NCBI GenBank assembly: GCA_009914755.4
Contig: CP086569.2
Coordinates: forward strand, 11,008,001-11,072,000
Direction of reading: 5' to 3'
Length of the DNA: 64,000 nt
Origin: the human T2T-CHM13v2.0 reference genome, Homo sapiens
Program-made: the position numbers and the translations under genes
The notes under the pieces: generated by a model
The model's database searches: none
What the model was told of the DNA's origin: nothing
The model's input: the letters and a program-made list of their open reading frames with translations, nothing else
Part shown: in pieces, positions 1 to 64,000 of the stretch
Layout of the letters: every line of letters begins with the position of its first letter
Position numbering within the stretch: position 1 is the first letter of the stretch

Positions 1-33
1 ATTCCATTCCATTGCATTCCATTCCATTCCCTG

Positions 34-100
34 CTTTCGACAGGATCTCACTCTGTGACACAGCCTGGAGTGCAGTAGCACAATCTCAACTCAAATTTAT
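34..100 (-). mobile_element. Alu-derived ~75-bp fragment (antisense Alu right-arm 3' end) embedded in satellite, copy 1
   Basis: TTTCGACAGGATCTCACTCTGTGACACAGCCTGGAGTGCAGTAGCACAATCTCAACTCA matches the antisense Alu 3' consensus GAGACGGAGTCTCGCTCTGTCGCCCAGGCTGGAGTGCAGTGGCGCGATCTCGGCTCAC. Confidence 0.7.
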
Positions 101-612
101 TTTGACCATTCCATTCCACTACATTCCACTACACTTCAGTTCACTCCACTCCACTCCAATCCATGCCATTCCACTCCATTCAATTCCATCCCAATCCAGT
201 CCACACCACTCAGCTCCACTCAATTCCGCTCTAATCCACTTCAGTCCACTCCAATACATTACACTTCATCATATTCAATTGCAATCCATTCCACTACACT
301 GCACTCCATTCAACTCCACTACATTCCTTTCGATTGCATGCCAGTCCATTGCACTCCATTCCACACCATTTCACTCCACTCCACTCCACTCCATTCCATT
401 CCATCCCATTCCCTTCCATTTCATTCCATCCCATTCCAACCCATCCCATCCCATCGCATCCCATTCCATTCCATCCCATCCCATTCTATTTGCTTCCATT
501 CCATTCCATTCCATTCCATTCCATTCCATTCCATTCCATCCCATTCCATTCCATTCCATCACATTCCATTCCATTCCATTCCTTTCCATTCCATTATACT
601 TCGTTCCATTCC

Positions 613-692
613 TTTCTTTTCTTTTGACAGGCTCTCACTCTCTCACACAGGCTGTATTGTCGTGGCACAATATCAGCTCACATTTCATTTCA
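613..692 (-). mobile_element. Alu-derived fragment module, copy 2
   Basis: ...GACAGGCTCTCACTCTCTCACACAGGCTG..GTGGCACAATATCAGCTCACATTTCATTTCACC. Confidence 0.65.
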
Positions 693-1347
693 CCATTCTC
701 TTCCATTGCATTTCATTGCATTCCATTCCATTGCATTATATTCTATTGTATTCCATTCCATTCCATTTCATTCTAATCCATTCCACTCCCTTTCATTCAA
801 CTCCACTCCACTTCACTCCACGCCACTCCACTCCACTCCACTCCACTCCACTCCATTCCACTCCATTCCATTCCATTCCATTCCATTCCATTCCATTCCA
901 TTCCATTCCATTCTACTCCAGTCCACTCCACTGCATGCCACTCGACTCCACTCCCTTACACTCAATTCCAATCCATTCTTCTCCATTTCATTCTATTCCT
1001 CTCCATTCCTCTCCACTCCACTCCACTACCGTCCACTCCAGTCCACTCCACTCCAATCCATTTCACTGCACTCCACTCCACTCCCTTCCATTCCATCCCA
1101 TTCCATTCTACTCCATTCCAGTCCACTGCATTCCACTCCATTATTTTCCATTCCATCCAAAGACGTTCCATTCTTTACCACTCTAATGCTCTCCACTACA
1201 CTCCACTCTTGTCCACTCCACTCCATTCCACTCCATCCAATTCCATTTACTCCAATCCACTTAGCTGTACTCCACTCCACTGCAGACCATTTCATTTCAT
1301 TCCATTCCATTCCACTCCATTCCATTCCACTCTTTACCATTCCATTC

Positions 1348-1425
1348 CTTTCTTTCGACAGGATCTCACTCTCCCACACAGGCTGGAGTAAAGGGACACA
1401 ATCTGAGCTCACATATCATTTTAAC
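1348..1425 (-). mobile_element. Alu-derived fragment module, copy 3
   Basis: TTTCGACAGGATCTCACTCTCCCACACAGGCTGGAGTAAAGGGACACAATCTGAGCTCAC. Confidence 0.6.
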
Positions 1426-1631
1426 ATTTAATTGCATTCCATTCCCTTGCATTCCATTAAATTTCATTCCATTCCATTCCTCTCCATTGCTTTCCACTGC
1501 ACTCCACCCAACTACACACCAATCCACACCACTCCATTCCATTCTTTTCCATTCCATTCCATTCCATTTTATTCCATTCCATTCCTTTCCATTCCATTCC
1601 ACTCCATTCCATTCCATTCCATTCCACTCCG

Positions 1632-1707
1632 TTCTTTCATGAGGGTCTCACTCTATCACCTAGTCTGGAATGCAGTGACACAATCTCAGCTCACATTTCA
1701 TTTCACC
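1632..1707 (-). mobile_element. Alu-derived fragment module, copy 4
   Basis: GGTCTCACTCTATCACCTAGTCTGGAATGCAGTGACACAATCTCAGCTCACATTTCATTTCACC. Confidence 0.7.
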
Positions 1708-2037
1708 ATTCCATTGCATTGCATTCCATTGCATTCAAGTCCATTCCATTCCATTGTATTCCATTCCATTCCATCCCATCCCATTCCTTTCCATTCCATT
1801 CCATTCCATTCCATTCCATTCCACTCTGCTGCATTCCATTCCATTCCATTCCAATCCATTCCACTCCACTCTACTCCACTCCTCTCCACTCCATCCCATT
1901 CCATCCCATTCAATTCCACTCCACTCCACTCTATTGCATTCCCTCCCATCCCTTTCCACTCTATTCCACTCCAATCCACAGCACTCCACTCCACTTCACT
2001 CTACTCCACTCCATTCCGTTCCATACCATTCCATCAC

Positions 2038-2112
2038 TTTGTGTCACGAAAATCTCACTCTGTCACCCTGGCTGCAGTGCAGTGGCGCAATTTCAGCTCA
2101 CATTTCATTTCA
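2038..2112 (-). mobile_element. Alu-derived fragment module, copy 5
   Basis: AATCTCACTCTGTCACCCTGGCTGCAGTGCAGTGGCGCAATTTCAGCTCAC; this copy retains GGCGC. Confidence 0.75.
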
Positions 2113-2312
2113 CAACTCCATTCCATTCCACTCCACTCAACTCCACTTCACTTCACGCCATTCCATCCCATTGCTTTGCTCTCTATTTCACTCCACTTCA
2201 CTGCACTCCACTCCATTCCATTCCACTCCCTACCATTCCATTCCCCTTCACTCCACTCCTCTCCAGTCAACTACTCTTCATTCCATTCCATTAAACTCTA
2301 TTGCATTCCATT

Positions 2313-2392
2313 CTTTTTATTTGTAAGTATCTCACTCTGTTTCTCACGCTCGAGTGCAGGGGCACAATCTCAGCTCACATTCCATTTCACCA
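2313..2392 (-). mobile_element. Alu-derived fragment module, copy 6
   Basis: TATCTCACTCTGTTTCTCACGCTCGAGTGCAGGGGCACAATCTCAGCTCAC. Confidence 0.65.
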
Positions 2393-2675
2393 TTCCAATG
2401 TATTTCAATCCATTACATTCCTTTTAATTGCAATCCACTCCATTCCACTGCACGCCATTCCATTCCATTCCATTCCAATCCATTCCACTAAATTCCATTC
2501 CATTCCACTACACTACACTCCCCATCATTCCATTCCATGCCATCCTATTTCACTCCATTCCACTCCTCTCCACTCTACTCTACTCGACTCCACTGCACTC
2601 CTCTCCAATCCATTCCATTCCATTCCCTTACTTTCCATTCTATTCCATTCCTTTTCACTCCATTCCATTACATAT

Positions 2676-2753
2676 ATTTCTTTCAACAGCATCTCACACT
2701 GTCAACCTGGCTGGAGTGCAATGACACAATCTCAGCTCACGTTTCAATTTACC
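2676..2753 (-). mobile_element. Alu-derived fragment module, copy 7
   Basis: CATCTCACACTGTCAACCTGGCTGGAGTGCAATGACACAATCTCAGCTCAC. Confidence 0.7.
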
Positions 2754-3046
2754 ATTCCATTCTTTTCCATTCCATACCATTCCATCCTACTCTTCTGCAC
2801 TCCACTCAACTCCATTCCATTCCATTCCATTCCACTTCATTCCACTCCACTCCACTCTATTCCAATCCACCCCATTCCAATCCAATCCACTCCACGCCAC
2901 TCCATTCCATTCCTTCCCATTCCATTCCTGTCCATTCTACTCCACTTCATTCCATTCTTTCCCATTCCATTCCACTCCATTCCACTCCACTCAATCCCAC
3001 TCCATTCCATTCCATTCCATTCCATTCCACTCAATTCCATTACATT

Positions 3047-3125
3047 CCTTTCTTTTGACAGGATCTCCCTCTGTCATAAAGGCTGCACTGCATTGGTCAA
3101 TATCAGCTCACATTTCGTTTCACTA
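3047..3125 (-). mobile_element. Alu-derived fragment module, copy 8
   Basis: TTTTGACAGGATCTCCCTCTGTCATAAAGGCTGCACTGCATTGGTCAATATCAGCTCAC. Confidence 0.6.
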
Positions 3126-3403
3126 TTCCATTCCATTCCATTTGATTTCATTCCATTCCATTCCACTCCACTCCACTCCAATCCACTCCATTCCATTCCA
3201 TCCAATTCCATGCCACTCCACTCCATTCCACTACACTCCATGCCACTCCATCCCGTTCCATTCCTCTCCATTCCAATCCAGTCAACTCCACTTCACTCCA
3301 CTCCATTCCATTCCATTCCATTCCATTCCATTCCATTCCATTCCATTCCATTCCATTCCATTCCATTCCCTTATATTCCATTCCACACACTTCAATTCCA
3401 TTC

Positions 3404-3483
3404 CTTTCTTTCACAAGACTCCCTTTCTCTCACCCAGGCTGGAGTGCAGTGGCTCAATCTGAGCTCATATTACATATCACCAT
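3404..3483 (-). mobile_element. Alu-derived fragment module, copy 9
   Basis: CTCTCACCCAGGCTGGAGTGCAGTGGCTCAATCTGAGCTCAT. Confidence 0.7.
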
Positions 3484-3931
3484 TCTATTCCACTGCATTC
3501 CATTGCACTGTATTCAATTGCATTCCGTTCCATTGCATTCTATTGCATCCCATTCCACTCCATTCCATTCCATTCCATTGTATTCCATTGCATTCCATTC
3601 TATTCCATTAAATTGCAATCCATTCCATTCCATTCCACTCCTTTCCGTTCCATTCCATTCCATTCCTCTCCACTCCATTCCATTCCTCTCCACTCTACTA
3701 AATTCCATTCCATTCCGTTCCATTCCATTCCATTCTATTCCATTCCACTCCACTCCAATCCACTCCAATGCTCTCCACTTGACTCCACTGCTCTCCACTC
3801 CACTCCACTCCATTCCATTCCACTCCATCCCATTCTATTCCACTGCATTCCCCTCCACTCCACTCCACTCTAGTCCAATCCAGTCCTCTCTACTCCACTC
3901 CATTCCATTCCCCTCCATTCCCTTCCATTCC

Positions 3932-4008
3932 TTTCCTTTGAAATTATGTCACTCTGTCACACATATTGGGGTGCAGTGGAAGAATATCAGCATATATTTC
4001 ATTTCACC
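3932..4008 (-). mobile_element. Alu-derived fragment module, copy 10 (diverged)
   Basis: TGTCACTCTGTCACACATATTGGGGTGCAGTGGAAGAATATCAGCATAT. Confidence 0.55.
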
Positions 4009-4650
4009 ATAGCCTTCCATTCCATTCCCCTCCATTCTATACTTTTAAACTCCACTCCATTTCAGTCCACTCCACTCCACTCCATTTCACTCCACTCCCC
4101 TCCATTCTACTCCTCTCTACTCCATCCCATTCCATTCCACTTCATTCTACTCAACTCCACTCCACTCCACTTCTTTCCATTCCATCCCATTCAATTCCAC
4201 CCCAATCCATTCCACTGCACTCCACTCCAATCCTTCCATTCAATTCCACTCCATTACACTCCACTCCATTCCAATCCATTCCAATTCTTTACATTCCATT
4301 CCATTCCAGTCCACTCTACTCCTCTACGTTTCTCTCCACTCCACTGCATTACATCCCATTCCATTCCACTCCACTCCACTCCATTCGATTCCCTTCCAGT
4401 AAATTCCATTCCATTCCTTTAAATTCTAATCCACTCCACTCCTCTCCACTCCATTCAATGCCATTCTATTCCATTACATTCCAGTCCATGGTACTCCATT
4501 CCACTCCACTCCACTCCACCACATTCCATTCCATTCCATCCCATTCCACTCCATTCCACTACTCTCCACTCTACTCCACTCCACTCCCCTCCACTCCTCT
4601 CCACTACACTCCATTCCATTCCAGTCCATTTAACTGCATAACATTCCATT

Positions 4651-4760
4651 TATTTCTTTCGGCAGCATCTCACTCTGTCACACAGGCTGGAATGCAGTGG
4701 CACACAGTCAGCTCAGGCTGGAGTGCAATGGCACTGTATCAGCTCACATTTCATTTCACC
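4651..4760 (-). mobile_element. Alu-derived fragment module, copy 11, with internal ~35-bp duplication
   Basis: CATCTCACTCTGTCACACAGGCTGGAATGCAGTGGCACACAGTCAGCTCAGGCTGGAGTGCAATGGCACTGTATCAGCTCAC. Confidence 0.75.
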
Positions 4761-5089
4761 ATTCCATTCCATTGCATTCAATTCTACTCCACTCCACTCC
4801 ACTCCATTCCATTCCATTCCACTCCAATCCACTCTACTCCACTCCACTTCATTCCACTCCACTCCATTCCATTCCATTCCACTCCATTCCACTCCAATGC
4901 CCTGCACTTGACTCTACTCCAATCCACTCCATTCGATTACTTTCTACTCCATAACATTCTATTCCACTCCATTCACATCCACTCCACTCCACTCTACTCC
5001 ATTCCAGTCCGCTCCACTCCACTTTACTCCACTCCCCTCCTCTCCACACCGCTCCGCTCCACTCCATTCCACTCCACTGCATTCCATTC

Positions 5090-5167
5090 CTTTCTTTCAA
5101 CAGGATCTCATTCTTTCAGCCACGTTATAGTGCAGTGCAACAATCTCAGCTCACATTTCGTTTCACC
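5090..5167 (-). mobile_element. Alu-derived fragment module, copy 12
   Basis: GGATCTCATTCTTTCAGCCACGTTATAGTGCAGTGCAACAATCTCAGCTCAC. Confidence 0.6.
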
Positions 5168-5513
5168 ATAGCATTTCATTCAATTCCATTCCCTAAAATT
5201 CCATTCCATTCCAGTACACTCTACTCCACTCCACTCCGCTCCATTCTATCCTGTTCCATTCCATTCCATTCCATTCCATTCCATTCCATTCCATTCCATT
5301 CCAATCCACTCCTCTCCTCTCCACTCCGCTCCATGACATTCAATTCCATTACATTCCAGTACATACTACTCCATTCCACTAAACTCCACCCCGCTACATT
5401 CCATTCCATTGTCCCATTTCACTGCATTCCACTACTCTTCACTCTACTCCACTCCATTCCACTGTACTCCTCTCCACTCCATTTCATTACATTTCACTCC
5501 TTTCCATTCCATT

Positions 5514-5624
5514 GCTTTCTTTCAAAGACATCTCACTCTGTCACACAGGATGGAGTGCAGTGGCACCATCTCAGCTCAGGCTGGAGTGCAATGACACAGT
5601 ATTAGCTCACATTTCATTTCAGCA
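5514..5624 (-). mobile_element. Alu-derived fragment module, copy 13, with the same internal duplication as copy 11
   Basis: CATCTCACTCTGTCACACAGGATGGAGTGCAGTGGCACCATCTCAGCTCAGGCTGGAGTGCAATGACACAGTATTAGCTCAC. Confidence 0.75.
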
Positions 5625-5825
5625 TTCCATTCCATTCCATTCCATTCCATTCCATTCCATTCCATTCCACTACACTGTGATCCACTCCACTCAACTTCAC
5701 TGCACTCCACTGTTTTGCATTCCCTTCCCTTCCTTTCTTTTCCATTCCATTCCAATCCATTCCATTCCACTCCCCTCCATTCGACTCCGTTCTATTCCAT
5801 TGCATTGTACTGCATTCCATTCCAT

Positions 5826-5905
5826 TCCTTTATTTTCACTTCATCTCACTCTTTCATCCTGAATTCAATGCAGTCACACAATCTTAGCTCACATTTCATT
5901 TCACC
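5826..5905 (-). mobile_element. Alu-derived fragment module, copy 14
   Basis: CATCTCACTCTTTCATCCTGAATTCAATGCAGTCACACAATCTTAGCTCAC. Confidence 0.6.
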
Positions 5906-6561
5906 ATTCCATTCCATTCCATTCCACACCATTTTATTAAACTCCTACACATTCCACTCCACTCTACTCAATTCCATTCCACTCCACTTCACTCCATTGC
6001 TTCCCTTTCCATTCCATTGTATTCCACTGCACTACGTTGCACTTCAATCAACTCCACATCACTCCAATCCATTTCATTCTCTTCCTTTCCATTATGTTCC
6101 TTTGTGTTCCATTCCACCTATTTCCATTCCACTGCACTCCATTCCACTCCACTCCGTTTCACTCCATTGAACTCCATTCCACTCCATTCCACTGTATACC
6201 ACTCCTTTCCTATCCATTCCACTCCACTCGACTCCATTTCTCTCCGCTCCATTCCATTCCACTCCATTGTATCCAATTCCACTGCATTCCATTCCACTCT
6301 CCACCACTCCCTTCCACTCCCTTTGACTCCATTCCACTGCACTCCAACTCTACTCCTCTCAACTCCATTTCAATGCTTTCCATTACTTTCCACTCCACTC
6401 CATTTCCATTCCATTCCATTCCATTCCATTCCATTCCATTCCATTCCATTCCATTCCATTCCACTACATTCCACTCCATTTCATTCCACTCCACTGTGTT
6501 CCATTCCATTCCATTCCACTCCACTGCATTTTATTCCATGCTTCTACATTCCATTCCATTC

Positions 6562-6636
6562 CTTTATTTCGACTGGATCTGACTTTGTCACCAGACTGAA
6601 GTGCTGTGGCACAATCTTAGCTCTCATTTCATTTCA
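6562..6636 (-). mobile_element. Alu-derived fragment module, copy 15
   Basis: TTTATTTCGACTGGATCTGACTTTGTCACCAGACTGAAGTGCTGTGGCACAATCTTAGCTCTC. Confidence 0.75.
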
Positions 6637-6699
6637 ACAAACAATTCCAATCCATTCTATTCCATTCTGTTCCATTCCATTCCATTCCATTCCATTCCA

Positions 6700-6750
6700 T
6701 TCCGTTCCGTTCCGTTCCGTTCCGTTCCGTTCCATTCCGTTCCGTTCCGT
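6700..6750. repeat. CpG-containing pentamer variant run (CGTTC)n
   Basis: ccgttccgttccgttccgttccgttccgttccattccgttccgttccgtt was read directly. Shorter runs occur near 7262-7280, 13462-13480 and 55795-55815. Confidence 0.8.
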
Positions 6751-7124
6751 TCCATTCCATTCCACTCCACTCCACTCCACTCCACTGCTCCCCATTCTGT
6801 TCCGTTCCATTCCATTCCATTCCATTCCATTGCACTCCCATCCACTCCACTCAAGTACACTGCACTTCACTCTACTCCAGTCCATCCATTTGATTCCATT
6901 CCGTTCCATTACATTCCACTCCACTCCATTTCCCTTCATTCCACTCCATTCCACTCCAATCTACTCCACTCCAATCCGTTCCTTTTGACTTCATTCCATT
7001 TGATTCCACCATATTCCATTCCATTCCACTCCATTCCACTCCGCTCGATTCCACTCCACTCCATTCAACTCCACTCATCTCCATTCCATTGAATTCCATT
7101 CCACTCCACTCCATTCCATTCCAT

Positions 7125-7201
7125 TCCTTTATTTCGACTGGATCTCACTCTGTCACCAAGTCTAAAGTGCATTGGCCCAACTGTAGCTCACATTTCATTT
7201 C
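7125..7201 (-). mobile_element. Alu-derived fragment module, copy 16
   Basis: TTTATTTCGACTGGATCTCACTCTGTCACCAAGTCTAAAGTGCATTGGCCCAACTGTAGCTCAC. Confidence 0.7.
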
Positions 7202-7651
7202 CCATTCCATTCCACTCCATTCCATTCCATTCCATTCCATTCCATTCCATTCCATTCCATTCCATTCCATTCCATTCCGTTCCGTTCCACTGGATTCCGA
7301 TCCACTCTACTCAACTCCATTTCAATCCAGTCCACTCCATTCTGTTCTGTTCCATTCTATTCCTTTCCATTCCATTCCATTCCGTCCTATTCCATTCCAT
7401 TCCACTCCACTCCATTCCATTCTACTCCATTCTGTTCCACTCCACGCCACTCCACTCCATTCCATTCCATTCTATTCCATTCCATTCCATTCTATTCCAC
7501 TGCCATCTGACCCACTCAATTCAACTTCACAGCACTCCACTCCGATCGATTCCGTTCCGTTCCATTCCGTGTAGTCCACTGCATTGAATTGCACTCCACT
7601 CCATTCCACTCCACTGCATTCCCTTCCATTCTAATGCATTCCATTCCATTC

Positions 7652-7728
7652 CTTTATTTCGAATAGTTCTCACACTGTCACCCAGACTGGAGTGCAGTGG
7701 CACCAACTTAGCTCATATTTCATTTCAC
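7652..7728 (-). mobile_element. Alu-derived fragment module, copy 17
   Basis: TTCTCACACTGTCACCCAGACTGGAGTGCAGTGGCACCAACTTAGCTCAT. Confidence 0.75.
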
Positions 7729-7962
7729 AATTCCAATCCATTCGTTTCCACACCATTCCATTCCACTCCCCTCCACTCCACTCCCATCCATTCCACTCTA
7801 CTCCACTCATTTCAATGCATTCCATTCCTTTCCATTCCAGTGCACTCCAATCCACTGCATTCAAATCCACTCCATTTCACTTCACTCCACTACATTCCGT
7901 TCCATTATGTTTTATTCCACTCCACACCATTCCATTCAATTCTACTCCATGCGATTCCATTC

Positions 7963-8035
7963 CTTTATTTAGACTGGATCTCACTGTGACACCCACACTG
8001 GTGTGCAGTGGCCAATCTTATTTCATATTTCCTTT
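7963..8035 (-). mobile_element. Alu-derived fragment module, copy 18
   Basis: TTTATTTAGACTGGATCTCACTGTGACACCCACACTGGTGTGCAGTGGCCAATCTTATTTCAT. Confidence 0.65.
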
Positions 8036-8684
8036 ATCATTTCTTTCCAATACATTCCATTCCATTCCATTGCATTCCATTCCACTGCACTCCAATCCAC
8101 TCCCCTCAACTCCATTCCAATCCACTCCATTCCATTCTGTTCTGTTCCATTCCGTGCCACTCCATTCCACTCCATTCTATTCCATTCCACTTAATTCAAT
8201 TCCATTCCATTCCACTCCATTGCTCTCCATTCCACTCCACTCCTTTCCATTCCTCTCCACTCCACTCCATTCCAATCCATTCCTTTCCATTCCACTCCAT
8301 TCCATTCCATACCACTCCACTCCACTCTTCTCCACTCCACTCCTCTCTATTCCATTCCATTTCATACCACTGTCCCCCATCAACTCCACTCAACTTCACT
8401 CCTCAACACTTCTCTCCGTTCTTTTTGTTCTTTTCCTTTCCATTCCATTCCACTCCATTCCATTTCATTCCACTCCATTCCATTCCATTGCATTCCACTC
8501 TTTTCCATTCCATTCCACTCCACTCCGTTCCACTCCACTCCACTCCACTCCATACCAATCCAATCCATTCCATTCCACTCCTTTCCATTCCATTTCACTC
8601 CATTCCACTACACTCCCATCTATTCTACTACATTCCATTCCTCTCCACTGCATTGTATTCCATGAAATTCCATTCCTTTCCATT

Positions 8685-8763
8685 CCTTTATTTCGACTGG
8701 ATCTCTCTTGGTCAGCAGAGTGAAGTGCAGTGGCACAATCTTAGCTCACATTTCATTTCACCT
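8685..8763 (-). mobile_element. Alu-derived fragment module, copy 19
   Basis: TTTATTTCGACTGGATCTCTCTTGGTCAGCAGAGTGAAGTGCAGTGGCACAATCTTAGCTCAC. Confidence 0.7.
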
Positions 8764-9146
8764 TTTCATTCCATTCCATTGCATTCCATTGCATTCCATT
8801 CCATTCCATTCCACTACAATCCATTCCATTTCACCGCACTCTGATCCACTCCACTCAACTTCGCTCAATTCCATTCCATTCCATTCCATTCCATTCCATT
8901 CCATTCCATTCCATTCCATTCCATTCCATTCCTATCAATTCCACTCCACTGAATTTAACTCCACACCATTCCACTTCTCTCCACTAAACTCCACGCTATT
9001 CCTTTCCATTCCTCTCCTTTCCATGGCATTCCATTCCACTCCCTTCCACTTCATTCCACTCCACTCGATTCCACTCGAGTCCATTCAACTGCACTGCACT
9101 TCATTCCAGTGCATTCCATTCCACTACACTCCATTCCTTTCTGTTC

Positions 9147-9222
9147 CTTTATTTCGACTGAATCTCACTCTGTTACGCAGACTAGAGTGCTGTGGCCCCA
9201 TCTCAGCTCACATTTCATTAAC
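9147..9222 (-). mobile_element. Alu-derived fragment module, copy 20
   Basis: TTTCGACTGAATCTCACTCTGTTACGCAGACTAGAGTGCTGTGGCCCCATCTCAGCTCAC. Confidence 0.75.
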
Positions 9223-9540
9223 CATTCCATTGCACTCCATTCCATTCCATTCCATTCCATTGCAATCCATTCCATTTCTCTGAATTCCGATCCACTCCAC
9301 TGAACTCCACTCCACTCTGTTCTATTCTGTTCCCTTCCAAACCATTCCATTATGTTCCATTCCACTCCACTCCACTCCATTCAATTCCATTTCATTCCAC
9401 AACTCTGTTTTCCACTTTACTCCATTAACCACCACTCCACTCCACTACATTCCATTCCCTTCACTTCCATTCCATTCCTTTCCATACCCTTCCAAACCAA
9501 TGCACACCATTTCATTCCATTCTACTCCTTTCCCTTCCAT

Positions 9541-9620
9541 TCATTCATTTTGACAGGATCTAACTCTCTCACCCAGACAGGAGTTCAGTGGCAGAACCTT
9601 AGCTCACACTTCATTAATCA
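9541..9620 (-). mobile_element. Alu-derived fragment module, copy 21
   Basis: TTTGACAGGATCTAACTCTCTCACCCAGACAGGAGTTCAGTGGCAGAACCTTAGCTCAC. Confidence 0.7.
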
Positions 9621-10007
9621 TTCCATTCCTTTCCATTCCATTCCATTCTATTGAACTCTCTGCCATTCAAACTCTTTCCGTTCCATTACATTCCAGTCCA
9701 TTCCATTCCATTCCCCTCCACTGCACTCCATTCAATTCCACTCAATTCCACTCCATTACACTCCTTTCCACTCCATTTCACTCCATTCCACTTCATTCCA
9801 CCCTACTCCACTCCTGACCACTCCAATCTATTCCATTCCATTCCATTCCCCTGCACTCCAATCCAGTCCAATCAACTTCATTCCACTCCACTCCACTCCA
9901 TTCCATTCCATTTTGTTCCATTCAGTTCCATTCTACTCGACTCCGTTCCACTCTACTCTATTACACTCCACTCCTTTCCATTCCATTATACTCCATTCCA
10001 TTCCATT

Positions 10008-10086
10008 CCTTTATATCGACTGGATCTCACTCTGTCACCCAGACTGTAGTGCAGTGGGACAATCTTAGCTCACGTTTCATTTCACC
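10008..10086 (-). mobile_element. Alu-derived fragment module, copy 22
   Basis: TCGACTGGATCTCACTCTGTCACCCAGACTGTAGTGCAGTGGGACAATCTTAGCTCAC. Confidence 0.8.
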
Positions 10087-10351
10087 ATTCCATTCCATTC
10101 CAATCCATTTCATTCTATTTCATTCCTCTCCACTCCACTCCACTCCATTCCATTCCACTCCACTCCACTCCATTCCATTCCATTCCACTCCACTCCACTA
10201 CATTCCATTCCATTCTATTTCACCGCACTCCGAGCCACTCCACTCAACTCCACTCTACTCTACACCACTCCACTCCATTCCTTTCCTTTCCGTTCCCTTC
10301 CATTCCACTCCATGCCATTCCATTCCATTCTTCTCCATTCCTTTGCATTCC

Positions 10352-10428
10352 TTTATTTCTACTGGATCTCACTCTGTCACTCAGAATGGTGTGCAGTGGC
10401 CCTATCTTAGCACACATTTGATTCCCCA
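10352..10428 (-). mobile_element. Alu-derived fragment module, copy 23
   Basis: TTTCTACTGGATCTCACTCTGTCACTCAGAATGGTGTGCAGTGGCCCTATCTTAGCACAC. Confidence 0.75.
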
Positions 10429-11704
10429 TTCCATTCCCTTCCTTTCCGTTCCATACAATTCCATTGAATTCCATTCTATTCCACTGCATTCTGAGGCACT
10501 CCACTCCACTCCACTCCACTCCTCTGCTTTCCGTTCCATGCCATTCTTCTCCATTCCATTCCTTTCTTTTCCATTCTATTCCATTCCATTCTAATCCACT
10601 CCATTCCAATCCACTCAATTCCATTCCTATCCACCCCAGTCTACTATATTACATTACATTCCATGCAACTGCACTCCGATCCACTCCACTCATTTTCACT
10701 CCACTCGTCTCCACACCCTCAAATCCACTACATTCCCCTCCACTCCACTAAAATCTATTTCACTCCACTCCACTCCACTCCACTCCATTTCATTCCATTT
10801 TATTCCATTCCATTGCATTCCACTCCCCTAAACTCCAGTCCACTCCACTCCATTTCATTCCACTCCACTCCATTGCATTCCATTCCACTCCATTCCACTC
10901 CACTCCACGGCACTCCGCCCTTCTCAATTCCATTTCATTCCACTCCAGTCCACTCCATTCCATTCTACTGCACTCCCATTCACTCCACTCAAATACTCTC
11001 CACTCTACTTCACTCCGTTCCATTCCATTCCATTGTATTCCATTTTATTCCATTCCATTCCATTCCATTCCATTCCATTCCATTCCATTAATTTCCATTC
11101 TACTCCACTCCACTCCACTACATTCCATTCCATTGCATTCCATTTCATTCCATTCCATTCCCTTCCACTGCACTCCGATCCATTTCACTCAACTCCATGC
11201 CACTTGACTCCACTCCTTTTTGCTCTGTTCTATATCATTCCTTTACATTCCATTCCATTCCACTCCACTCCACTCCATTCTAGTCCACTCAATTGAATTC
11301 CAAAGCATTCCATTCCATTCCACTCCACTCCATTCCATTCCATTCTGCACCGTTCCTCTCCATTCCATTCTACTCCATTCCACTCCATTCCATTCCACTC
11401 CATTCCACTCCACTCTATTCCACTCCATTCCATTTCAATCCACTCCATTCCCTTCCAATCCATTCCACCCCATTCCACTGCACTCCATTCCAATCCTCTC
11501 GGTTCCACTCCAATCCACTCCATTCCACTCCATTCCTTTCCATTCCACTCCATTCAATTCCATTCCATTCCATTCCATTCCATTCCATTACCCTCTATTC
11601 CACTCTACTCCACTCCAGTCCACTCCCCTCCTTTGCACTCCAGTCCACTCCATTACTATCCATTCCATTCCAGTCCACGCCATTCCATTCCATTCGATTC
11701 ATTT

Positions 11705-11783
11705 GCTTTATTTCGACTGAATATCATTATGTCAAAATTACTGGTGTTGACTGGCACAATCTTCACTCACATTTCATTTCACC
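11705..11783 (-). mobile_element. Alu-derived fragment module, copy 24 (diverged)
   Basis: TTTATTTCGACTGAATATCATTATGTCAAAATTACTGGTGTTGACTGGCACAATCTTCACTCAC. Confidence 0.5.
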
Positions 11784-13294
11784 ATTCCATTCCACTCCAT
11801 TCCATTCCATTCCATTCCATTGCATTCCAAACAATTCCACTCTATTCTACCTGACTCCACTCCATTTCACCCCACTCATCTCCATTCCATTCCCCACCAT
11901 TGCATTCCATTCCCTTCCATTCCATTCCATTGCATTGCATTCCATTCCATTCCAGTGCACTCCGATCCACTCCACTGAAATTCACTCCACTCCACTCCAT
12001 TCTATTCCGTTTGGTTCTGTTCCATACTGTTCCATTCCACTCCATTCCATTCCACTCCACTCCATTCCACCCCACTCCATTTCACTCCATTCCAATACAT
12101 TCCACTCCATTCCACTCTATAACAGTCCACTCCACTCCACTCTGATCCAGTCCTCTCAAATCTATTAAACGCCATTCTGTTCCATTCCATTCCATTCGAT
12201 TCCATTCGATTCCATTCCATTCCATTCCATTCCATTCCATTCCATTCCATTCCATTCCATTCCATTCCATTCCTTTTCATTCCACACCATTCCATTCCAT
12301 TCTATTCCATTCCATTCCATTCATTCCATTCCACATCATTCCATTCCTCTCCAATCCAATGCATTCCATTCCACTCCAGTCTGCTCCACTCCACTCCATT
12401 TCACTCCACTAAACTTCATTCCACTTCACTCCATCCCATTCCACTCCTGTTCATTTCATTCCACTCCACTCCACTCCATTCCAGTCCAAACCACTCCATT
12501 CCATTCCATTCCATTCCATTTCATTGCATTCCACTCCATTTCATTCCATTCCATTACACTGCATTCCGATCCACTCCACTGAACTCAACTCCACTCCACT
12601 CCACTCCATTCCACTCCGTTCCCTTCCATTCCTTTCTGTTCCCTTCCATTCCACTCTATTCCATTCCACTCCAATGTATTCCACTTGACTCCATTTCATT
12701 CCATTCCACTCCATTCCACTTTACTCCTCTCCACTTCATTCCATTCCATTCCATTCCACTCCATTCCATTCCATTCCTCGCCATTCCATTCCATTACATT
12801 GCTCTCCTTTGCACTTAATTCCACTCCACTCCGTTCCACTCTTCTGCAATCTTTTCCAATCCTCTCTATTCCTCTCCATTTCATTCCATTTCCATTCATT
12901 CCTTTCCATTCCATTTCATTCCATTCCATTCCATTCCATTCCATTCCATTCCATTCCATTCTATTCCACTGTACTCCAATTCACTCCACTCAACTCCAGT
13001 CCACCCCACTGCAATCCACTCCATTCCATTCCACTCCATTCCATTCGATTCCACTAAGTTCCATTATATTGCACTCCATTCCACTCCATTCCATTCCACT
13101 CCACTTTTTTACACCCCACTCCGTTCCACTCCACTCAATTCCAATGCATTCCACTCCTTTCATTCCATTCCACTCCTTTCCTTTCCACTGCACTTCGATC
13201 CACTCCACTCAACTCCATTCCACTCCACTCCATTCCTTTCCGTTCCATTCCAGTCCACACCATTCCATTCCGTTCTACTCTATGACATTTCATT

Positions 13295-13372
13295 CCTTTA
13301 TTTTGACTGGATCTCACTGTGTCAGCCAGACTGGTGTGCACTGGCCCAATCTTAAATCACATTCCATTCACC
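13295..13372 (-). mobile_element. Alu-derived fragment module, copy 25
   Basis: TTTGACTGGATCTCACTGTGTCAGCCAGACTGGTGTGCACTGGCCCAATCTTAAATCAC. Confidence 0.7.
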
Positions 13373-14757
13373 ATTTCTTTCCTTGCCATTCCATTCCATT
13401 CCATTCCATTCCATTCCTTTCTACTGCACTCTGAGCCACTACCCTCAAGTTCACTCCACTCCACTCCGTTCCGTTCCGTTGCATTCCAATCCATTCCTGT
13501 CCTTTCCCCTCCATTCTATTCCATTCCACTCAATTCATTTCCATTCCATTCCACTCTATTTCACTCCTTTCCTCTCCACTCCATTCCACTTCACTCCATT
13601 CCACTCCACTCCACTCTATTCCACTCCTTTCCACTACAATCCACTCCATTCCACTCCACTCCTCTCCACTCCACTTCTCTCCTTTCCATTCCACTGCACT
13701 GCGATCCACCAAACTCAAATTCACTCCTCTCCACTCCATTCCATTCCATTCTGTTCCTTTCCATTCCTTTCCACTCCATTAAATTCAACGCCACTCCATT
13801 CCACTCCATTTCATTTCACTCCATTTCACTCCATTCCACTCCACTCCACTCTAATCCACTCTAGTCTACTCCACTCCACTCTGATGAAGTGCTCTTAAAT
13901 CCACTTCAGGCCATTCCGTTCTGTTCCATTCCATTCCATTCCATTCCTTTCCTGTACACATCCCTCCTTTCCATTCCATTCCATTCCACCCTATTGCATT
14001 CCACTGCATTCTAGTGCATTCCATTCCACTCCACTCTGCTCCACTCCACTTCATTCCTCTCCACTCCACTTCATTCCACTCCACTCTATTCCATTCCAAA
14101 CCAGTCCATTCCTTTCCGCCCCAATTCACTCCATTCCAGTCCAAACCACTCCATTCTATTCCATTCCAATGCACTCCGCCCCACTCCACTCAACTCCACT
14201 CCACTCCGTTTCATTCCGTTCTTTTCTATTCCATTCCATTCCACTCTATTCCATTCCTCTCCCCGCCATTACACTTGACTCCATTTCACTGCATTCCACT
14301 CCATTCCACACTAGTCCACTCCACTGCATTCCATTCCTCTCAATTCCATTCCATTCCACTCCATTCTATTCCATTCGCTTCCATTCCATTCCACTCCATT
14401 CCACTCCTCTCCATTCCAGTGCACTACAATCCTCTCCAATCCACTCCATTCAATTCCATTACCCTCCATTCCATTCCATTCCATTCCATTCCATTCCATT
14501 CCACTACACTCCATTCCATTCCACTCCACTGCACTTTGATCCACTCCACTCAACTCCACTGCACTCCACTCCAATCCACTCCATTCCATTCTTCCATTAT
14601 TTCCACTCTAATCAATGACTTTCCATTCCCCTCCATTCCACTCCATTCCAGTCCACTATATTCCACTCTACTTCGTTCAACTCCACTCTACTCTATTCCA
14701 CTGCATTCCAATCCACTCCATTCCTTTCCTTTCCATTCTACTTCACTCTATTCCATT

Positions 14758-14838
14758 CCTTTATTTCGATTTGATCTCACTCTGTCTCCAAGACTAAGGT
14801 GCAGTTGCTCAATCTTAGCTCACATTTCTGTAACCATT
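14758..14838 (-). mobile_element. Alu-derived fragment module, copy 26
   Basis: TTTCGATTTGATCTCACTCTGTCTCCAAGACTAAGGTGCAGTTGCTCAATCTTAGCTCAC. Confidence 0.7.
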
Positions 14839-15227
14839 CCTTTCCATTCCATTCCATTTCATTCCATTACATTCTACTGCACTCCTATCCACTCCAATCA
14901 ACTCCACTCCACTCCACTACGTTCCTTTTTGTTCCTTTCTAATCCATTCCATTCCATTCCTTTCCATCTTGTTCCATTCCATTCCACTCCACTCCATTCC
15001 ATTCCACTCCATTCCACTCTACTCCACTCCACTCCACGCCCCTCACTCCAATCCACTCCATTCCATTCCATTCCACTGAATGCTGTTCCACTCCACTCAA
15101 TTTCACTCCACTCCACTCCGATCCATTCAGTTCCATTCCATTCCATTCCCGTCCACTGCATTCCATTTCACTACACTCCATTCCACTCGTCTTCATTTTA
15201 TTCCATTCTACTGCATTCCTTTCTATT

Positions 15228-15307
15228 CCGTTATTTTGACACTATCTCACATTATCACCCAGACTGGAGTGCAGTGGCACCAACTTAGCTCATATTTCAT
15301 TTCACCA
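15228..15307 (-). mobile_element. Alu-derived fragment module, copy 27
   Basis: TATCTCACATTATCACCCAGACTGGAGTGCAGTGGCACCAACTTAGCTCAT. Confidence 0.75.
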
Positions 15308-15602
15308 TTCCATTCCATTCCATTCTATTCCATTCCATTCCATTCCATTCCATTCCATTCCATTCCATTCCATTGCATTCCTTTAAATTCCACACCATTG
15401 CATTCCACTCCACTCGACTCCATTCCACTCCGGTCCACTCCACTCCATTCCACTCCACTCCAATCCTTTCCTTCCATTCCATTCCATTCCATTCCATTCC
15501 ACTGCACTCTTATCCACTCCACTCCACTCCACTACATTCTGCTCTGTTCCATTCTGTTCCAGTGTACACCATTCCATTGCATTCTACTCCACGCCATTCC
15601 AT

Positions 15603-15680
15603 TCCTTTATTTTGAATGGATCTCACTGTGTCACCCAGACTGCAGTGCAGTGGCCCAATCTTGACTGACATTTCATTCAC
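15603..15680 (-). mobile_element. Alu-derived fragment module, copy 28
   Basis: GGATCTCACTGTGTCACCCAGACTGCAGTGCAGTGGCCCAATCTTGACTGAC. Confidence 0.75.
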
Positions 15681-16118
15681 CATTTCATTCCATTCCATGG
15701 CATCTTATTCCATTCCATTCCATTCCATTCCATTCCATTCCATTCCATTCCATGGCATTGCATTCCGTTCCTTTCCACTGCCCTCCCATGCACTCCACTC
15801 AACTCCACTGCACTTCAGTCTATTTCACACCATTCCTTTTCGTTCCATTCCGTTCCAATTCATTCCGTTGCATTCCACTCCATTCCATTCCTCTCCATTT
15901 CATTCCATTCCACTACATTCCATTCCATTCCACTCTATTCCTCTCCATTCCATTCCAATCCTCTCCATTCGTTTCATTCCATTCCATTCCTTTCCATTCC
16001 ACTGCACTCCAATCCACTCCACTCAGTTCCACTCCACTGCACTGCACTACACTCTGTTCCATTCCGTTCCCTTCCGGTCCACACCATTCCAATGCATTCT
16101 ACTCCATGTTATTCCATT

Positions 16119-16195
16119 CCTTTATTTTGAATGGTTCTCACTGTGTCACCCAGCCTGGAGTGCAGTGGCACAATCTTAGCTGACATTTCCTTCAG
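16119..16195 (-). mobile_element. Alu-derived fragment module, copy 29
   Basis: GGTTCTCACTGTGTCACCCAGCCTGGAGTGCAGTGGCACAATCTTAGCTGAC. Confidence 0.8.
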
Positions 16196-16509
16196 CATTC
16201 CATTCCATTCCATTCCATGGCATTCCATTCCATTCCTTTCCACTGCACTCCCTTGCACTCCACTCAACTCCAATTCACTTCACTCTACTTCACACCCTTC
16301 GTTTCGGTTCCATTCCATTCCGATACTTTCCATTCCATTCCTCTCCACTTCATTCCATTACACTCCATTCCATTCGATTCCACTACATTCCATTCCATTT
16401 CACTCCATTCCACTCCATTCCACTTCACTTGATTCCACTCTACTCCATTCAACTGCACTACACTCCATTCCACTGCTTTCCATTCCACTCCAATCCATTC
16501 CATTTTATT

Positions 16510-16588
16510 CCTTTATTTCGACTGAATCTCACGTGTCACCCAGACTGGAGTGCCGTAGCCCAATCTTAGCTCATATTTCATTAACCAT
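16510..16588 (-). mobile_element. Alu-derived fragment module, copy 30
   Basis: TTTCGACTGAATCTCACGTGTCACCCAGACTGGAGTGCCGTAGCCCAATCTTAGCTCAT. Confidence 0.75.
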
Positions 16589-16899
16589 TCCATTGCATAA
16601 CATTCCATTCCATTCCATTTCATTCCATTGCATTCCATTCCATTCCGTTCCATTCCAATGCACTCTGAACCACTGCACTGAGCTCCTTTCCACTCTCCTC
16701 TACTCCGTTCTATTCCATTCCATCCTGTTCCATTCAATTCTGCTCCACTCCACTGCATTCCATTCCACTTCATTCCACTCCACTCCTATCCACTTCACTC
16801 CATTCCCCTCCACTCCACTCCATTCTATTCCTTTTCATTCCTTTCCATTCCATTCCAATGCAGACCATTACATTACATTCTACTCCATTCCATTCCATT

Positions 16900-16978
16900 C
16901 CTTTATTTCGACAGGTTCTCACTCTGTCACCCAGACAGGAGTGCAGTGGCCCAATCTTAACTCACATTTAATTAACCA
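16900..16978 (-). mobile_element. Alu-derived fragment module, copy 31
   Basis: TTTCGACAGGTTCTCACTCTGTCACCCAGACAGGAGTGCAGTGGCCCAATCTTAACTCAC. Confidence 0.8.
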
Positions 16979-17444
16979 TTCCATTCTTTTCCATTCTATT
17001 CCATTCCATTCCATTTCATTCTATTGTGTTCCCTTCCATTCCATTCCATTCTATTGCGTTCCCTTCCATTCCTTTGCAGTCTGATGCACTCCATTCAACT
17101 CCACTCCATTCTTCTCCATTCCTTTACGTTCCATTCCATTGCATTCCGTTCTGTTCCATTCCACTCCAATCCATTGCGTTCCATTCCACTCCACTCCATT
17201 CCATTCCTCTCCATTCCTTTGCATTTCACTCCTTTCCACTTCATTCCAGTCCACTCCACTCCTCTCCACTCCACTCCACTCCATTCCTTTCCATTCAATT
17301 CCCCTGCACTCCAATCCACTCCACTCAAATTCACTCTATTCCACTCCGTTCCGTTCCATTCCGCTCTGTACCATTCCACTCCATTCCACTTCACCCTTCT
17401 CCAATCCACTCCACTCCATTCCTTCCCATTCTGTTCGATTCCAT

Positions 17445-17524
17445 TCCTTTATTTTGATGGGATCGCACTCTGTCACCCAGACAGGAGTGCAGTAGCCCAA
17501 TCTTAGCTCACATTTCATTTCACC
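17445..17524 (-). mobile_element. Alu-derived fragment module, copy 32
   Basis: GGGATCGCACTCTGTCACCCAGACAGGAGTGCAGTAGCCCAATCTTAGCTCAC. Confidence 0.8.
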
Positions 17525-17807
17525 AATCCGTTCCATCCCATTGCATTCCACTCCGTTCCATTCCACTCCACTACACTGCACTCCATTCCATTCCATTCCA
17601 CTCCATTCTACTCCACTCCACTGCACTGCACTCCACTCCACTCCATTCCATTCCATTTCGTTCGACTGTACTCTCATCCACTCCACTCAACTTCACTCCA
17701 CTCCACTCAACTCCGTTCCATTTTGTTCCCTTCCTTTCCATTCCATTCCTCTCCATTCCATTCCACTCCACTCCATTCCATTCCATTCTACTCCATTTCT
17801 TTCCATT

Positions 17808-17886
17808 CCTTTATTTCAACTGGATCTCACTCTTTCAACCAGAATGGAGTGCAGTGGCACAATCTTAGCTCACATTTCATTTCACC
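17808..17886 (-). mobile_element. Alu-derived fragment module, copy 33
   Basis: TGGATCTCACTCTTTCAACCAGAATGGAGTGCAGTGGCACAATCTTAGCTCAC. Confidence 0.8.
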
Positions 17887-18434
17887 ATTCCATTCCATTC
17901 CTTTCCACTCCATTCCTTTCCACTCCTGTCCACTCCATTGCATTCTGTTCCATTGCATTCCATTCCACTGCCCTCCTGCCCACTCCACTCAAGTCCACGC
18001 CACTCCTGTGCATTTATTTCCATTCCGTTTAATTCCATTCCATTCCGTTCCATTCCATTCCATTCCATTCCACTCCTTTCTATTCCACTTCTCTCCATTC
18101 CACTCCACTCCATTTCATTCAATTCAACTCCTTTCCACTCGACTCCACTGCATTCCACTCCTTTTCTTCCTGTTCCACTCCACTCCATTCCACTCCCCTT
18201 GATTCTATTCCACTCCATTCCATTCAACTCCAAACCACTCCACTCCACTCCATTCCGTTCCCCTCCACTTCACTCCTTTCTAATCCATTCTATTCAAATT
18301 CTCTCCATTCCATTCCTTTCCATTAAACTCCATTCCACTCCACTCCATTCCAGTCCACTCCACTCCATTCCACTCCATTCCATTCAATTACACTCCACTC
18401 CTTTCCATAACAGGCAACTCTGTTCCATTCCATT

Positions 18435-18512
18435 TCTTTATTTCGACTGGATCTCACTTTGTCATCGGACTGAAGTGCAGTGACACAGTCTTAGCTCACT
18501 TTTCATTTCACC
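18435..18512 (-). mobile_element. Alu-derived fragment module, copy 34
   Basis: TTTCGACTGGATCTCACTTTGTCATCGGACTGAAGTGCAGTGACACAGTCTTAGCTCAC. Confidence 0.75.
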
Positions 18513-18883
18513 TTTACAACCCATTCCTTTCCATTGCATTCCATTCCATTGCATTCCATTCCATTCCATTCCACTGCACTCTGATCCACTCCACTCCACT
18601 CCACTACAGTCAATTCCATTCCCTTCCACTCCATTCGATTTCACTACATTCCATTCCATTCCACTCCACTGCATTCCACTCCACCCCATTCCATTCCACT
18701 CTAAACACTCCAAGCCATTCCTTTCCCTTCCACTCCTTTCCATAATATTCCATTCCAATCCATTCCAGTCCATTTCACTCCACTCGATTCCACTCCAATC
18801 CAATCAACTCCACTTCCCTCCATTCCACTGCATTCCATTCCACTCCAATCCATTACATTCCATTCTACTCTATTCCATTCCAT

Positions 18884-18930
18884 TCCTTTATCTCGACTGA
18901 ATGTCTCTGTGTCACCCAGACAGGAGTGAC
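18884..18930 (-). mobile_element. Alu-derived fragment module, copy 35 (3'-truncated deletion variant)
   Basis: TTTATCTCGACTGAATGTCTCTGTGTCACCCAGACAGGAGTGAC runs directly into satellite; the GCAGTGGCACAATCTTAGCTCAC part is missing. Confidence 0.45.
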
Positions 18931-19003
18931 ATTTCACTCCATTCCATTTCATTCTTCTCCAATCAACTCCACTCCATTTCATTCCATTCTATTCCATTCC
19001 ATT

Positions 19004-19083
19004 CCTTTATTTTGACGGGATCTCACTCTGTCACCCAGAGAGGTGTGCACTAGCACAATCTTAGCTCACATTTCCTTTCACCA
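19004..19083 (-). mobile_element. Alu-derived fragment module, copy 36
   Basis: GGGATCTCACTCTGTCACCCAGAGAGGTGTGCACTAGCACAATCTTAGCTCAC. Confidence 0.75.
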
Positions 19084-19374
19084 ATCCATTCCAACCCATT
19101 GCATTCCTCTCCATTCCATTCCACTCCACTCCACTCCATTCCATTCCATTCCACTCCATTCCACTCCACTCCACTGCACTCCACTCCATTCCATTCCATT
19201 TCATTCCACTGCACACCGATCCACTCCACTCAAATTCACTCCACTCCATTCAACTCTGTTCCATTCCATTCCCTTCCTTTCCATTTCATTACTCTCTTTT
19301 CCATTCCACTCGATTCCACTGCACTCCATTCCACTGCACTCCATTCCATTTCCTTCTACTCCATTCCTTTCCAT

Positions 19375-19455
19375 TCCGTTATTTCAACTGGATCTCACTA
19401 TTTCAACCAGACTGGAGTGCAGTGGCATAATCTTTGCTCACATTTCATTTCACCA
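19375..19455 (-). mobile_element. Alu-derived fragment module, copy 37
   Basis: TGGATCTCACTATTTCAACCAGACTGGAGTGCAGTGGCATAATCTTTGCTCAC. Confidence 0.8.
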
Positions 19456-20002
19456 TTCCATTCCATTACAATCCATCCCATTCCATTCCACTCCATTCCA
19501 TTCAACTCCAATCCACCCCACTCCACTCCACTCCATTCCATTCCACTCCAGTCCACTCCATTGCATTCCGTTCCATTCCATTCCATTCCAGTGCACTCCT
19601 ATCCACTCCACTCAACTCCATGCCACTCCACTGCGTTTCTTTCGATTCTGTTCCATTCCATTCCATTCCATTCCATTCCATTCCATTCCATTCCATTCCA
19701 ATCTTTTCCATTCCACTTCACTCCATTCCCCTTCATTCCATTCCACTCTATTCCTCTGCATATCACTCTATTCCACTTCATTCCACTCCACTCCATTCAA
19801 CTCCACTCCTTTCCATTCCATTCAATTCCCCTGCACTCTAATCCACTCCACTCAAATTCACTCCACTCCATTCCATTCCATTCCATTCCATTCCATTCCA
19901 TTCCATTCCATTCCGTTCTGTTCTGTACCACTCCACTCTATTCCATTTCACAGTTCTCCATTCTCCTTCACTCCATTCCAATCCATTCTACTCCATTCCA
20001 TT

Positions 20003-20080
20003 CCTTTATTTCGATGCGTTCTCACTCTGTCACCCAGACAGGAGTGGAGTGGCCCAATCAGAACTCACATTTAATTATGC
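20003..20080 (-). mobile_element. Alu-derived fragment module, copy 38
   Basis: TTTCGATGCGTTCTCACTCTGTCACCCAGACAGGAGTGGAGTGGCCCAATCAGAACTCAC. Confidence 0.75.
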
Positions 20081-21359
20081 ATTCCATTCTATTCCATTCC
20101 ATTCCATTCCATTCCATTCCATTCCATTCCATTCCATTCCATTCCACTCCATTCCATTCAACTCCAATCCACCCCACTCCACTCCATTCCATTCCACCCC
20201 AGTCCACTCCATTGCATTCCATTCCATTCCATTCCATTTCACTGCACTCCTATCCACTCCACTCAACACCACGCCACTCCAGAGCGTGTCTTTCCATTCC
20301 ATTCCATTCCATTCCATTCCATTCCATTCCATTCCATTCCAATCCATCCCATTCCATTCCACTCCATTCCATTCAACTCCAATCCACCCCACCCCACTCT
20401 TCTCCATTCCATTCCACTCCAGTCCACTCCATTGCATTCCGTTCCATTCCATTCCATTCCATTCCAGTGCACTCCTATCCACTCCACTCAACTCCATGAT
20501 ACTCCACTGCGTTTCTTTCGATTCTGTTCCATTCCATTCCATTCCATTCCATTCCATTCCACTCCTTTCCATTCCACTTCACTCCATTCCATTTCATTCC
20601 ATTCCACTGCTTTCCATTCCATTTCACTCTATTCCACTCCATTCCACTCAACTGCAGTGCATTCCACTCCATTCCATTCCACTCCACTCCACTCCTTTCT
20701 ACTCCCGTCGATTCTATTCCACTCCATTCCATTCAACTCCAAACCACTCCACTCCACTCCATTCTGTTCCATTCCACTCCACTTCACTCCATTCCAATTC
20801 ATTCCATTCAATTACTCTCCATTCCATTCCATTCCGTTAAAATCCATTCCACTCCATTCCACTGCACTCCATTCCACTCCATTCCATTCCACTCCATTCA
20901 ATTCTATTGAGTTCTCTTCCATTCCATTGCACTCTGGTGCACTCCATTCAACTCCATTCCACTCTTCTCCTTTCCTTTCCTTTCCTTTCCATTCCATTGC
21001 ATTCCACTCCAATCCATTCCAATCCATTCCACTCCACTGCATTCCATTCCTCTCCATTCCTTTGCATTTCACTCCATTTCACTTCATTCCCCTCCTCTCC
21101 ACTCCACTCCACTCCATTCCATTCCATTCCATTACATTCCTCTCACTTCCATTCTATTCCACTCCATTCCATTCAACTCCAATCCACTCCACTCCACTCC
21201 ATTCCGTTCCACTCCACTCCTTTCCATTCCAATACATTACATTCAATTACTCTCCATTCCATTCCATTCCATTCCACTCCACTCCACTTCATTCCACTAC
21301 ATTCCTTTCCACTCCACTCCACTCCATTTCATAACTTGCAACTCCGTTCCATTCAATTC

Positions 21360-21440
21360 CCTTATTTTTACTGGATCTCACTTTGTCATCAGATTGAAGT
21401 TCATTGGCACAATCTTAGCTCACATTTTATTTCACCATTC
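21360..21440 (-). mobile_element. Alu-derived fragment module, copy 39
   Basis: TGGATCTCACTTTGTCATCAGATTGAAGTTCATTGGCACAATCTTAGCTCAC. Confidence 0.7.
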
Positions 21441-21789
21441 CATTTCTTTCCATTCCATTCCACTACATTGCTTTCCATTCCAATGCACTCCGATCCACTC
21501 CTCTCAAGTCTGCTCCACTCCCGTCCATTCCATTCCTTTCCACTCCGTTCGATTCCACTACATTCCATTCCATTCCACTCCATTCCACTCCACTGCGTTC
21601 CACTCCACTCTACTGAACTCCAAGCTATTCCTTTCCATTCCACTCCTTTCCATGATGTTCCATTCCACTCCATTCCACTCCACTCGATTCCACTCGTACC
21701 CAAACAACTCCACTCCTCTCCATTCCACTGCATTCCATTCCACTCCAATTCATTACATTCCATTCTACTCCAATCCATTCCATTCCATT

Positions 21790-21868
21790 CTTTATTTCGA
21801 CTGAATCTCACAGTGTCTCCCCAAGTGGAGTGCCATAGCCCGATCTTAGCTCACATTTCATTAACCAT
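21790..21868 (-). mobile_element. Alu-derived fragment module, copy 40
   Basis: TTTCGACTGAATCTCACAGTGTCTCCCCAAGTGGAGTGCCATAGCCCGATCTTAGCTCAC. Confidence 0.7.
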
Positions 21869-22199
21869 TCGATTGCATTCCATTCCATTCCATTCAATTT
21901 CGTTCAATTCCATTCCATTGTATTTCATTCCGTTCCATTGCACTCTCTTTCACTGCTCTGAACTACACTCCACTCCGTTTTATTCTTTTCCATCCCGTTC
22001 TATTCCATTACATTAAATACCTCTCTACTCCACTCCATTCCATTCCATTCCACTTCATCCCAATCCAATCCACTCCACTTCACTCCATTCCCCTCAACTC
22101 CACTCCATTCCATTCCATTCCATTCCATTCCGTTCCATTCCACTCCATTCCATTCCTTTCCAATGCAGACCATTCTATTCCACTCTACTCCATTCCATT

Positions 22200-22255
22200 C
22201 CTTTTTTTTCTATGGGTTCTCATTCTGTCACCAAGATAGGAGTGCGGTGGCCTTC
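22200..22255 (-). mobile_element. Alu-derived fragment module, copy 41 (3'-truncated)
   Basis: TTTTTTTTCTATGGGTTCTCATTCTGTCACCAAGATAGGAGTGCGGTGGCCTTCATCAA, then satellite. Confidence 0.45.
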
Positions 22256-22685
22256 ATCAACTATTCCATTCCATTCCATTCCATTCCATTCCATTCCATT
22301 CCATTCCATTCCATTCCATTCCATGCTGTTGCATTCCCTTCCATTCCGTTGCACTCCGATCCACTCCATTCAAATCCACGCCACTCTTCTCCATTCCGTT
22401 CCATTCCGTTCCATTCCATTGTCTTCTATTCCATTCCACTCCACACCATTCCATTCCACTCTATTCTTCTGCATTTCACTGCATTCCACTTCATTCCACC
22501 CCACTCCACACCACTACACTCCATTCCATTGCATTCAATTCCCCTTCACTCCAATCTACTCCACTCAACTTCACTACACTCCACTCCATTCCATTGCATT
22601 CCATTCTTTACCATTCCACTCTATTCCATTTCACCCTTCTCCATTCTACTCCACTCCATTCCAATCCATTCTTCTCCGTTCCATT

Positions 22686-22765
22686 CCTTTATTTTGACGG
22701 GATCTCACTCTGTCACCCAGACAGGAATGCAGTGGCCCAATGTTAGCTCACATTTCATTTCACCA
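22686..22765 (-). mobile_element. Alu-derived fragment module, copy 42
   Basis: GGGATCTCACTCTGTCACCCAGACAGGAATGCAGTGGCCCAATGTTAGCTCAC. Confidence 0.8.
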
Positions 22766-23571
22766 ATCCATTCTATCTCATTGAATACCACACCATTCCA
22801 TTGCACTCCACTCCATTCCATTCTACTGCACTCCACGCCACTCCTCTCCAATCCATTCCACTCCACTCTACTGCAATCCACTCCACTCCACTGCACTCCA
22901 CTCCACTCCATTCCATTCCATTTCATTCCACTACTCTCTGATCCACCGCACTCAACTTTACTCCCCTCCACTCCACTGTGTTCCATTCCGTTCCCCACGA
23001 CTCCATTCCATTCCACTCCACTCCACTACACTCCATTCCATTCCACTCCAGTCCACTCCACTGCATTCAGTTCCATTCCATTCCGTTCCACTGTACTCCG
23101 GTCCACTCCACTCAACTCCATGCCACTCCATTCCGTTTCTTTCCATTCCTTTGCATTACATTCCATTCCGATTCATTCCATTCCACTTCACTCCATTCCA
23201 CTCCATTCCTTTTCACTGCATTCCACTCCTTTCCACTCCATTGCACTTCATTTCTCTCCATTCCATTTCATTCCCCTCCACTCCACTCCATTACATTCCC
23301 CTCCATTCTATTCCACTCCACTCCATCACCTCCAATCCACTCCACTCACTCCACTCCATTCTGTTCCACTCCACTCCATTCCAATCCATTCCATTCAATT
23401 ACTCTGCTTTCCATTCCATTCCATTACACTACATTCCATTCCATTCCACGCCACTCCATTCCACTTCATTCCACTCCATTCCACTTCACTCCACTCCATT
23501 CCACTCAATTCCATTGCATTCCACTCCACTCCACTCCATTCGATATCATGCAACTCCGTTTCATTATATTC

Positions 23572-23650
23572 CTTCATTTCGACTGGATCTCACTTTGTCA
23601 CCAGACTGAAGTGCAGTGGCGGAATCTTAGCTCACATTTCTATTCACCAT
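23572..23650 (-). mobile_element. Alu-derived fragment module, copy 43
   Basis: TTTCGACTGGATCTCACTTTGTCACCAGACTGAAGTGCAGTGGCGGAATCTTAGCTCAC. Confidence 0.8.
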
Positions 23651-24043
23651 TCCATTACATTCCAGTCCATTTCAGTGCATTCCATTCTACAATATTCCAT
23701 TCAATTCCACTGCACTTCGATCCACTCCACTCAACTGTGCTCCAGTCCATTCCATTCCATTCCATTCCATTCCACTCCATTCGATTACACTACATTCTCT
23801 TCCATTCCTTTTCATTTCACTCCACTGTATTCCCCTCCACTCCATTCCACTCCACTCCACTGCACTCCATGCCATTCCTTTCCATTCCACTCCTTTTCAT
23901 GATTTTCCATTCCACTCCATTCCACTCTATTCCACTCCTCTCGATTCCACTCGAATCCAGTCAACTCCACTCCTCTCAATTCCACTGCATTCCATTCCAC
24001 TCCAATCCATTACATTCCACTATACTGTATTACATTCTATTAC

Positions 24044-24120
24044 TTTATATCGAGTGATTCTCACTCTGTCACCCATACTGGAGTGCTGTGTCCAATCTTA
24101 GCTCACATTTCCTTAACCAT
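24044..24120 (-). mobile_element. Alu-derived fragment module, copy 44
   Basis: ATCGAGTGATTCTCACTCTGTCACCCATACTGGAGTGCTGTGTCCAATCTTAGCTCAC. Confidence 0.75.
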
Positions 24121-24421
24121 TCAATTGCATTCCATTCCATTCCATTCCATTTCATACCATTCCACTGCATTCCATTCCATTCCACTGCATTCCTACCCAC
24201 TCCACTGAATTCGACTCCACTCCACTCCAGTCCACTGCACTCCATTCTATTCTGTTCCATTCTGTTCCATTCCGTTATGTTCCATTCCACTCCACTCCAT
24301 TCTATTCCATTCCCATCTATTCCATTCCATTCCATTCCATTCCATTCCATTCCATTCCATTCCATTCCATTCCATTCCAATGCACACCATTACATTCCAT
24401 TCTACTCCATTCCATTCCAGT

Positions 24422-24500
24422 CTTTTATTTCGACGGGATCTCTCTCTGTCCCCAAGACAGGAGTGCAGTGGCCCAATCTTAGCTCTCATTTCATTAACCA
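24422..24500 (-). mobile_element. Alu-derived fragment module, copy 45
   Basis: TTTCGACGGGATCTCTCTCTGTCCCCAAGACAGGAGTGCAGTGGCCCAATCTTAGCTCTC. Confidence 0.75.
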
Positions 24501-25057
24501 TTCCATTCTATTCCATTCCTTTCCTTTGCATTCCTTTCCATTCCATTCTTTTGCATTATCTTCCATTCCACAGCACTCCTATCTACTCCATTCAACTCCA
24601 CTCCTCTCTTCTCTACTCTGTTCCGTTCCTTTCCACTTCATTCCATTCCATCCCATTCTACTCCATTCCATTCCATTCCATTCCACTCGACTCCATTCCA
24701 TTCCACTCCATTCCTCTCAATTTCACCCCATTCCACTTCATTCCACTCCACTCCCCTCCACTCCATTCCATTCCACTCCATTCCATTCCCCAGCACTCCA
24801 ATCCACTGCACTCAACTTCACTCCATGCCACTCCATTCCACTACATTCTATTCTACTCCATTCCACTCCACTCCATTCCATTCCACTCCATTTCACTCCA
24901 CTTCAATCCATTCCACTCTTCTCTACTCCACTTCATTAGATTCTATTCCACTCCACTCCACTCCACTCCATTCCATTCCATTCCACTCCATTGCATTCCA
25001 CTCTACTCCATTCCACTCCACTCCTTTCCATTACATTCTATTCCATGCTGTTCCATT

Positions 25058-25138
25058 CCTTAATTTCGATTGGATCTCACACTGTCACCCAGACTGGAGT
25101 GCTGCAGCAAAATCTCAGTTCAAATTTCATTTCACCAT
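25058..25138 (-). mobile_element. Alu-derived fragment module, copy 46
   Basis: TTTCGATTGGATCTCACACTGTCACCCAGACTGGAGTGCTGCAGCAAAATCTCAGTTCAA. Confidence 0.75.
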
Positions 25139-25334
25139 TCCATTGCATTCCAATCCATTCCACTCCACTCCACTCCACTGCATTTCATTCCACTCCACTC
25201 CACTCCATTCCATTCCATTCCATTTTACTGCACTCCAATCCAATCCACTGAACTCCACTCCACTCCATGGCACTCCACTCCGTTCCTTTCCCTTCTGTTC
25301 CACTCCATTCCATTCTACACCATTGCATTCCATT

Positions 25335-25412
25335 CCTTTATTTTCAGTGGATCTCACTCTGTCACTCAGAATGAATTGCAGTGCCCCAATTTTAGCTCAC
25401 ATTTCATTCACC
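25335..25412 (-). mobile_element. Alu-derived fragment module, copy 47
   Basis: GTGGATCTCACTCTGTCACTCAGAATGAATTGCAGTGCCCCAATTTTAGCTCAC. Confidence 0.75.
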
Positions 25413-26645
25413 ATTCAATTCCATTCCGTTCCATACAATTCCTTTGAATTCCATTCATTCCACTGAATTCTCATACAGTCCAATCACCTCCACTCCACTC
25501 CTCTCTGTTCCATTCCTTTCTGCTCCATTCACTTCCATTCTTTTCCATTCCATTCCACTCCAATGCATTCCATTCCACTCCATTGCACTACAGTCCACTC
25601 CAGTCCACTCCACTGCACTCCATTCCATTCCATTCAACTACATTTTGATTCACTCTCTTCAACTTTACTACACTACTCTCCACTCCACCCAAATCCACTC
25701 CATTCCCTCCACTCCACTAAAGTCTACTTCATTCAACCGCAGTCCACTCCATTCCATTCCTTTCCATTCCATTCTATTCCATTCCACTCCCCTGCAGTCC
25801 TCTCCACTCAATTCCCTTCCATTCCACTACAGTCCCCTCCTTTCCATTCCACAGCACACCAATCCCCTCCACTCAACTCTTCTCCACTCCACTTTGCTCT
25901 ACTCACTTCTGTTACTTTCCATTCCATTACATTCCATTCTTTCCATTACACCAGTCCATTCCACTGCATTCCATTCCATTCCATTCCATTCCACTGCACT
26001 CCGATCCACTCCACTCAACACCATGACACTCCATTCCACTTGAATCCATTACGCTCTGTTCCATACTATTCCATTACATACCATTCCATTCCACTGCACT
26101 CCATTCTAGTCCACTCAACTCCATTCCAATCCATTCCACGCAATTCCACTCCATTACTTTCCATTCCATTCCACACCATTCCACTCCATTCCATTCCACC
26201 CTATTCCAATCTATTCCACTCCCATCCATTCCACTCCACTCCACTCAATTCCACTCAAGTCCACTCCATTGCATTCCATTCCTTTCCATTTGACTCCACT
26301 GCATTCCGATCCACTCCACTCAACTTCAATCCATTCTACTCCACTCCACTCTGTTCCATTTGATTCCATTCCATTCAGTTCCATTCCATTCCATTCCATT
26401 CCATTCCATTCCATTCCATTTCATTCCATTTAACTCGAATCCATTCCATTCTGATCCATTCCATTCCACTCCACTCCACTGTACTCCACTGCATGCCATT
26501 CCATTACATTCAATTCCATTCCAATGCATTCTGAGCCACTCCACTCCACTCCACTCCACTCCATTCCATTCCTTTCCCTTCCATTCCGTTCCTTTCCATT
26601 CCTTTCCACTGCATTCCATTCCACTCCACTCCATTCCACTCCATT

Positions 26646-27053
26646 CCATTTCACTACATTCCATTCCATTCCACTCCACTCCATAGGACTCCACTCCTTC
26701 TATTCCATTCCAATCCACTCCATTCCATTCCATTCCAATCCAATCCACTCCATTCCGCTCCAGTCCATTCCAATCCACTCCGTTCCTCTCCAATCCACTC
26801 CAATCCACTCCATTCACTTCCATTCCACTCCACTCCATTCAACTCCATTCCATTTCACTACATTCCATTCCATTCCACTCCACTCCATAGGACTCCACTC
26901 CTTCTATTCCATTCCAATCCACTCCATTCCATTCCATTCCAATCCAATCCACTCCATTCCGCTCCAGTCCATTCCAATCCACTCCGTTCCTCTCCAATCC
27001 ACTCCAATCCACTCCATTCACTTCCATTCCACTCCATTTCATTCCATTCCATT
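26646..27053. repeat. Near-identical 204-bp tandem duplication (2 copies) inside the satellite
   Basis: CCATTTCACTACATTCC...CCATAGGACTCCACTCCTTCTATTCC...TTCACTTCCATTCCACTCC occurs at 26646-26849 and again at 26850-27053 with almost no differences. The ORF track shows identical peptides from both copies. Confidence 0.85.
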
Positions 27054-27173
27054 ACACTGTACTCAACTCCACTCCAGTCCACTCCACTCCTTTCCACTCC
27101 GCTCTACTCCGTTAGAATCCATCCAATTCCACTCCACTCCATTCCATTCCATTCTACTTCATTCCATTCAATT

Positions 27174-27253
27174 GCTTTATTTCAACTGTTTCTCACTCTG
27201 TCAAAAGAGTGGAGTGCTGTGGCACAATCTTAGCTCAGATTTCATTTCACCAT
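27174..27253 (-). mobile_element. Alu-derived fragment module, copy 48
   Basis: TGTTTCTCACTCTGTCAAAAGAGTGGAGTGCTGTGGCACAATCTTAGCTCAG. Confidence 0.75.
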
Positions 27254-27900
27254 TCCATTCCATTCTATTCCATTCCATTCCATTCTATTCCTTTCCATTC
27301 AATTCAATTCCATTGCATTCCACACAACTCCACTCAAGTCCAGCCTACTCCACTCCACTTCATCCCACTCCACTCCATTCCTTTCCATTCCACACCACTG
27401 CATTCCATTCCATTTCACTCCATTCTAATCCATTCCATTCCATTCCACTGCACTCCGATCCACTCCACTGAAATCGAAACCACTCCACTCCACTACATTC
27501 TATTCCATTCCTTTCCGTTATGTTCACTTCCACTCCATTCCTTTCCACTTCATTGCATTCCACTCCATTTCACGCCATTCTACTCCATTCCACTCCAACT
27601 CCAGTCGAACCCACTCCATTGCATTCAAATCCATTCCATTCAATTCCACTCCTTTCCATTCCTATCCATTCCACTCCATTCCACTCCACTCCATTCCGTT
27701 ACAATACATTCCACTACATTCCATTAAAATCCACTCCATTTCATTCCATTCCACTCCAGTCCACTTTATTCCACTCCACTCCATACCACTCCACTCCATT
27801 CCTCTTAACTCCACTCCGTTCCTCTCCACTCCACTCCATACCACTCCGTTCCAGTCCACTCCATTCCATTTCATTCCATTCTATTCCATTCCATTGAATT

Positions 27901-27980
27901 CCTTTATTTCGACAGGATCTCACTCTCTCACCCATACTGGAGTGCAGTAGCACAATCTTAGCTCACATTTCATTTCACTA
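27901..27980 (-). mobile_element. Alu-derived fragment module, copy 49
   Basis: TTTCGACAGGATCTCACTCTCTCACCCATACTGGAGTGCAGTAGCACAATCTTAGCTCAC. Confidence 0.8.
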
Positions 27981-28362
27981 TTTCATTCCTTTCCATTCCT
28001 TTGGATTTCATTCCATTCCACTCTATTCTACTTCACTCCACTTCACTCCATTCCATTCCATGCTGTTCCATTCCATTCAGTTCCATTTCATTTCACTGCA
28101 CTCCAATCCATTCTACTCAACTCCATTACACTCCACCACACTCCACTCTGTTCCTTTCTGTTGTGTTCTGATATGATCCCTTCTATTCCTATCTGTCCCA
28201 TTCCACTCCACTCCATTCAACTGCAATCCAATCCACTCAACTCCACTACATTCCACTCCACTCCATTCAATTCCACTCCATTCCACTTCACGATACTCTA
28301 TTCCACTCCACTCCACTCCATTCCATTCCATTCCATTCCATACTACGTGATTCCATTCCATT

Positions 28363-28440
28363 CCTTTATTTCTACTGGATATCTCTCTGTCACCCATACT
28401 GGAGTACATTGGCACAATCTTAACTAATAATTCATTCCAC
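28363..28440 (-). mobile_element. Alu-derived fragment module, copy 50
   Basis: TGGATATCTCTCTGTCACCCATACTGGAGTACATTGGCACAATCTTAACTAAT. Confidence 0.7.
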
Positions 28441-29399
28441 CATTCCATTTCACTTCATTCCATTCCATTCTATTCCACTCCACTGCACTCGCCTCCACTC
28501 TACTCCACCACCTGTTACATTCCATTCCACTCCATTCCATTCCATTCCATTTCATGTCATTCCATACCATTCCATTCCATTCCATTCCATTTCACTGCAC
28601 TCCAATCCACTCCACTCAACTCCACTCCACTCCCTTCCATTCCACTCCACTCCGTTCTATTCCTTTGCTTTCCATTCCATTCCATTCCATTCCGTTCCAT
28701 TCCTTTCCCTTCTATTCCATTCCATTCCATTCAACTCCACTGAATTCAATTCCACTCCATTCCACTTCATTCCATTCCACTCGTCTCCATTCCCTTCCAC
28801 TCCATTCCTTTCCATTGCACTCTAATCCACTCCATTCCATTCCATTCCATAACACTCCACTGCATTCAATTCCATTCAACTCCATCCCATTCCATTCCAC
28901 CCCATTCCATTCCATTCCTCTCCATTCCACACCAATCCACTCCACTCAACCCCAATCCACTCCACTCAACTCCTCTCCATTCCACTCGACTCCACTCCAC
29001 TCCTCTTTGTTCCATTCCACTCCACTCCATTCCATTCCACCCCATCCCATTCCAAACTACTCCACTCCATTCCACTCCACCATACTCCATACCGTTCCAC
29101 CTCATTCTACTCCATTCCTTTCCATTCCATCCCATTTCATTCCATTCCACTGAATTCCATTCCACTTCAATCCACTCTACTCAAATCCACTCCAGTCCAA
29201 TCCACTCCACTCTATTCCATTCCATTCCATTCCTTTTCATTCCTTTCCATTCCATCCCATTCCATTCCATTCAACTCCACTCCATTCCATACCACTACAT
29301 TAAACTCCATTCCACTCCACTCAACTCTACTCCACTCCACTCCATTGCATTCCATTTCATTCCACTGAACTCCGGTGTAATCGACTCAAATCCACGCCA

Positions 29400-30290
29400 C
29401 TCCACTACATTCCATTCTGCTCCGTTCCATTCCGTTCTGTTCCGTTCCATTCCAGTCCAGTCGATTCCATTCCACTCCTCTCCATTCCACTGAACTCCAC
29501 CCCACCCCTCTCCACTCCATTCTATTTCACTCCAAACCTTTTCATTTCATTCTATATCATTCCATTCCATTCCACTGCAATCCGATCCACTCAACTCAAC
29601 CCCACGTTATTCCAATCCACTCTACTCCATTCCATTCTACTCTATTCCATTCCACTATACTGCACTCCATTCCATTTCATGGCTTTCCTTTCCCTTCCAT
29701 TTCACTACACTCCGTCCACTCCACTAAATTCCACTCCACTCCACTCCTTTCCATTCCATTCCATTCTGCACCTTTCCATTAAATTCCTTTCTGTTCCATT
29801 CCATTCCTTTTCACTCCACTCAATTACATTCCACTCCATTGCATTCCATTCCACTCTACTCCACTCCGTTGCATTCGGTTCGATTCCGTTCCATTCCACT
29901 CCACTCCATTCCGTTCCACTCCACTCAATTCGACTCTGCTCCACCACACCCCTCTCCACTCCATTCCATTTCACTCCAATCATTCTCACTTCATTCCATA
30001 TCATTAAAATCCATTCCATTGCAATCCAATCCACTACACTAAACTCCATTCTACTGCACTCCTCTCTACTCCATTCCATTATACTCCATTCCATTCCACT
30101 ACACTACATTCCATTCCATTTCATGGCTTTCCATTCCCTTCCATTTCACTGCACTCCGTCCACTCCACTCAATTCCACTCCACTCTAATCCATTCCTTTC
30201 TGTTCCATTACAGTCTTCTCCTTTCCATTAAATTCCATTCCATTCCATTCAATTCCACTTCACTCCACTCAATTCCATTCCACTCCGTTC
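29400..30290. repeat. ~445-bp tandem repeat (2 diverged copies) within an Alu-fragment-free block
   Basis: The motif CATGGCTTTCC(T/A)TTCCCTTCCATTTCACT(A/G)CACTCCGTCCACTCCACT occurs at 29679 and 30123. TTCATTC(T/C)ATATCATT...CCATTGCAATCC(G/A)ATCCACT occurs at 29538 and 29989. The CCACCCCTCTCCACTCC blocks are at 29490 and 29940. Confidence 0.7.
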
Positions 30291-30794
30291 TATTCCATTC
30301 CACTCCACTCCACTCAACTCCATTCCATTTCATTCCATTCCCTCCCAATCCATTCCATTCCACTGTATTCCATTCCATTGCACTCCATTCCACTCCACTC
30401 CTTCTCGTTTAATTAAATTACTTTCCACTCCATTCCACTCCACTCCACTCCTCTCCTCTCCATTGTGTTCCACTCCATTCCATTCCATTCTATTTCACTC
30501 ACTTCCTTTCTGTTCCACTCTAGTCCACTACATTCTACTCCACTGTACTCCACTCCATTCCACTACAATCTGTTCCACTCTACTCCATTCCACTCCACTG
30601 CTCTTCATTCCAATCCATTCCTTTCCATTCCACCCCATTCCATTTCATTCAATTCCACTTCATTCCACTCCTTTCCATTCCACTCAAATCCACTCCACTC
30701 CATTCCACTCCACTCCACTCCACTCCAGTCCATTCCACTACATACCATTCCACTCCTCTCCATTCCATTCCATTCTATGGCATTTCATTCCATT

Positions 30795-30872
30795 CCTTTA
30801 TTTCAACTGGGTATCACTCTGTCACCCAGACTGGAGTTCAGTCCCAAATTTTAGCTCACATTTCATTTCACC
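30795..30872 (-). mobile_element. Alu-derived fragment module, copy 51
   Basis: TGGGTATCACTCTGTCACCCAGACTGGAGTTCAGTCCCAAATTTTAGCTCAC. Confidence 0.75.
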
Positions 30873-31151
30873 ACTCCATTCCATTCCATTTCATTCCATT
30901 CCATTCCATTCCATTCCCTTCCATTTCATTCTACTTCATTCCACTGCACTTTTATCCTCTACACTCAACTCCAGTCCACTCCACTCGGTTCAATTCCATT
31001 CCGTGTCATTCCGTTCTGTTCTGTTCCATTCCACTCCATTCCATTCCACTCCACTCCATTCAACTCCACTCCTCTCGATTCCACTCCTATCCACTCCAAT
31101 CCACTATACTCCACTCCACTCCATTCCATGCCACTGCATTCCATTCCATTC

Positions 31152-31227
31152 CTTTATTTCGACTGAATCTCTCTCCGTAACCCTGACTAGGATGCAGTGG
31201 CAGAATCTTAGCTAACATTTCATTTCT
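31152..31227 (-). mobile_element. Alu-derived fragment module, copy 52
   Basis: TTTCGACTGAATCTCTCTCCGTAACCCTGACTAGGATGCAGTGGCAGAATCTTAGCTAAC. Confidence 0.65.
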
Positions 31228-32475
31228 TCTTTTCATTGCATTACATTTCATTGCATTCCATTCCATTTCATTCCATTCCACTGCAGTCAGATCCATTCCA
31301 CTCAGTTCCACTCCACTCCACTCAACTCCATTCCAATCCACTCCACTCCATTCCATTACACTCCTTTCCATTCTTTTCCATTCCATTTCACTCCATTCCA
31401 CTCCAATCCAATCCACTCCACTCCACTCCTCTCCACTGAACTCCTTTCCATTCTGTTCCATTCCATTCCATTTGACTGCACTCCAATCCACTCCAATTTA
31501 TTCCACACCACTCCAGGCCACTCCACTCCGTTCCATTCCATACTGTTCCATTCCATACCGTTCCATTCTGTTCCGTTCCATTCCACTCCATTCCATTCCA
31601 CTTCATTCCATTCTACTCCAGTCTCTTTAACTCCATCCCACTCCATTCCACTCCATTCCACTCTACTCCATTCCACCACAATCCACTCCACTCCAATCTG
31701 TTCCGATCCCCTCTATTCCATTCTTTTCCATTCCATTTCATTCCGTTTGATTCCATTCCATTCCACTGCACTCCGTTCAATTCCACTCCATTCCACTCCA
31801 CTCCACTCCACTCCACTCCACTCCACTCCACTCCACTCCATTCCATTCCATTCCATTCCATTCCATTCCTTTCTATTCCATTCCACTCCATTCCATTCCC
31901 CTCCATTCTATTCAACTCCACTCCAATTCACTCCACTCTCATTCACTCCCCTCAACTCCACAGCATTCCATTCCAGTGTATTTTATTCCACTCCATTCCA
32001 CTCAATTTCATTCCATTATATTCCACTCCACTCCATTCCACTCCAATCCATTTCATCCATTACACTCCATTCTACCCCATTCCACTCCATTCCACTCCTC
32101 TCCATTCCATTAAATTCCACTCCATTCCATTCTGTTCCATTCCATTCCACTCCGCTCCACTCCACTACATTCCAGTCCACTGCATTCAGCTCCACTCCAC
32201 TTGATTCCACTGCATTCGTCTATAATCTACTCCATTCCCGTCCTTTCCATTCCATTCCATTCCATTCCACTGCACTCTGATACACTCCACTTGACTCCAC
32301 ACCACCTAACGTCACTGCACACCATTCCATTCCATGCTGTTCCATTCCATTCCGTTCCATTTCACTACATTCAATTCCACTCCCCTCCATTCCACTCCAG
32401 TCCATTTCACTCAATTCCCTACAACTCCACTCCTCTCCACTCCACTCCATTCCATGAATTCCATTCCCTTCCATT

Positions 32476-32553
32476 CCTTTATTTCGACTGAAATCACTCT
32501 GTTACCCAGACTGGAGTGCAATGGCACAATCTTAGCTCACATTTCATTTCACC
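32476..32553 (-). mobile_element. Alu-derived fragment module, copy 53
   Basis: TTTCGACTGAAATCACTCTGTTACCCAGACTGGAGTGCAATGGCACAATCTTAGCTCAC. Confidence 0.8.
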
Positions 32554-35451
32554 TTTCCTTTCTATTCCTTTCCATTCCATTCCATTCCATTCCATTCCAT
32601 TCCATTCCATTCCATTGCATTGTGTTCCACTGCACTTCGATTCACTCCACTCAACTCCACTCCACTTCCTTCCCTTCCTGTCCATTCCTTTGCGTTCCAT
32701 TCCATTCAATTCCATTCCATTGCATTCCACTCAATTCTATTCCAATCCACTACATTTCTCTCCATTCCCCACCATTCCACTCCACGGCACTACATTTCTC
32801 TCTACTCCACTTTATTTGATTCCACTCCATTCCACTCCATTCCACCCAATTCCGTTTCTGTCCATCCTGCTCCATTCCACTCCATTCCACTGCAATCCAT
32901 TCCACACCACTCCAGTCTGTTCCATAAGTTCCATTCCATTGTGTTCCATTCCATTTCTTTCCTTTCAATCCCATTCCACTCCACTCCATTCCATTCCACT
33001 CCATTCCATCCACTCCACTCCTTTCCACTCCATTGCACTCCACTCTACTCCATTTCATTCCATTCCACTGCACTCTGATCCATTCCACTTTACTCCTCAC
33101 CACTCAATGCAACTCCACTCCATTTCTTTCCTTGCCTTTCCTTTCCATACCCTTCCATTCCTTTCCATTCCACTCCTTTCCATTCCACTTCACTCCATTG
33201 CACTCCACTCCTGTTAACTCCATTCCAGTCCACTCCACTCTGCTCCACTCCACTCCATGCCACTCCACTAAATTCCATTCCACTACATTCCATTCCATTC
33301 CAATTTATTCAATTCCATTCGTTTCCACTCTTTTCCACTCCATCCCCCTCCACTCTATTCCACTCCACTTCATTCCACTCTTCTCCACTCCAGTCCACTC
33401 AATTCCATTCCATTCCACTCCACCCCATTCCATTCCATTCTACTCCATTCCACTCCAGTCCAATCCACTCCACTTCATATCACTCTTCTTCAATCCATTC
33501 CATTGTATTCCACTCCATTCCATTCCATTCCACTGCACTCCTTCTCATTGCACTATTTCACTCCATTCCACTACTTCCCAATCCAGTCCACTCCATTCCA
33601 CTGAGATCCCCTCCATTCAATTCCACTCCAATCCACACCATTCCATTCCATTCCATTTCATTCCATTCCATTCCATTACACCCCATTCCATTCCACTCAT
33701 CTCCAATCCACTCCACTCCACTCCGCTGCATTCCACTCCACTCAAATCCATTCCATTTTATTTTCTTCCACTCCAGTCCAATACATTCATTTCCACTCCA
33801 TTCCATTCCACTGTACTGCATTCCTTTCCACTCCACTCCACTCAATTCCGTTACATTTCTTTCCTTTCCATTCCATTGCGTTCCATTCCACTCCTCTCCA
33901 TTCCATTCCCATCGATTCCACTTTATTCCCCTCGATTCCACTCCACTCTGCTGCACTCCACTCTATTCTATTCCATTTCTTTCCATTCCACTGCACTGTG
34001 ATCCAATCCACTTAACTCAACTCCAATCCGCTCCACTCAAATCCATTCCATTCCACTCCATTCCATTCCATTCCATTCCATTCCATTCCATTCCATTCCA
34101 TTCCATTCCTCTGCACTCAGTTCCACTCCACTCAACTCCAATCCACTCCATTCCTTTCGATTCTGTTCTGTTCCACACCGTTCCATTGCATTCCATTCCA
34201 CTCCACTGCATTCCATTCTACTCCTTTCCATTCCAATCCATTCTAATCCATTACCCTGCATTCCACTCCTCTCCACTACATTCCACTCCACTCCACTCCG
34301 TTGCTTTCCTTTCCTTTCTGTTCAGTTCTGTTCCATTCCATTCCATTCCATTGAGGTCCATTCCACTCCATTGTTCTCCACTCCATTCCTCTCCAGTCCA
34401 TGCCACTCCACTCCACTCCGATCCACTACATTCAATTCCGTTTCCTTCTTTTCCATTACATTCCACACAATTCCATTCCATTGCATTCCATTGCACTCCC
34501 TTTACGTTCCTTTCAACTTCACTCCACTCCACTCAACTCCATTCATTTCCACTCCTATCCCCTCCATTCCACTCCACTCCACTCCATTGCATTTCACTCC
34601 ACTCCAGTCTATTCCACACCATTCCATTACACTCAATTCCATTCAACTCCATTCCAATCCATTGCATTCCATTCTGCTCCACTCCATTCCATTCCATTCC
34701 ATTACACTCAATTCCATTCCATTCCTCTCCACTCCACTCCAATCCACTCCACTGAATTCCATTCCATTTTATTTGACTGCAATCCGTTACACTCCACTGA
34801 ACACTCCACTGTACCTCACTGCATTCCTTTTCGTTCCCTTCCATTCAGTTCGCTTCTATTTCATTCCATTCCATTCCATTCCATTCCACTCTACCTCCTT
34901 CCACTCTTCCCCATTTCACTCCATTCCACTCCATTCCACTACTCTCCACTCCAATCCACTCCAATCAATTCCCTTCCACTCCAGTCCATTCCATTCCATT
35001 CTATTCCATTCCACACCATTCCACTCAATTAAACTCAACTCCATTCCAGTACACTCAATTCAACTACACCCCACTACATTCCACTCCATTCCATTCCGTT
35101 CCACTCCATTCCATTCCATTTCATTCCATTCCATTCCATTCCGTTCCATTCCGTTCCATTCCGTTTCATTGCATTCCATTCCATTCCATTCCATTCCATT
35201 CCATTCCATTCCATTCCATTCCATTCCATTCCATTCTAATCCACTCCACTCCATTGCTCTCCACGTCACTTAATTCTATTCCTTTCCATTCCATTTCTTT
35301 TCACTGCACTCTGATCCACTCTTTTCATCTCAACTCCACTTCTCTCCACTACACTCCATTCCATTCAGTTTTATTCCATTTTTTTCCATTCCATTCCATT
35401 CCATTCCTCTGCACTCCATTCCATTCCCTTCTACTACATTCCATTCCATTC

Positions 35452-35530
35452 CTTTATTTCGACTGGAACTCAGTCTGTCACTCAGACAGAAGTGCAGTTG
35501 CACAAGCTTAGATCAAATTTCTTTCCACAA
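35452..35530 (-). mobile_element. Alu-derived fragment module, copy 54
   Basis: TTTCGACTGGAACTCAGTCTGTCACTCAGACAGAAGTGCAGTTGCACAAGCTTAGATCAA. Confidence 0.7.
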
Positions 35531-36392
35531 TTCCATTCCATTCCATTCCATTCCTTTCCATTCCGTTCCATTCCATTCCATTCCATTCCATTCCATTCCT
35601 TTCTACTCCACTCCACTTTACTCCACTAGACTCCACTCCATTCCTTTCCTTTCCACTGCACTCTGATCCACTCCTCTAAGCTCCACTCCACTTTCTTCCT
35701 TTCTTTTACATTCCTTTTCATTCCGTTCCATTAAATTCCTTTCCATTCATTCCATTCCACTCCACTCCATTGCATACCATTGCGTTTTTCTTCATTCCAC
35801 TCCACTCCACTCCATTCTACTCAACTCTACTACACTAAACTCCACTACATTCCATTCCATTCCATTCCAACCCAGTGCACTCCGATCATCTCCACTCCAC
35901 TCCACTCCATTCCCTTCTCTTCCATCCCATTCTGCTCCTTTCCACTCCATTCCTTTCCACTCCACTCCCTTCCACTACTCTGAATTTCACTCCTTTAAAC
36001 TCCATTCCTTTCTCCTCCACCCCACTCCACTCCATTTAATTCTGCTCCATTCCATTCCATTCCACTACATTTCATTCCATTCCATTTCACTCCATTAAAC
36101 TCCACTCCATTCCACTACACTCCATTCCACTCCACTCCATTCCACACCATTCCATTCCATTCCACTCCATTCCACTCCATTATACTTCACTCCATTCCAC
36201 TCCGCTCGACTTCATTCCACTGAACTCCATTCCATTCCCGTGTATTCCTGTCCACTCCATTCCACTACATTCTACCCCGTTCCACTCCACTCCATTCCAG
36301 TTCACTCCATTCCACTCCAATCTACTTCATTACACTCCTTTCCACTCGAATCCACTCCATTCCATTCCATTCTACTCTGTTCCATTCCATTC

Positions 36393-36472
36393 CTTTATTT
36401 CGAATGGATCTCACTCAGTCACCCCAGACTGGAGTGCAGTTCCACAATCTTAGCTCATATTTCATTTCACCA
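36393..36472 (-). mobile_element. Alu-derived fragment module, copy 55
   Basis: GGATCTCACTCAGTCACCCCAGACTGGAGTGCAGTTCCACAATCTTAGCTCAT. Confidence 0.8.
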
Positions 36473-37344
36473 TTCCATTGCATTCCATTCCATTCCATTT
36501 CATTCCATTCCATTCTATTGCATTCCTTTCAATTCCTTTCCACTCAGCTCCACTGCACTCTTCTCCACTACGCTCCTTCCTATTAAATTCCATACCAGTC
36601 TACTACAATTTTCTCCACTGTACTACATTCCACTCCACTCCACTCCACTCAACTCCACTGCACTTCATTCCATTTCGTTTCATTCCTTTCTGTTCCATTC
36701 CATTCCATTCTGTTCCATCCTAAACCAATCCACTCTACTCCATTCCATTCCACTCCATTTCACTCCACACCACTCCACTCCACACCACTCCATTCCATTC
36801 CATTCCATTACATTCCACTTCACTCCGATCCACTCCACTCAACTCCACTCCAATCCACTTCGTTCCATTCTGTTCCATGCCTTTGCACTCCATTCCATTC
36901 CATTCCACTGCATTCCAGTCCAGTCCATTTCACACCATTCCACTCCATTCCACTCTGCTCCATTCCACTCCACTCCTTTCCATTCCACTGCATTCCATTC
37001 CATTCCACTCCACTCCATTCCATTCCACACCATGAATCTCCTTTCCTCTCCACTTCATTTCACTTCACTCCATTCCACTCCACTCCCCTCCACTCCATAT
37101 CACTCCACTCCTTTCCATTCCATTCCACTCCATTCCACTCCACTCTTTCCACTACACTCCACTCCACTTCTTTCCATTCCATTCTATTCCACTCAATTCT
37201 ACTCCACATCATTCAACTCCACTCAACTACATTCCACTCCATTCCATTCCATTCCACTTCTTTGCATTCCACTCCTCTCCATTTCACTCTATTCCATTCC
37301 ACTCCTTTGAATTTCATTGCATTCTACTCCATTCTATTCCGTTC

Positions 37345-37425
37345 CTCTATTTTGAATGAATCTCACTCTGTCTCCCAGACTGCAGTGTAGTGTCACAATC
37401 TTAGCTCACTTTTAATTTCACCATT
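37345..37425 (-). mobile_element. Alu-derived fragment module, copy 56
   Basis: ATCTCACTCTGTCTCCCAGACTGCAGTGTAGTGTCACAATCTTAGCTCAC. Confidence 0.75.
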
Positions 37426-37973
37426 CCATTCCACTCCATTTCATTTTATTCCACTCCTCTCCACTTCACTACACTCCACTCTACTCCATTCCATTCCATT
37501 CCATTCCACTTTATTCTGATCCACTCCACTCAACTCCACTCCAGTCCACTCCACTCCGTTCAGTTCCTTTGCATTCCATTCCATACCATTCCACCCCACG
37601 CCACTCCACTCAACTGCACGCCACTCCGCTCTATTGTATTCCATTCCACTGCACTCCAACCCAATCCACTCAACTCCACTCCAGTCCACTCCAATACATT
37701 CCTTTCCTTTCTGTTCCCTTCTGTTCCGTTCCTTTCCTCCCCTTTCCATTCCAATCCATTCCGTTGCACTGCACTCTAATTCACTCTATTCCACTCCATT
37801 CCGCTCCACTCCACTCCATTCCACTCCATTCCATTCCATTCCAATCCATTCCATTCAATTCCTTTCCACTCCATTCCACTCCCCTCCATTCCAGTCCACT
37901 CAACTACATTCCACTCCATTCCATTCCTCAAAACTCCGGTATATTCGACTCTATTCCATTCCTTTCCTTTCCA

Positions 37974-38052
37974 TTATTTCTTCTTCATCTCACTCTGTCA
38001 CCCCGACTGGGGTGTGGTGGCAGAATCTTAGCCTACATTTCATTACACCAGT
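37974..38052 (-). mobile_element. Alu-derived fragment module, copy 57
   Basis: CATCTCACTCTGTCACCCCGACTGGGGTGTGGTGGCAGAATCTTAGCCTAC. Confidence 0.75.
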
Positions 38053-38667
38053 CCATTCCATTCCATTCCATTCCATTCCATTCCATTCCATTCCATTCCA
38101 TTCCATTCCATAGCATTCCATTCCATTCCATTTCATTCCACCGAACTCCTCTCTACTGCAATCCACTCTACTTCGTTCTGTTCCATTCCATTCCATTCCA
38201 TTTCCGTCCACTCAACTCCATTCCGTTCCACTCCTTTCGACTCCACTCCTCTCCACTCTGTTCTATTCTGTTCCTTTCCATTACGTTCCATTCCATAGCA
38301 TTCCACCCCATTCCAATCCACTCCATTTTATTCCACTCCACACATATCACTCAATAAAACTCCACTCCACTCCATTCCAGTCTTCTCCATTGCATCCCAT
38401 TCCACTTCATTTCATTCAATTTGATTCCACTCATTTCCACTCTATTCTACTGCTCTCCATTCATCACCACTACATTCCACTCCACTCCACTCCTTTCCAC
38501 TCCATTCCATTCCACTCCACTTCATTCCTTTGCATTCCACTCCATTCCCCTCCATTCCACTTAACTTTAATCTCTTCCACTCCAATCCACTCCACTCCAT
38601 TCCATTCCACTCCATTCTATTCCACTGCACTCCATTCCATTTCATTCTACTCCATTCCATTCCATTC

Positions 38668-38745
38668 CTTTATTTCGACTGGCTCTCAGTCTGTCACCAA
38701 GACTTTAGTACAGTGGGACAACATTAGAATACATTTCATTTCACC
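38668..38745 (-). mobile_element. Alu-derived fragment module, copy 58 (diverged)
   Basis: TTTCGACTGGCTCTCAGTCTGTCACCAAGACTTTAGTACAGTGGGACAACATTAGAATAC. Confidence 0.6.
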
Positions 38746-39303
38746 ATTCCATTCCATTCCATTCCATTCCATTCCATTCCATTCCACTCCACTCCATTCC
38801 ACTCCATTCCTTTCCTTTCCACTGCACTCCGATCCAATCCTCTCACTTCCACTCCTCTCCATTCCACTCCATTCCATTCCGTTCCATTCCATTCTGTTCC
38901 ATTCCAATCTTTTTCACTCAACTCCTTTCCATTCCACTCCATTCCACTTCACTCCACTCCACTCCAAACCCCTCCACTCCACTCAATTCCTTTCCTTTCC
39001 ATTCCTCTGCACTCTGGTCCACTCCATTAAGCTCCACTCCACTCTATTCCACTCTGTTCCATTCCATTCAACCCCTATTCACTCCAATGCAACTCATTCC
39101 ATTCCTCTCCAACCCACCCCAATCCACTCCATTCCACTACACTCCATTCATTCCACTCTGTTCCGTTCAAATCCATTCCATTCCAATCCATTGCACTCCA
39201 TTCCTCTCCACTCCATTGCACTCCACTCCCCTCCATTCCACTCCACTCCATTCCATTCCTTTCTACTCCATTCCATTCCATTTTACTCTATTCCATTCCA
39301 ATC

Positions 39304-39382
39304 CTTTATTTTGACTGGTTCTCTCTCTATCACCCATCTGGAGTTCAGTGGCACAATCTTAGCTCACCTTTCATTTCACGAT
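39304..39382 (-). mobile_element. Alu-derived fragment module, copy 59
   Basis: TGGTTCTCTCTCTATCACCCATCTGGAGTTCAGTGGCACAATCTTAGCTCAC. Confidence 0.75.
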
Positions 39383-39837
39383 TCCATTCCATTCCATTCC
39401 CTTCCAATCCGTTCTATTCCATTCCATTCCATTCCAGTCCACTGCACTCGTCTCCAATCCATTGATTTCATTTCATTCCAATGCACTCTTATCCACTCCA
39501 CTCAACTCCACTCCACTGCACTCAACTGCACTCCATTCCATTCCTTACCGTTCCCTTCAATTCCATTCCCTTCCACTCCATTCCTTTCCACTCCTCTCCA
39601 TTCCACTCCACTCCAATTCACTCCATTACCCTCTATTCGACTCCACTCCACTCCATTCCACTGCATGGCATTCCATTCCACTCCATTTCATTCAATTACT
39701 TTCCACTCCATTCTACTCCATTCCACTCCACTCCATTCCACTGCAATCCATTCTAATCCTCTCTACCGCATTCCACTTCATTCCATTCCACTCCACTTCA
39801 TTTCGTTCTGTTCTTCTAAATTCCTTTCCCCTCCATT

Positions 39838-39918
39838 CATTTATGTCGACAGGATCTCACTCTTTCACCGAGACTGGATTGCAGTGAAACCATCTTAGCT
39901 CACATTTCATTTCACCGT
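39838..39918 (-). mobile_element. Alu-derived fragment module, copy 60
   Basis: GTCGACAGGATCTCACTCTTTCACCGAGACTGGATTGCAGTGAAACCATCTTAGCTCAC. Confidence 0.75.
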
Positions 39919-40185
39919 TTCATTCCATTCCATTCCGTTCCACTCCATTCCATTCCACTAAATTCCACTCTATTCCACTGCATTCCACTCCACTGCAGTC
40001 CATTGCACTCCATTCCACTCCATTCCATTCAATTCTACTCCAGTTCATTCCATTCCACTCCCTTCTCCTCCATTCCACTACATTTCATTCCACTCCACTC
40101 CATTGCACTTCAGTCCACTCTATTCCACTCTATTGCAATCCACTCCACTCCATTCAATTTCAGGATACTCCATTCCTTTCTATTC

Positions 40186-40262
40186 CCCTATTTCGACTGG
40201 ATCTCACTCTGTCACCCAGACCGGAGTGCAGTTTCACTATCTTAGGTCACATGTCATTTCCT
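40186..40262 (-). mobile_element. Alu-derived fragment module, copy 61
   Basis: TTTCGACTGGATCTCACTCTGTCACCCAGACCGGAGTGCAGTTTCACTATCTTAGGTCAC. Confidence 0.8.
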
Positions 40263-40725
40263 AATTCCATTCAATTCCATTTAATTCCCTTCCATTACAT
40301 TCCAATCAACTAAACTCAACTCCAATCCACTCCACTCCACTTCCCTTAATGCTACACCACTCCATTCCATTCAATTTCATTCAATTCCTTTCCACTGCAC
40401 TGCGATCCACTCCAGTCAACTTCACTCAACTCCACTCCTTTCCATTCCATACAGTAACCTTCCATTCTGTTACATTTCACTCCCTTCCTTTCCAATCCAT
40501 TCCATTCCTCTCCACTCCAATTCACTCCATTCACCTCCTTTCCACTCCACTCCATTCCATTCCATTGCATTCAACTAAATTCCATTCCATTTTTTCCACT
40601 CCATTCCATTCCATTCCACTAAATTCCATTCCAATACTTTCTACTCTACTCCACCACATTCTGCTCCATTCCATTCCACTCTACTCCATTCCATTCAATT
40701 CTACTACGTTCCATTTCATTCCATT

Positions 40726-40804
40726 ATTTTATTTCGACTTGGTCTCATCCTTCGTACCAGACTGGAGTGAAGTGGCACAATCTTACCTCACATTTCATTT
40801 CACA
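40726..40804 (-). mobile_element. Alu-derived fragment module, copy 62
   Basis: TTTCGACTTGGTCTCATCCTTCGTACCAGACTGGAGTGAAGTGGCACAATCTTACCTCAC. Confidence 0.7.
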
Positions 40805-42578
40805 ATTCCATTCCATTCCATTCCATTCCATTCCATTCCATTCCACTAAAATCCTCTCCACTCCACTCCATTCCATTCCATTCCACTGCACTTCAATCCA
40901 CTCCACTGAATTCCACTCCACTCCAATTTTTTCCATTCCGTTTTGTTCCTTTCCATTCCATTCCGCTTTTCTCCATTCCATTCCATTCCACTCCATTCTA
41001 CTCCACTTCACTTCTCTCCACTCCACTCTAGTACTCTACTCTACACTAAACTTCACTCCATTCCATTCCATTCCATTCCACTGCATCCTGATCCTCTCCG
41101 CTCAACTTGTCTCCCCTCCACTCCATCCCGTTTCGTTCCGTTACATTTTTTCTTTTCCATTCCATTCTATGCCATCCCATTCCATTCCACTTAATTGCAC
41201 TCCACTCCAATCCACTCCACTCCACTCCATTGCATTCCACTCCACTCCACTGCACTCCGTTCCACTCTTCTCAACTCTTATCCACTCCACTACACTCTGT
41301 TCCATTCCATTCCGTTCCATTTTGTTACATTCCATTCCACTCCATTACATTTCAGTCCACTCCATTGCACTCCACTCCACGCCTTTCCACTCCACTCCAT
41401 TTCACTCCATTCCACTCCATTCCACTCGACTCCACTGCACTCTGTTACTTTCCGTTCCATTCCATTCCATTCCATTCCATTCCATTCCATTCCATTCCAT
41501 TCACTTCCATTCCATTCCTCTGCACTCCATTCCACTCCACTCCACTCCTCTCCACTCCCTTCCATTCTGGTACATTCCGTTTGGTTCTGTTCTGTTCCAT
41601 TCTACTCCATTGCACTGCACTTCACTTTCTTCCAATCTACTGCATTTCACACAAGTCCACTGCATTCCACTCCACTCCACTGCACTTCAAACGACTCTAA
41701 TCCACTCCATTCCATTTCACTCCACTCCACTCCATTTCACTATGTTGTACTCCATTCCACTCCACTCCATTACATTCCACACCACTCTATTCCATTCCAA
41801 TCCACTCCATTCTATTCCTTTCCTTTTCATTCCATTTCATTCCATTGCATTCCGTTGCATTCCTTTCTAGTCCATTCCCATCCATTTCATTCCATTCCAT
41901 TCCATTCCACTCCACTCGATTTCATTCCATTCCACTCCATTCCATTTCATTCCTCTGTACTCCATTCCATTCAACTCCACTCCACCCCACTCCAATCCAT
42001 TCCACTCAACTCCACTACTCTCCACTCCACTCCTCTCCATTCCATTCCATTGGATTCCATTTTATTCTATTCAGTTCCATTCCATTCCACTCCACTCCAT
42101 TCGATTCAATTTCACTGAACTCCGATCTACTCCACTCCACTCCACTTCACTCCGTTCCCTTCCATTGCTTTCCTTTAACTTTCATTATTTTCCATTCCCT
42201 TCCATTCCTTTCCATTTCATTGCACTCCATTCCATTTCACTCCGTTCGTCTCCATTACACACAAATCCACTCAACTTCACTCCACTCCACTCTACTCCAT
42301 TACATTCCTTTCCATTCCATTCAGTTCCATTCCATTCCACTCCCTTCCATTCCACTCCACTCCATTCCTCTCCACTCCATTTCTCTCCATTCCACTCTAT
42401 TCAACTACTCTCCATTCCACTCCCCTCCACTCCATTGCAATACACTCCATTCCATTCCCTTCCACTCCATTCCCTTCTATTCCATTCCACTCCATTCCTC
42501 TCCACTCCACTCCATTTGACTCCATTCTATTCCACACAACTCCATTCCATTCCATTCTATTCCTTTCTATTCCATTCC

Positions 42579-42655
42579 ATTATTTCGACTGCGTCTCTCT
42601 CTGTCACCCACACTGGAATACAGTGGAACAATCTTACCTAACATTTTGTTTCACA
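42579..42655 (-). mobile_element. Alu-derived fragment module, copy 63 (diverged)
   Basis: TTTCGACTGCGTCTCTCTCTGTCACCCACACTGGAATACAGTGGAACAATCTTACCTAAC. Confidence 0.6.
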
Positions 42656-43980
42656 ATACGCTTCCATTCCATTTCATTCCATTCCACTCCACTCCACTCC
42701 ATTTCTTTACACTTCTCTCCACCCCACTTCACTCCACTCCACTCAACTACACTCCATTTCATTCCATTGCACTCCAATCCTCTCCAATCCATTCATTTCC
42801 ACTGAATTCCATTCATTTCCATTCCATTGCCCTGCACTCAGACCCACTCTATGCCACTCCACTGCATTACACCCTGCAACAATCCATTTCATTCCCTTCC
42901 ATTCCACGCCAATCCATGCCATTCCATTCCATTCCACTCCATTCCTTTCCACTCCACCCCTTTCCATTCCACTCCACTCCACTCCCTTCCATTGCACTCA
43001 ACTCCATTCCATTCCATTCCATTCCATTCCATTGTATTCCATTCCATTCCATTAAAGTGCACTCAGATCCACTCCACTCGACTCCACTCCACTCCTTTCC
43101 ATTCCATTCCATACATTCCATATCATTCCAATCCATTCCATTCCATGAAATTCCATTCCAATCCACTCCCTTCCATTCCACTCCATCGAACTCCATTCCT
43201 CTCCATTCCACTCCACTGCACTCCTCTCCAATGCACTCCACTCCAATCTACTTTATTCCATTCCATGAAATTCTACTGCACTCCAATCCACTCCACCCAA
43301 CTCTACTCCACTCGAATCCATTCCACTCCATTCCCTTCCGTTTGTTCCATTCGGTTCCTTTCCATTCCACTCGGTTCTGCTCCATTCCACTCCATTACAT
43401 TCCACTCAAATCTTTTCCTCTCCACTCCATTTCACTCCATTCCACTCCACTCCACTGCATTCCACTCCACTCCACTCAACTCCTTCCCATTCAGTCCACT
43501 TCACTCCATTCCATTCCATTCCATTTCTTTTGACTGCACTCCGAAACACTCCACTCAACTCCACTCCACTGCACTCCATTCTATTCCATTCCATTCCATT
43601 CTGTTCTATTATGTTCTATCTCATTCCACTCTGTTTGATTCCACTACACTCCATTCCTATCCTTTCCGTTTCACTCCGTTCCACTCCATACTACTACACT
43701 CCACTGCACTCCACTCCAATATACTCCATTCCATTCCATTGTACTCCCATTCCATTCCATTCCAATTCATTCCACTCCACTCCAATGCACTCCACAGCAT
43801 TCCACTCCACACAATTTCACTCCATCCATTCCACTGAGTTCCATTAATTTTCATTCCACTCTGTTACACTCCTTTCCAATTCATTCCATTCCACTCCACT
43901 ATATTCCACTCCACTCCATTCCCCTCCATTCCATTCCACCCAACACCATTCTAGTCCATTCTATTCCACTCCAATCCATT

Positions 43981-44058
43981 CTTTATTTCGACTGGATCTC
44001 ACTCTTTCACACAGACTGAAGTGCAGTGGCACAATCTTAACTCACATTACATTTCACC
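43981..44058 (-). mobile_element. Alu-derived fragment module, copy 64
   Basis: TTTCGACTGGATCTCACTCTTTCACACAGACTGAAGTGCAGTGGCACAATCTTAACTCAC. Confidence 0.8.
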
Positions 44059-45342
44059 ATTCAATTGCATTGCATTCCATTTCATTCCATTCCATTCCAC
44101 TCCACTCCACTCCATTCCATTCCATTCAATTCCATTCCATTGCATTCCATTCCAGAGAACTGCACTCTTCTCCACTCCACTCCATTCCATTCCATTGCAT
44201 TCAACTCCATTTCCATGGACTCCGATCCACTAAACTCATTTCCACTCCAGTCCATTCCACTCTTCTCCTTTCAATTCTATTCCATTCCATTCGTTTCCAT
44301 TCCATTCTATTCTGTTTCATTACATTCAATTGCATTCCATTCCATTCCATTCCATTCCATTCCTTCCTATTCCATTCCAATCCATTCCTTTCCAATTCAC
44401 TCTGTCCTACTCCATTGCATTCCTTTCCACTCCACTACATTCCATTCCATTCCACTGCATTCCATTCCATTCCACACCATTCCATTCTATTCCTTTCCAT
44501 TTTACTCCACTCCTCTGCAATCCACCCAAATCCTCTCCACTCCAAACCATTCTACTCCACTCCACTCCACACCTCTTCTCTCCATTCTTTTCCAATTTAT
44601 TCCATTCCACCTTCTTCCATTCCACTTCACTCCATTCCATTTCATTCAATTCCACTGCACTCCCATCAATTCCACTAAACTCCACGGGACTACAATCCAC
44701 TACACGCCATTTCAGTCCGTTTCTTTCCATTAAATTACATTCCATTGCATTCCACACCACTCCATTCCATTCCACTCCAGTCCACTCCGTTCCACTCCAT
44801 TCCACTCCACTCCACTCATCTCCACTCCATTGGACTCAATTCCATGCCATTCCCGTCCATTCCATTCCACTGCACTCCATTCCACTCCACTCAACTGTTT
44901 TCCACTCCACTCCACTCTACTCTGTTCCATTCCATTCCGTTGCATTCCTATCCGTTCCGTTCCATTCCACTCCACTCCATTTCACTCCCTTGATCTCCAC
45001 TCCACTCGTCTCCACTCCACTTCATTACATTCTATTCGACTACATTTCATTCCACTAAACTCCATTCCATTTCATTCTATTCTGCACCTTTCCATTCCTT
45101 TCCACTCCACTCCATTCCACTCCACACCATTCCACTCCACTCCACTTCACTCAAATCCAATCAATTCCATTCCATTCCTCTGAGTTCCATTAATTTGCAT
45201 TCCACTCCATTACATTCCTCTGCAGTTCAGTCCTTTCCCCTCCACTCCATTCCACTCCACTTCATTCCACTCCACTCCACTCCATTCCCCTCAATTCCAT
45301 TCCAACCCACACCATTCTGCTCCATTCTATTCCATTGCATTC

Positions 45343-45420
45343 ATTAATTTGACTGGATCTCACTAGGTCACCCAGACTGGAGTGCAGCAGCACAATCTCT
45401 GCTCACATTACATTTCACCA
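45343..45420 (-). mobile_element. Alu-derived fragment module, copy 65
   Basis: TTTGACTGGATCTCACTAGGTCACCCAGACTGGAGTGCAGCAGCACAATCTCTGCTCAC. Confidence 0.8.
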
Positions 45421-46793
45421 TTCCATTCCATTCCATTCCATTCCATTCCATTCCATTCCATTCCATTGCATTTAATTCCAGTCAACTCCACTCCACTCCA
45501 TTCCATTCCATTCCATTCAACTCCATTTCCGTGCACTCCTATCCACTGAAATATTTTCCACTCCACTCCATTCCACTCCACTCCTCTCCACTCCAGTACA
45601 TTCCGGTCCATTCTATTCCATTCTGATCCATTCCATTGCATTCCATTCAATTCCTTTCCATTGCCCTCCACTCCATTTCTTTCCACTCCATTCCGCTCCA
45701 CTCCATTCCACTCCATTGCATTCCATTCCTTTCCATTCCAGTGCACTGCATTCCACTCCACTTGATTCCACACCATGGCAAGCCACTCCAATTCCTGACA
45801 TTCTGTGGCGTTCCATTCCATAAATTTCCGTTCAGTTCCTTTCCATTCCACTCCATTCCATTCCTATCCTCTCCATGCTACTGCACTCCCTTAAACTCTA
45901 TTCCACTCCATTCCATTCCACTTCACTCTACTCCACCGCATTCCATTCCGATATATTCCATTCCATTGTGTTCCATTCCATTCCTCTCTCTTGGATTCCA
46001 TTCCATTCCACTCCACTCCATTCCATTCCACCTCTTTCTACTCCAATCCACTCCACCCCAATCCACTCCATTCCATTCCGTTCCTTTCCATTCACTTCCT
46101 TCCCATTTCACTCCTTTCCATTTGTCTCCAATCAATTCCACCCCACACCATTTCATGCCACATTGATCCACTTCCCTCATATTTACAGCATTCCATTCCA
46201 GTCCATTCCATTCCAATCCATTGAAATGCATTTCATTCCATTACATTCAACTCCACTCCATTCCACTCCACTGCGTTTGACTTCATTGCACTCCACTCTT
46301 CTTTCCACTCCCTGCCACTCAACTCCTCTCCACTCCACTCAATTCCATTAAACTCCACTGCATTGCATTCCTCTCCATTCCATTCCATTCCATTCCTCTC
46401 CACTCCACTCCATTCTATTCCACTCCATTCCAATCGACTCCATTCCATTCCACTCCATTCCACTCCACTCCAATCCACTCCACTCCATTCCACTCAAATC
46501 CTTTCCATTCCATTCCATTGCATTCCTTTCCTTTCCATTCCATTCCATTCCATTCATTCCACTGCACTGCGATCCACTCCACTTGACTCCACATCACTGC
46601 TAGCCACTCCACTCCACTCCATTCCATTTCGTGCCATTCTCTTCTGTTCCCTTCCATTCCACTCCATTCCATTCCACTCCACTCTATTCCACTCTACTCC
46701 ATTTCCCACCATTCCCCTCGATTCCACTCACCTCCACTCCACTCCACTGCCCTCCTCTCCACTCCATTCCATTCAGTTCCATTGCATTCCATT

Positions 46794-46873
46794 CCTTTAT
46801 TACGACTGAATATCTCCCTTTTAGGCAGACTGGAGTGCAGTGGCACAGTCTTAGCTCACATTTCATTTCACCT
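46794..46873 (-). mobile_element. Alu-derived fragment module, copy 66 (start of ~5.5-kb HOR copy 1)
   Basis: TTTATTACGACTGAATATCTCCCTTTTAGGCAGACTGGAGTGCAGTGGCACAGTCTTAGCTCAC. Confidence 0.75.
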
Positions 46874-49800
46874 TTCTATTCCATTCCATTTCACTCCACT
46901 ACACTCCATTCCATTCCATTCCATTCAATTCCATTCCAGTCCATTCCATTCCTTTCCTCTGCACTCCCAACCACTCCACTCAACTCCAATCCACTCCACT
47001 CCACTCCCTTCCGTTCCGCTCCATTCCGTTTCATTCTCTTCCATTCCATTCCATTCCATTTCATTCCACTCCACTCCATTCCAATCCACTAGATTTCTCT
47101 CCATTCCTCTCCATTCCATTAAGCTTCACTCCATTCCACTCCACTCAATTTCATTCCTCTACATTCCACTACATTCCACTCGATTCCATTCCTCTCCATT
47201 CCACACCATTTCACTCCACTCCATTCCACTCCACTCCACTCCACTCCAGTCCTTTCCCATCCATTCGATTCCATTCTGTTCCATGCCATTGCATTCTGTT
47301 CAGTTCCATTCTATTTCCCTCAACGCCATTCCATTCCACTCCATTCCAATGCACTCCACTCCATTCCACTATACTCCACTCTTCTCCACTACACTCCACT
47401 CCAGTTCATTTCACTCTTCTACACTCCTCTCCTTTCCATTCCATTCTGATCCATTCCACTCCTATCCATTCCACTGCACTCCTTTTCAATCCACTGTGAT
47501 ACACTACCCTCAACTCCACAACATTCGTTTACATTCCATTCCATTCCACTCCATTTCATTTCCACTTCATTCCACTGTACTGAATTGCACTCCACTTCGT
47601 TTCACTCCATTGCACTCCATGCTACTCCATTCTAGTTCTCTTCATTCTATTCCACTCCATTCCATTAAACTCCACTCCATTATATTCCACTCAATTCCAT
47701 TCCATTCCATTCCCTTCCAATCCATTCCATTCCATTCCATTCCATTCCATTCCATTCCATTCCATTCCATTCCATTCCTTTGTCCCATCCAGTCTATTCA
47801 ACTCCACTGCACTGCACTCCACCCCAATCCCCTCCATTGCATACCATTTCATTCCATTCCATACCAATCCATTCCACTCCTATCCATTCCACTCCAGTCC
47901 ATTTCAATCCACTGTGATACACTACCCTCAAATCCACAGCATTCCTCTCCATTCCATTTAATTCCACTCCATTTCATTTCCACTTCATTCCACTCTGCTG
48001 CATTGCACTCCACTCCGTTTCACTCCATTACACTCCATTCTACTCCATTCGAGCCCACTCCACTCTATTCCACTCCATTCCATTAAACTCTACTCCATTA
48101 CATTCCACTCAATTCCATTCCATTCCATTCCATTCCATTTGTCTGCACTCCCATCCACTCTATTCAACTCCAATCCACTCTACTCCACTCCACCCCAATC
48201 CCCTCCATTCCATTCCATTTAATTCCATTCCATTCCACTCCATTCCATTCCACTCCTATCCATTCCTCTCCACTCCATTTCACTCCACTGTTATACTCTA
48301 CCTTCAACTCCCCAGTATTCCATTACATTCTATTCCATTCCTTTCCTTTCTATTAAACTCCTTTCTGCTCCATTTCATTCCACGAAATTCTAATCGGTTC
48401 CATTCCACTCCACTCCCTGTTACTCCATTGCATTCCATTCTACTCCATTCGACTGCACTCCACTCCACTCCTTTCCGTTAAACTCCTCTCCATTCCGTTG
48501 CACTCCATTCCATCCCAGTCCACTCCAATCGACTCCATTCCATTCCACTCCATTCCAATGCACTCCACTCCATTCCACTACACTCCACTCTTCTCCACTC
48601 CACTCCACTCCATTTCATTTCACTCCTCTCCACTCCACTCCTTTCCATTCCATTCTGTTCCTTTCCACTCCTATCCTTTCTACTGCACTCCTTTTCAATC
48701 CATTGTGATACACTACCCTCAACTCCACAACATTCCTTTCCATTCCATGCCATTCCACTCCATTCCACTCCATTTCATTTCCACTTCATCCTACTCCACT
48801 GCATTGCTCTCCACTTCGTTTCACTCCATTGCACTCCATTCTACTCCATTCGAGTCTACTTCATTCTATTCCACTCCATTCCATTAAACTCCACTCCATT
48901 ATATTCCACTCAATTCCATTCCATTCCATTCCCTTCCATTCCATTCCATTCCATTCCATTCCATTCCATTCCATTCCATTCCTCTGTCCCATCCACTCTA
49001 TTCAACTCCACTGCACTCCACTCCACCCCAATCCCCTCCATTCCATTCCATTTCATTCCATTCCATTCCACTCCTATCCATTCCACTCCATTCCATTTCA
49101 CTCCACTGTTATACACTACCATCAAATACCCAGAATTCCATTCCATTCTATTATTTTCCTTTCCGTTCCACTCCTTTCCAATCCATTTCATTCCACTAAA
49201 TTCCAATCCTTACCGTTCCACTCCACTCCGTGTCACTCCTTTGCACTCCATTGTACTCCATTCGACTCCACTCCATTCCACTCCATTCCATTATACTCCA
49301 CTCCATTTCGTTGCACTCCATTCCATTCCAGTACACTCTAATCCACTCCATTCCGTTCCACTCCATTCCAATACACTTCATTCCATTCCACTTCACTCCA
49401 CTCTTCTCCTCTACACTCTACTCTGGTTCATTTCACTCCTCTCCACTATACTCCACTGCTTTCCATTCCATTCCATTCCATTCCATTCCATTCCATTCCA
49501 TTCCACTGCACTATAATCCACTCCACTTGAATCCACAACACTCCACACCACTCCACTCCATTCCATTCCATGCCATTCCTTTCCATACCGTTCCATTCCA
49601 TTTTGTTCCATTCTACTCCATTCGATTCCCCTCCACTCCCTTCAACTCCATTCCATTCCATTCCAGTCCATTCCACTCCACTCCATACCACTCCACTCCA
49701 TTCCACTCCAGTCCGTTCCCGTCCATTGCATTCCATTCTGTTCCATTCCATTGCATTCTGTTCAAATCCATTCCACTCCCCTCCACTCCATTCCATTCCA

Positions 49801-51748
49801 CTCCATTCCACTCCTTTGCACTCCACTCCATTCTACTCCATTCCATTCCATTCCATTTCATTCCATTCCATTACACTCCATTCCACTCCATTCTATTCCA
49901 CTCCATTCCATTCCACTCCTATCCATTCCACTCCATTCCATTCCACTCCTATCCATTCCACTCCACTCCATTCCAATCCACTGTCATACACTACCCATAA
50001 ATCCACAGCTTTCCATTCCATCCATTCAAATCCGCTCCATTCCACTCCATTTCATTTCCACTACATTCCACTTCACTGCATTGCACTCCACTCCGTTTCA
50101 CTCCACTGCACTCCATTCTACTTCATTCGACTCCAGGCCACTCTACTCCTCTCCATTCCATTAAACTCCACTCCATTACATTTCACTCAATTCCATTCCA
50201 TTCCTGTCCATTCCATTCCATTCCAGTCCTCTGAACTCCCATCCACTCTATTCAATTCCACTACACCCCAATCCAATCCATTCCATTCCTTTTCATTAAA
50301 TTCCATTCCACTCCATTCCATTCCACTCCTATCCATTCCACTCCACTCCATTTCACTCCACTGTGATACACTACCCTCATCTCCACAGCATTCCTTTCCA
50401 TTCCATTCCATTCCTTTCTATTCCACTCCATTTCATACCACTAAATTCCAATCTTCTCCATTCCACTCCACTCCGTTTCACTCCATTGCACTCCCTTCTA
50501 CTCCATTTGACTCCACTCCGCTCCATTCCATTAAACTCCACTCCATTCCGTTTCAATCCTTTCCATCCCATTCCATTCCAGTCCACTCCAATCCACTCCA
50601 TTCCATTCCACTACATTCCAATGCACTCCACTCCATTCCACTCCACTCTTCTCCACTACACTCCACTCCAGTTCATTTCACTCCTCTCCACTCCACTCCA
50701 CTCCTTTCCATTCCATTCTGTTCCATTCCATTTGATTCCTTTCCATTCCAATCCATTCCATTCTATTCCATTCCACTGCACTTCAGTCCACACCACTTTA
50801 CGCCACAACACTCCACAGCACTCAACTCCATTCCGTTCCGTGCCGTTTCGTTAAATAGCATTCCATTCCATTTTGTTCCATTCCACTCCCTTCCATTCCA
50901 CTCAACTCCCTTTAACTCCATTCCATTCCATTCCATTCCATTCCATTCCATTCCATTCCATTCCATTCCATTCCACCCCATTCAACTCCACTCCACTCCA
51001 ATCCATTCCATTCCATTCTGTTCCATTGCATTCCATTGCTTTCGATTCCTTCACATTCTACTCCACTGCATTCCATTCCACTTCATTCCACTGCACTCCA
51101 CTCCATCCCAATCCATTCCATTCCATTCCACTCCTTTCCATTCCTCTCAACTCCATTCAAATCCACTCCATTTCACTCCACTCTGATCCACTCCCGTCAA
51201 CTCCACCACATTCCATTCCACTCCATTTCACTCCATTTCATTCCTTTACATTCTACTACACTCCATTCCACTGCAGTCCATTTTACTCCCTTGCACTCCA
51301 TTCTACTCGATTCCACTCCACTCCACTGCATTCCAATCCATTCCATTTAATTCCACTCCTTTCCATTTCCCTCAATTCCATTCCTTTCTATTTCATTCCA
51401 CTCCACTCCACTCCATTCCACTCCATTCCAATCCATTCCCCTCCATTTCACTACATTCCACTCCACAACACTCCAGTCCACTCCACTGTATTCCCTTCCA
51501 TTCCATTCCACTCCACTTCACTCTGATCCACTCCTGTTGACTCCACAACATTCCATGAAACTTCACTGCATACCAATCCCGGCTGTTCTATTCTGTTCTG
51601 TTCCATTCCACTCCATTCAATTCCACTCCACTTTTTATCAATCCACGCCATTTCACTCCATTCCCCTCTATTCCCCTCCTCTCATATCCAATCCACTCCA
51701 CTATACTCCACTCCATTTCATTCCTTTCAGCTCCATTCCATTCCATTC

Positions 51749-51828
51749 CTTTATTTCGAATGAATCTCACTCTGTTACCCAGACTGGAGTGCAGTGTCAC
51801 AATATTAGTTCACACTTCATTTCACCTT
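51749..51828 (-). mobile_element. Alu-derived fragment module, copy 67
   Basis: TTTCGAATGAATCTCACTCTGTTACCCAGACTGGAGTGCAGTGTCACAATATTAGTTCAC. Confidence 0.8.
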
Positions 51829-52328
51829 TCCATTTCATTCCATTCCATTCCATTCCATTCCATTCCATTCCATTCCATTTCATTCCATTCCATTCCATTC
51901 CACTCCATTCCATTCCATTGCACTCCGATCCGATATAGTCCACTCCACTCCACTCCATTCCATTAAAATTCCCTCCATTGCTTTCCATTCCATTTCATTC
52001 CATTCCATTCCAATCCACTCCACTCTATTCTTTTCCACTCCATTCCCCTCCAGTGCTCTCCACTCCACTCAGCTCCTTTACGTTCCATTCTATTCCACTG
52101 CACTCTGTTCCACTCCACTTGGCTCCACACCACTGTCCGTCACTCCACTCCATTCCATTCAATGCCATTCCCTTCCATTCCATTCCATTCTACTCCACTG
52201 CATTCCCGTCCACTCCCTTCCATTCCACTCCACTCCATTTCACTCCATTACCCTCTAATTCATCCCCTCCACCCCATTCCACTGCCCTCCACTCCACTCA
52301 ATTACATTCAGCTCCATTCCATTCCATT

Positions 52329-52408
52329 CCTTTATTACGACCGAATCTCTCCCTTCCACGCAGACTGGAGTGCGGTGGCACAATCTTAGCTCTCATTTCA
52401 TTTCACAA
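52329..52408 (-). mobile_element. Alu-derived fragment module, copy 68 (HOR-equivalent of copy 66)
   Basis: TTTATTACGACCGAATCTCTCCCTTCCACGCAGACTGGAGTGCGGTGGCACAATCTTAGCTCTC; it shares the unusual TTACGAC junction and a CCCTT insertion with copy 66. Confidence 0.75.
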
Positions 52409-55400
52409 TTCCATTCCATTCCATTCCATTCCATTCCATTCCATTCCATTCCATTCCATTCCATTCCTCTGCACTCCCATCCACTCTACTCAACTCCAAT
52501 CCACTCCACTCCATTCCCTTCCATTCTACTCCATTCCGTTTCATTTTCTTCCATTCCATTCCATTCCATTGCATTCCACTCCACTCCATTCCAATCCACT
52601 AGATTTCTCTCCGTTCCTCTCCATTCCATTGAACTTCACTCCATTCCACTCCACTCAATTTCATTCCACTACATTCCACTTCATTCCATTCCACTCCATT
52701 CCTCACCATTCTACTCCACTCCATTCGACTCCACTCCACTCCAGTCCATTCCCATCCATTCTATTCCATTCTGTTCCACTCCATTGCATTCTCTTCAGTT
52801 CCATTCCATTCCCCTCAACTCCATTCCATTCCACTCCATTCTACTCCTCTGCACTCCACTCCACTCTACTCCATTCTATTCCATTCCATTTCATTCCATT
52901 CAATTCCAATCCATTCCACTCCATTCCATTCCACTCCTATCCATTCCACTCCACTCTATTTCAATCCACTGTGATACACTACCCTCAAATCCACAGCATT
53001 CCTTTCCGTTCCATTCCATTCCACTCCATTCCACTCCATTTCATTTCCACTTCATTCGACTCTGCTGCATTTCACTCCACTCCGTTTCACTCCATTACAA
53101 CCCATTCTACTCCATTCGAGTCCACTCCACTCTATTCCACTCCATTCCATTAAAATCCACTCCATTCCATTCCACTTAATTCCATTCGTTTCCATTCCGT
53201 TCCATTCCATTCCATTCCTCTGCATTCCCATCCGCTATATTCAACACCACTCCACTCCACTTCACCCCAATCCCCTCCATTCCATTCCATTTCATTTCCT
53301 TCCATTCCACTCCATTCCACTCCATTCCATTCCACTCCTATCCGTTCCACTCCACTCCATTTCACTCCATTGTTATACACTACTCTCAACTCCCCAGAAT
53401 TCCATTCCATTCTATTCCATTCCTTTCCTTTCCATTCCACTCCATTTCACTCCATTTCATTCCACTAAATTGCAATCCATTCCATTCCACTCCACTCCGT
53501 GTCATTCCGTTGCATTCCATTCTACTCCATTCGACTCTACTCCACTCTACTCCATTCCATTAAACTCCACTCCATTCCATTGCACTCCATTCCATTCCAG
53601 TCCACTCCAATCCACTCCATTCCATTCCACTCATTCCAATGCACTCCACTCCATTCCACTCCACTCCACTCCTCCACTCCACTCCAGTTCATTTAAATCC
53701 TCTCCACTCCACTCCACTCCTTTCCATTCCATTCTCTTCCATTCCATTACATTCAATTCCATACCATACCATTCCATTCCACTGCATTCTAAAATACTCC
53801 ACTTGTCTCCACAACACTCCACGCCACTCCACTCCATTCCATTCCGTGCCATTCCATTTCATACCTTTCCATTCCATTTTGATCCGTTCCAATCCATTCG
53901 ATTCCACTCCACTATATTCTAATCCACTCCTTTTAACTCCATTCCATTCCATTCCAGTCCATTCCTCTCCAATCCATTCCACTCCACTCCATTCCACTCC
54001 TGTCCATTCCCATCCATTCCATTCTGTTGCATTGTGTTCAATTCCATTCCATTCCTCTCCACTCCATTCCATTCCACTACATTCCACTCCTTTGCACTCC
54101 ACTCTACTCCACTCTACTCCATTCCATTCCATTCCATTCCATTCCATTCCAGTCCATTCCACTCCATTCCATTCCACTCCTATCCGTTCCACTCCACTCC
54201 ATTTCAATCCACTGTTATAAGCTACCCTCAAATCCACAGCATTCCATTCTATCCATTGCATTCCACTCCGTTGCACTCCATTTCATTTCTACTACATTCC
54301 ACTCCACTGCATTGCACTCCACTCCGTTTCACTCCATTGCACTCCATTCTACTCCATTCGACTCCACTCCACTCTACTCCTCTCCATTCCATTGAACTCC
54401 TCTCCATTCCATTCCACTCAATTTCATTCCATTCCAGTCCATTCCTCTACACTCCCATCCACTCTATTCAACTCCACTCCACTCCACCGCAATCCAATCC
54501 ATTCCATTCCATTTCATTAAATTCCATTCCACTCCATTCCACTCCATTCCATTCCATTCCACTCCACTCCATTTCACTCCACTGTGATACACTACCCTCA
54601 ACTCCACAGCATTGCTTTCCATTCCATTCCTTTCCTTTCCATTCCACTCCATTCCACTCCACTCCATTCCCATCCACTCCATTCCACTCCAGTCCATTCC
54701 AATCCGTTCCATTCCATTGTATTCCATTCCATTCCGTTCGATTCCATTCCATTATATTCCACTCCATTCCATTCCACTCCACTCCACTCCAATCCATTCC
54801 ATTCCATTCCACTCCTTTCCATTCCTCGCAACTCCATTCAACTCCACTCCATTTCACTCCACTCTGATCCACTCCCATCAACTCCACCACATTGCCTTTC
54901 AGTCCATTACATTCCACTCCATTCCACTCCATTTCATTCCTTTTTATTCTACTACACTCCATTCCACTCCAGTCCATTTCACTCCATTGCACTCCATTCT
55001 ACTCAATTCCACAGCACTCCACTGCATTCCAATCCATTCCATTTAATTCCACTCCTTTCCATTCCCCTCAGTTCCATTTCTTTCCATTTCCTTCCACTCC
55101 ATTCCACTCCACTCCACTTCACTCCATTCCATTCAATTCCCCTCCATTTCACCCCGTTCCACTCCATAACACTCCACTCTACTCCAACTTATTGCATTCT
55201 ATTCAATTCCTCTCCACTTCACTCTGATCTGCTCCTCTTGACTCCACAACACTCCAAGCCACTCCACTCCATACCATTCCCTGCCGTTGCATTCTGTTCT
55301 GTTCCATTCCACTCCATTCAATTCCAGTCCACTTTTTTATCACTCCACGCCATTTCACTCCATTCCCCTCGATTCCACTCCTCTCTAATCCACTCCAGTC

Positions 55401-55448
55401 CACTATACTCCACTCTATTTTATTCCTTTCAGCTGCATTTCATTCCAT

Positions 55449-55528
55449 TCCTTTATTTCGAATGAATCTTACTCTGTCATCCAGACTGGAGTGCAGTGGC
55501 ACAATCTTAGCTCACGTTTCATTTCACC
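55449..55528 (-). mobile_element. Alu-derived fragment module, copy 69
   Basis: TTTCGAATGAATCTTACTCTGTCATCCAGACTGGAGTGCAGTGGCACAATCTTAGCTCAC. Confidence 0.8.
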
Positions 55529-56683
55529 TTTCCATTCCATTCCATTCCTTTCCATTCCATTCCATTCCATTCCCTTCCATTCCATTCCATTCCATTCCAT
55601 TCCATTCCATTCCCTTCCATTCCATTCCATTCCATTCCATTATATTCCATTCCTTTCCACTCCATTCCATTCAATTCCTTTCCATTCCATTCCTTTACTT
55701 TCCATTGCACTGCACTCCGATCCAATCCACTTCACTCCACACCACTCCACGCCAATCCACTTCCTTCTGTTCCGTGCCATTTCGTTCCATAACCTTCCGT
55801 TCCGTTCCGTTCCATTTCACGCCATTCCATTCCACTCCATTCCATTCTACTCCACTGCCTTAAACTCCATTACAATCCATTCCACTCCACTCCTTTCGAC
55901 ACCACTCCACTTCAGTCCGTTCAGATCCGTTCCACTCCATTCTGTTCCATTCCAGTCCATTCCATTCCATTCCACTCCATTCCACTCCTTTCCACTCCAC
56001 TTCACTTCACTCAATTCCATTTGATTACAACCCATTCTATTCCATTTTACTCCATTCCACTCCATTCGATTCCTCTCTTCTCCATTCCACTCAACTCCAT
56101 TTCATTCCAATTTTATCCACTCCCTTCAAATACACAGTATTCCCTTCCCTTCCATTCCATTTCATTCCACTCCATTCCACTCGATTTCACTTCATTACCT
56201 TCCACCCCACTCCTTTCCACACCACTCCATTTTTCTCCATTGCACTCCTTTCTTCTCCATTCCACTGCACTCCAATCCACTCCACTCCATTCAGTTAAAT
56301 TCCATTCCACTCCACTCCACTTCATTTCATTCCACTACATTCCACGCTACTACACTCAATTCCATTTGATTCCACTCCACTGGACTCCACTCATCTCCTT
56401 TCCATTCCATTCCATTCCATTCCATTCCGTTCCATTCTATTACATTCCATTCCACTGCACTCCGATGCACTCCACTTGACTCCACACCACTCCACCCCAC
56501 TCCACTGCAGTGCGTTCCACGCATTTCTGTTCCATTCCTTTCCATTCCACTCCATTTCATTCCACTCCACTCCATTCCACTCCACTCCATTTCACTCGTT
56601 TCCCGTCGATTCCACTACTGTCTACTCCACTCCGCTGCAAACCACTCCACTCCATTCCATTCAGTTCCATTCTATTCCATTTC

Positions 56684-56760
56684 TTAATTTCGACTGAATC
56701 TGACTCTGTCACCCAGACTGGAGTGCAGTGGCACAATCTTAGCTCACATTCCATTTCACC
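56684..56760 (-). mobile_element. Alu-derived fragment module, copy 70
   Basis: TTTCGACTGAATCTGACTCTGTCACCCAGACTGGAGTGCAGTGGCACAATCTTAGCTCAC. Confidence 0.85.
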
Positions 56761-59272
56761 TTTCCATTCCATTTCATTCCACTCCTCTCCATTCCATTCC
56801 TTTTCATTCCATTCCACTCCATTCCACTGCACTCCGATCCACTCCACTCAACTCCCCTCCACTTCACTCCACTCAAATCCATTCCATTCCACTCTACTCC
56901 ATTCTAATCCACTAGATTTCTCACCATTTCACTCTATTCCACTCCACTCCACTGCACTTCACTCCACTCCACTCCATTCCATTCCACTCCATTCCACTCC
57001 ATTCCATTCCACTCCATTCCTATCCATTCCACTTCACTCCACTCCATTCCAGCCCGTTCTGGTACTTTCCATTCCATTGTGTTCCATTCCATTGCATTCC
57101 CTTTGATTACATTCCTTTAAACTCCACTCTATTTCTTTACACGCCATTTCACTCCACTCCACTCACCTCCACTCCATTTAATTCCATTCAATTCCATTCC
57201 ATACCATACTTTCCATTCCATTCCATATCTTTCCATTCCATTCCGCTCCATTCCACTCCATTCCATCCTACTCCAATCCATTCCAATCCACTCTACTTCA
57301 CTCCACTCTGAAAAATTCCCCTCAACGCCACAGGATTCCAATCCATTCCATTCCATTCCACTCCACTCCATTCCGTTTCACTCCATTGCTCTCCATTCTA
57401 CTCCATTCCACTCCACTCCACTCCTCTCCATTCCATTAAACTCCATTCCATTCCTTTCCCCTCCTTTCCTTTCCATTCCATTCCATTCCACTCCACTCAA
57501 CTCCAGTCTTTTCCACTCCATTTCACTCCACTCCACTCCACTAGTTTCCATTCCATTCCATTCCATTATACATTACTCCAATCCACTCCACTTGACTCCA
57601 CACCACTCCTCACCGTTCCACTCCATTCGCATCCGTGCCATTCCATTCCATACCTTTACGTTCCATTCTGTTCAATTCCACTCCATTCCATTCTCCTTCC
57701 CTCCATTCTACTCCATTCCCTTTAACTCCATTCCACTCCATTCCATTCCACTCCGTTCCCCTCCACTCCACTCCACTCCAGTCCATTTTGATCTGTTTCA
57801 TTCCATTCTGTTCCATTCCATTCCATTCTGTTTATTTCCTTTCCATTCCATTCCACTCCATTCCACTCCACTCTTCTCCATTCCACTCCATTCTACTGCA
57901 CTCCACTCCAATCTGCTCCACTCCACTCCTTTCCATTCCATTCCATTTCATTGCATTCCATTCCATTCCATTCCATTCCGTTCCATTCCATTCCATTCCA
58001 TTCCACAGCACTCCTATCCCCTCCACTTGACTCCACACCAGTCCATGCCACTCCACTGTATTTCATTCCATGACATTCGGTTCCATATCGTTCTGTTCCA
58101 TTCCGTTCCAATCCACTCCATTCCATTGCACTCCAATCCATTCTCCTCCACTTCATTTAATTCCATTCCACTCCATTCCACCTCATTAGACTCCACGCCA
58201 CTCCACTATATTCCATTCCATTCCGTTCCACTCCATTCAATTCCATTCCATTTCACGGCACTCCACTCCATTTCACTCTACTGCAATCCACTCCACTTCA
58301 TTCCACTCTTCTCCACTCCAGCCCCCTCCATTCTATTCTTCTCCACTCCATTCCATTCCTTTCCAATTCACTCAATTCATCTCCATTCCACTAAATGCCA
58401 TTCCTGTGCATTACATTCCACTCCAATCCACCTCACTCCACTACATTTCACTCCATTCTCCTCCATTACAATCCTCGACATTCCATTCCAGTCAACTCCC
58501 CTCCTTTCCATTCAGCTCCAGTCCACATCATTGCTTTCCTTTCCATTTCATTCCATTCCGTTCCATTCCATTCCATTCCATTTCACTCGATGCCATTCCA
58601 TTCCACTCTGCTCCATTGCATTAAACTAAACTCCACTTCACTCCACTCCACTCCACTCAATTCCATTGCATTCCATTCACTTCCACTCCACTCCAGTCCA
58701 TTTCATTCCACTGCATTCCATTCCATTGTATTGTATTCCTTTCCATTCCAATCAAATCCACTCCTCTCCACTCTGTTTTGTTCCATTCCATTCCGTTCCA
58801 TCCCATTCCATTCCTTTCCACTCCACTCTATTCTATTCCACTCCATTCCACTCCATTTCACTCCATTCCACTCCACTCCATTCCGTTTCATTGCTTTCCA
58901 TCCAACTGCACTCTGATCCTCTCCACTCAACTCCACTCCAGTCCACTCCACTACACTCCATGCCATTCCATTGCACTCCTTTCCCCTCTATTCGAGTACA
59001 CTCCACTCCTCTCCATTCCATCCACTCCATTCCACTCCATTACACTCCACTCCATTCCACTCCACTGCTCTCCATTCCCATCCATTCTTTTCCATTCCAC
59101 TGTATTCCATTCCATTCCATTCCATTCCATTCTACTCCATTACAATCTATTCCACTCCACTCCATTCCACTCCAATCCATTCGACTCCCACCCAATCCAT
59201 TCCACTCCATTGCACTCCATTCCATTCCTCTCAACTTCATTCCATTCCATTCTACCCTATTCCCTTCCATTC

Positions 59273-59352
59273 CTTTATTTTAACTGGATATCGCTGGGTC
59301 TCCTAGACTGGAGTGCAGTGGCACAATTTTAGCTCACATTTGCTTTTACCAT
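59273..59352 (-). mobile_element. Alu-derived fragment module, copy 71
   Basis: TGGATATCGCTGGGTCTCCTAGACTGGAGTGCAGTGGCACAATTTTAGCTCAC. Confidence 0.75.
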
Positions 59353-59520
59353 TCCATTGCACTCTGATCCAATACAGTCTACTCCACTCCACTCCACTTT
59401 TTTACATTCTGTTCAGTTCCATTTCATTTTGTTCCATTCCATTACACTCCATTCCATTCTGCTACACTCTTTTCAACTCCACTCCGTTTCACACCATTTC
59501 CCTCCATCCCACTCCACTCT

Positions 59521-59605
59521 ACTACACTACACTACACTACACAACACTACACTACACTACACTACACTACACTACACTACACTACACTACACTACACTAC
59601 ACTAC
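59521..59605. repeat. (ACTAC)n ~17-unit pentamer-variant microsatellite run
   Basis: actacactacactacactacacaacactacactac...actacattcc was read directly; it translates as TTLHYTTLHY... Confidence 0.85.
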
Positions 59606-59633
59606 ATTCCATTCTGCTCCATTTTGTTCCATT

Positions 59634-59712
59634 CCTTTATTTCGACTGAATCTCACTCTGTCACCCAGACTGGAGTGCAGTGGCCCAATCTTATCTCACA
59701 TTTCTTTTTATC
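59634..59712 (-). mobile_element. Alu-derived fragment module, copy 72
   Basis: TTTCGACTGAATCTCACTCTGTCACCCAGACTGGAGTGCAGTGGCCCAATCTTATCTCAC. Confidence 0.85.
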
Positions 59713-60110
59713 TTTACATTTCATTCCATTCCATTCCATTCCATTCCATTCCATTCCATTCCACTCCTTTCCATTCCCCTGCACTCTGATCCACTACACT
59801 GAAATCCACTACACTGCTCACCACTACACTCCTTTCCATTCTGTTCCATTCCCATCCGTTCCGTTACATTCCACATTACTGAATTCCATTCCACTCCACT
59901 GCTCTCCTATCCAATTAACTCCATTCCACTCCATTCCACCCCACTCCACTCCATTCCACGCATGACATTCTATTCCACTCTATTCCATTCCATTCAACTC
60001 AATTGCACTCCTTTCCACTCCACTCCTTTCCACTCCACTCCGATCCATTTACCTCCATTCAATTCCACTCCACTTTATTCCTTTCCATTCTACTCCATTC
60101 CATTCTATTA

Positions 60111-60190
60111 CTTTATTTCGGTTGGATCTCACTCTGTCACCCGGACACAATTGCATTGGCATAATTATAGTTCAAATTTCGTTTCATCAT
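60111..60190 (-). mobile_element. Alu-derived fragment module, copy 73 (diverged)
   Basis: TTTCGGTTGGATCTCACTCTGTCACCCGGACACAATTGCATTGGCATAATTATAGTTCAA. Confidence 0.6.
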
Positions 60191-60997
60191 TTCTTTGCAT
60201 TCCATTCCATTCCATTCCAATCCACTCCACTCCATTCCTTTCCTTTCCCCTGTACTCTGATCCACTCCTCTAAACTCCAGTCCACTCCACTCTGTTCCTT
60301 TGTGTTCCATTTCATTCCATTCCATTAAATTCTTTCTGTTCTGTTCCATTCCACTCCACTCAATTCCATTCCACTCCACTCAATTCCATTCCACTCCATT
60401 CTTCTTCATTCCACTACACTCCACTCTACTCCATTCTACTCCACTCTACTGCACTAAAGTCCATTCCATTCCATTCCATTCCATTCCATTCCATTCCATT
60501 CCATTCCATTCCATTCCATTGCTATCCGGTCCATTCCACTAAACTCCACTCCACTCTACTCCATTCCTATTTGTTCTGTTCCTTTCCATTCCATTCCACT
60601 CCACTCCATTCCACTATGCTGCATTTCACTCCATTCCATTCCATTCCACTCCTCTCCACTCAACTCCACTAAACTTCACTTCTTTCCACTCCAGTGCATT
60701 CCACTCCACTCCACACCATTCCACACCATTCCATTCCATTCCAATCCATTCTATTCCATTCAATTCCTCTCCATTCCACTCCATTTAACTCCACTATATT
60801 CTTCTCCACTCCGCTCCATTCCACTGCATTCCATTCAATTCCAGACATCTCCATTCCATTCTATTCCTCTCCAGTCCACTCCGTTCCACTCCTGTCAAAT
60901 CCACTCCACTCCATTGCACTCCAATCCACTCCATTCCACTCCATTCCATTTCACTCCACTCCATTCCATTCCATTCTACTCCATTCTATTCCATTCC

Positions 60998-61078
60998 TTT
61001 ATTTTGAATGGTTCTCACTCTGTCACTGCAGACTGGAATGCAGTTGCACAATCTTAGCTCAGATTTCATTTTAGCATT
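60998..61078 (-). mobile_element. Alu-derived fragment module, copy 74
   Basis: GGTTCTCACTCTGTCACTGCAGACTGGAATGCAGTTGCACAATCTTAGCTCAG. Confidence 0.8.
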
Positions 61079-62051
61079 CCACTGCATTCCATTCCATTCC
61101 ATTCCTTTCTATTGTTTTGCATTCCATTCAATTCCATTCCCCTCAGCTCAACTGCGCTGCTCTCCATACCACTCCTTTCCATTAAATTCCATACCACTCC
61201 ACTCCTTTGCACTCCACTCCATTCCAATCAACTCCACTCCATTCAACTCCAATCCACTCAAATCCACTCCATTCCACGCCACTGCACTTCATTCTATTAT
61301 GTTCCATTCCTTTCCGTTCCTTTCCTTTCCATTCCTTTCCTTTCCATTCCATTCCACTCTATTCCATTCCATTCCACTCCACTCCAATCCACACCACAAT
61401 ACTGCATTCCATTCCATTTCATTCCATTCCACCTCACTCCAATCCCCTCCACTCAACTCCAGTCCACTATACTCTGTTCCATTCCATTCTGTTCCATTCC
61501 GTTCCATGCCATTCCTCTCCATTCCTTTCCACTCCATTCCACTCCAATCTATTTCACAAAATTCCACTCCATTCCACTCTGCTCCACTCAACTCCACTCC
61601 TTTTCATTCCATTCCATTCCATTCCATTCCCCTCTATTCCATTCCATTCCACTCCAAGCTACTACATTTCATTCCAGTCCACTCCACTCCATTCCACCCC
61701 ACTGAACTCCTTTCCATTCCATTCCATTCCATTCCATTCCATTCCATTCCATTCCATTCCGTTCCACTACACTCCAATCCACTGCAGTCAATTGTGTTCC
61801 ACTCCATTCCATTCAATTTTTTTCCACTCCCATCCACTCCATTCAACTCCACTCCATTACACTCCACTCCACTCCACTCCATTCCATTCCACTCCATTCC
61901 GTTCCACTCCTTTCCTGTCCACTCCATTCCACTCCATTCCACTGCACTCCATTCCACTTCACTCGTCTCCTTTCCACTCCAATCGATTCCGCTCCATTGC
62001 ATTCCACTCAACTCCATTCCATTCCATTGTATTCCATTCGTTCCATTCTTC

Positions 62052-62128
62052 CATTTTGAGAGGATCTCACTCTGTCTTCCAGACTGGATTGCAGTGGCTA
62101 AATCTTAGCTCACATTTCATTTCACCAT
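62052..62128 (-). mobile_element. Alu-derived fragment module, copy 75
   Basis: GAGAGGATCTCACTCTGTCTTCCAGACTGGATTGCAGTGGCTAAATCTTAGCTCAC. Confidence 0.8.
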
Positions 62129-62723
62129 TCCATTCCATTCCATTTCATTCCATTCGACTCCACTTCACTTCACTCCACTCCAATCCACTGCACTCCATTC
62201 CACTCTAATCCATTCCATTCCATCCCATTATATTTCACTCCTCTGCGATCCACTCCACTCAACTCCATTCCAGGCCACTTCACTCCTTTCAGTTCCTTGC
62301 CATTCCTTTCCATTCCATTCCACTTCACACCACTCCACTCAACTGCACTCCACTACACTCCATTTCGTTCCATTACACTGACCTCTGACCTAATTGAGTC
62401 AACTCCACTCCAGTCCTCTCCAATCCATTCCATTGCATTCCATTCCATTCCCTTCCTTTCCGTTCCATTCCTCTCCATTCCATTCCACTGCATTCCTTTA
62501 CACTGCACTCCAATTCACTCCATTCAACTCCATTCCACTCCACTCCACTCAATTCCACTCCAATCCGTTCAATTAGACTCCATTCCATTCAACTCCTTTC
62601 CATTCCATTCTACTCCACTCCATTCCACTCCACTCCATTCCACTCCACTGAACTCCATTCTTCTCCATTCCATTCCACTCCACTCCATTCCATTCCACTC
62701 TATTCCATTCGTTTAAATTCCGT

Positions 62724-62797
62724 TATTTCTACTTGATACAACTGTGCTACACAGACTGGAGTGTGGTGGCACAATCTCAGCATAGATTTCATTACAC
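62724..62797 (-). mobile_element. Alu-derived fragment module, copy 76 (5' part diverged), 10 bp upstream of the L1 insertion
   Basis: CAACTGTGCTACACAGACTGGAGTGTGGTGGCACAATCTCAGCATAG. Confidence 0.6.
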
Positions 62798-62807
62798 CAT
62801 TCCATTC

Positions 62808-62820
62808 TTTTTTTTTTTTT
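62808..62820 (-). other. L1 poly(A) tail (T13 on plus strand) marking the 3' insertion junction
   Basis: ccattc|ttttttttttttt|attatactct; satellite pentamers lie immediately upstream and the L1 3'UTR terminus immediately downstream. Confidence 0.9.
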
Positions 62821-63025
62821 ATTATACTCTAAGTTTTAGGGTACATGTGCACATTGTGCAGGTTAGTTACATATGTATACATGTGCCATGCTGGTGCGCT
62901 GCACCCACTAATGTGTCATCTAGCATTAGGTATATCTCCCAATGCTATCCCTCCCCCCTCCCCCGACCCCACCACAGTCCCCAGAGTGTGATATTCCCCT
63001 TCCTGTGTCCATGTGATCTCATTGT
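62821..63025 (-). other. L1 3' UTR (~205 nt)
   Basis: It lies between the ORF2 TGA stop (reverse complement of tca at 63026-63028) and the poly(A) tract. Its length and sequence match the L1 3'UTR, including the G-rich GGGGAGGGGGGAGGG tract. Confidence 0.9.

Positions 63026-64000
<975 letters not shown>

What the first reader, a model, noticed from the sequence alone, without database searches (positions are those of the whole stretch)
1..62807. An Alu 3' fragment is an integral, co-amplified module of this HSat3-like array (76 same-orientation copies)
**What the sequence shows.** A segment of about 65-75 bp that aligns to the antisense 3' end of the Alu right arm (GAGACGGAGTCTCGCTCTGTCGCCCAGGCTGGAGTGCAGTGGCGCGATCTCGGCTCAC) recurs 76 times, always in the same orientation. 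Each copy has the same boundaries: on one side CCTTTATTTCGAC, probably the Alu poly(A) in antisense plus the first Alu bases; on the other GCTCAC merging into ATTTCATTTCACCATTCC satellite.

**Why I read it as one ancestral event.** There are no per-copy poly(A) tails or target-site duplications. That argues for a single ancestral Alu insertion or capture that then became part of the amplified unit, not 76 independent retrotranspositions.

**Irregular spacing.** Spacing ranges from 275 to about 3000 bp. That implies pentamer-number instability between otherwise fixed modules.

**CpG decay.** Nearly all Alu CpGs carry the same TpG/CpA decay substitutions in all copies: CTCGCT to CTCACT, GTCGCC to GTCACC, and GGCGCGATCTCGG to GGCACAATCTTAG. 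So deamination mostly predates amplification. The junction CpG in TTCGAC is retained in roughly half the copies.
Basis: partly seen in the sequence, partly recalled or inferred. Interest (0 to 1): 0.6.

Follow-up and report, generated by a model that had tools for sequence, protein, structure and literature searches.

The report
Alu tail fragment amplified inside HSat3
A roughly 60-base piece of one old Alu element was captured once in a human (CATTC)n satellite and copied along with it, leaving 76 copies in this window; this is real but is a published feature of human satellite 3, so it is ordinary.

Summary
**Observation: confirmed.**
- Window 1-62808 is one same-strand CATTC/CACTC pentamer satellite (HSat3 type). 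A young antisense L1 cuts it at 62809.
- It holds exactly 76 copies of a 78-bp non-pentamer module, all in one orientation.
- About 58-64 bp of each copy aligns to Alu positions ~225-288 plus a 7-nt A-tail remnant.
- All copies share the same two junctions and the same CpG-to-CpA changes.

**Interpretation: supported.**
- The fragment comes from one ancestral capture, not 76 insertions.
- In 340 kb of related contigs from metagenomes, 589 more copies break at the same Alu position. All have the same orientation relative to the CATTC strand.

**Added here.**
- There are two module types: 13 ancestral-like copies at 1-5.7 kb and 63 copies with four linked derived substitutions.
- Spacers keep the 5-bp register.
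- A 204-bp tandem duplication (195 bp exactly identical) shows how spacers grow.
- There is no higher-order period and no sign of constraint.
- Copies are old, 12-15% from their type consensus.

**Corrections.** Spacing is 119-4954 bp. TTAG is the type B state only.

**Novelty: already known.** The T2T-Y and T2T centromere papers report HSat3 intermingled with Alu fragments on Y and the acrocentric chromosomes. Interest is low.

The parts
1..62808 (+). HSat3-type pentamer satellite, with the CATTC/CACTC strand on +. There are 3459 CATTC and 2366 CACTC words and only 5% G. No CAACCCGA 10-mer is present. The array runs off the left end of the window and is cut on the right by an L1 poly-T.
30..5623 (+). 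Block of 13 'type A' modules (CCTTTC / GACAGG / CCAGGC / CTCAG, the states closest to Alu). Cores: 30-107; 617-694; 1348-1425; 1630-1707; 2037-2114; 2314-2391; 2676-2753; 3048-3124; 3404-3481; 3931-4008; 4652-4760; 5090-5167; 5515-5623.
5828..62798 (+). Block of 63 'type B' modules (CCTTTA / GACTGG / CCAGAC / CTTAG, four linked derived substitutions). Cores: 5828-5905; 6562-6638; 7127-7203; 7652-7729; 7963-8038; 8686-8762; 9147-9223; 9543-9619; 10009-10086; 10351-10427; 11696-11783; 13296-13372; 14759-14835; 15229-15306; 15605-15681; 16120-16196; 16511-16586; 16901-16977; 17447-17524; 17809-17886; 18436-18512; 18886-18940 (internally deleted); 19005-19082; 19377-19454; 20004-20080; 21360-21436; 21791-21866; 22201-22277; 22687-22764; 23572-23648; 24043-24118; 24423-24499; 25059-25136; 25336-25412; 27175-27251; 27902-27979; 28364-28441; 30796-30872; 31152-31229; 32478-32553; 35452-35529; 36393-36471; 37345-37422; 37972-38049; 38668-38745; 39304-39380; 39839-39916; 40186-40263; 40722-40804; 42578-42655; 43982-44058; 45343-45419; 46795-46872; 51749-51826; 52330-52407; 55451-55528; 56683-56760; 59273-59350; 59635-59712; 60111-60188; 60997-61075; 62050-62126; 62721-62798.
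10009..10086 (+). Best-preserved single module (profile score 141), useful as the reference copy. From left to right it reads: CCTTTATTTCGAC junction, antisense Alu ~288-225, GCTCAC, then ATTTCATTTCACC junction.
4652..4760 (+). 109-bp module with an internal 31-bp duplication (AGGCTGGAGTGCA..CAGCTC twice). The same rare duplication is in the module at 5515-5623, 863 bp away, so a two-module block was duplicated.
5515..5623 (+). Second 109-bp module with the same internal 31-bp duplication.
26638..27045 (+). Tandem duplication of a 204-bp pentamer block inside a spacer, with 195 bp exactly identical at offset 204. This directly shows spacer growth by block duplication.

Best explanation
**Origin (inferred).** One Alu element contributed its last ~60 bases (Alu ~225-282 plus a few A's) to an ancestral unit of an HSat3 (CATTC)n satellite. 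The fragment lies antisense to the CATTC strand. By the time of the common ancestor of today's copies it had already lost all of its CpGs.

**Spread.** The fragment has no activity of its own. It was multiplied passively with the surrounding pentamers by unequal exchange and tandem or segmental duplication. The ancestral unit was probably about 300-500 bp.

**Later changes.**
- Pentamer spacers expanded and contracted, mostly in 5-bp steps and sometimes by larger block duplications.
- Modules were lost from some tracts.
- Copies drifted 12-15% from their consensus without local homogenisation.
- A derived variant with four linked substitutions (type B) expanded to make most of this window. It sits next to a block of the ancestral type A.

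**Shown here.** Alu homology, a single shared truncation point, uniform orientation, shared substitutions, kept pentamer register, the block duplication, and the two types.

**Inferred.** The order of events and the exchange mechanism. I cannot tell whether the fragment arose by insertion into the satellite followed by loss of the Alu 5' part, or by capture of the end of a neighbouring Alu.
For: - **Alu homology:**
- **Count and orientation:** 76 copies on one strand.
- **Shared junctions and shared non-consensus states:**
- **Same break point across the family:** Alu 224-226 in 559 of 589 copies on 120 other contigs, with no other Alu part present.
- **Orientation across the family:** 624 of 624 agree with the CATTC strand, and 567 are full-length.
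- **CpG-to-CpA is family-wide.** The family consensus equals type A; 110 of 567 copies are type B.
- **Spacer length modulo 5:** counts are 4:40, 3:23, 2:6, 1:4, 0:2. My chi-square from these counts is about 71 with 4 df.
- **204-bp tandem duplication, 195 bp exactly identical:**
- **No long-range period:**
- **No neighbour effect among type B copies:** permutation p = 0.10.
- **No extra conservation:** the core is no better conserved than the pentamer flanks, 0.858 against 0.835 and 0.843.
Against: - The module is not at a fixed period (119-4954 bp). Its density falls from 37 to 23 to 16 copies per roughly 20 kb. 'Part of the repeat unit' therefore holds only for the ancestral state, or for parts of the array.
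- A target-site duplication cannot be assessed, because both flanks are pentamer repeats.
- The ages do not fit a standard clock. All CpGs decayed before the common ancestor, and 12-15% divergence accumulated afterwards. Together that is more than expected for an Alu of any age unless the local mutation rate is raised (my inference).
- The substitution spectrum has no transition excess. Simple neutral decay does not explain this.
Confidence: 0.9

Rival explanations
1. 76 independent Alu retrotranspositions into a preferred satellite target.
For: Alu insertions into satellites do occur. A young L1 has inserted at 62809 in this same array.
Against: - Every copy breaks at Alu ~225 and has the same 7-nt tail remnant and the same flanks.
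- Every copy carries the same CpG decay and the same non-CpG changes, and lies in the same orientation.
- The same holds for 589 copies elsewhere.
- No Alu sequence from positions 1-217 is found anywhere.
Confidence: 0.01
2. An HSat3-intrinsic motif that resembles Alu by chance.
For: None, beyond the short length of the match and the absence of an Rfam hit.
Against: - Single-copy nhmmer E-values reach 1.5e-8.
- A 64-nt alignment to the published Alu-Sx has about 80% identity, and nearly all mismatches are CpG transitions.
- Shuffles give 0 matches, against 19 observed.
Confidence: 0.005
3. The module was not co-amplified. It spread secondarily into a pre-existing pentamer array by gene conversion or repeated short-patch copying.
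For: - Spacing is irregular and module-free tracts reach 4.9 kb.
- Copy-specific flank signatures fade within about 30 bp of the module.
Against: - Modal spacings of about 280-470 bp are seen here and on the other contigs.
- Blocks containing modules are themselves duplicated: the two modules with the same internal duplication lie 863 bp apart.
- The HSat3A4 marker 24-mer usually sits about 30-100 bp downstream of a module on the related contigs, as expected for a larger shared unit.
Confidence: 0.08
4. The Alu-derived module is kept because it does something, for example a protein-binding site or an RNA-processing signal in satellite III transcripts.
For: - It persists at high copy number across the family.
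- The Alu sense strand coincides with the GGAAT strand. From my own knowledge, that is the strand reported as the stress-induced SatIII RNA.
Against: - The core is no more conserved than the neighbouring pentamers, 0.858 against 0.84.
- Copies differ pairwise by 21-26%.
- Deleted and degenerate copies are tolerated.
- Long tracts lack the module.
Confidence: 0.03

Closest known systems
HSat3-associated Alu fragments on chrY and the acrocentric short arms (T2T-Y paper, bioRxiv 10.1101/2022.12.01.518724; also the one-line statement in the T2T centromere paper, bioRxiv 10.1101/2021.07.12.452052, citing Bandyopadhyay et al. 2001)
   Same: Blocks of HSat3 are intermingled with Alu fragments, with no local homogenisation of the fragments. 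The window shows exactly this.
   Different: - Those papers label the fragments AluY. Here the 60-bp fragment has 2 non-CpG mismatches to both Alu-Sx and Alu-J, so it cannot be assigned.
- In what I read, those papers do not describe the common break point, the two module types or the kept pentamer register.
HSat3 subfamily A4 (clones pTRS-47, pR-1, pR-2, pR-4, pE-2; acrocentrics and Y)
   Same: - Pentamer array without the CAACCCGA 10-mer.
- The most common HSat3A4-specific 24-mer occurs 11 times on 10 of the related contigs, usually about 30-100 bp downstream of a module. The top markers of nine other HSat3 subfamilies occur 0 times and the 3B4 marker once.
- Its chromosomal distribution matches where HSat3-Alu fragments are reported.
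   Different: - The window itself has no exact copy of any published top marker. The best is the 3A4 marker with 1 mismatch at 2903.
- No metagenome contig matches the window at 95% identity or more. The window is therefore a diverged relative, or a part of the family not sampled.
HSat1B / DYZ2 (2.5-kb unit containing an Alu-derived subunit)
   Same: A satellite whose units carry a piece of one ancestral Alu that was amplified passively.
   Different: - DYZ2 has a fixed 2.5-kb unit, a much longer Alu part and more than 98% identity between units.
- Here there is no fixed unit, only about 60 bp of Alu, and 74-79% pairwise identity.
Beta-satellite/LSau composite arrays
   Same: A TE-derived fragment travels with a satellite.
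   Different: The satellite and the TE are both different, and those arrays are regular nested units.

Membership tests
Alu SINE (as an element) | Significant sequence homology to the Alu consensus | tested here: met
   There are 66-69 nhmmer hits at E<0.01. With the published Alu-Sx and Alu-J consensus sequences there are 65 and 49 hits.
Alu SINE (as an element) | Dimeric ~300-bp body (left arm with A/B boxes, A-rich linker, right arm) | tested here: not met
   Only Alu ~225-288 is present. No hit to positions 1-217 is found in the window or in 340 kb of related contigs. It is an Alu-derived fragment, not an element.
Alu SINE (as an element) | Per-insertion poly(A) tail and target-site duplication | tested here: not met
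   Every copy has the same T3(A/C)T3 remnant. A target-site duplication cannot be assessed in pentamer flanks.
Alu subfamily (J, S or Y) | Diagnostic positions | tested here: inconclusive
   The family consensus has 2 non-CpG mismatches to the published Alu-Sx and 2 to Alu-J. From memory, Y and S are identical over this stretch.
Human satellite 3 | Long same-strand arrays of CATTC-derived pentamers | tested here: met
   TRF finds period 5. The array has 3459 CATTC and 2366 CACTC words over 62.8 kb.
Human satellite 3, B group | Interspersed 10-mer (CAACCCGA[A/G]T on the CATTC strand). That it marks the B group is from memory. | tested here: not met
   There are 0 occurrences in the window.
HSat3A4 | Exact subfamily-specific 24-mers (Altemose 2014) | tested here: inconclusive
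   Only the top marker of each subfamily was available, because the full list held is cut to the 2A1 subfamily. The window has 0 exact matches and 1 match at one mismatch. The related contigs have 11 exact 3A4 markers, 1 for 3B4 and 0 for all other subfamilies.
Composite satellite with a TE fragment in every unit (HSat1B type) | Fixed unit length with one TE fragment per unit | tested here: not met
   Spacing is 119-4954 bp, and shared 20-mers show no dominant diagonal.
Composite satellite with a TE fragment in every unit (HSat1B type) | All TE fragments descend from one insertion | tested here: met
   The break point, orientation and substitutions are shared.
HSat3-Alu fragments as described for chrY and the acrocentrics | Alu fragments intermingled with HSat3, without local homogenisation | tested here: met
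   Adjacent type B copies are no more alike than random pairs, p = 0.10. At the domain scale, however, types A and B occupy separate blocks.
HSat3-Alu fragments as described for chrY and the acrocentrics | Location on chrY or an acrocentric short arm | not testable with these tools
   No human assembly is available here.

The most novel reading that the evidence does not exclude
This HSat3-Alu family may evolve under an unusual mutation regime.
- Copy differences show no transition excess: the ts/tv ratio is about 0.45-0.65 in the modules and 0.55 in the pentamers.
- Copies lie 12-15% from their consensus.
- All six Alu CpGs were lost, all in the same strand direction, before the common ancestor.
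- The one surviving CpG now decays mainly in the opposite direction.

Taken together, this is hard to fit to a standard neutral clock for any Alu. It could mean a several-fold raised, transversion-rich mutation or repair process in this heterochromatin.
Probability: 0.15. Interest if true: 0.45.

Novelty: already known. Interest (0 to 1): 0.15.

Why it matters
The finding matters little as a discovery. TE fragments inside HSat3 units, and Alu fragments intermingled with HSat3 on Y and the acrocentric chromosomes, are in the T2T papers, and RepeatMasker tracks annotate them.

It does have practical uses:
- The module is a convenient non-pentamer landmark. It gives unique k-mers, and the A/B types can serve as array markers.
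- It can help in aligning, subtyping and dating otherwise featureless HSat3.
- Because all copies descend from one founder, they form a natural set for measuring mutation spectra in this heterochromatin.

Tried and rejected
- **Rfam scan.** A permissive E-value scan of the best copy (9900-10200) gave no 7SL/SRP or any other hit. The fragment is too short for that model.
- **Subfamily assignment by Altemose 2014 24-mers.** The stored marker file is cut after the 2A1 subfamily, and searching it for module strings found nothing. Only the 14 top markers from Table 1 could be tested, and none is exact in the window.
- **Scan of bacterial and archaeal genomes for the junction 19-mer.** It gave 2 single matches in long MAG contigs, which I take as chance and not human contamination.
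- **Higher-order repeat search.** Shared 20-mers gave only a few local duplications. TRF sees only period 5.
- **Pfam on the L1 fragment.** No family was found. The PDB sequence search identified it.
- **Literature.** The centromere-paper supplement, the Hoyt et al. preprint, Altemose 2014 and the HSat3 transcription-factor preprint contain no description of this specific module. Bandyopadhyay 2001 could not be consulted. Jarmuz 2007 and the Science version of the centromere paper are not held.
- **Other sources considered from memory.** I rejected 7SL RNA, which has extra bases between GATCGCGCC and CACTGCAC. I also rejected the SVA Alu-like region, which has an insertion after CTCGCTC that the module lacks.

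Full report
**What the window is**

- Bases 1-62808 are one uninterrupted, same-strand pentamer satellite. It has 3459 CATTC and 2366 CACTC words, 5% G and a strongly negative GC skew throughout. TRF sees only period 5.
- The 10-mer CAACCCGA is absent.
- At 62809 the array meets a 13-nt poly-T followed by the antisense 3' end of an L1.
- The L1 reading frame is open to its natural stop. It is 322/324 identical to the C-terminus of human LINE-1 ORF2p in PDB 8uw3.
- The 3'UTR reads GATGACACATTAGTGGG. From memory, that is the 'ACA' state of the human-specific L1HS-Ta subfamily.
- The window is therefore human, or at least hominine, HSat3-type heterochromatin.

**Checking the observation**

- A 21-mer of the proposed core with up to 3 mismatches hits 19 times, all on +. 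It hits 0 times in 100 dinucleotide shuffles.
Every hit is on the minus strand and every hit covers Alu ~225-288.
[quoted passage not shown] That gave 49 and 65 hits. All are on the minus strand and the large majority begin at or within 1-2 nt of GTGAGCC.
- A 140-bp profile built from the window finds 78 strong hits (score above 60) plus 8 weak, degenerate ones. Two modules are split by an internal 31-bp duplication, so the count is exactly 76.

**Anatomy of the module**

- The conserved non-pentamer core is 78 bp: CCTTT(A/C)TTTCGAC...GCTCAC ATTTCATTTCACC.
- Read on the other strand, it is GTGAGC(T)(G/A)AGATTGTGCCACTGCACTCCAG(C/T)CTGGGTGACAGAGTGAGATCC(T/A)GTCGAAA(G/T)AAAGG.
- That is the last ~58 bases of the Alu right arm plus a short A-rich remnant.
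- No other part of Alu occurs anywhere in the window.
- Rfam finds nothing, which is expected for so short a piece.

**One founder**

- The break at Alu 224-226 and the 7-nt tail remnant are the same in all copies, and so are both flanks.
- I scanned public metagenome contigs for a 25-mer spanning the Alu/satellite junction. I take these to be host DNA; their sources were not checked.
  - The contigs total 340 kb and carry 624 strong modules.
  - All 624 have the same orientation relative to the CATTC strand, and 567 are full-length.
  - An independent Alu search of the contigs gives 589 hits, of which 559 start at Alu 224-226. None reaches upstream of position 218.
  - None of the contigs is the window itself: there is no match of 95% identity over 400 bp or more.
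- This is therefore a large family, and the whole family shares one truncation point.
- Independent insertions and chance resemblance are excluded.

**Two module types**

- The first 13 modules (30-5623) read CCTTTC / GACAGG / CCAGGC / CTCAG.
- The other 63 modules (5828-62798) read CCTTTA / GACTGG / CCAGAC / CTTAG.
- The first set of states is the Alu-like one, and it is also the consensus of the 567 outside copies. At the four diagnostic sites, 287 are 'CAGC' and 110 are 'ATAT', with a few intermediates.
- Type B is therefore a derived sub-lineage that expanded. The window spans a boundary between an ancestral-type block and a derived-type block.

**CpG decay**

- At every Alu CpG, most of the 76 copies carry CA:
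  - 64 of 76 at CTCGCT.
  - 68 of 76 at GTCGCC.
  - 52 and 66 of 76 at GGCGCG.
  - 71 of 76 have A at the last site.
- The same holds in 498-548 of 567 outside copies.
- By contrast, the junction CpG in TTCGAC is CG in 39 copies, TG in 17 and CA in 10.
- The Alu CpGs were therefore already gone in the common ancestor of the surviving copies, and the junction CpG has been decaying independently since then.
- Strictly, this dates the decay before the last common ancestor, not necessarily before the first amplification.

**Spacing**

- Start-to-start distances run from 119 to 4954 bp with a median of 536. They are not 275 to about 3000.
- Module density falls from 37 to 23 to 16 per roughly 20 kb across the window.
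- Spacer lengths modulo 5 are 4:40, 3:23, 2:6, 1:4, 0:2. My chi-square from these counts is about 71 with 4 df.
- Length changes have therefore been overwhelmingly in whole pentamers.
- Larger steps also occur:
  - A 204-bp block is tandemly duplicated at 26638-27045, with 195 bp exactly identical.
  - The two modules with the same internal duplication lie 863 bp apart.
  - A 1.2-kb stretch around 47-49.4 kb is 85% self-similar, against a background of 73%.
- There is no dominant long period, so this is not a regular composite unit like DYZ2.

**Age and constraint**

- Copies differ from their type consensus by 12% (type B) and 15% (type A). Pairwise differences are 21-26%.
- Neighbours within type B are not more alike than random pairs (p = 0.10).
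- The core is no better conserved than the flanking pentamers, 0.858 against 0.835 and 0.843.
- Nothing suggests selection on the module.

**What is already known**

[quoted passage not shown] For satellite III it cites Bandyopadhyay et al. 2001.
[quoted passage not shown] - The Bandyopadhyay clones pR-1, pR-2, pR-4 and pE-2, together with pTRS-47, belong to HSat3A4.
- The top HSat3A4-specific 24-mer occurs 11 times on 10 of the related contigs, usually about 30-100 bp downstream of a module. The top markers of nine other HSat3 subfamilies occur 0 times and that of 3B4 once.
- The window itself has that marker only with one mismatch, at 2903.
- The family is thus most likely HSat3A4-like, but the window's own subfamily and chromosome remain unassigned.

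**Alu subfamily**

- Against the published sequences, the ancestral module has 2 non-CpG mismatches to Alu-Sx and 2 to Alu-J.
- From memory, AluY equals AluS over this stretch.
- Sixty bases cannot decide. The 'AluY' label in the literature can be neither confirmed nor refuted here.

**Mechanism**

- The best reading is passive hitch-hiking:
  1. A single capture of an Alu 3' end. I cannot tell whether it was an insertion followed by loss of the 5' part or the capture of a neighbouring Alu end.
  2. Amplification with the satellite by unequal exchange and duplication.
  3. Pentamer slippage and block duplication in the spacers.
  4. Loss of modules in some tracts.
  5. Later expansion of a derived variant.
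- The rivals are weaker: secondary spread by conversion, or a selected function. The report sections give the reasons.

**Unexplained**

- Differences among copies show no transition excess:
  - 203 transitions against 360 transversions in type B cores.
  - 99 against 220 for isolated mismatches.
  - 1291 against 1996 in the Alu part of the 567 outside copies.
  - 330 against 604 for single-change pentamers.
- Counts of distinct variant types are saturated and so uninformative. Shared descent also inflates the counts.
- Shared descent alone, however, should not favour transversions.
- All six Alu CpGs decayed as CG-to-CA on the CATTC strand. The surviving junction CpG decays mostly to TG: 17 against 10 in the window, and 169 T at the C position against 60 A at the G position on the contigs.
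- Complete CpG loss before the ancestor plus 12-15% divergence after it is more change than a standard clock allows for any Alu. This is my inference.
- These points could reflect an unusual mutation regime in this heterochromatin, or they could be artefacts of amplification history. I could not separate the two.

**Verdict**

The phenomenon is already published. Interest is low.

Noticed in passing
window 62809-64000 (minus strand): A young L1 is inserted antisense into the satellite. It consists of a 13-nt poly-T, then the L1 3'UTR and the last 324 codons of ORF2. The frame is open to the natural stop and is 322/324 identical to human ORF2p (PDB 8uw3). The 3'UTR has the 'ACA' state that, from memory, marks L1HS-Ta. 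The element runs off the window, so its length and the far junction are unknown.
   Followed up: partly
window 26638-27045: A 204-bp pentamer block inside a 1.7-kb spacer is tandemly duplicated, with 195 bp exactly identical. It is far younger than anything else in the array.
   Followed up: yes
window 4652-4760 and 5515-5623: Two modules 863 bp apart share the same internal 31-bp duplication. This marks an old duplication of a two-module block. The blocks are now only 77% identical, against a 73% background.
   Followed up: partly
all 76 modules; also L003-L122: Differences among copies show no transition bias. The ts/tv ratio is about 0.45-0.65 in the modules and 0.55 for single-change pentamers. 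This is unexpected for primate point mutation.
   Followed up: partly
module columns 13-14, 21-22, 29-30, 51-54, 59-60 versus 10-11: All six Alu CpGs decayed in the same direction, CG-to-CA on the CATTC strand. The junction CpG, which is still decaying, goes mostly to TG (17 against 10 here; 169 against 60 on the related contigs).
   Followed up: partly
window 1-62808: CACTC makes up about 40% of the recognisable pentamers. Module density falls from left to right (37, 23 and 16 per roughly 20 kb), with module-free tracts up to 4.9 kb (46873-51748). These tracts contain only doubtful, degenerate module remnants, for example at 34734-34884 and 47740-47866.
   Followed up: partly
window 18886-18940: One module has an internal deletion of about 20 bp and sits only 119 bp before the next module (19005-19082). 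This is the shortest spacing in the window.
   Followed up: no
L121 (metagenome contig OOKJ01000614.1) 1-3523: A module and about 100 bp of pentamers abut 3.4 kb of non-satellite sequence. By eye it looks like an endogenous-retrovirus interior. This would be another TE junction in the same satellite family, and I did not analyse it.
   Followed up: no
L017, L040, L046, L052, L056, L057, L087, L096, L106, L109: The most common HSat3A4-specific 24-mer of Altemose 2014 (AATTCCATTCCTTCCCATTCCATT) usually lies about 30-100 bp downstream of a module on these contigs. This ties the Alu module to HSat3A4-type units.
   Followed up: partly

What the first reader, a model, noticed from the sequence alone, without database searches (positions are those of the whole stretch)
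46794..57000. Distinct sub-domain: ~5.5-kb higher-order repeat containing nested ~400-bp A/B sub-repeats, with few Alu modules
Between about 46.9 and 55.4 kb the Alu-module density drops from one per roughly 0.5 kb to one per roughly 3-5 kb. A non-pentamer anchor motif (CACTGTGATACACTACCCTCAA..TCCACAGCATTCC, plus a B variant ending CCCAGAATTCC) recurs at about 370-420 bp steps, sometimes at about 840-870 bp where a unit is missing. The segment after Alu copy 66 (46874-47450) is closely matched by the segment after Alu copy 68 (52408-52960) at a 5.53-kb offset. Both of these Alu copies share the unusual TTACGAC junction and a CCCTT insertion. The motif CCACTAGATTTCTC recurs at 47090, 52600 and 56911. 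This looks like a different HSat3 subfamily block or higher-order-repeat organisation spliced into the surrounding Alu-dense array. The second HOR copy appears shortened and rearranged.
Basis: seen in the sequence. Interest (0 to 1): 0.5.

Follow-up and report, generated by a model that had tools for sequence, protein, structure and literature searches.

The report
Local tandem duplication inside Alu-bearing pentamer satellite
Inside an old human-type (CATTC)n satellite studded with Alu fragments, a ~400-bp Alu-free stretch was copied many times and the resulting block was then duplicated once, which is the ordinary way such satellites grow.

Summary
Between 46.5 and 55.7 kb lie the ten best self-alignments of the whole window (81-89% identity). 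Nearest-paralogue identity is 87-91% there and 80-84% elsewhere. The window's two longest Alu-free gaps, 4,954 and 3,122 bp, are also there.

The block is two adjacent, colinear copies of one segment:
- Copy 1 (46548-52082, 5,535 bp): Alu, alpha, A A B A B C A B C D, Alu.
- Copy 2 (52083-~55621, ~3.5 kb): Alu, alpha', A B C A X D', Alu.

The units are ~380-430 bp and fall into four types, not two. An A-B-C trimer of ~1.25 kb is the most regular higher period.

The copies differ by three indels of about one or two units (~478, ~818 and ~545 bp). There are no inversions or reorderings.

It is not a multi-copy 5.5-kb HOR, and it is not a foreign subfamily. Pentamer make-up, CpG and GC match the flanks, and older relatives of the units lie at 46.2, 31.9, 13.7 and 57.8 kb.

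The best explanation is unequal exchange in ~400-bp register inside one ~1.4-kb Alu-bearing period, followed by one segmental tandem duplication. This is an ordinary nested tandem repeat of a known kind. Interest is low.

The parts
46548..52082 (+). Copy 1 of the duplicated segment (5,535 bp). Order: Alu module, alpha, A A B A B C A B C D, Alu module, beta.
   Evidence: Self-BLAST chain with offsets 5535, 5057, 4264/4231 and 3686. Tile map.
52083..55621 (+). Copy 2, shortened to ~3.54 kb. Order: Alu module, alpha', A B C A X D', Alu module.
   Evidence: The collapsed flanks of the two copies are 90% identical over 1,206 bp.
46783..46890 (+). Alu-fragment module with its pentamer flanks, the TTACGAC variant. 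The module is the antisense Alu 3' end, ~64 nt.
   Evidence: nhmmer 93 bits. The module consensus matches the antisense Alu 3' end at 50/64 positions. TTTATTACGAC occurs only here and at 52331.
52317..52425 (+). Alu-fragment module, paralogue of the one at 46783 (offset 5,534-5,535 bp).
   Evidence: The two are 86% identical, against a median of 75% to other modules.
51737..51844 (+). Alu-fragment module closing copy 1.
   Evidence: 90.7% identical to the module at 55439.
55439..55546 (+). Alu-fragment module closing copy 2, paralogue of the one at 51737 (offset 3,702 bp).
46891..47491 (+). Segment alpha, made of partial units. Contains CCACTAGATTTCTC at 47086.
   Evidence: 90% identical to alpha'. 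Motif position.
52426..52966 (+). Segment alpha'. Contains CCACTAGATTTCTC at 52596.
47492..48285 (+). Units A1 (47492-47909) and A2 (47910-48285).
   Evidence: Exact anchors. A1 to A3 is 95% and A2 to A5 is 93%.
48286..48700 (+). Unit B1.
   Evidence: B-type anchor CACTGTTATAC..CCCCAGTATTCC. 85-88% identical to the other B units.
48701..51179 (+). Two consecutive A-B-C trimers. First: A3 48701, B2 49104, C1 ~49560. Second: A4 49979, B3 50359, C2 50781.
   Evidence: Unit identity matrix and alignment. Lag peak at 1200-1250 bp.
51180..51560 (+). Unit D, the last unit before the Alu module.
   Evidence: 90% identical to D' at 54861.
52967..54579 (+). Copy-2 units A5 (52967), B4 (53368), C3 (~53830) and A6 (54210).
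54580..54860 (+). Unit X, a 281-bp B/C hybrid marking a ~545-bp deletion made in unit register.
   Evidence: The offset switches from 4231 to 3686 within it. It is 84-89% identical to A/B units and 86% to C2.
54861..55250 (+). Unit D'.
46164..46560 (+). Older relative of the unit, lying just upstream of the block.
   Evidence: Unit HMM 237 bits over model positions 6-389. 77-84% identical to the block's units.

Best explanation
The window is an old, poorly homogenised pentameric satellite of the (CATTC)n/(CACTC)n type, i.e. HSat3-like. It carries about 76 copies of a ~64-nt antisense Alu 3' fragment as part of its repeat.

The flagged interval is the youngest local amplification inside that array. 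It probably arose in four steps.
1. Within one ~1.4-kb Alu-bearing period (Alu, alpha, unit, tail), an Alu-free ~400-bp unit was multiplied by unequal sister-chromatid or homologue exchange, or by replication slippage, in unit register. The copies diverged into types A, B and C, partly organised as an A-B-C trimer of ~1.25 kb.
2. The whole expanded period was duplicated once in tandem. The junction is at 52082/52083.
3. Further misaligned exchanges of about one or two units added or removed ~478, ~818 and ~545 bp. This left copy 1 at 5,535 bp and copy 2 at ~3,540 bp. Unit X is the B/C hybrid left by one such exchange.
4. A ~630-bp patch (47326-47954 against 48535-49148, A1/A3 95% identical) is the most recent exchange or conversion.

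Alu density is low simply because the amplified unit carries no Alu.

What is shown: the anatomy, the colinearity and the identity hierarchy. What is inferred: the order of events and the exchange mechanism.

No function specific to the block is indicated. It would behave like the rest of the array, as constitutive heterochromatin. Its density of CATTCC (TEAD-type) sites is the same as in the flanks.
For: Array context:
- TRF finds period 5, consensus CCATT, 66% matches.
- All 78 Alu-module hits are on the + strand.
- The module consensus aligns to the antisense Alu 3' end at 50/64 positions, local score 76 against 19 in the other orientation.

The block is the youngest part of the window:
- The ten best self-alignments of the window all lie in 46.5-55.6 kb.
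- Nearest-paralogue identity is 87-91% there against 80-84% background.

The two copies are colinear:
- The offset chain runs 5535, 5057, 4264/4231, 3686.
- Alpha and alpha' are 90% identical, against at most 84% for 73 controls.
- The collapsed flanks are 90% identical over 1,206 bp.
- The paired Alu modules share derived characters.

Unit types and identity hierarchy:
- Same type in different copies: 88-93%.
- Same type within a copy: mostly 85-90%.
- A1/A3: 95%.
- Different types: 73-85%.

Lag peaks fall at multiples of ~400-420 bp.

The origin is local:
- Composition is identical to the flanks.
- Older unit relatives sit in the flanks.
- The upstream Alu modules are spaced 1405, 1359 and 1453 bp.
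- The upstream period 45330-46782 matches the collapsed block at 80-82%, against 72-78% for most controls.
- The A-type anchor is absent, even allowing 2 mismatches, from 322 kb of paralogous Alu-bearing satellite contigs. It is also absent from the metagenome collection as an exact 22-mer.

Literature (kind already described):
- HSat3 blocks intermingled with Alu fragments, without local homogenisation (10.1101/2022.12.01.518724).
- Nested tandem repeats in HSat2,3 (10.1101/2021.07.12.452052).
- Domain and higher-order structure in GAATG arrays (PMC2588610).
Against: - The similarity of the upstream ~1.4-kb period to the collapsed block is modest. It is 80-82%, and two other Alu-anchored segments (at 32465 and 56671) score about as well.
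- The order of events is not uniquely determined. Copy 1 may have gained units, or copy 2 may have lost them.
- Identities of 83-93% between the copies mean that conversion with other diverged units could have blurred the history.
- The genomic location and the state in other haplotypes or species could not be examined.
Confidence: 0.8

Rival explanations
1. This is a block of a different HSat3 subfamily with its own ~5.5-kb higher-order repeat, spliced into the Alu-dense array. It would have arrived, for example, by exchange between arrays on different chromosomes.
For: - The block is sharply more self-similar than its surroundings.
- It is Alu-poor.
- Its anchor variant is private to the block within the window.
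Against: - Composition is indistinguishable from the flanks.
- Both copies begin and end with the array's own Alu module.
- Older relatives of the units and of alpha lie in the flanks.
- There are only two copies, and the supposed third is at background identity.
- The anchor is absent from 322 kb of paralogous contigs.
- None of the 14 subfamily marker 24-mers occurs in the block or in the flanks.
Confidence: 0.08
2. Assembly artefact. The apparent duplication and the unit-number differences come from mis-joining or false expansion of reads in a repetitive region.
For: Satellites are error-prone to assemble. No read data could be examined here.
Against: - The copies differ at 7-17% of positions and by structured indels of about one or two units. 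Assembly errors produce near-identical duplications or collapses, not old diverged paralogues.
- An independent metagenome contig reproduces another part of the window at 99.6%.
Confidence: 0.03
3. There was no segmental duplication. The two 'copies' are two neighbouring ancestral Alu-bearing periods. Each amplified its ~400-bp unit independently, and the two were then partly homogenised by gene conversion.
For: - Upstream periods of ~1.4 kb are already weakly similar to each other, at 77-79%.
- A conversion-like patch exists at 47326-47954 against 48535-49148.
Against: - The order of unit types is shared and colinear across >3 kb. This includes rare shared characters in both flanking Alu pairs and in alpha.
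- Identity is roughly uniform, at 88-93% for the best-matching pairs of every unit type. That fits one duplication better than many independent conversions.
Confidence: 0.09

Closest known systems
HSat3 arrays intermingled with Alu fragments, on the human Y and acrocentric short arms (Rhie et al., T2T-Y, 10.1101/2022.12.01.518724)
   Same: - A pentameric CATTC-derived satellite with short Alu fragments recurring as part of the array.
- The fragments are old and not locally homogenised. Median module-to-module identity here is ~75-80%.
   Different: - The chromosome and the subfamily of this window could not be determined.
- The paper does not describe this ~400-bp unit family or this duplication.
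Nested tandem repeats (NTRs) of HSat2,3 (Altemose et al. 2022, 10.1101/2021.07.12.452052). Examples are the 3.6-kb DYZ1 unit and the 1.77-kb chr1 HSat2 unit.
   Same: Longer repeat units of inconsistent length, nested in a satellite that derives from a simple pentamer.
   Different: Classical NTR arrays have hundreds to thousands of homogeneous copies. Here there are ~16 units of ~400 bp at 73-95% identity, and two copies of the large segment.
Alpha-satellite-type higher-order repeats, and the HOR or domain structure reported in GAATG arrays (Warburton et al. 2008, PMC2588610; e.g. 3,360- and 5,630-bp HORs in Yq11.1)
   Same: - Distinct unit types recur in a fixed order (A-B-C).
- Same-type units are more alike than neighbouring units.
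   Different: - Only three trimers exist, and not all of them are adjacent.
- Trimer copies are 85-92% alike, not ≥95%.
- Unit lengths vary from 370 to ~500 bp.
- There is no evidence that this is the Yq11.1 array.
'GAATG/GAGTG' satellite III, group II of Bandyopadhyay et al. 2001 as cited in PMC2588610
   Same: A mixed CATTC and CACTC pentamer content, at 28% and 20% of 5-mer classes.
   Different: The original paper could not be read here, so its defining criteria were not checked.

Membership tests
Human satellite 3 (HSat3) | Derived from tandem (CATTC)n / (GGAAT)n pentamers | tested here: met
   - TRF finds period 5, consensus CCATT, over 44057-59273.
- The ATTCC rotation class makes up 23-31% of 5-mers and ACTCC 14-22%.
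- (CCAYT) runs of at least 2 repeats cover 36% of the sequence.
Human satellite 3 (HSat3) | Interspersed 10-mer A(T/C)TCGGGTTG. This is the classical satellite 3 definition as I recall it from Prosser et al. 1986. It is seen in the HSat3B marker 24-mers of PMC4022460. | tested here: not met
   CGGGTTG and CAACCCG each occur 0 times in 64 kb. The feature is not universal among HSat3 subfamilies, so this argues only against the B-type subfamilies.
Human satellite 3 (HSat3), subfamilies A1-A6 and B1-B5 | Presence of subfamily-specific 24-mers (Altemose 2014) | tested here: inconclusive
   - The most common specific 24-mer of each of the 14 subfamilies has 0 exact hits. With 1 mismatch there are 3 at most.
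- The full list held is cut off within HSat2A1, so thousands of markers were not tested.
Human satellite 3 (HSat3) | Pericentromeric, acrocentric short-arm or Yq location in the human genome | not testable with these tools
   - No human reference was available.
- Human origin is supported indirectly. The L1 3' end at 62.8-64 kb encodes ORF2p residues 952-1275 with 322/324 identity to human L1.
- More than 120 metagenome contigs carry the same Alu-satellite junction.
Higher-order repeat (strict, alpha-satellite sense) | Discrete monomers of similar length in a fixed order, repeated many times. Copies of the multimer are far more alike than the monomers within it. | tested here: not met
   - For the 5.5-kb unit there are two copies only, of 5,535 and ~3,540 bp. 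A third is at background identity.
- For the A-B-C trimer there are three copies, 85-92% alike, against 73-85% between unit types. This is HOR-like but rudimentary.
Nested tandem repeat (NTR, Altemose et al. 2022) | Repeat units longer than the basic motif, of inconsistent size, nested in a simple-repeat-derived satellite | tested here: met
   - Units of 281-~500 bp carry non-pentamer landmarks.
- Lag peaks fall at multiples of ~400-420 bp and are 4-17 times the control mean.
Alu-derived module | Sequence homology to an Alu element | tested here: met
   - The module consensus aligns to the reverse complement of the AluY consensus over 64 nt with 50 matches. It covers the last ~57 nt plus the start of the A tail.
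- Most differences are at CpG sites.
- Rfam gave no hit, as expected for so short a fragment.
Tandem segmental duplication | Two adjacent, same-strand, colinear copies with a single junction | tested here: met
   - The offset chain decreases monotonically from 5535 to 3686 and all matches are on the + strand.
- The junction is at 52082/52083.
- No inverted matches were sought beyond the + strand BLAST, but all Alu modules are on the + strand.

The most novel reading that the evidence does not exclude
The block is a snapshot of the birth of a higher-order or nested repeat out of an old, unhomogenised Alu-bearing HSat3-like array. It would be a private A-B-C trimer (~1.25 kb) caught after only three rounds, plus one segmental duplication. 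If so, its unit number should be polymorphic between human haplotypes, and it would be a unique marker for this array.
Probability: 0.25. Interest if true: 0.3.

Novelty: new member of a known kind. Interest (0 to 1): 0.12.

Why it matters
It matters little beyond bookkeeping.
- It shows that the array is not uniform. It contains a younger, locus-specific amplification whose private landmarks could anchor reads or probes in an otherwise hard-to-map satellite. Examples are CACTGTGATACACTACCCTCAA and TTTATTACGAC.
- It gives a clean small example of how exchange in unit register builds and then erodes long-period structure in HSat3-like DNA.
- It does not point to a new element, gene or mechanism.

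Tried and rejected
- Subfamily typing with 24-mers. Only the 14 top markers were available, and none matched. The stored supplement stops within HSat2A1.
- Exact-pattern scans for the anchor in metagenome and prokaryote-genome collections gave 0 hits. The Alu-junction 21-mer gave 0 hits in genome contigs but at least 120 metagenome contigs.
  - Only one of those contigs, L089, comes from this locus, and it covers a different part of the window.
  - Coverage of the locus in that collection is therefore sparse, and the absence of the anchor there is weak evidence.
- Rfam scan of 45-58 kb: no family matched.
- Pfam on the L1 ORF2 C-terminus: no family matched. The PDB sequence search identified it instead.
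- A loose version of the anchor motif matched 275 sites and proved uninformative.
- The unit HMM matches generic pentamer satellite everywhere at 60-190 bits. Only hits above ~190 bits that include model positions 1-30 are specific.
- A third copy at 56.4-58.6 kb was considered and rejected, because it aligns at 77-78%, the background level.
- The older literature could not be read: Bandyopadhyay 2001, Choo 1990 and 1992, Jarmuz 2007.
- Absolute dating from divergence was not attempted. Mutation and conversion rates in such satellites are uncertain.


Full report
**What the window is**

On the + strand the sequence reads as diverged CCATT/CCACT pentamers.
- Tandem Repeats Finder reports one array of period 5 with consensus CCATT and 66% matches over 44057-59273.
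- GC skew is about -0.8 throughout, until ~62.8 kb.
- The CATTC and CACTC rotation classes make up about 28% and 20% of all 5-mers.
- Scattered through the array is a short non-satellite module. An nhmmer profile built from its copies finds 78 hits, all on the + strand.
- The module consensus is TTTATTTCGACTGGATCTCACTCTGTCACCCAGACTGGAGTGCAGTGGCACAATCTTAGCTCAC.
Most differences are at CpG sites.
- Apart from these modules, the only other non-satellite DNA is an L1 at the window's end.

From 62806 the satellite is interrupted by a poly-T run and an antisense L1 3' end.
- Its minus-strand frame encodes 324 residues without a stop.
- These are 322/324 identical to residues 952-1275 of human L1 ORF2p.

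A metagenome contig (L089) is 99.6% identical to 61605-62819. At least 119 further metagenome contigs carry the same Alu-satellite junction in paralogous satellite that is only ~72% similar.

[quoted passage not shown] The chromosome could not be determined here.

**Checking the observation**

- *Alu density.* Modules are spaced 520 bp on average in the first 25.5 kb, ~1.2 kb in 25.5-46.8 kb and ~1.0 kb after 55.5 kb. Between the modules at 46783 and 55439 there are only two (51737, 52317). This gives the two largest gaps in the window, 4,954 and 3,122 bp.
- *Anchor motif.* The 22-mer anchor has 13 matches at up to 3 mismatches, against none in 100 shuffles. Eleven of them lie in 47492-54580, at steps of 370-418 bp or 842-875 bp.
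- *TTACGAC junction.* TTTATTACGAC occurs only at 46796 and 52331.
- *Third motif.* CCACTAGATTTCTC occurs exactly at 47086, 52596 and 56909.
- *5.53-kb match.* The segment after the first Alu is 90% identical to the segment after the third. Segments after the other 73 modules give 76-78% on average and at most 84%.
- *Correction.* The 'CCCTT insertion' is a run of shared substitutions, not an indel.

**How distinct the sub-domain is**

- In a self-BLAST of the whole window, the ten highest-scoring alignments all fall within 46.5-55.6 kb, at 81-89% identity over 0.6-1.4 kb.
- For 200-bp tiles, the best non-self match averages 87-91% identity in 47-55.9 kb and 80-84% in most of the window. There are weaker rises at 16-23 kb and at 26 kb.
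- The density of shared 14-mers as a function of lag shows peaks at ~400, 800-825, 1200-1225, 2050, 3000, 3675-3700, 4200-4275, 5050-5075, 5475-5500 and 6300 bp. These are 4-17 times the mean of ten control stretches.
- The peaks are essentially multiples of a ~400-420-bp unit. The 5.5-kb lag is one peak among many.

**Anatomy**

Slicing at the anchors and aligning the pieces resolves four unit types.

| Type | Starts | Identity within type |
|---|---|---|
| A | 47492, 47910, 48701, 49979, 52967, 54210 | 85-95% |
| B | 48286, 49104, 50359, 53368 | 85-89% |
| C | ~49560, 50781, ~53830 | 81-92% |
| D | 51180, 54861 | 90% |

- C units have no anchor but keep the terminal landmark CACTCCTATCC...CATTTCAATC.
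- Units of different types are 73-85% alike.

The order of elements is as follows.
- Copy 1 (46548-52082): Alu46783, alpha, A A B A B C A B C D, Alu51737, beta.
- Copy 2 (52083-~55621): Alu52317, alpha', A B C A X D', Alu55439.
- X (54580-54860, 281 bp) is a B/C hybrid.

The BLAST chain between the copies is colinear, and its offset falls stepwise.
- 46548-47733 matches at offset 5535.
- 47853-48667 matches at offset 5057.
- 49037-50604 matches at offsets 4264/4231.
- 50931-51919 matches at offset 3686.
- So three indels of ~478, ~818 and ~545 bp, each about one or two units long, separate the copies.
- No inversion or change of order is seen.

If the variable unit run is removed, the remaining flanks of the two copies are 90% identical over 1,206 bp. 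The paired Alu modules are each other's close relatives. Modules 46783 and 52317 are 86% identical and share the TTACGAC, CTCCCTT and GCAG characters. Modules 51737 and 55439 are 91% identical.

The most similar pair of all is A1/A3, at 95%. It sits within a ~630-bp patch, 47326-47954 against 48535-49148. This is younger than the split between the two copies.

A suggested third copy beginning at 56.4 kb aligns to copies 1 and 2 at 77-78%, which is background level. The exceptions are ~450 bp around its Alu (83%) and the exact 14-mer at 56909.

**Local or imported?**

The evidence points to a local origin.
- 5-mer class frequencies, coverage by perfect CCATT runs, CpG per kb, GC content and CATTCC density in the block are all within the range of the flanks.
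- Weaker relatives of the unit lie just upstream at 46164-46560 (237 bits, 77-84% identity) and at 31934, 13697 and 57760.
- D-type units, the unit at 46164 and the unit at 31934 all sit 530-620 bp upstream of an Alu module. They therefore look like positional homologues.
- The three Alu-to-Alu periods immediately upstream measure 1405, 1359 and 1453 bp. This is about the length of Alu + alpha + one unit + tail.
- The nearest such period (45330-46782) matches the collapsed copies at 80-82%, against 72-78% for most Alu-anchored controls. Segments at 32465 and 56671 score similarly, so this support is modest.
- The A-type anchor is absent, even at 2 mismatches, from 322 kb of paralogous Alu-bearing satellite contigs. 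It is also absent as an exact 22-mer from the metagenome and prokaryote-genome collections. Coverage of this locus in those collections is thin, so this is weak evidence.

I therefore read the block as a local amplification of an Alu-free unit inside one Alu-bearing period, not as a foreign subfamily.

**Mechanism**

*Shown:* two colinear tandem copies, a family of ~400-bp units of four types, and indels in unit register. The identity hierarchy runs A1/A3 (95%), then between-copy counterparts (88-93%), then within-copy same-type units (85-90%), then different types (73-85%), then the array background.

*Inferred:* repeated unequal exchange or replication slippage in ~400-bp register created the unit run and an A-B-C trimer. 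One tandem segmental duplication then copied the whole expanded period. Later misaligned exchanges changed the unit numbers, and X is the hybrid product of one of them. A final short exchange or conversion produced the 95-96% patch. The low Alu density follows from the fact that the amplified unit has no Alu.

This is the standard model of satellite evolution. It corresponds to the 'nested tandem repeats' described for HSat2,3 (10.1101/2021.07.12.452052) and to the domain or HOR structure seen in GAATG arrays (PMC2588610).

No function specific to the block is suggested. HSat3 in general is constitutive heterochromatin and offers dense TEAD- and HSF1-type sites (PMC11526998). The density of CATTCC sites here equals that of the flanks.

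**Comparison with known families and novelty**

- The array meets the basic HSat3 criterion of pentamer derivation.
- It lacks the ATTCGGGTTG-type 10-mer entirely.
- It matches none of the 14 top subfamily marker 24-mers. The full marker list was not available, so subfamily membership is undetermined.
- As a 5.5-kb HOR the block fails the definition, because there are two unequal copies. As an A-B-C HOR it is rudimentary. As an NTR-type local structure it qualifies.
- The kind is known. This particular unit family is probably undescribed but unremarkable.
- I rate it a new member of a known kind, with low interest.

**Limits**

- No human or ape reference, no reads and no population data were available.
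- The Alu consensus and the L1-Ta diagnostic rest on my memory.
- The order of the events is not uniquely resolved.

Noticed in passing
window 62806-64000: - A poly-T run is followed by an antisense L1 3' end.
- The minus strand encodes 324 residues without a stop. They are 322/324 identical to human L1 ORF2p residues 952-1275.
- The 3' UTR reads GATGACACATTAGTGGG. As I recall, this is the 'ACA' diagnostic of the human-specific L1HS-Ta subfamily.
- This is a very young L1 inserted into the old satellite. Whether it is full-length is unknown, because the window ends.
   Followed up: partly
L089 (Ga0115856_106425) 1-1220, against window 61605-62819: A JGI metagenome contig is 99.6% identical to the distal end of the array and stops in the L1 poly-T. 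This is host DNA in a metagenome assembly. At least 119 other metagenome contigs carry paralogous Alu-bearing satellite at ~72% overall identity.
   Followed up: partly
window 9027-10447, 16391-17906, 23905-24839: There is an older long-range periodicity of ~7.4-7.5 kb in the Alu-dense part. Three colinear stretches are 78-79% identical, at offsets 7364/7448 and 7512.
   Followed up: no
window 16478-18928 against 21758-24085: Another old duplication of ~5.1-5.3 kb offset, at 81-82% identity, lies in the Alu-dense part. It coincides with the secondary rise in nearest-paralogue identity at 16-23 kb.
   Followed up: no
window 26338-27090: A short local tandem repeat of ~210-bp period, at 86% identity over ~550 bp. 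It explains the identity peak at 26 kb.
   Followed up: no
window 4642-4779 and 5502-5642: Two Alu modules are internally duplicated. Model positions 1-78 are followed directly by positions 44-110, with core motifs 31 bp apart. The two sites lie ~860 bp apart, so this variant module was itself copied.
   Followed up: no
window 42566, 43971, 45330, 46783: The four Alu modules just upstream of the block are evenly spaced at 1405, 1359 and 1453 bp. This suggests a ~1.4-kb Alu-bearing period there. The periods are only 77-79% alike.
   Followed up: partly
whole window: A landmark of the type CACTSYGATCCACTCCACTCAA lies ~85-120 bp downstream of many Alu cores across the array. The sub-domain's anchor, CACTGTGATACACTACCCTCAA, looks like a derived variant of it. 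In 12 paralogous metagenome contigs the variant CACTCTGATACACTCCACTCAA recurs.
   Followed up: partly
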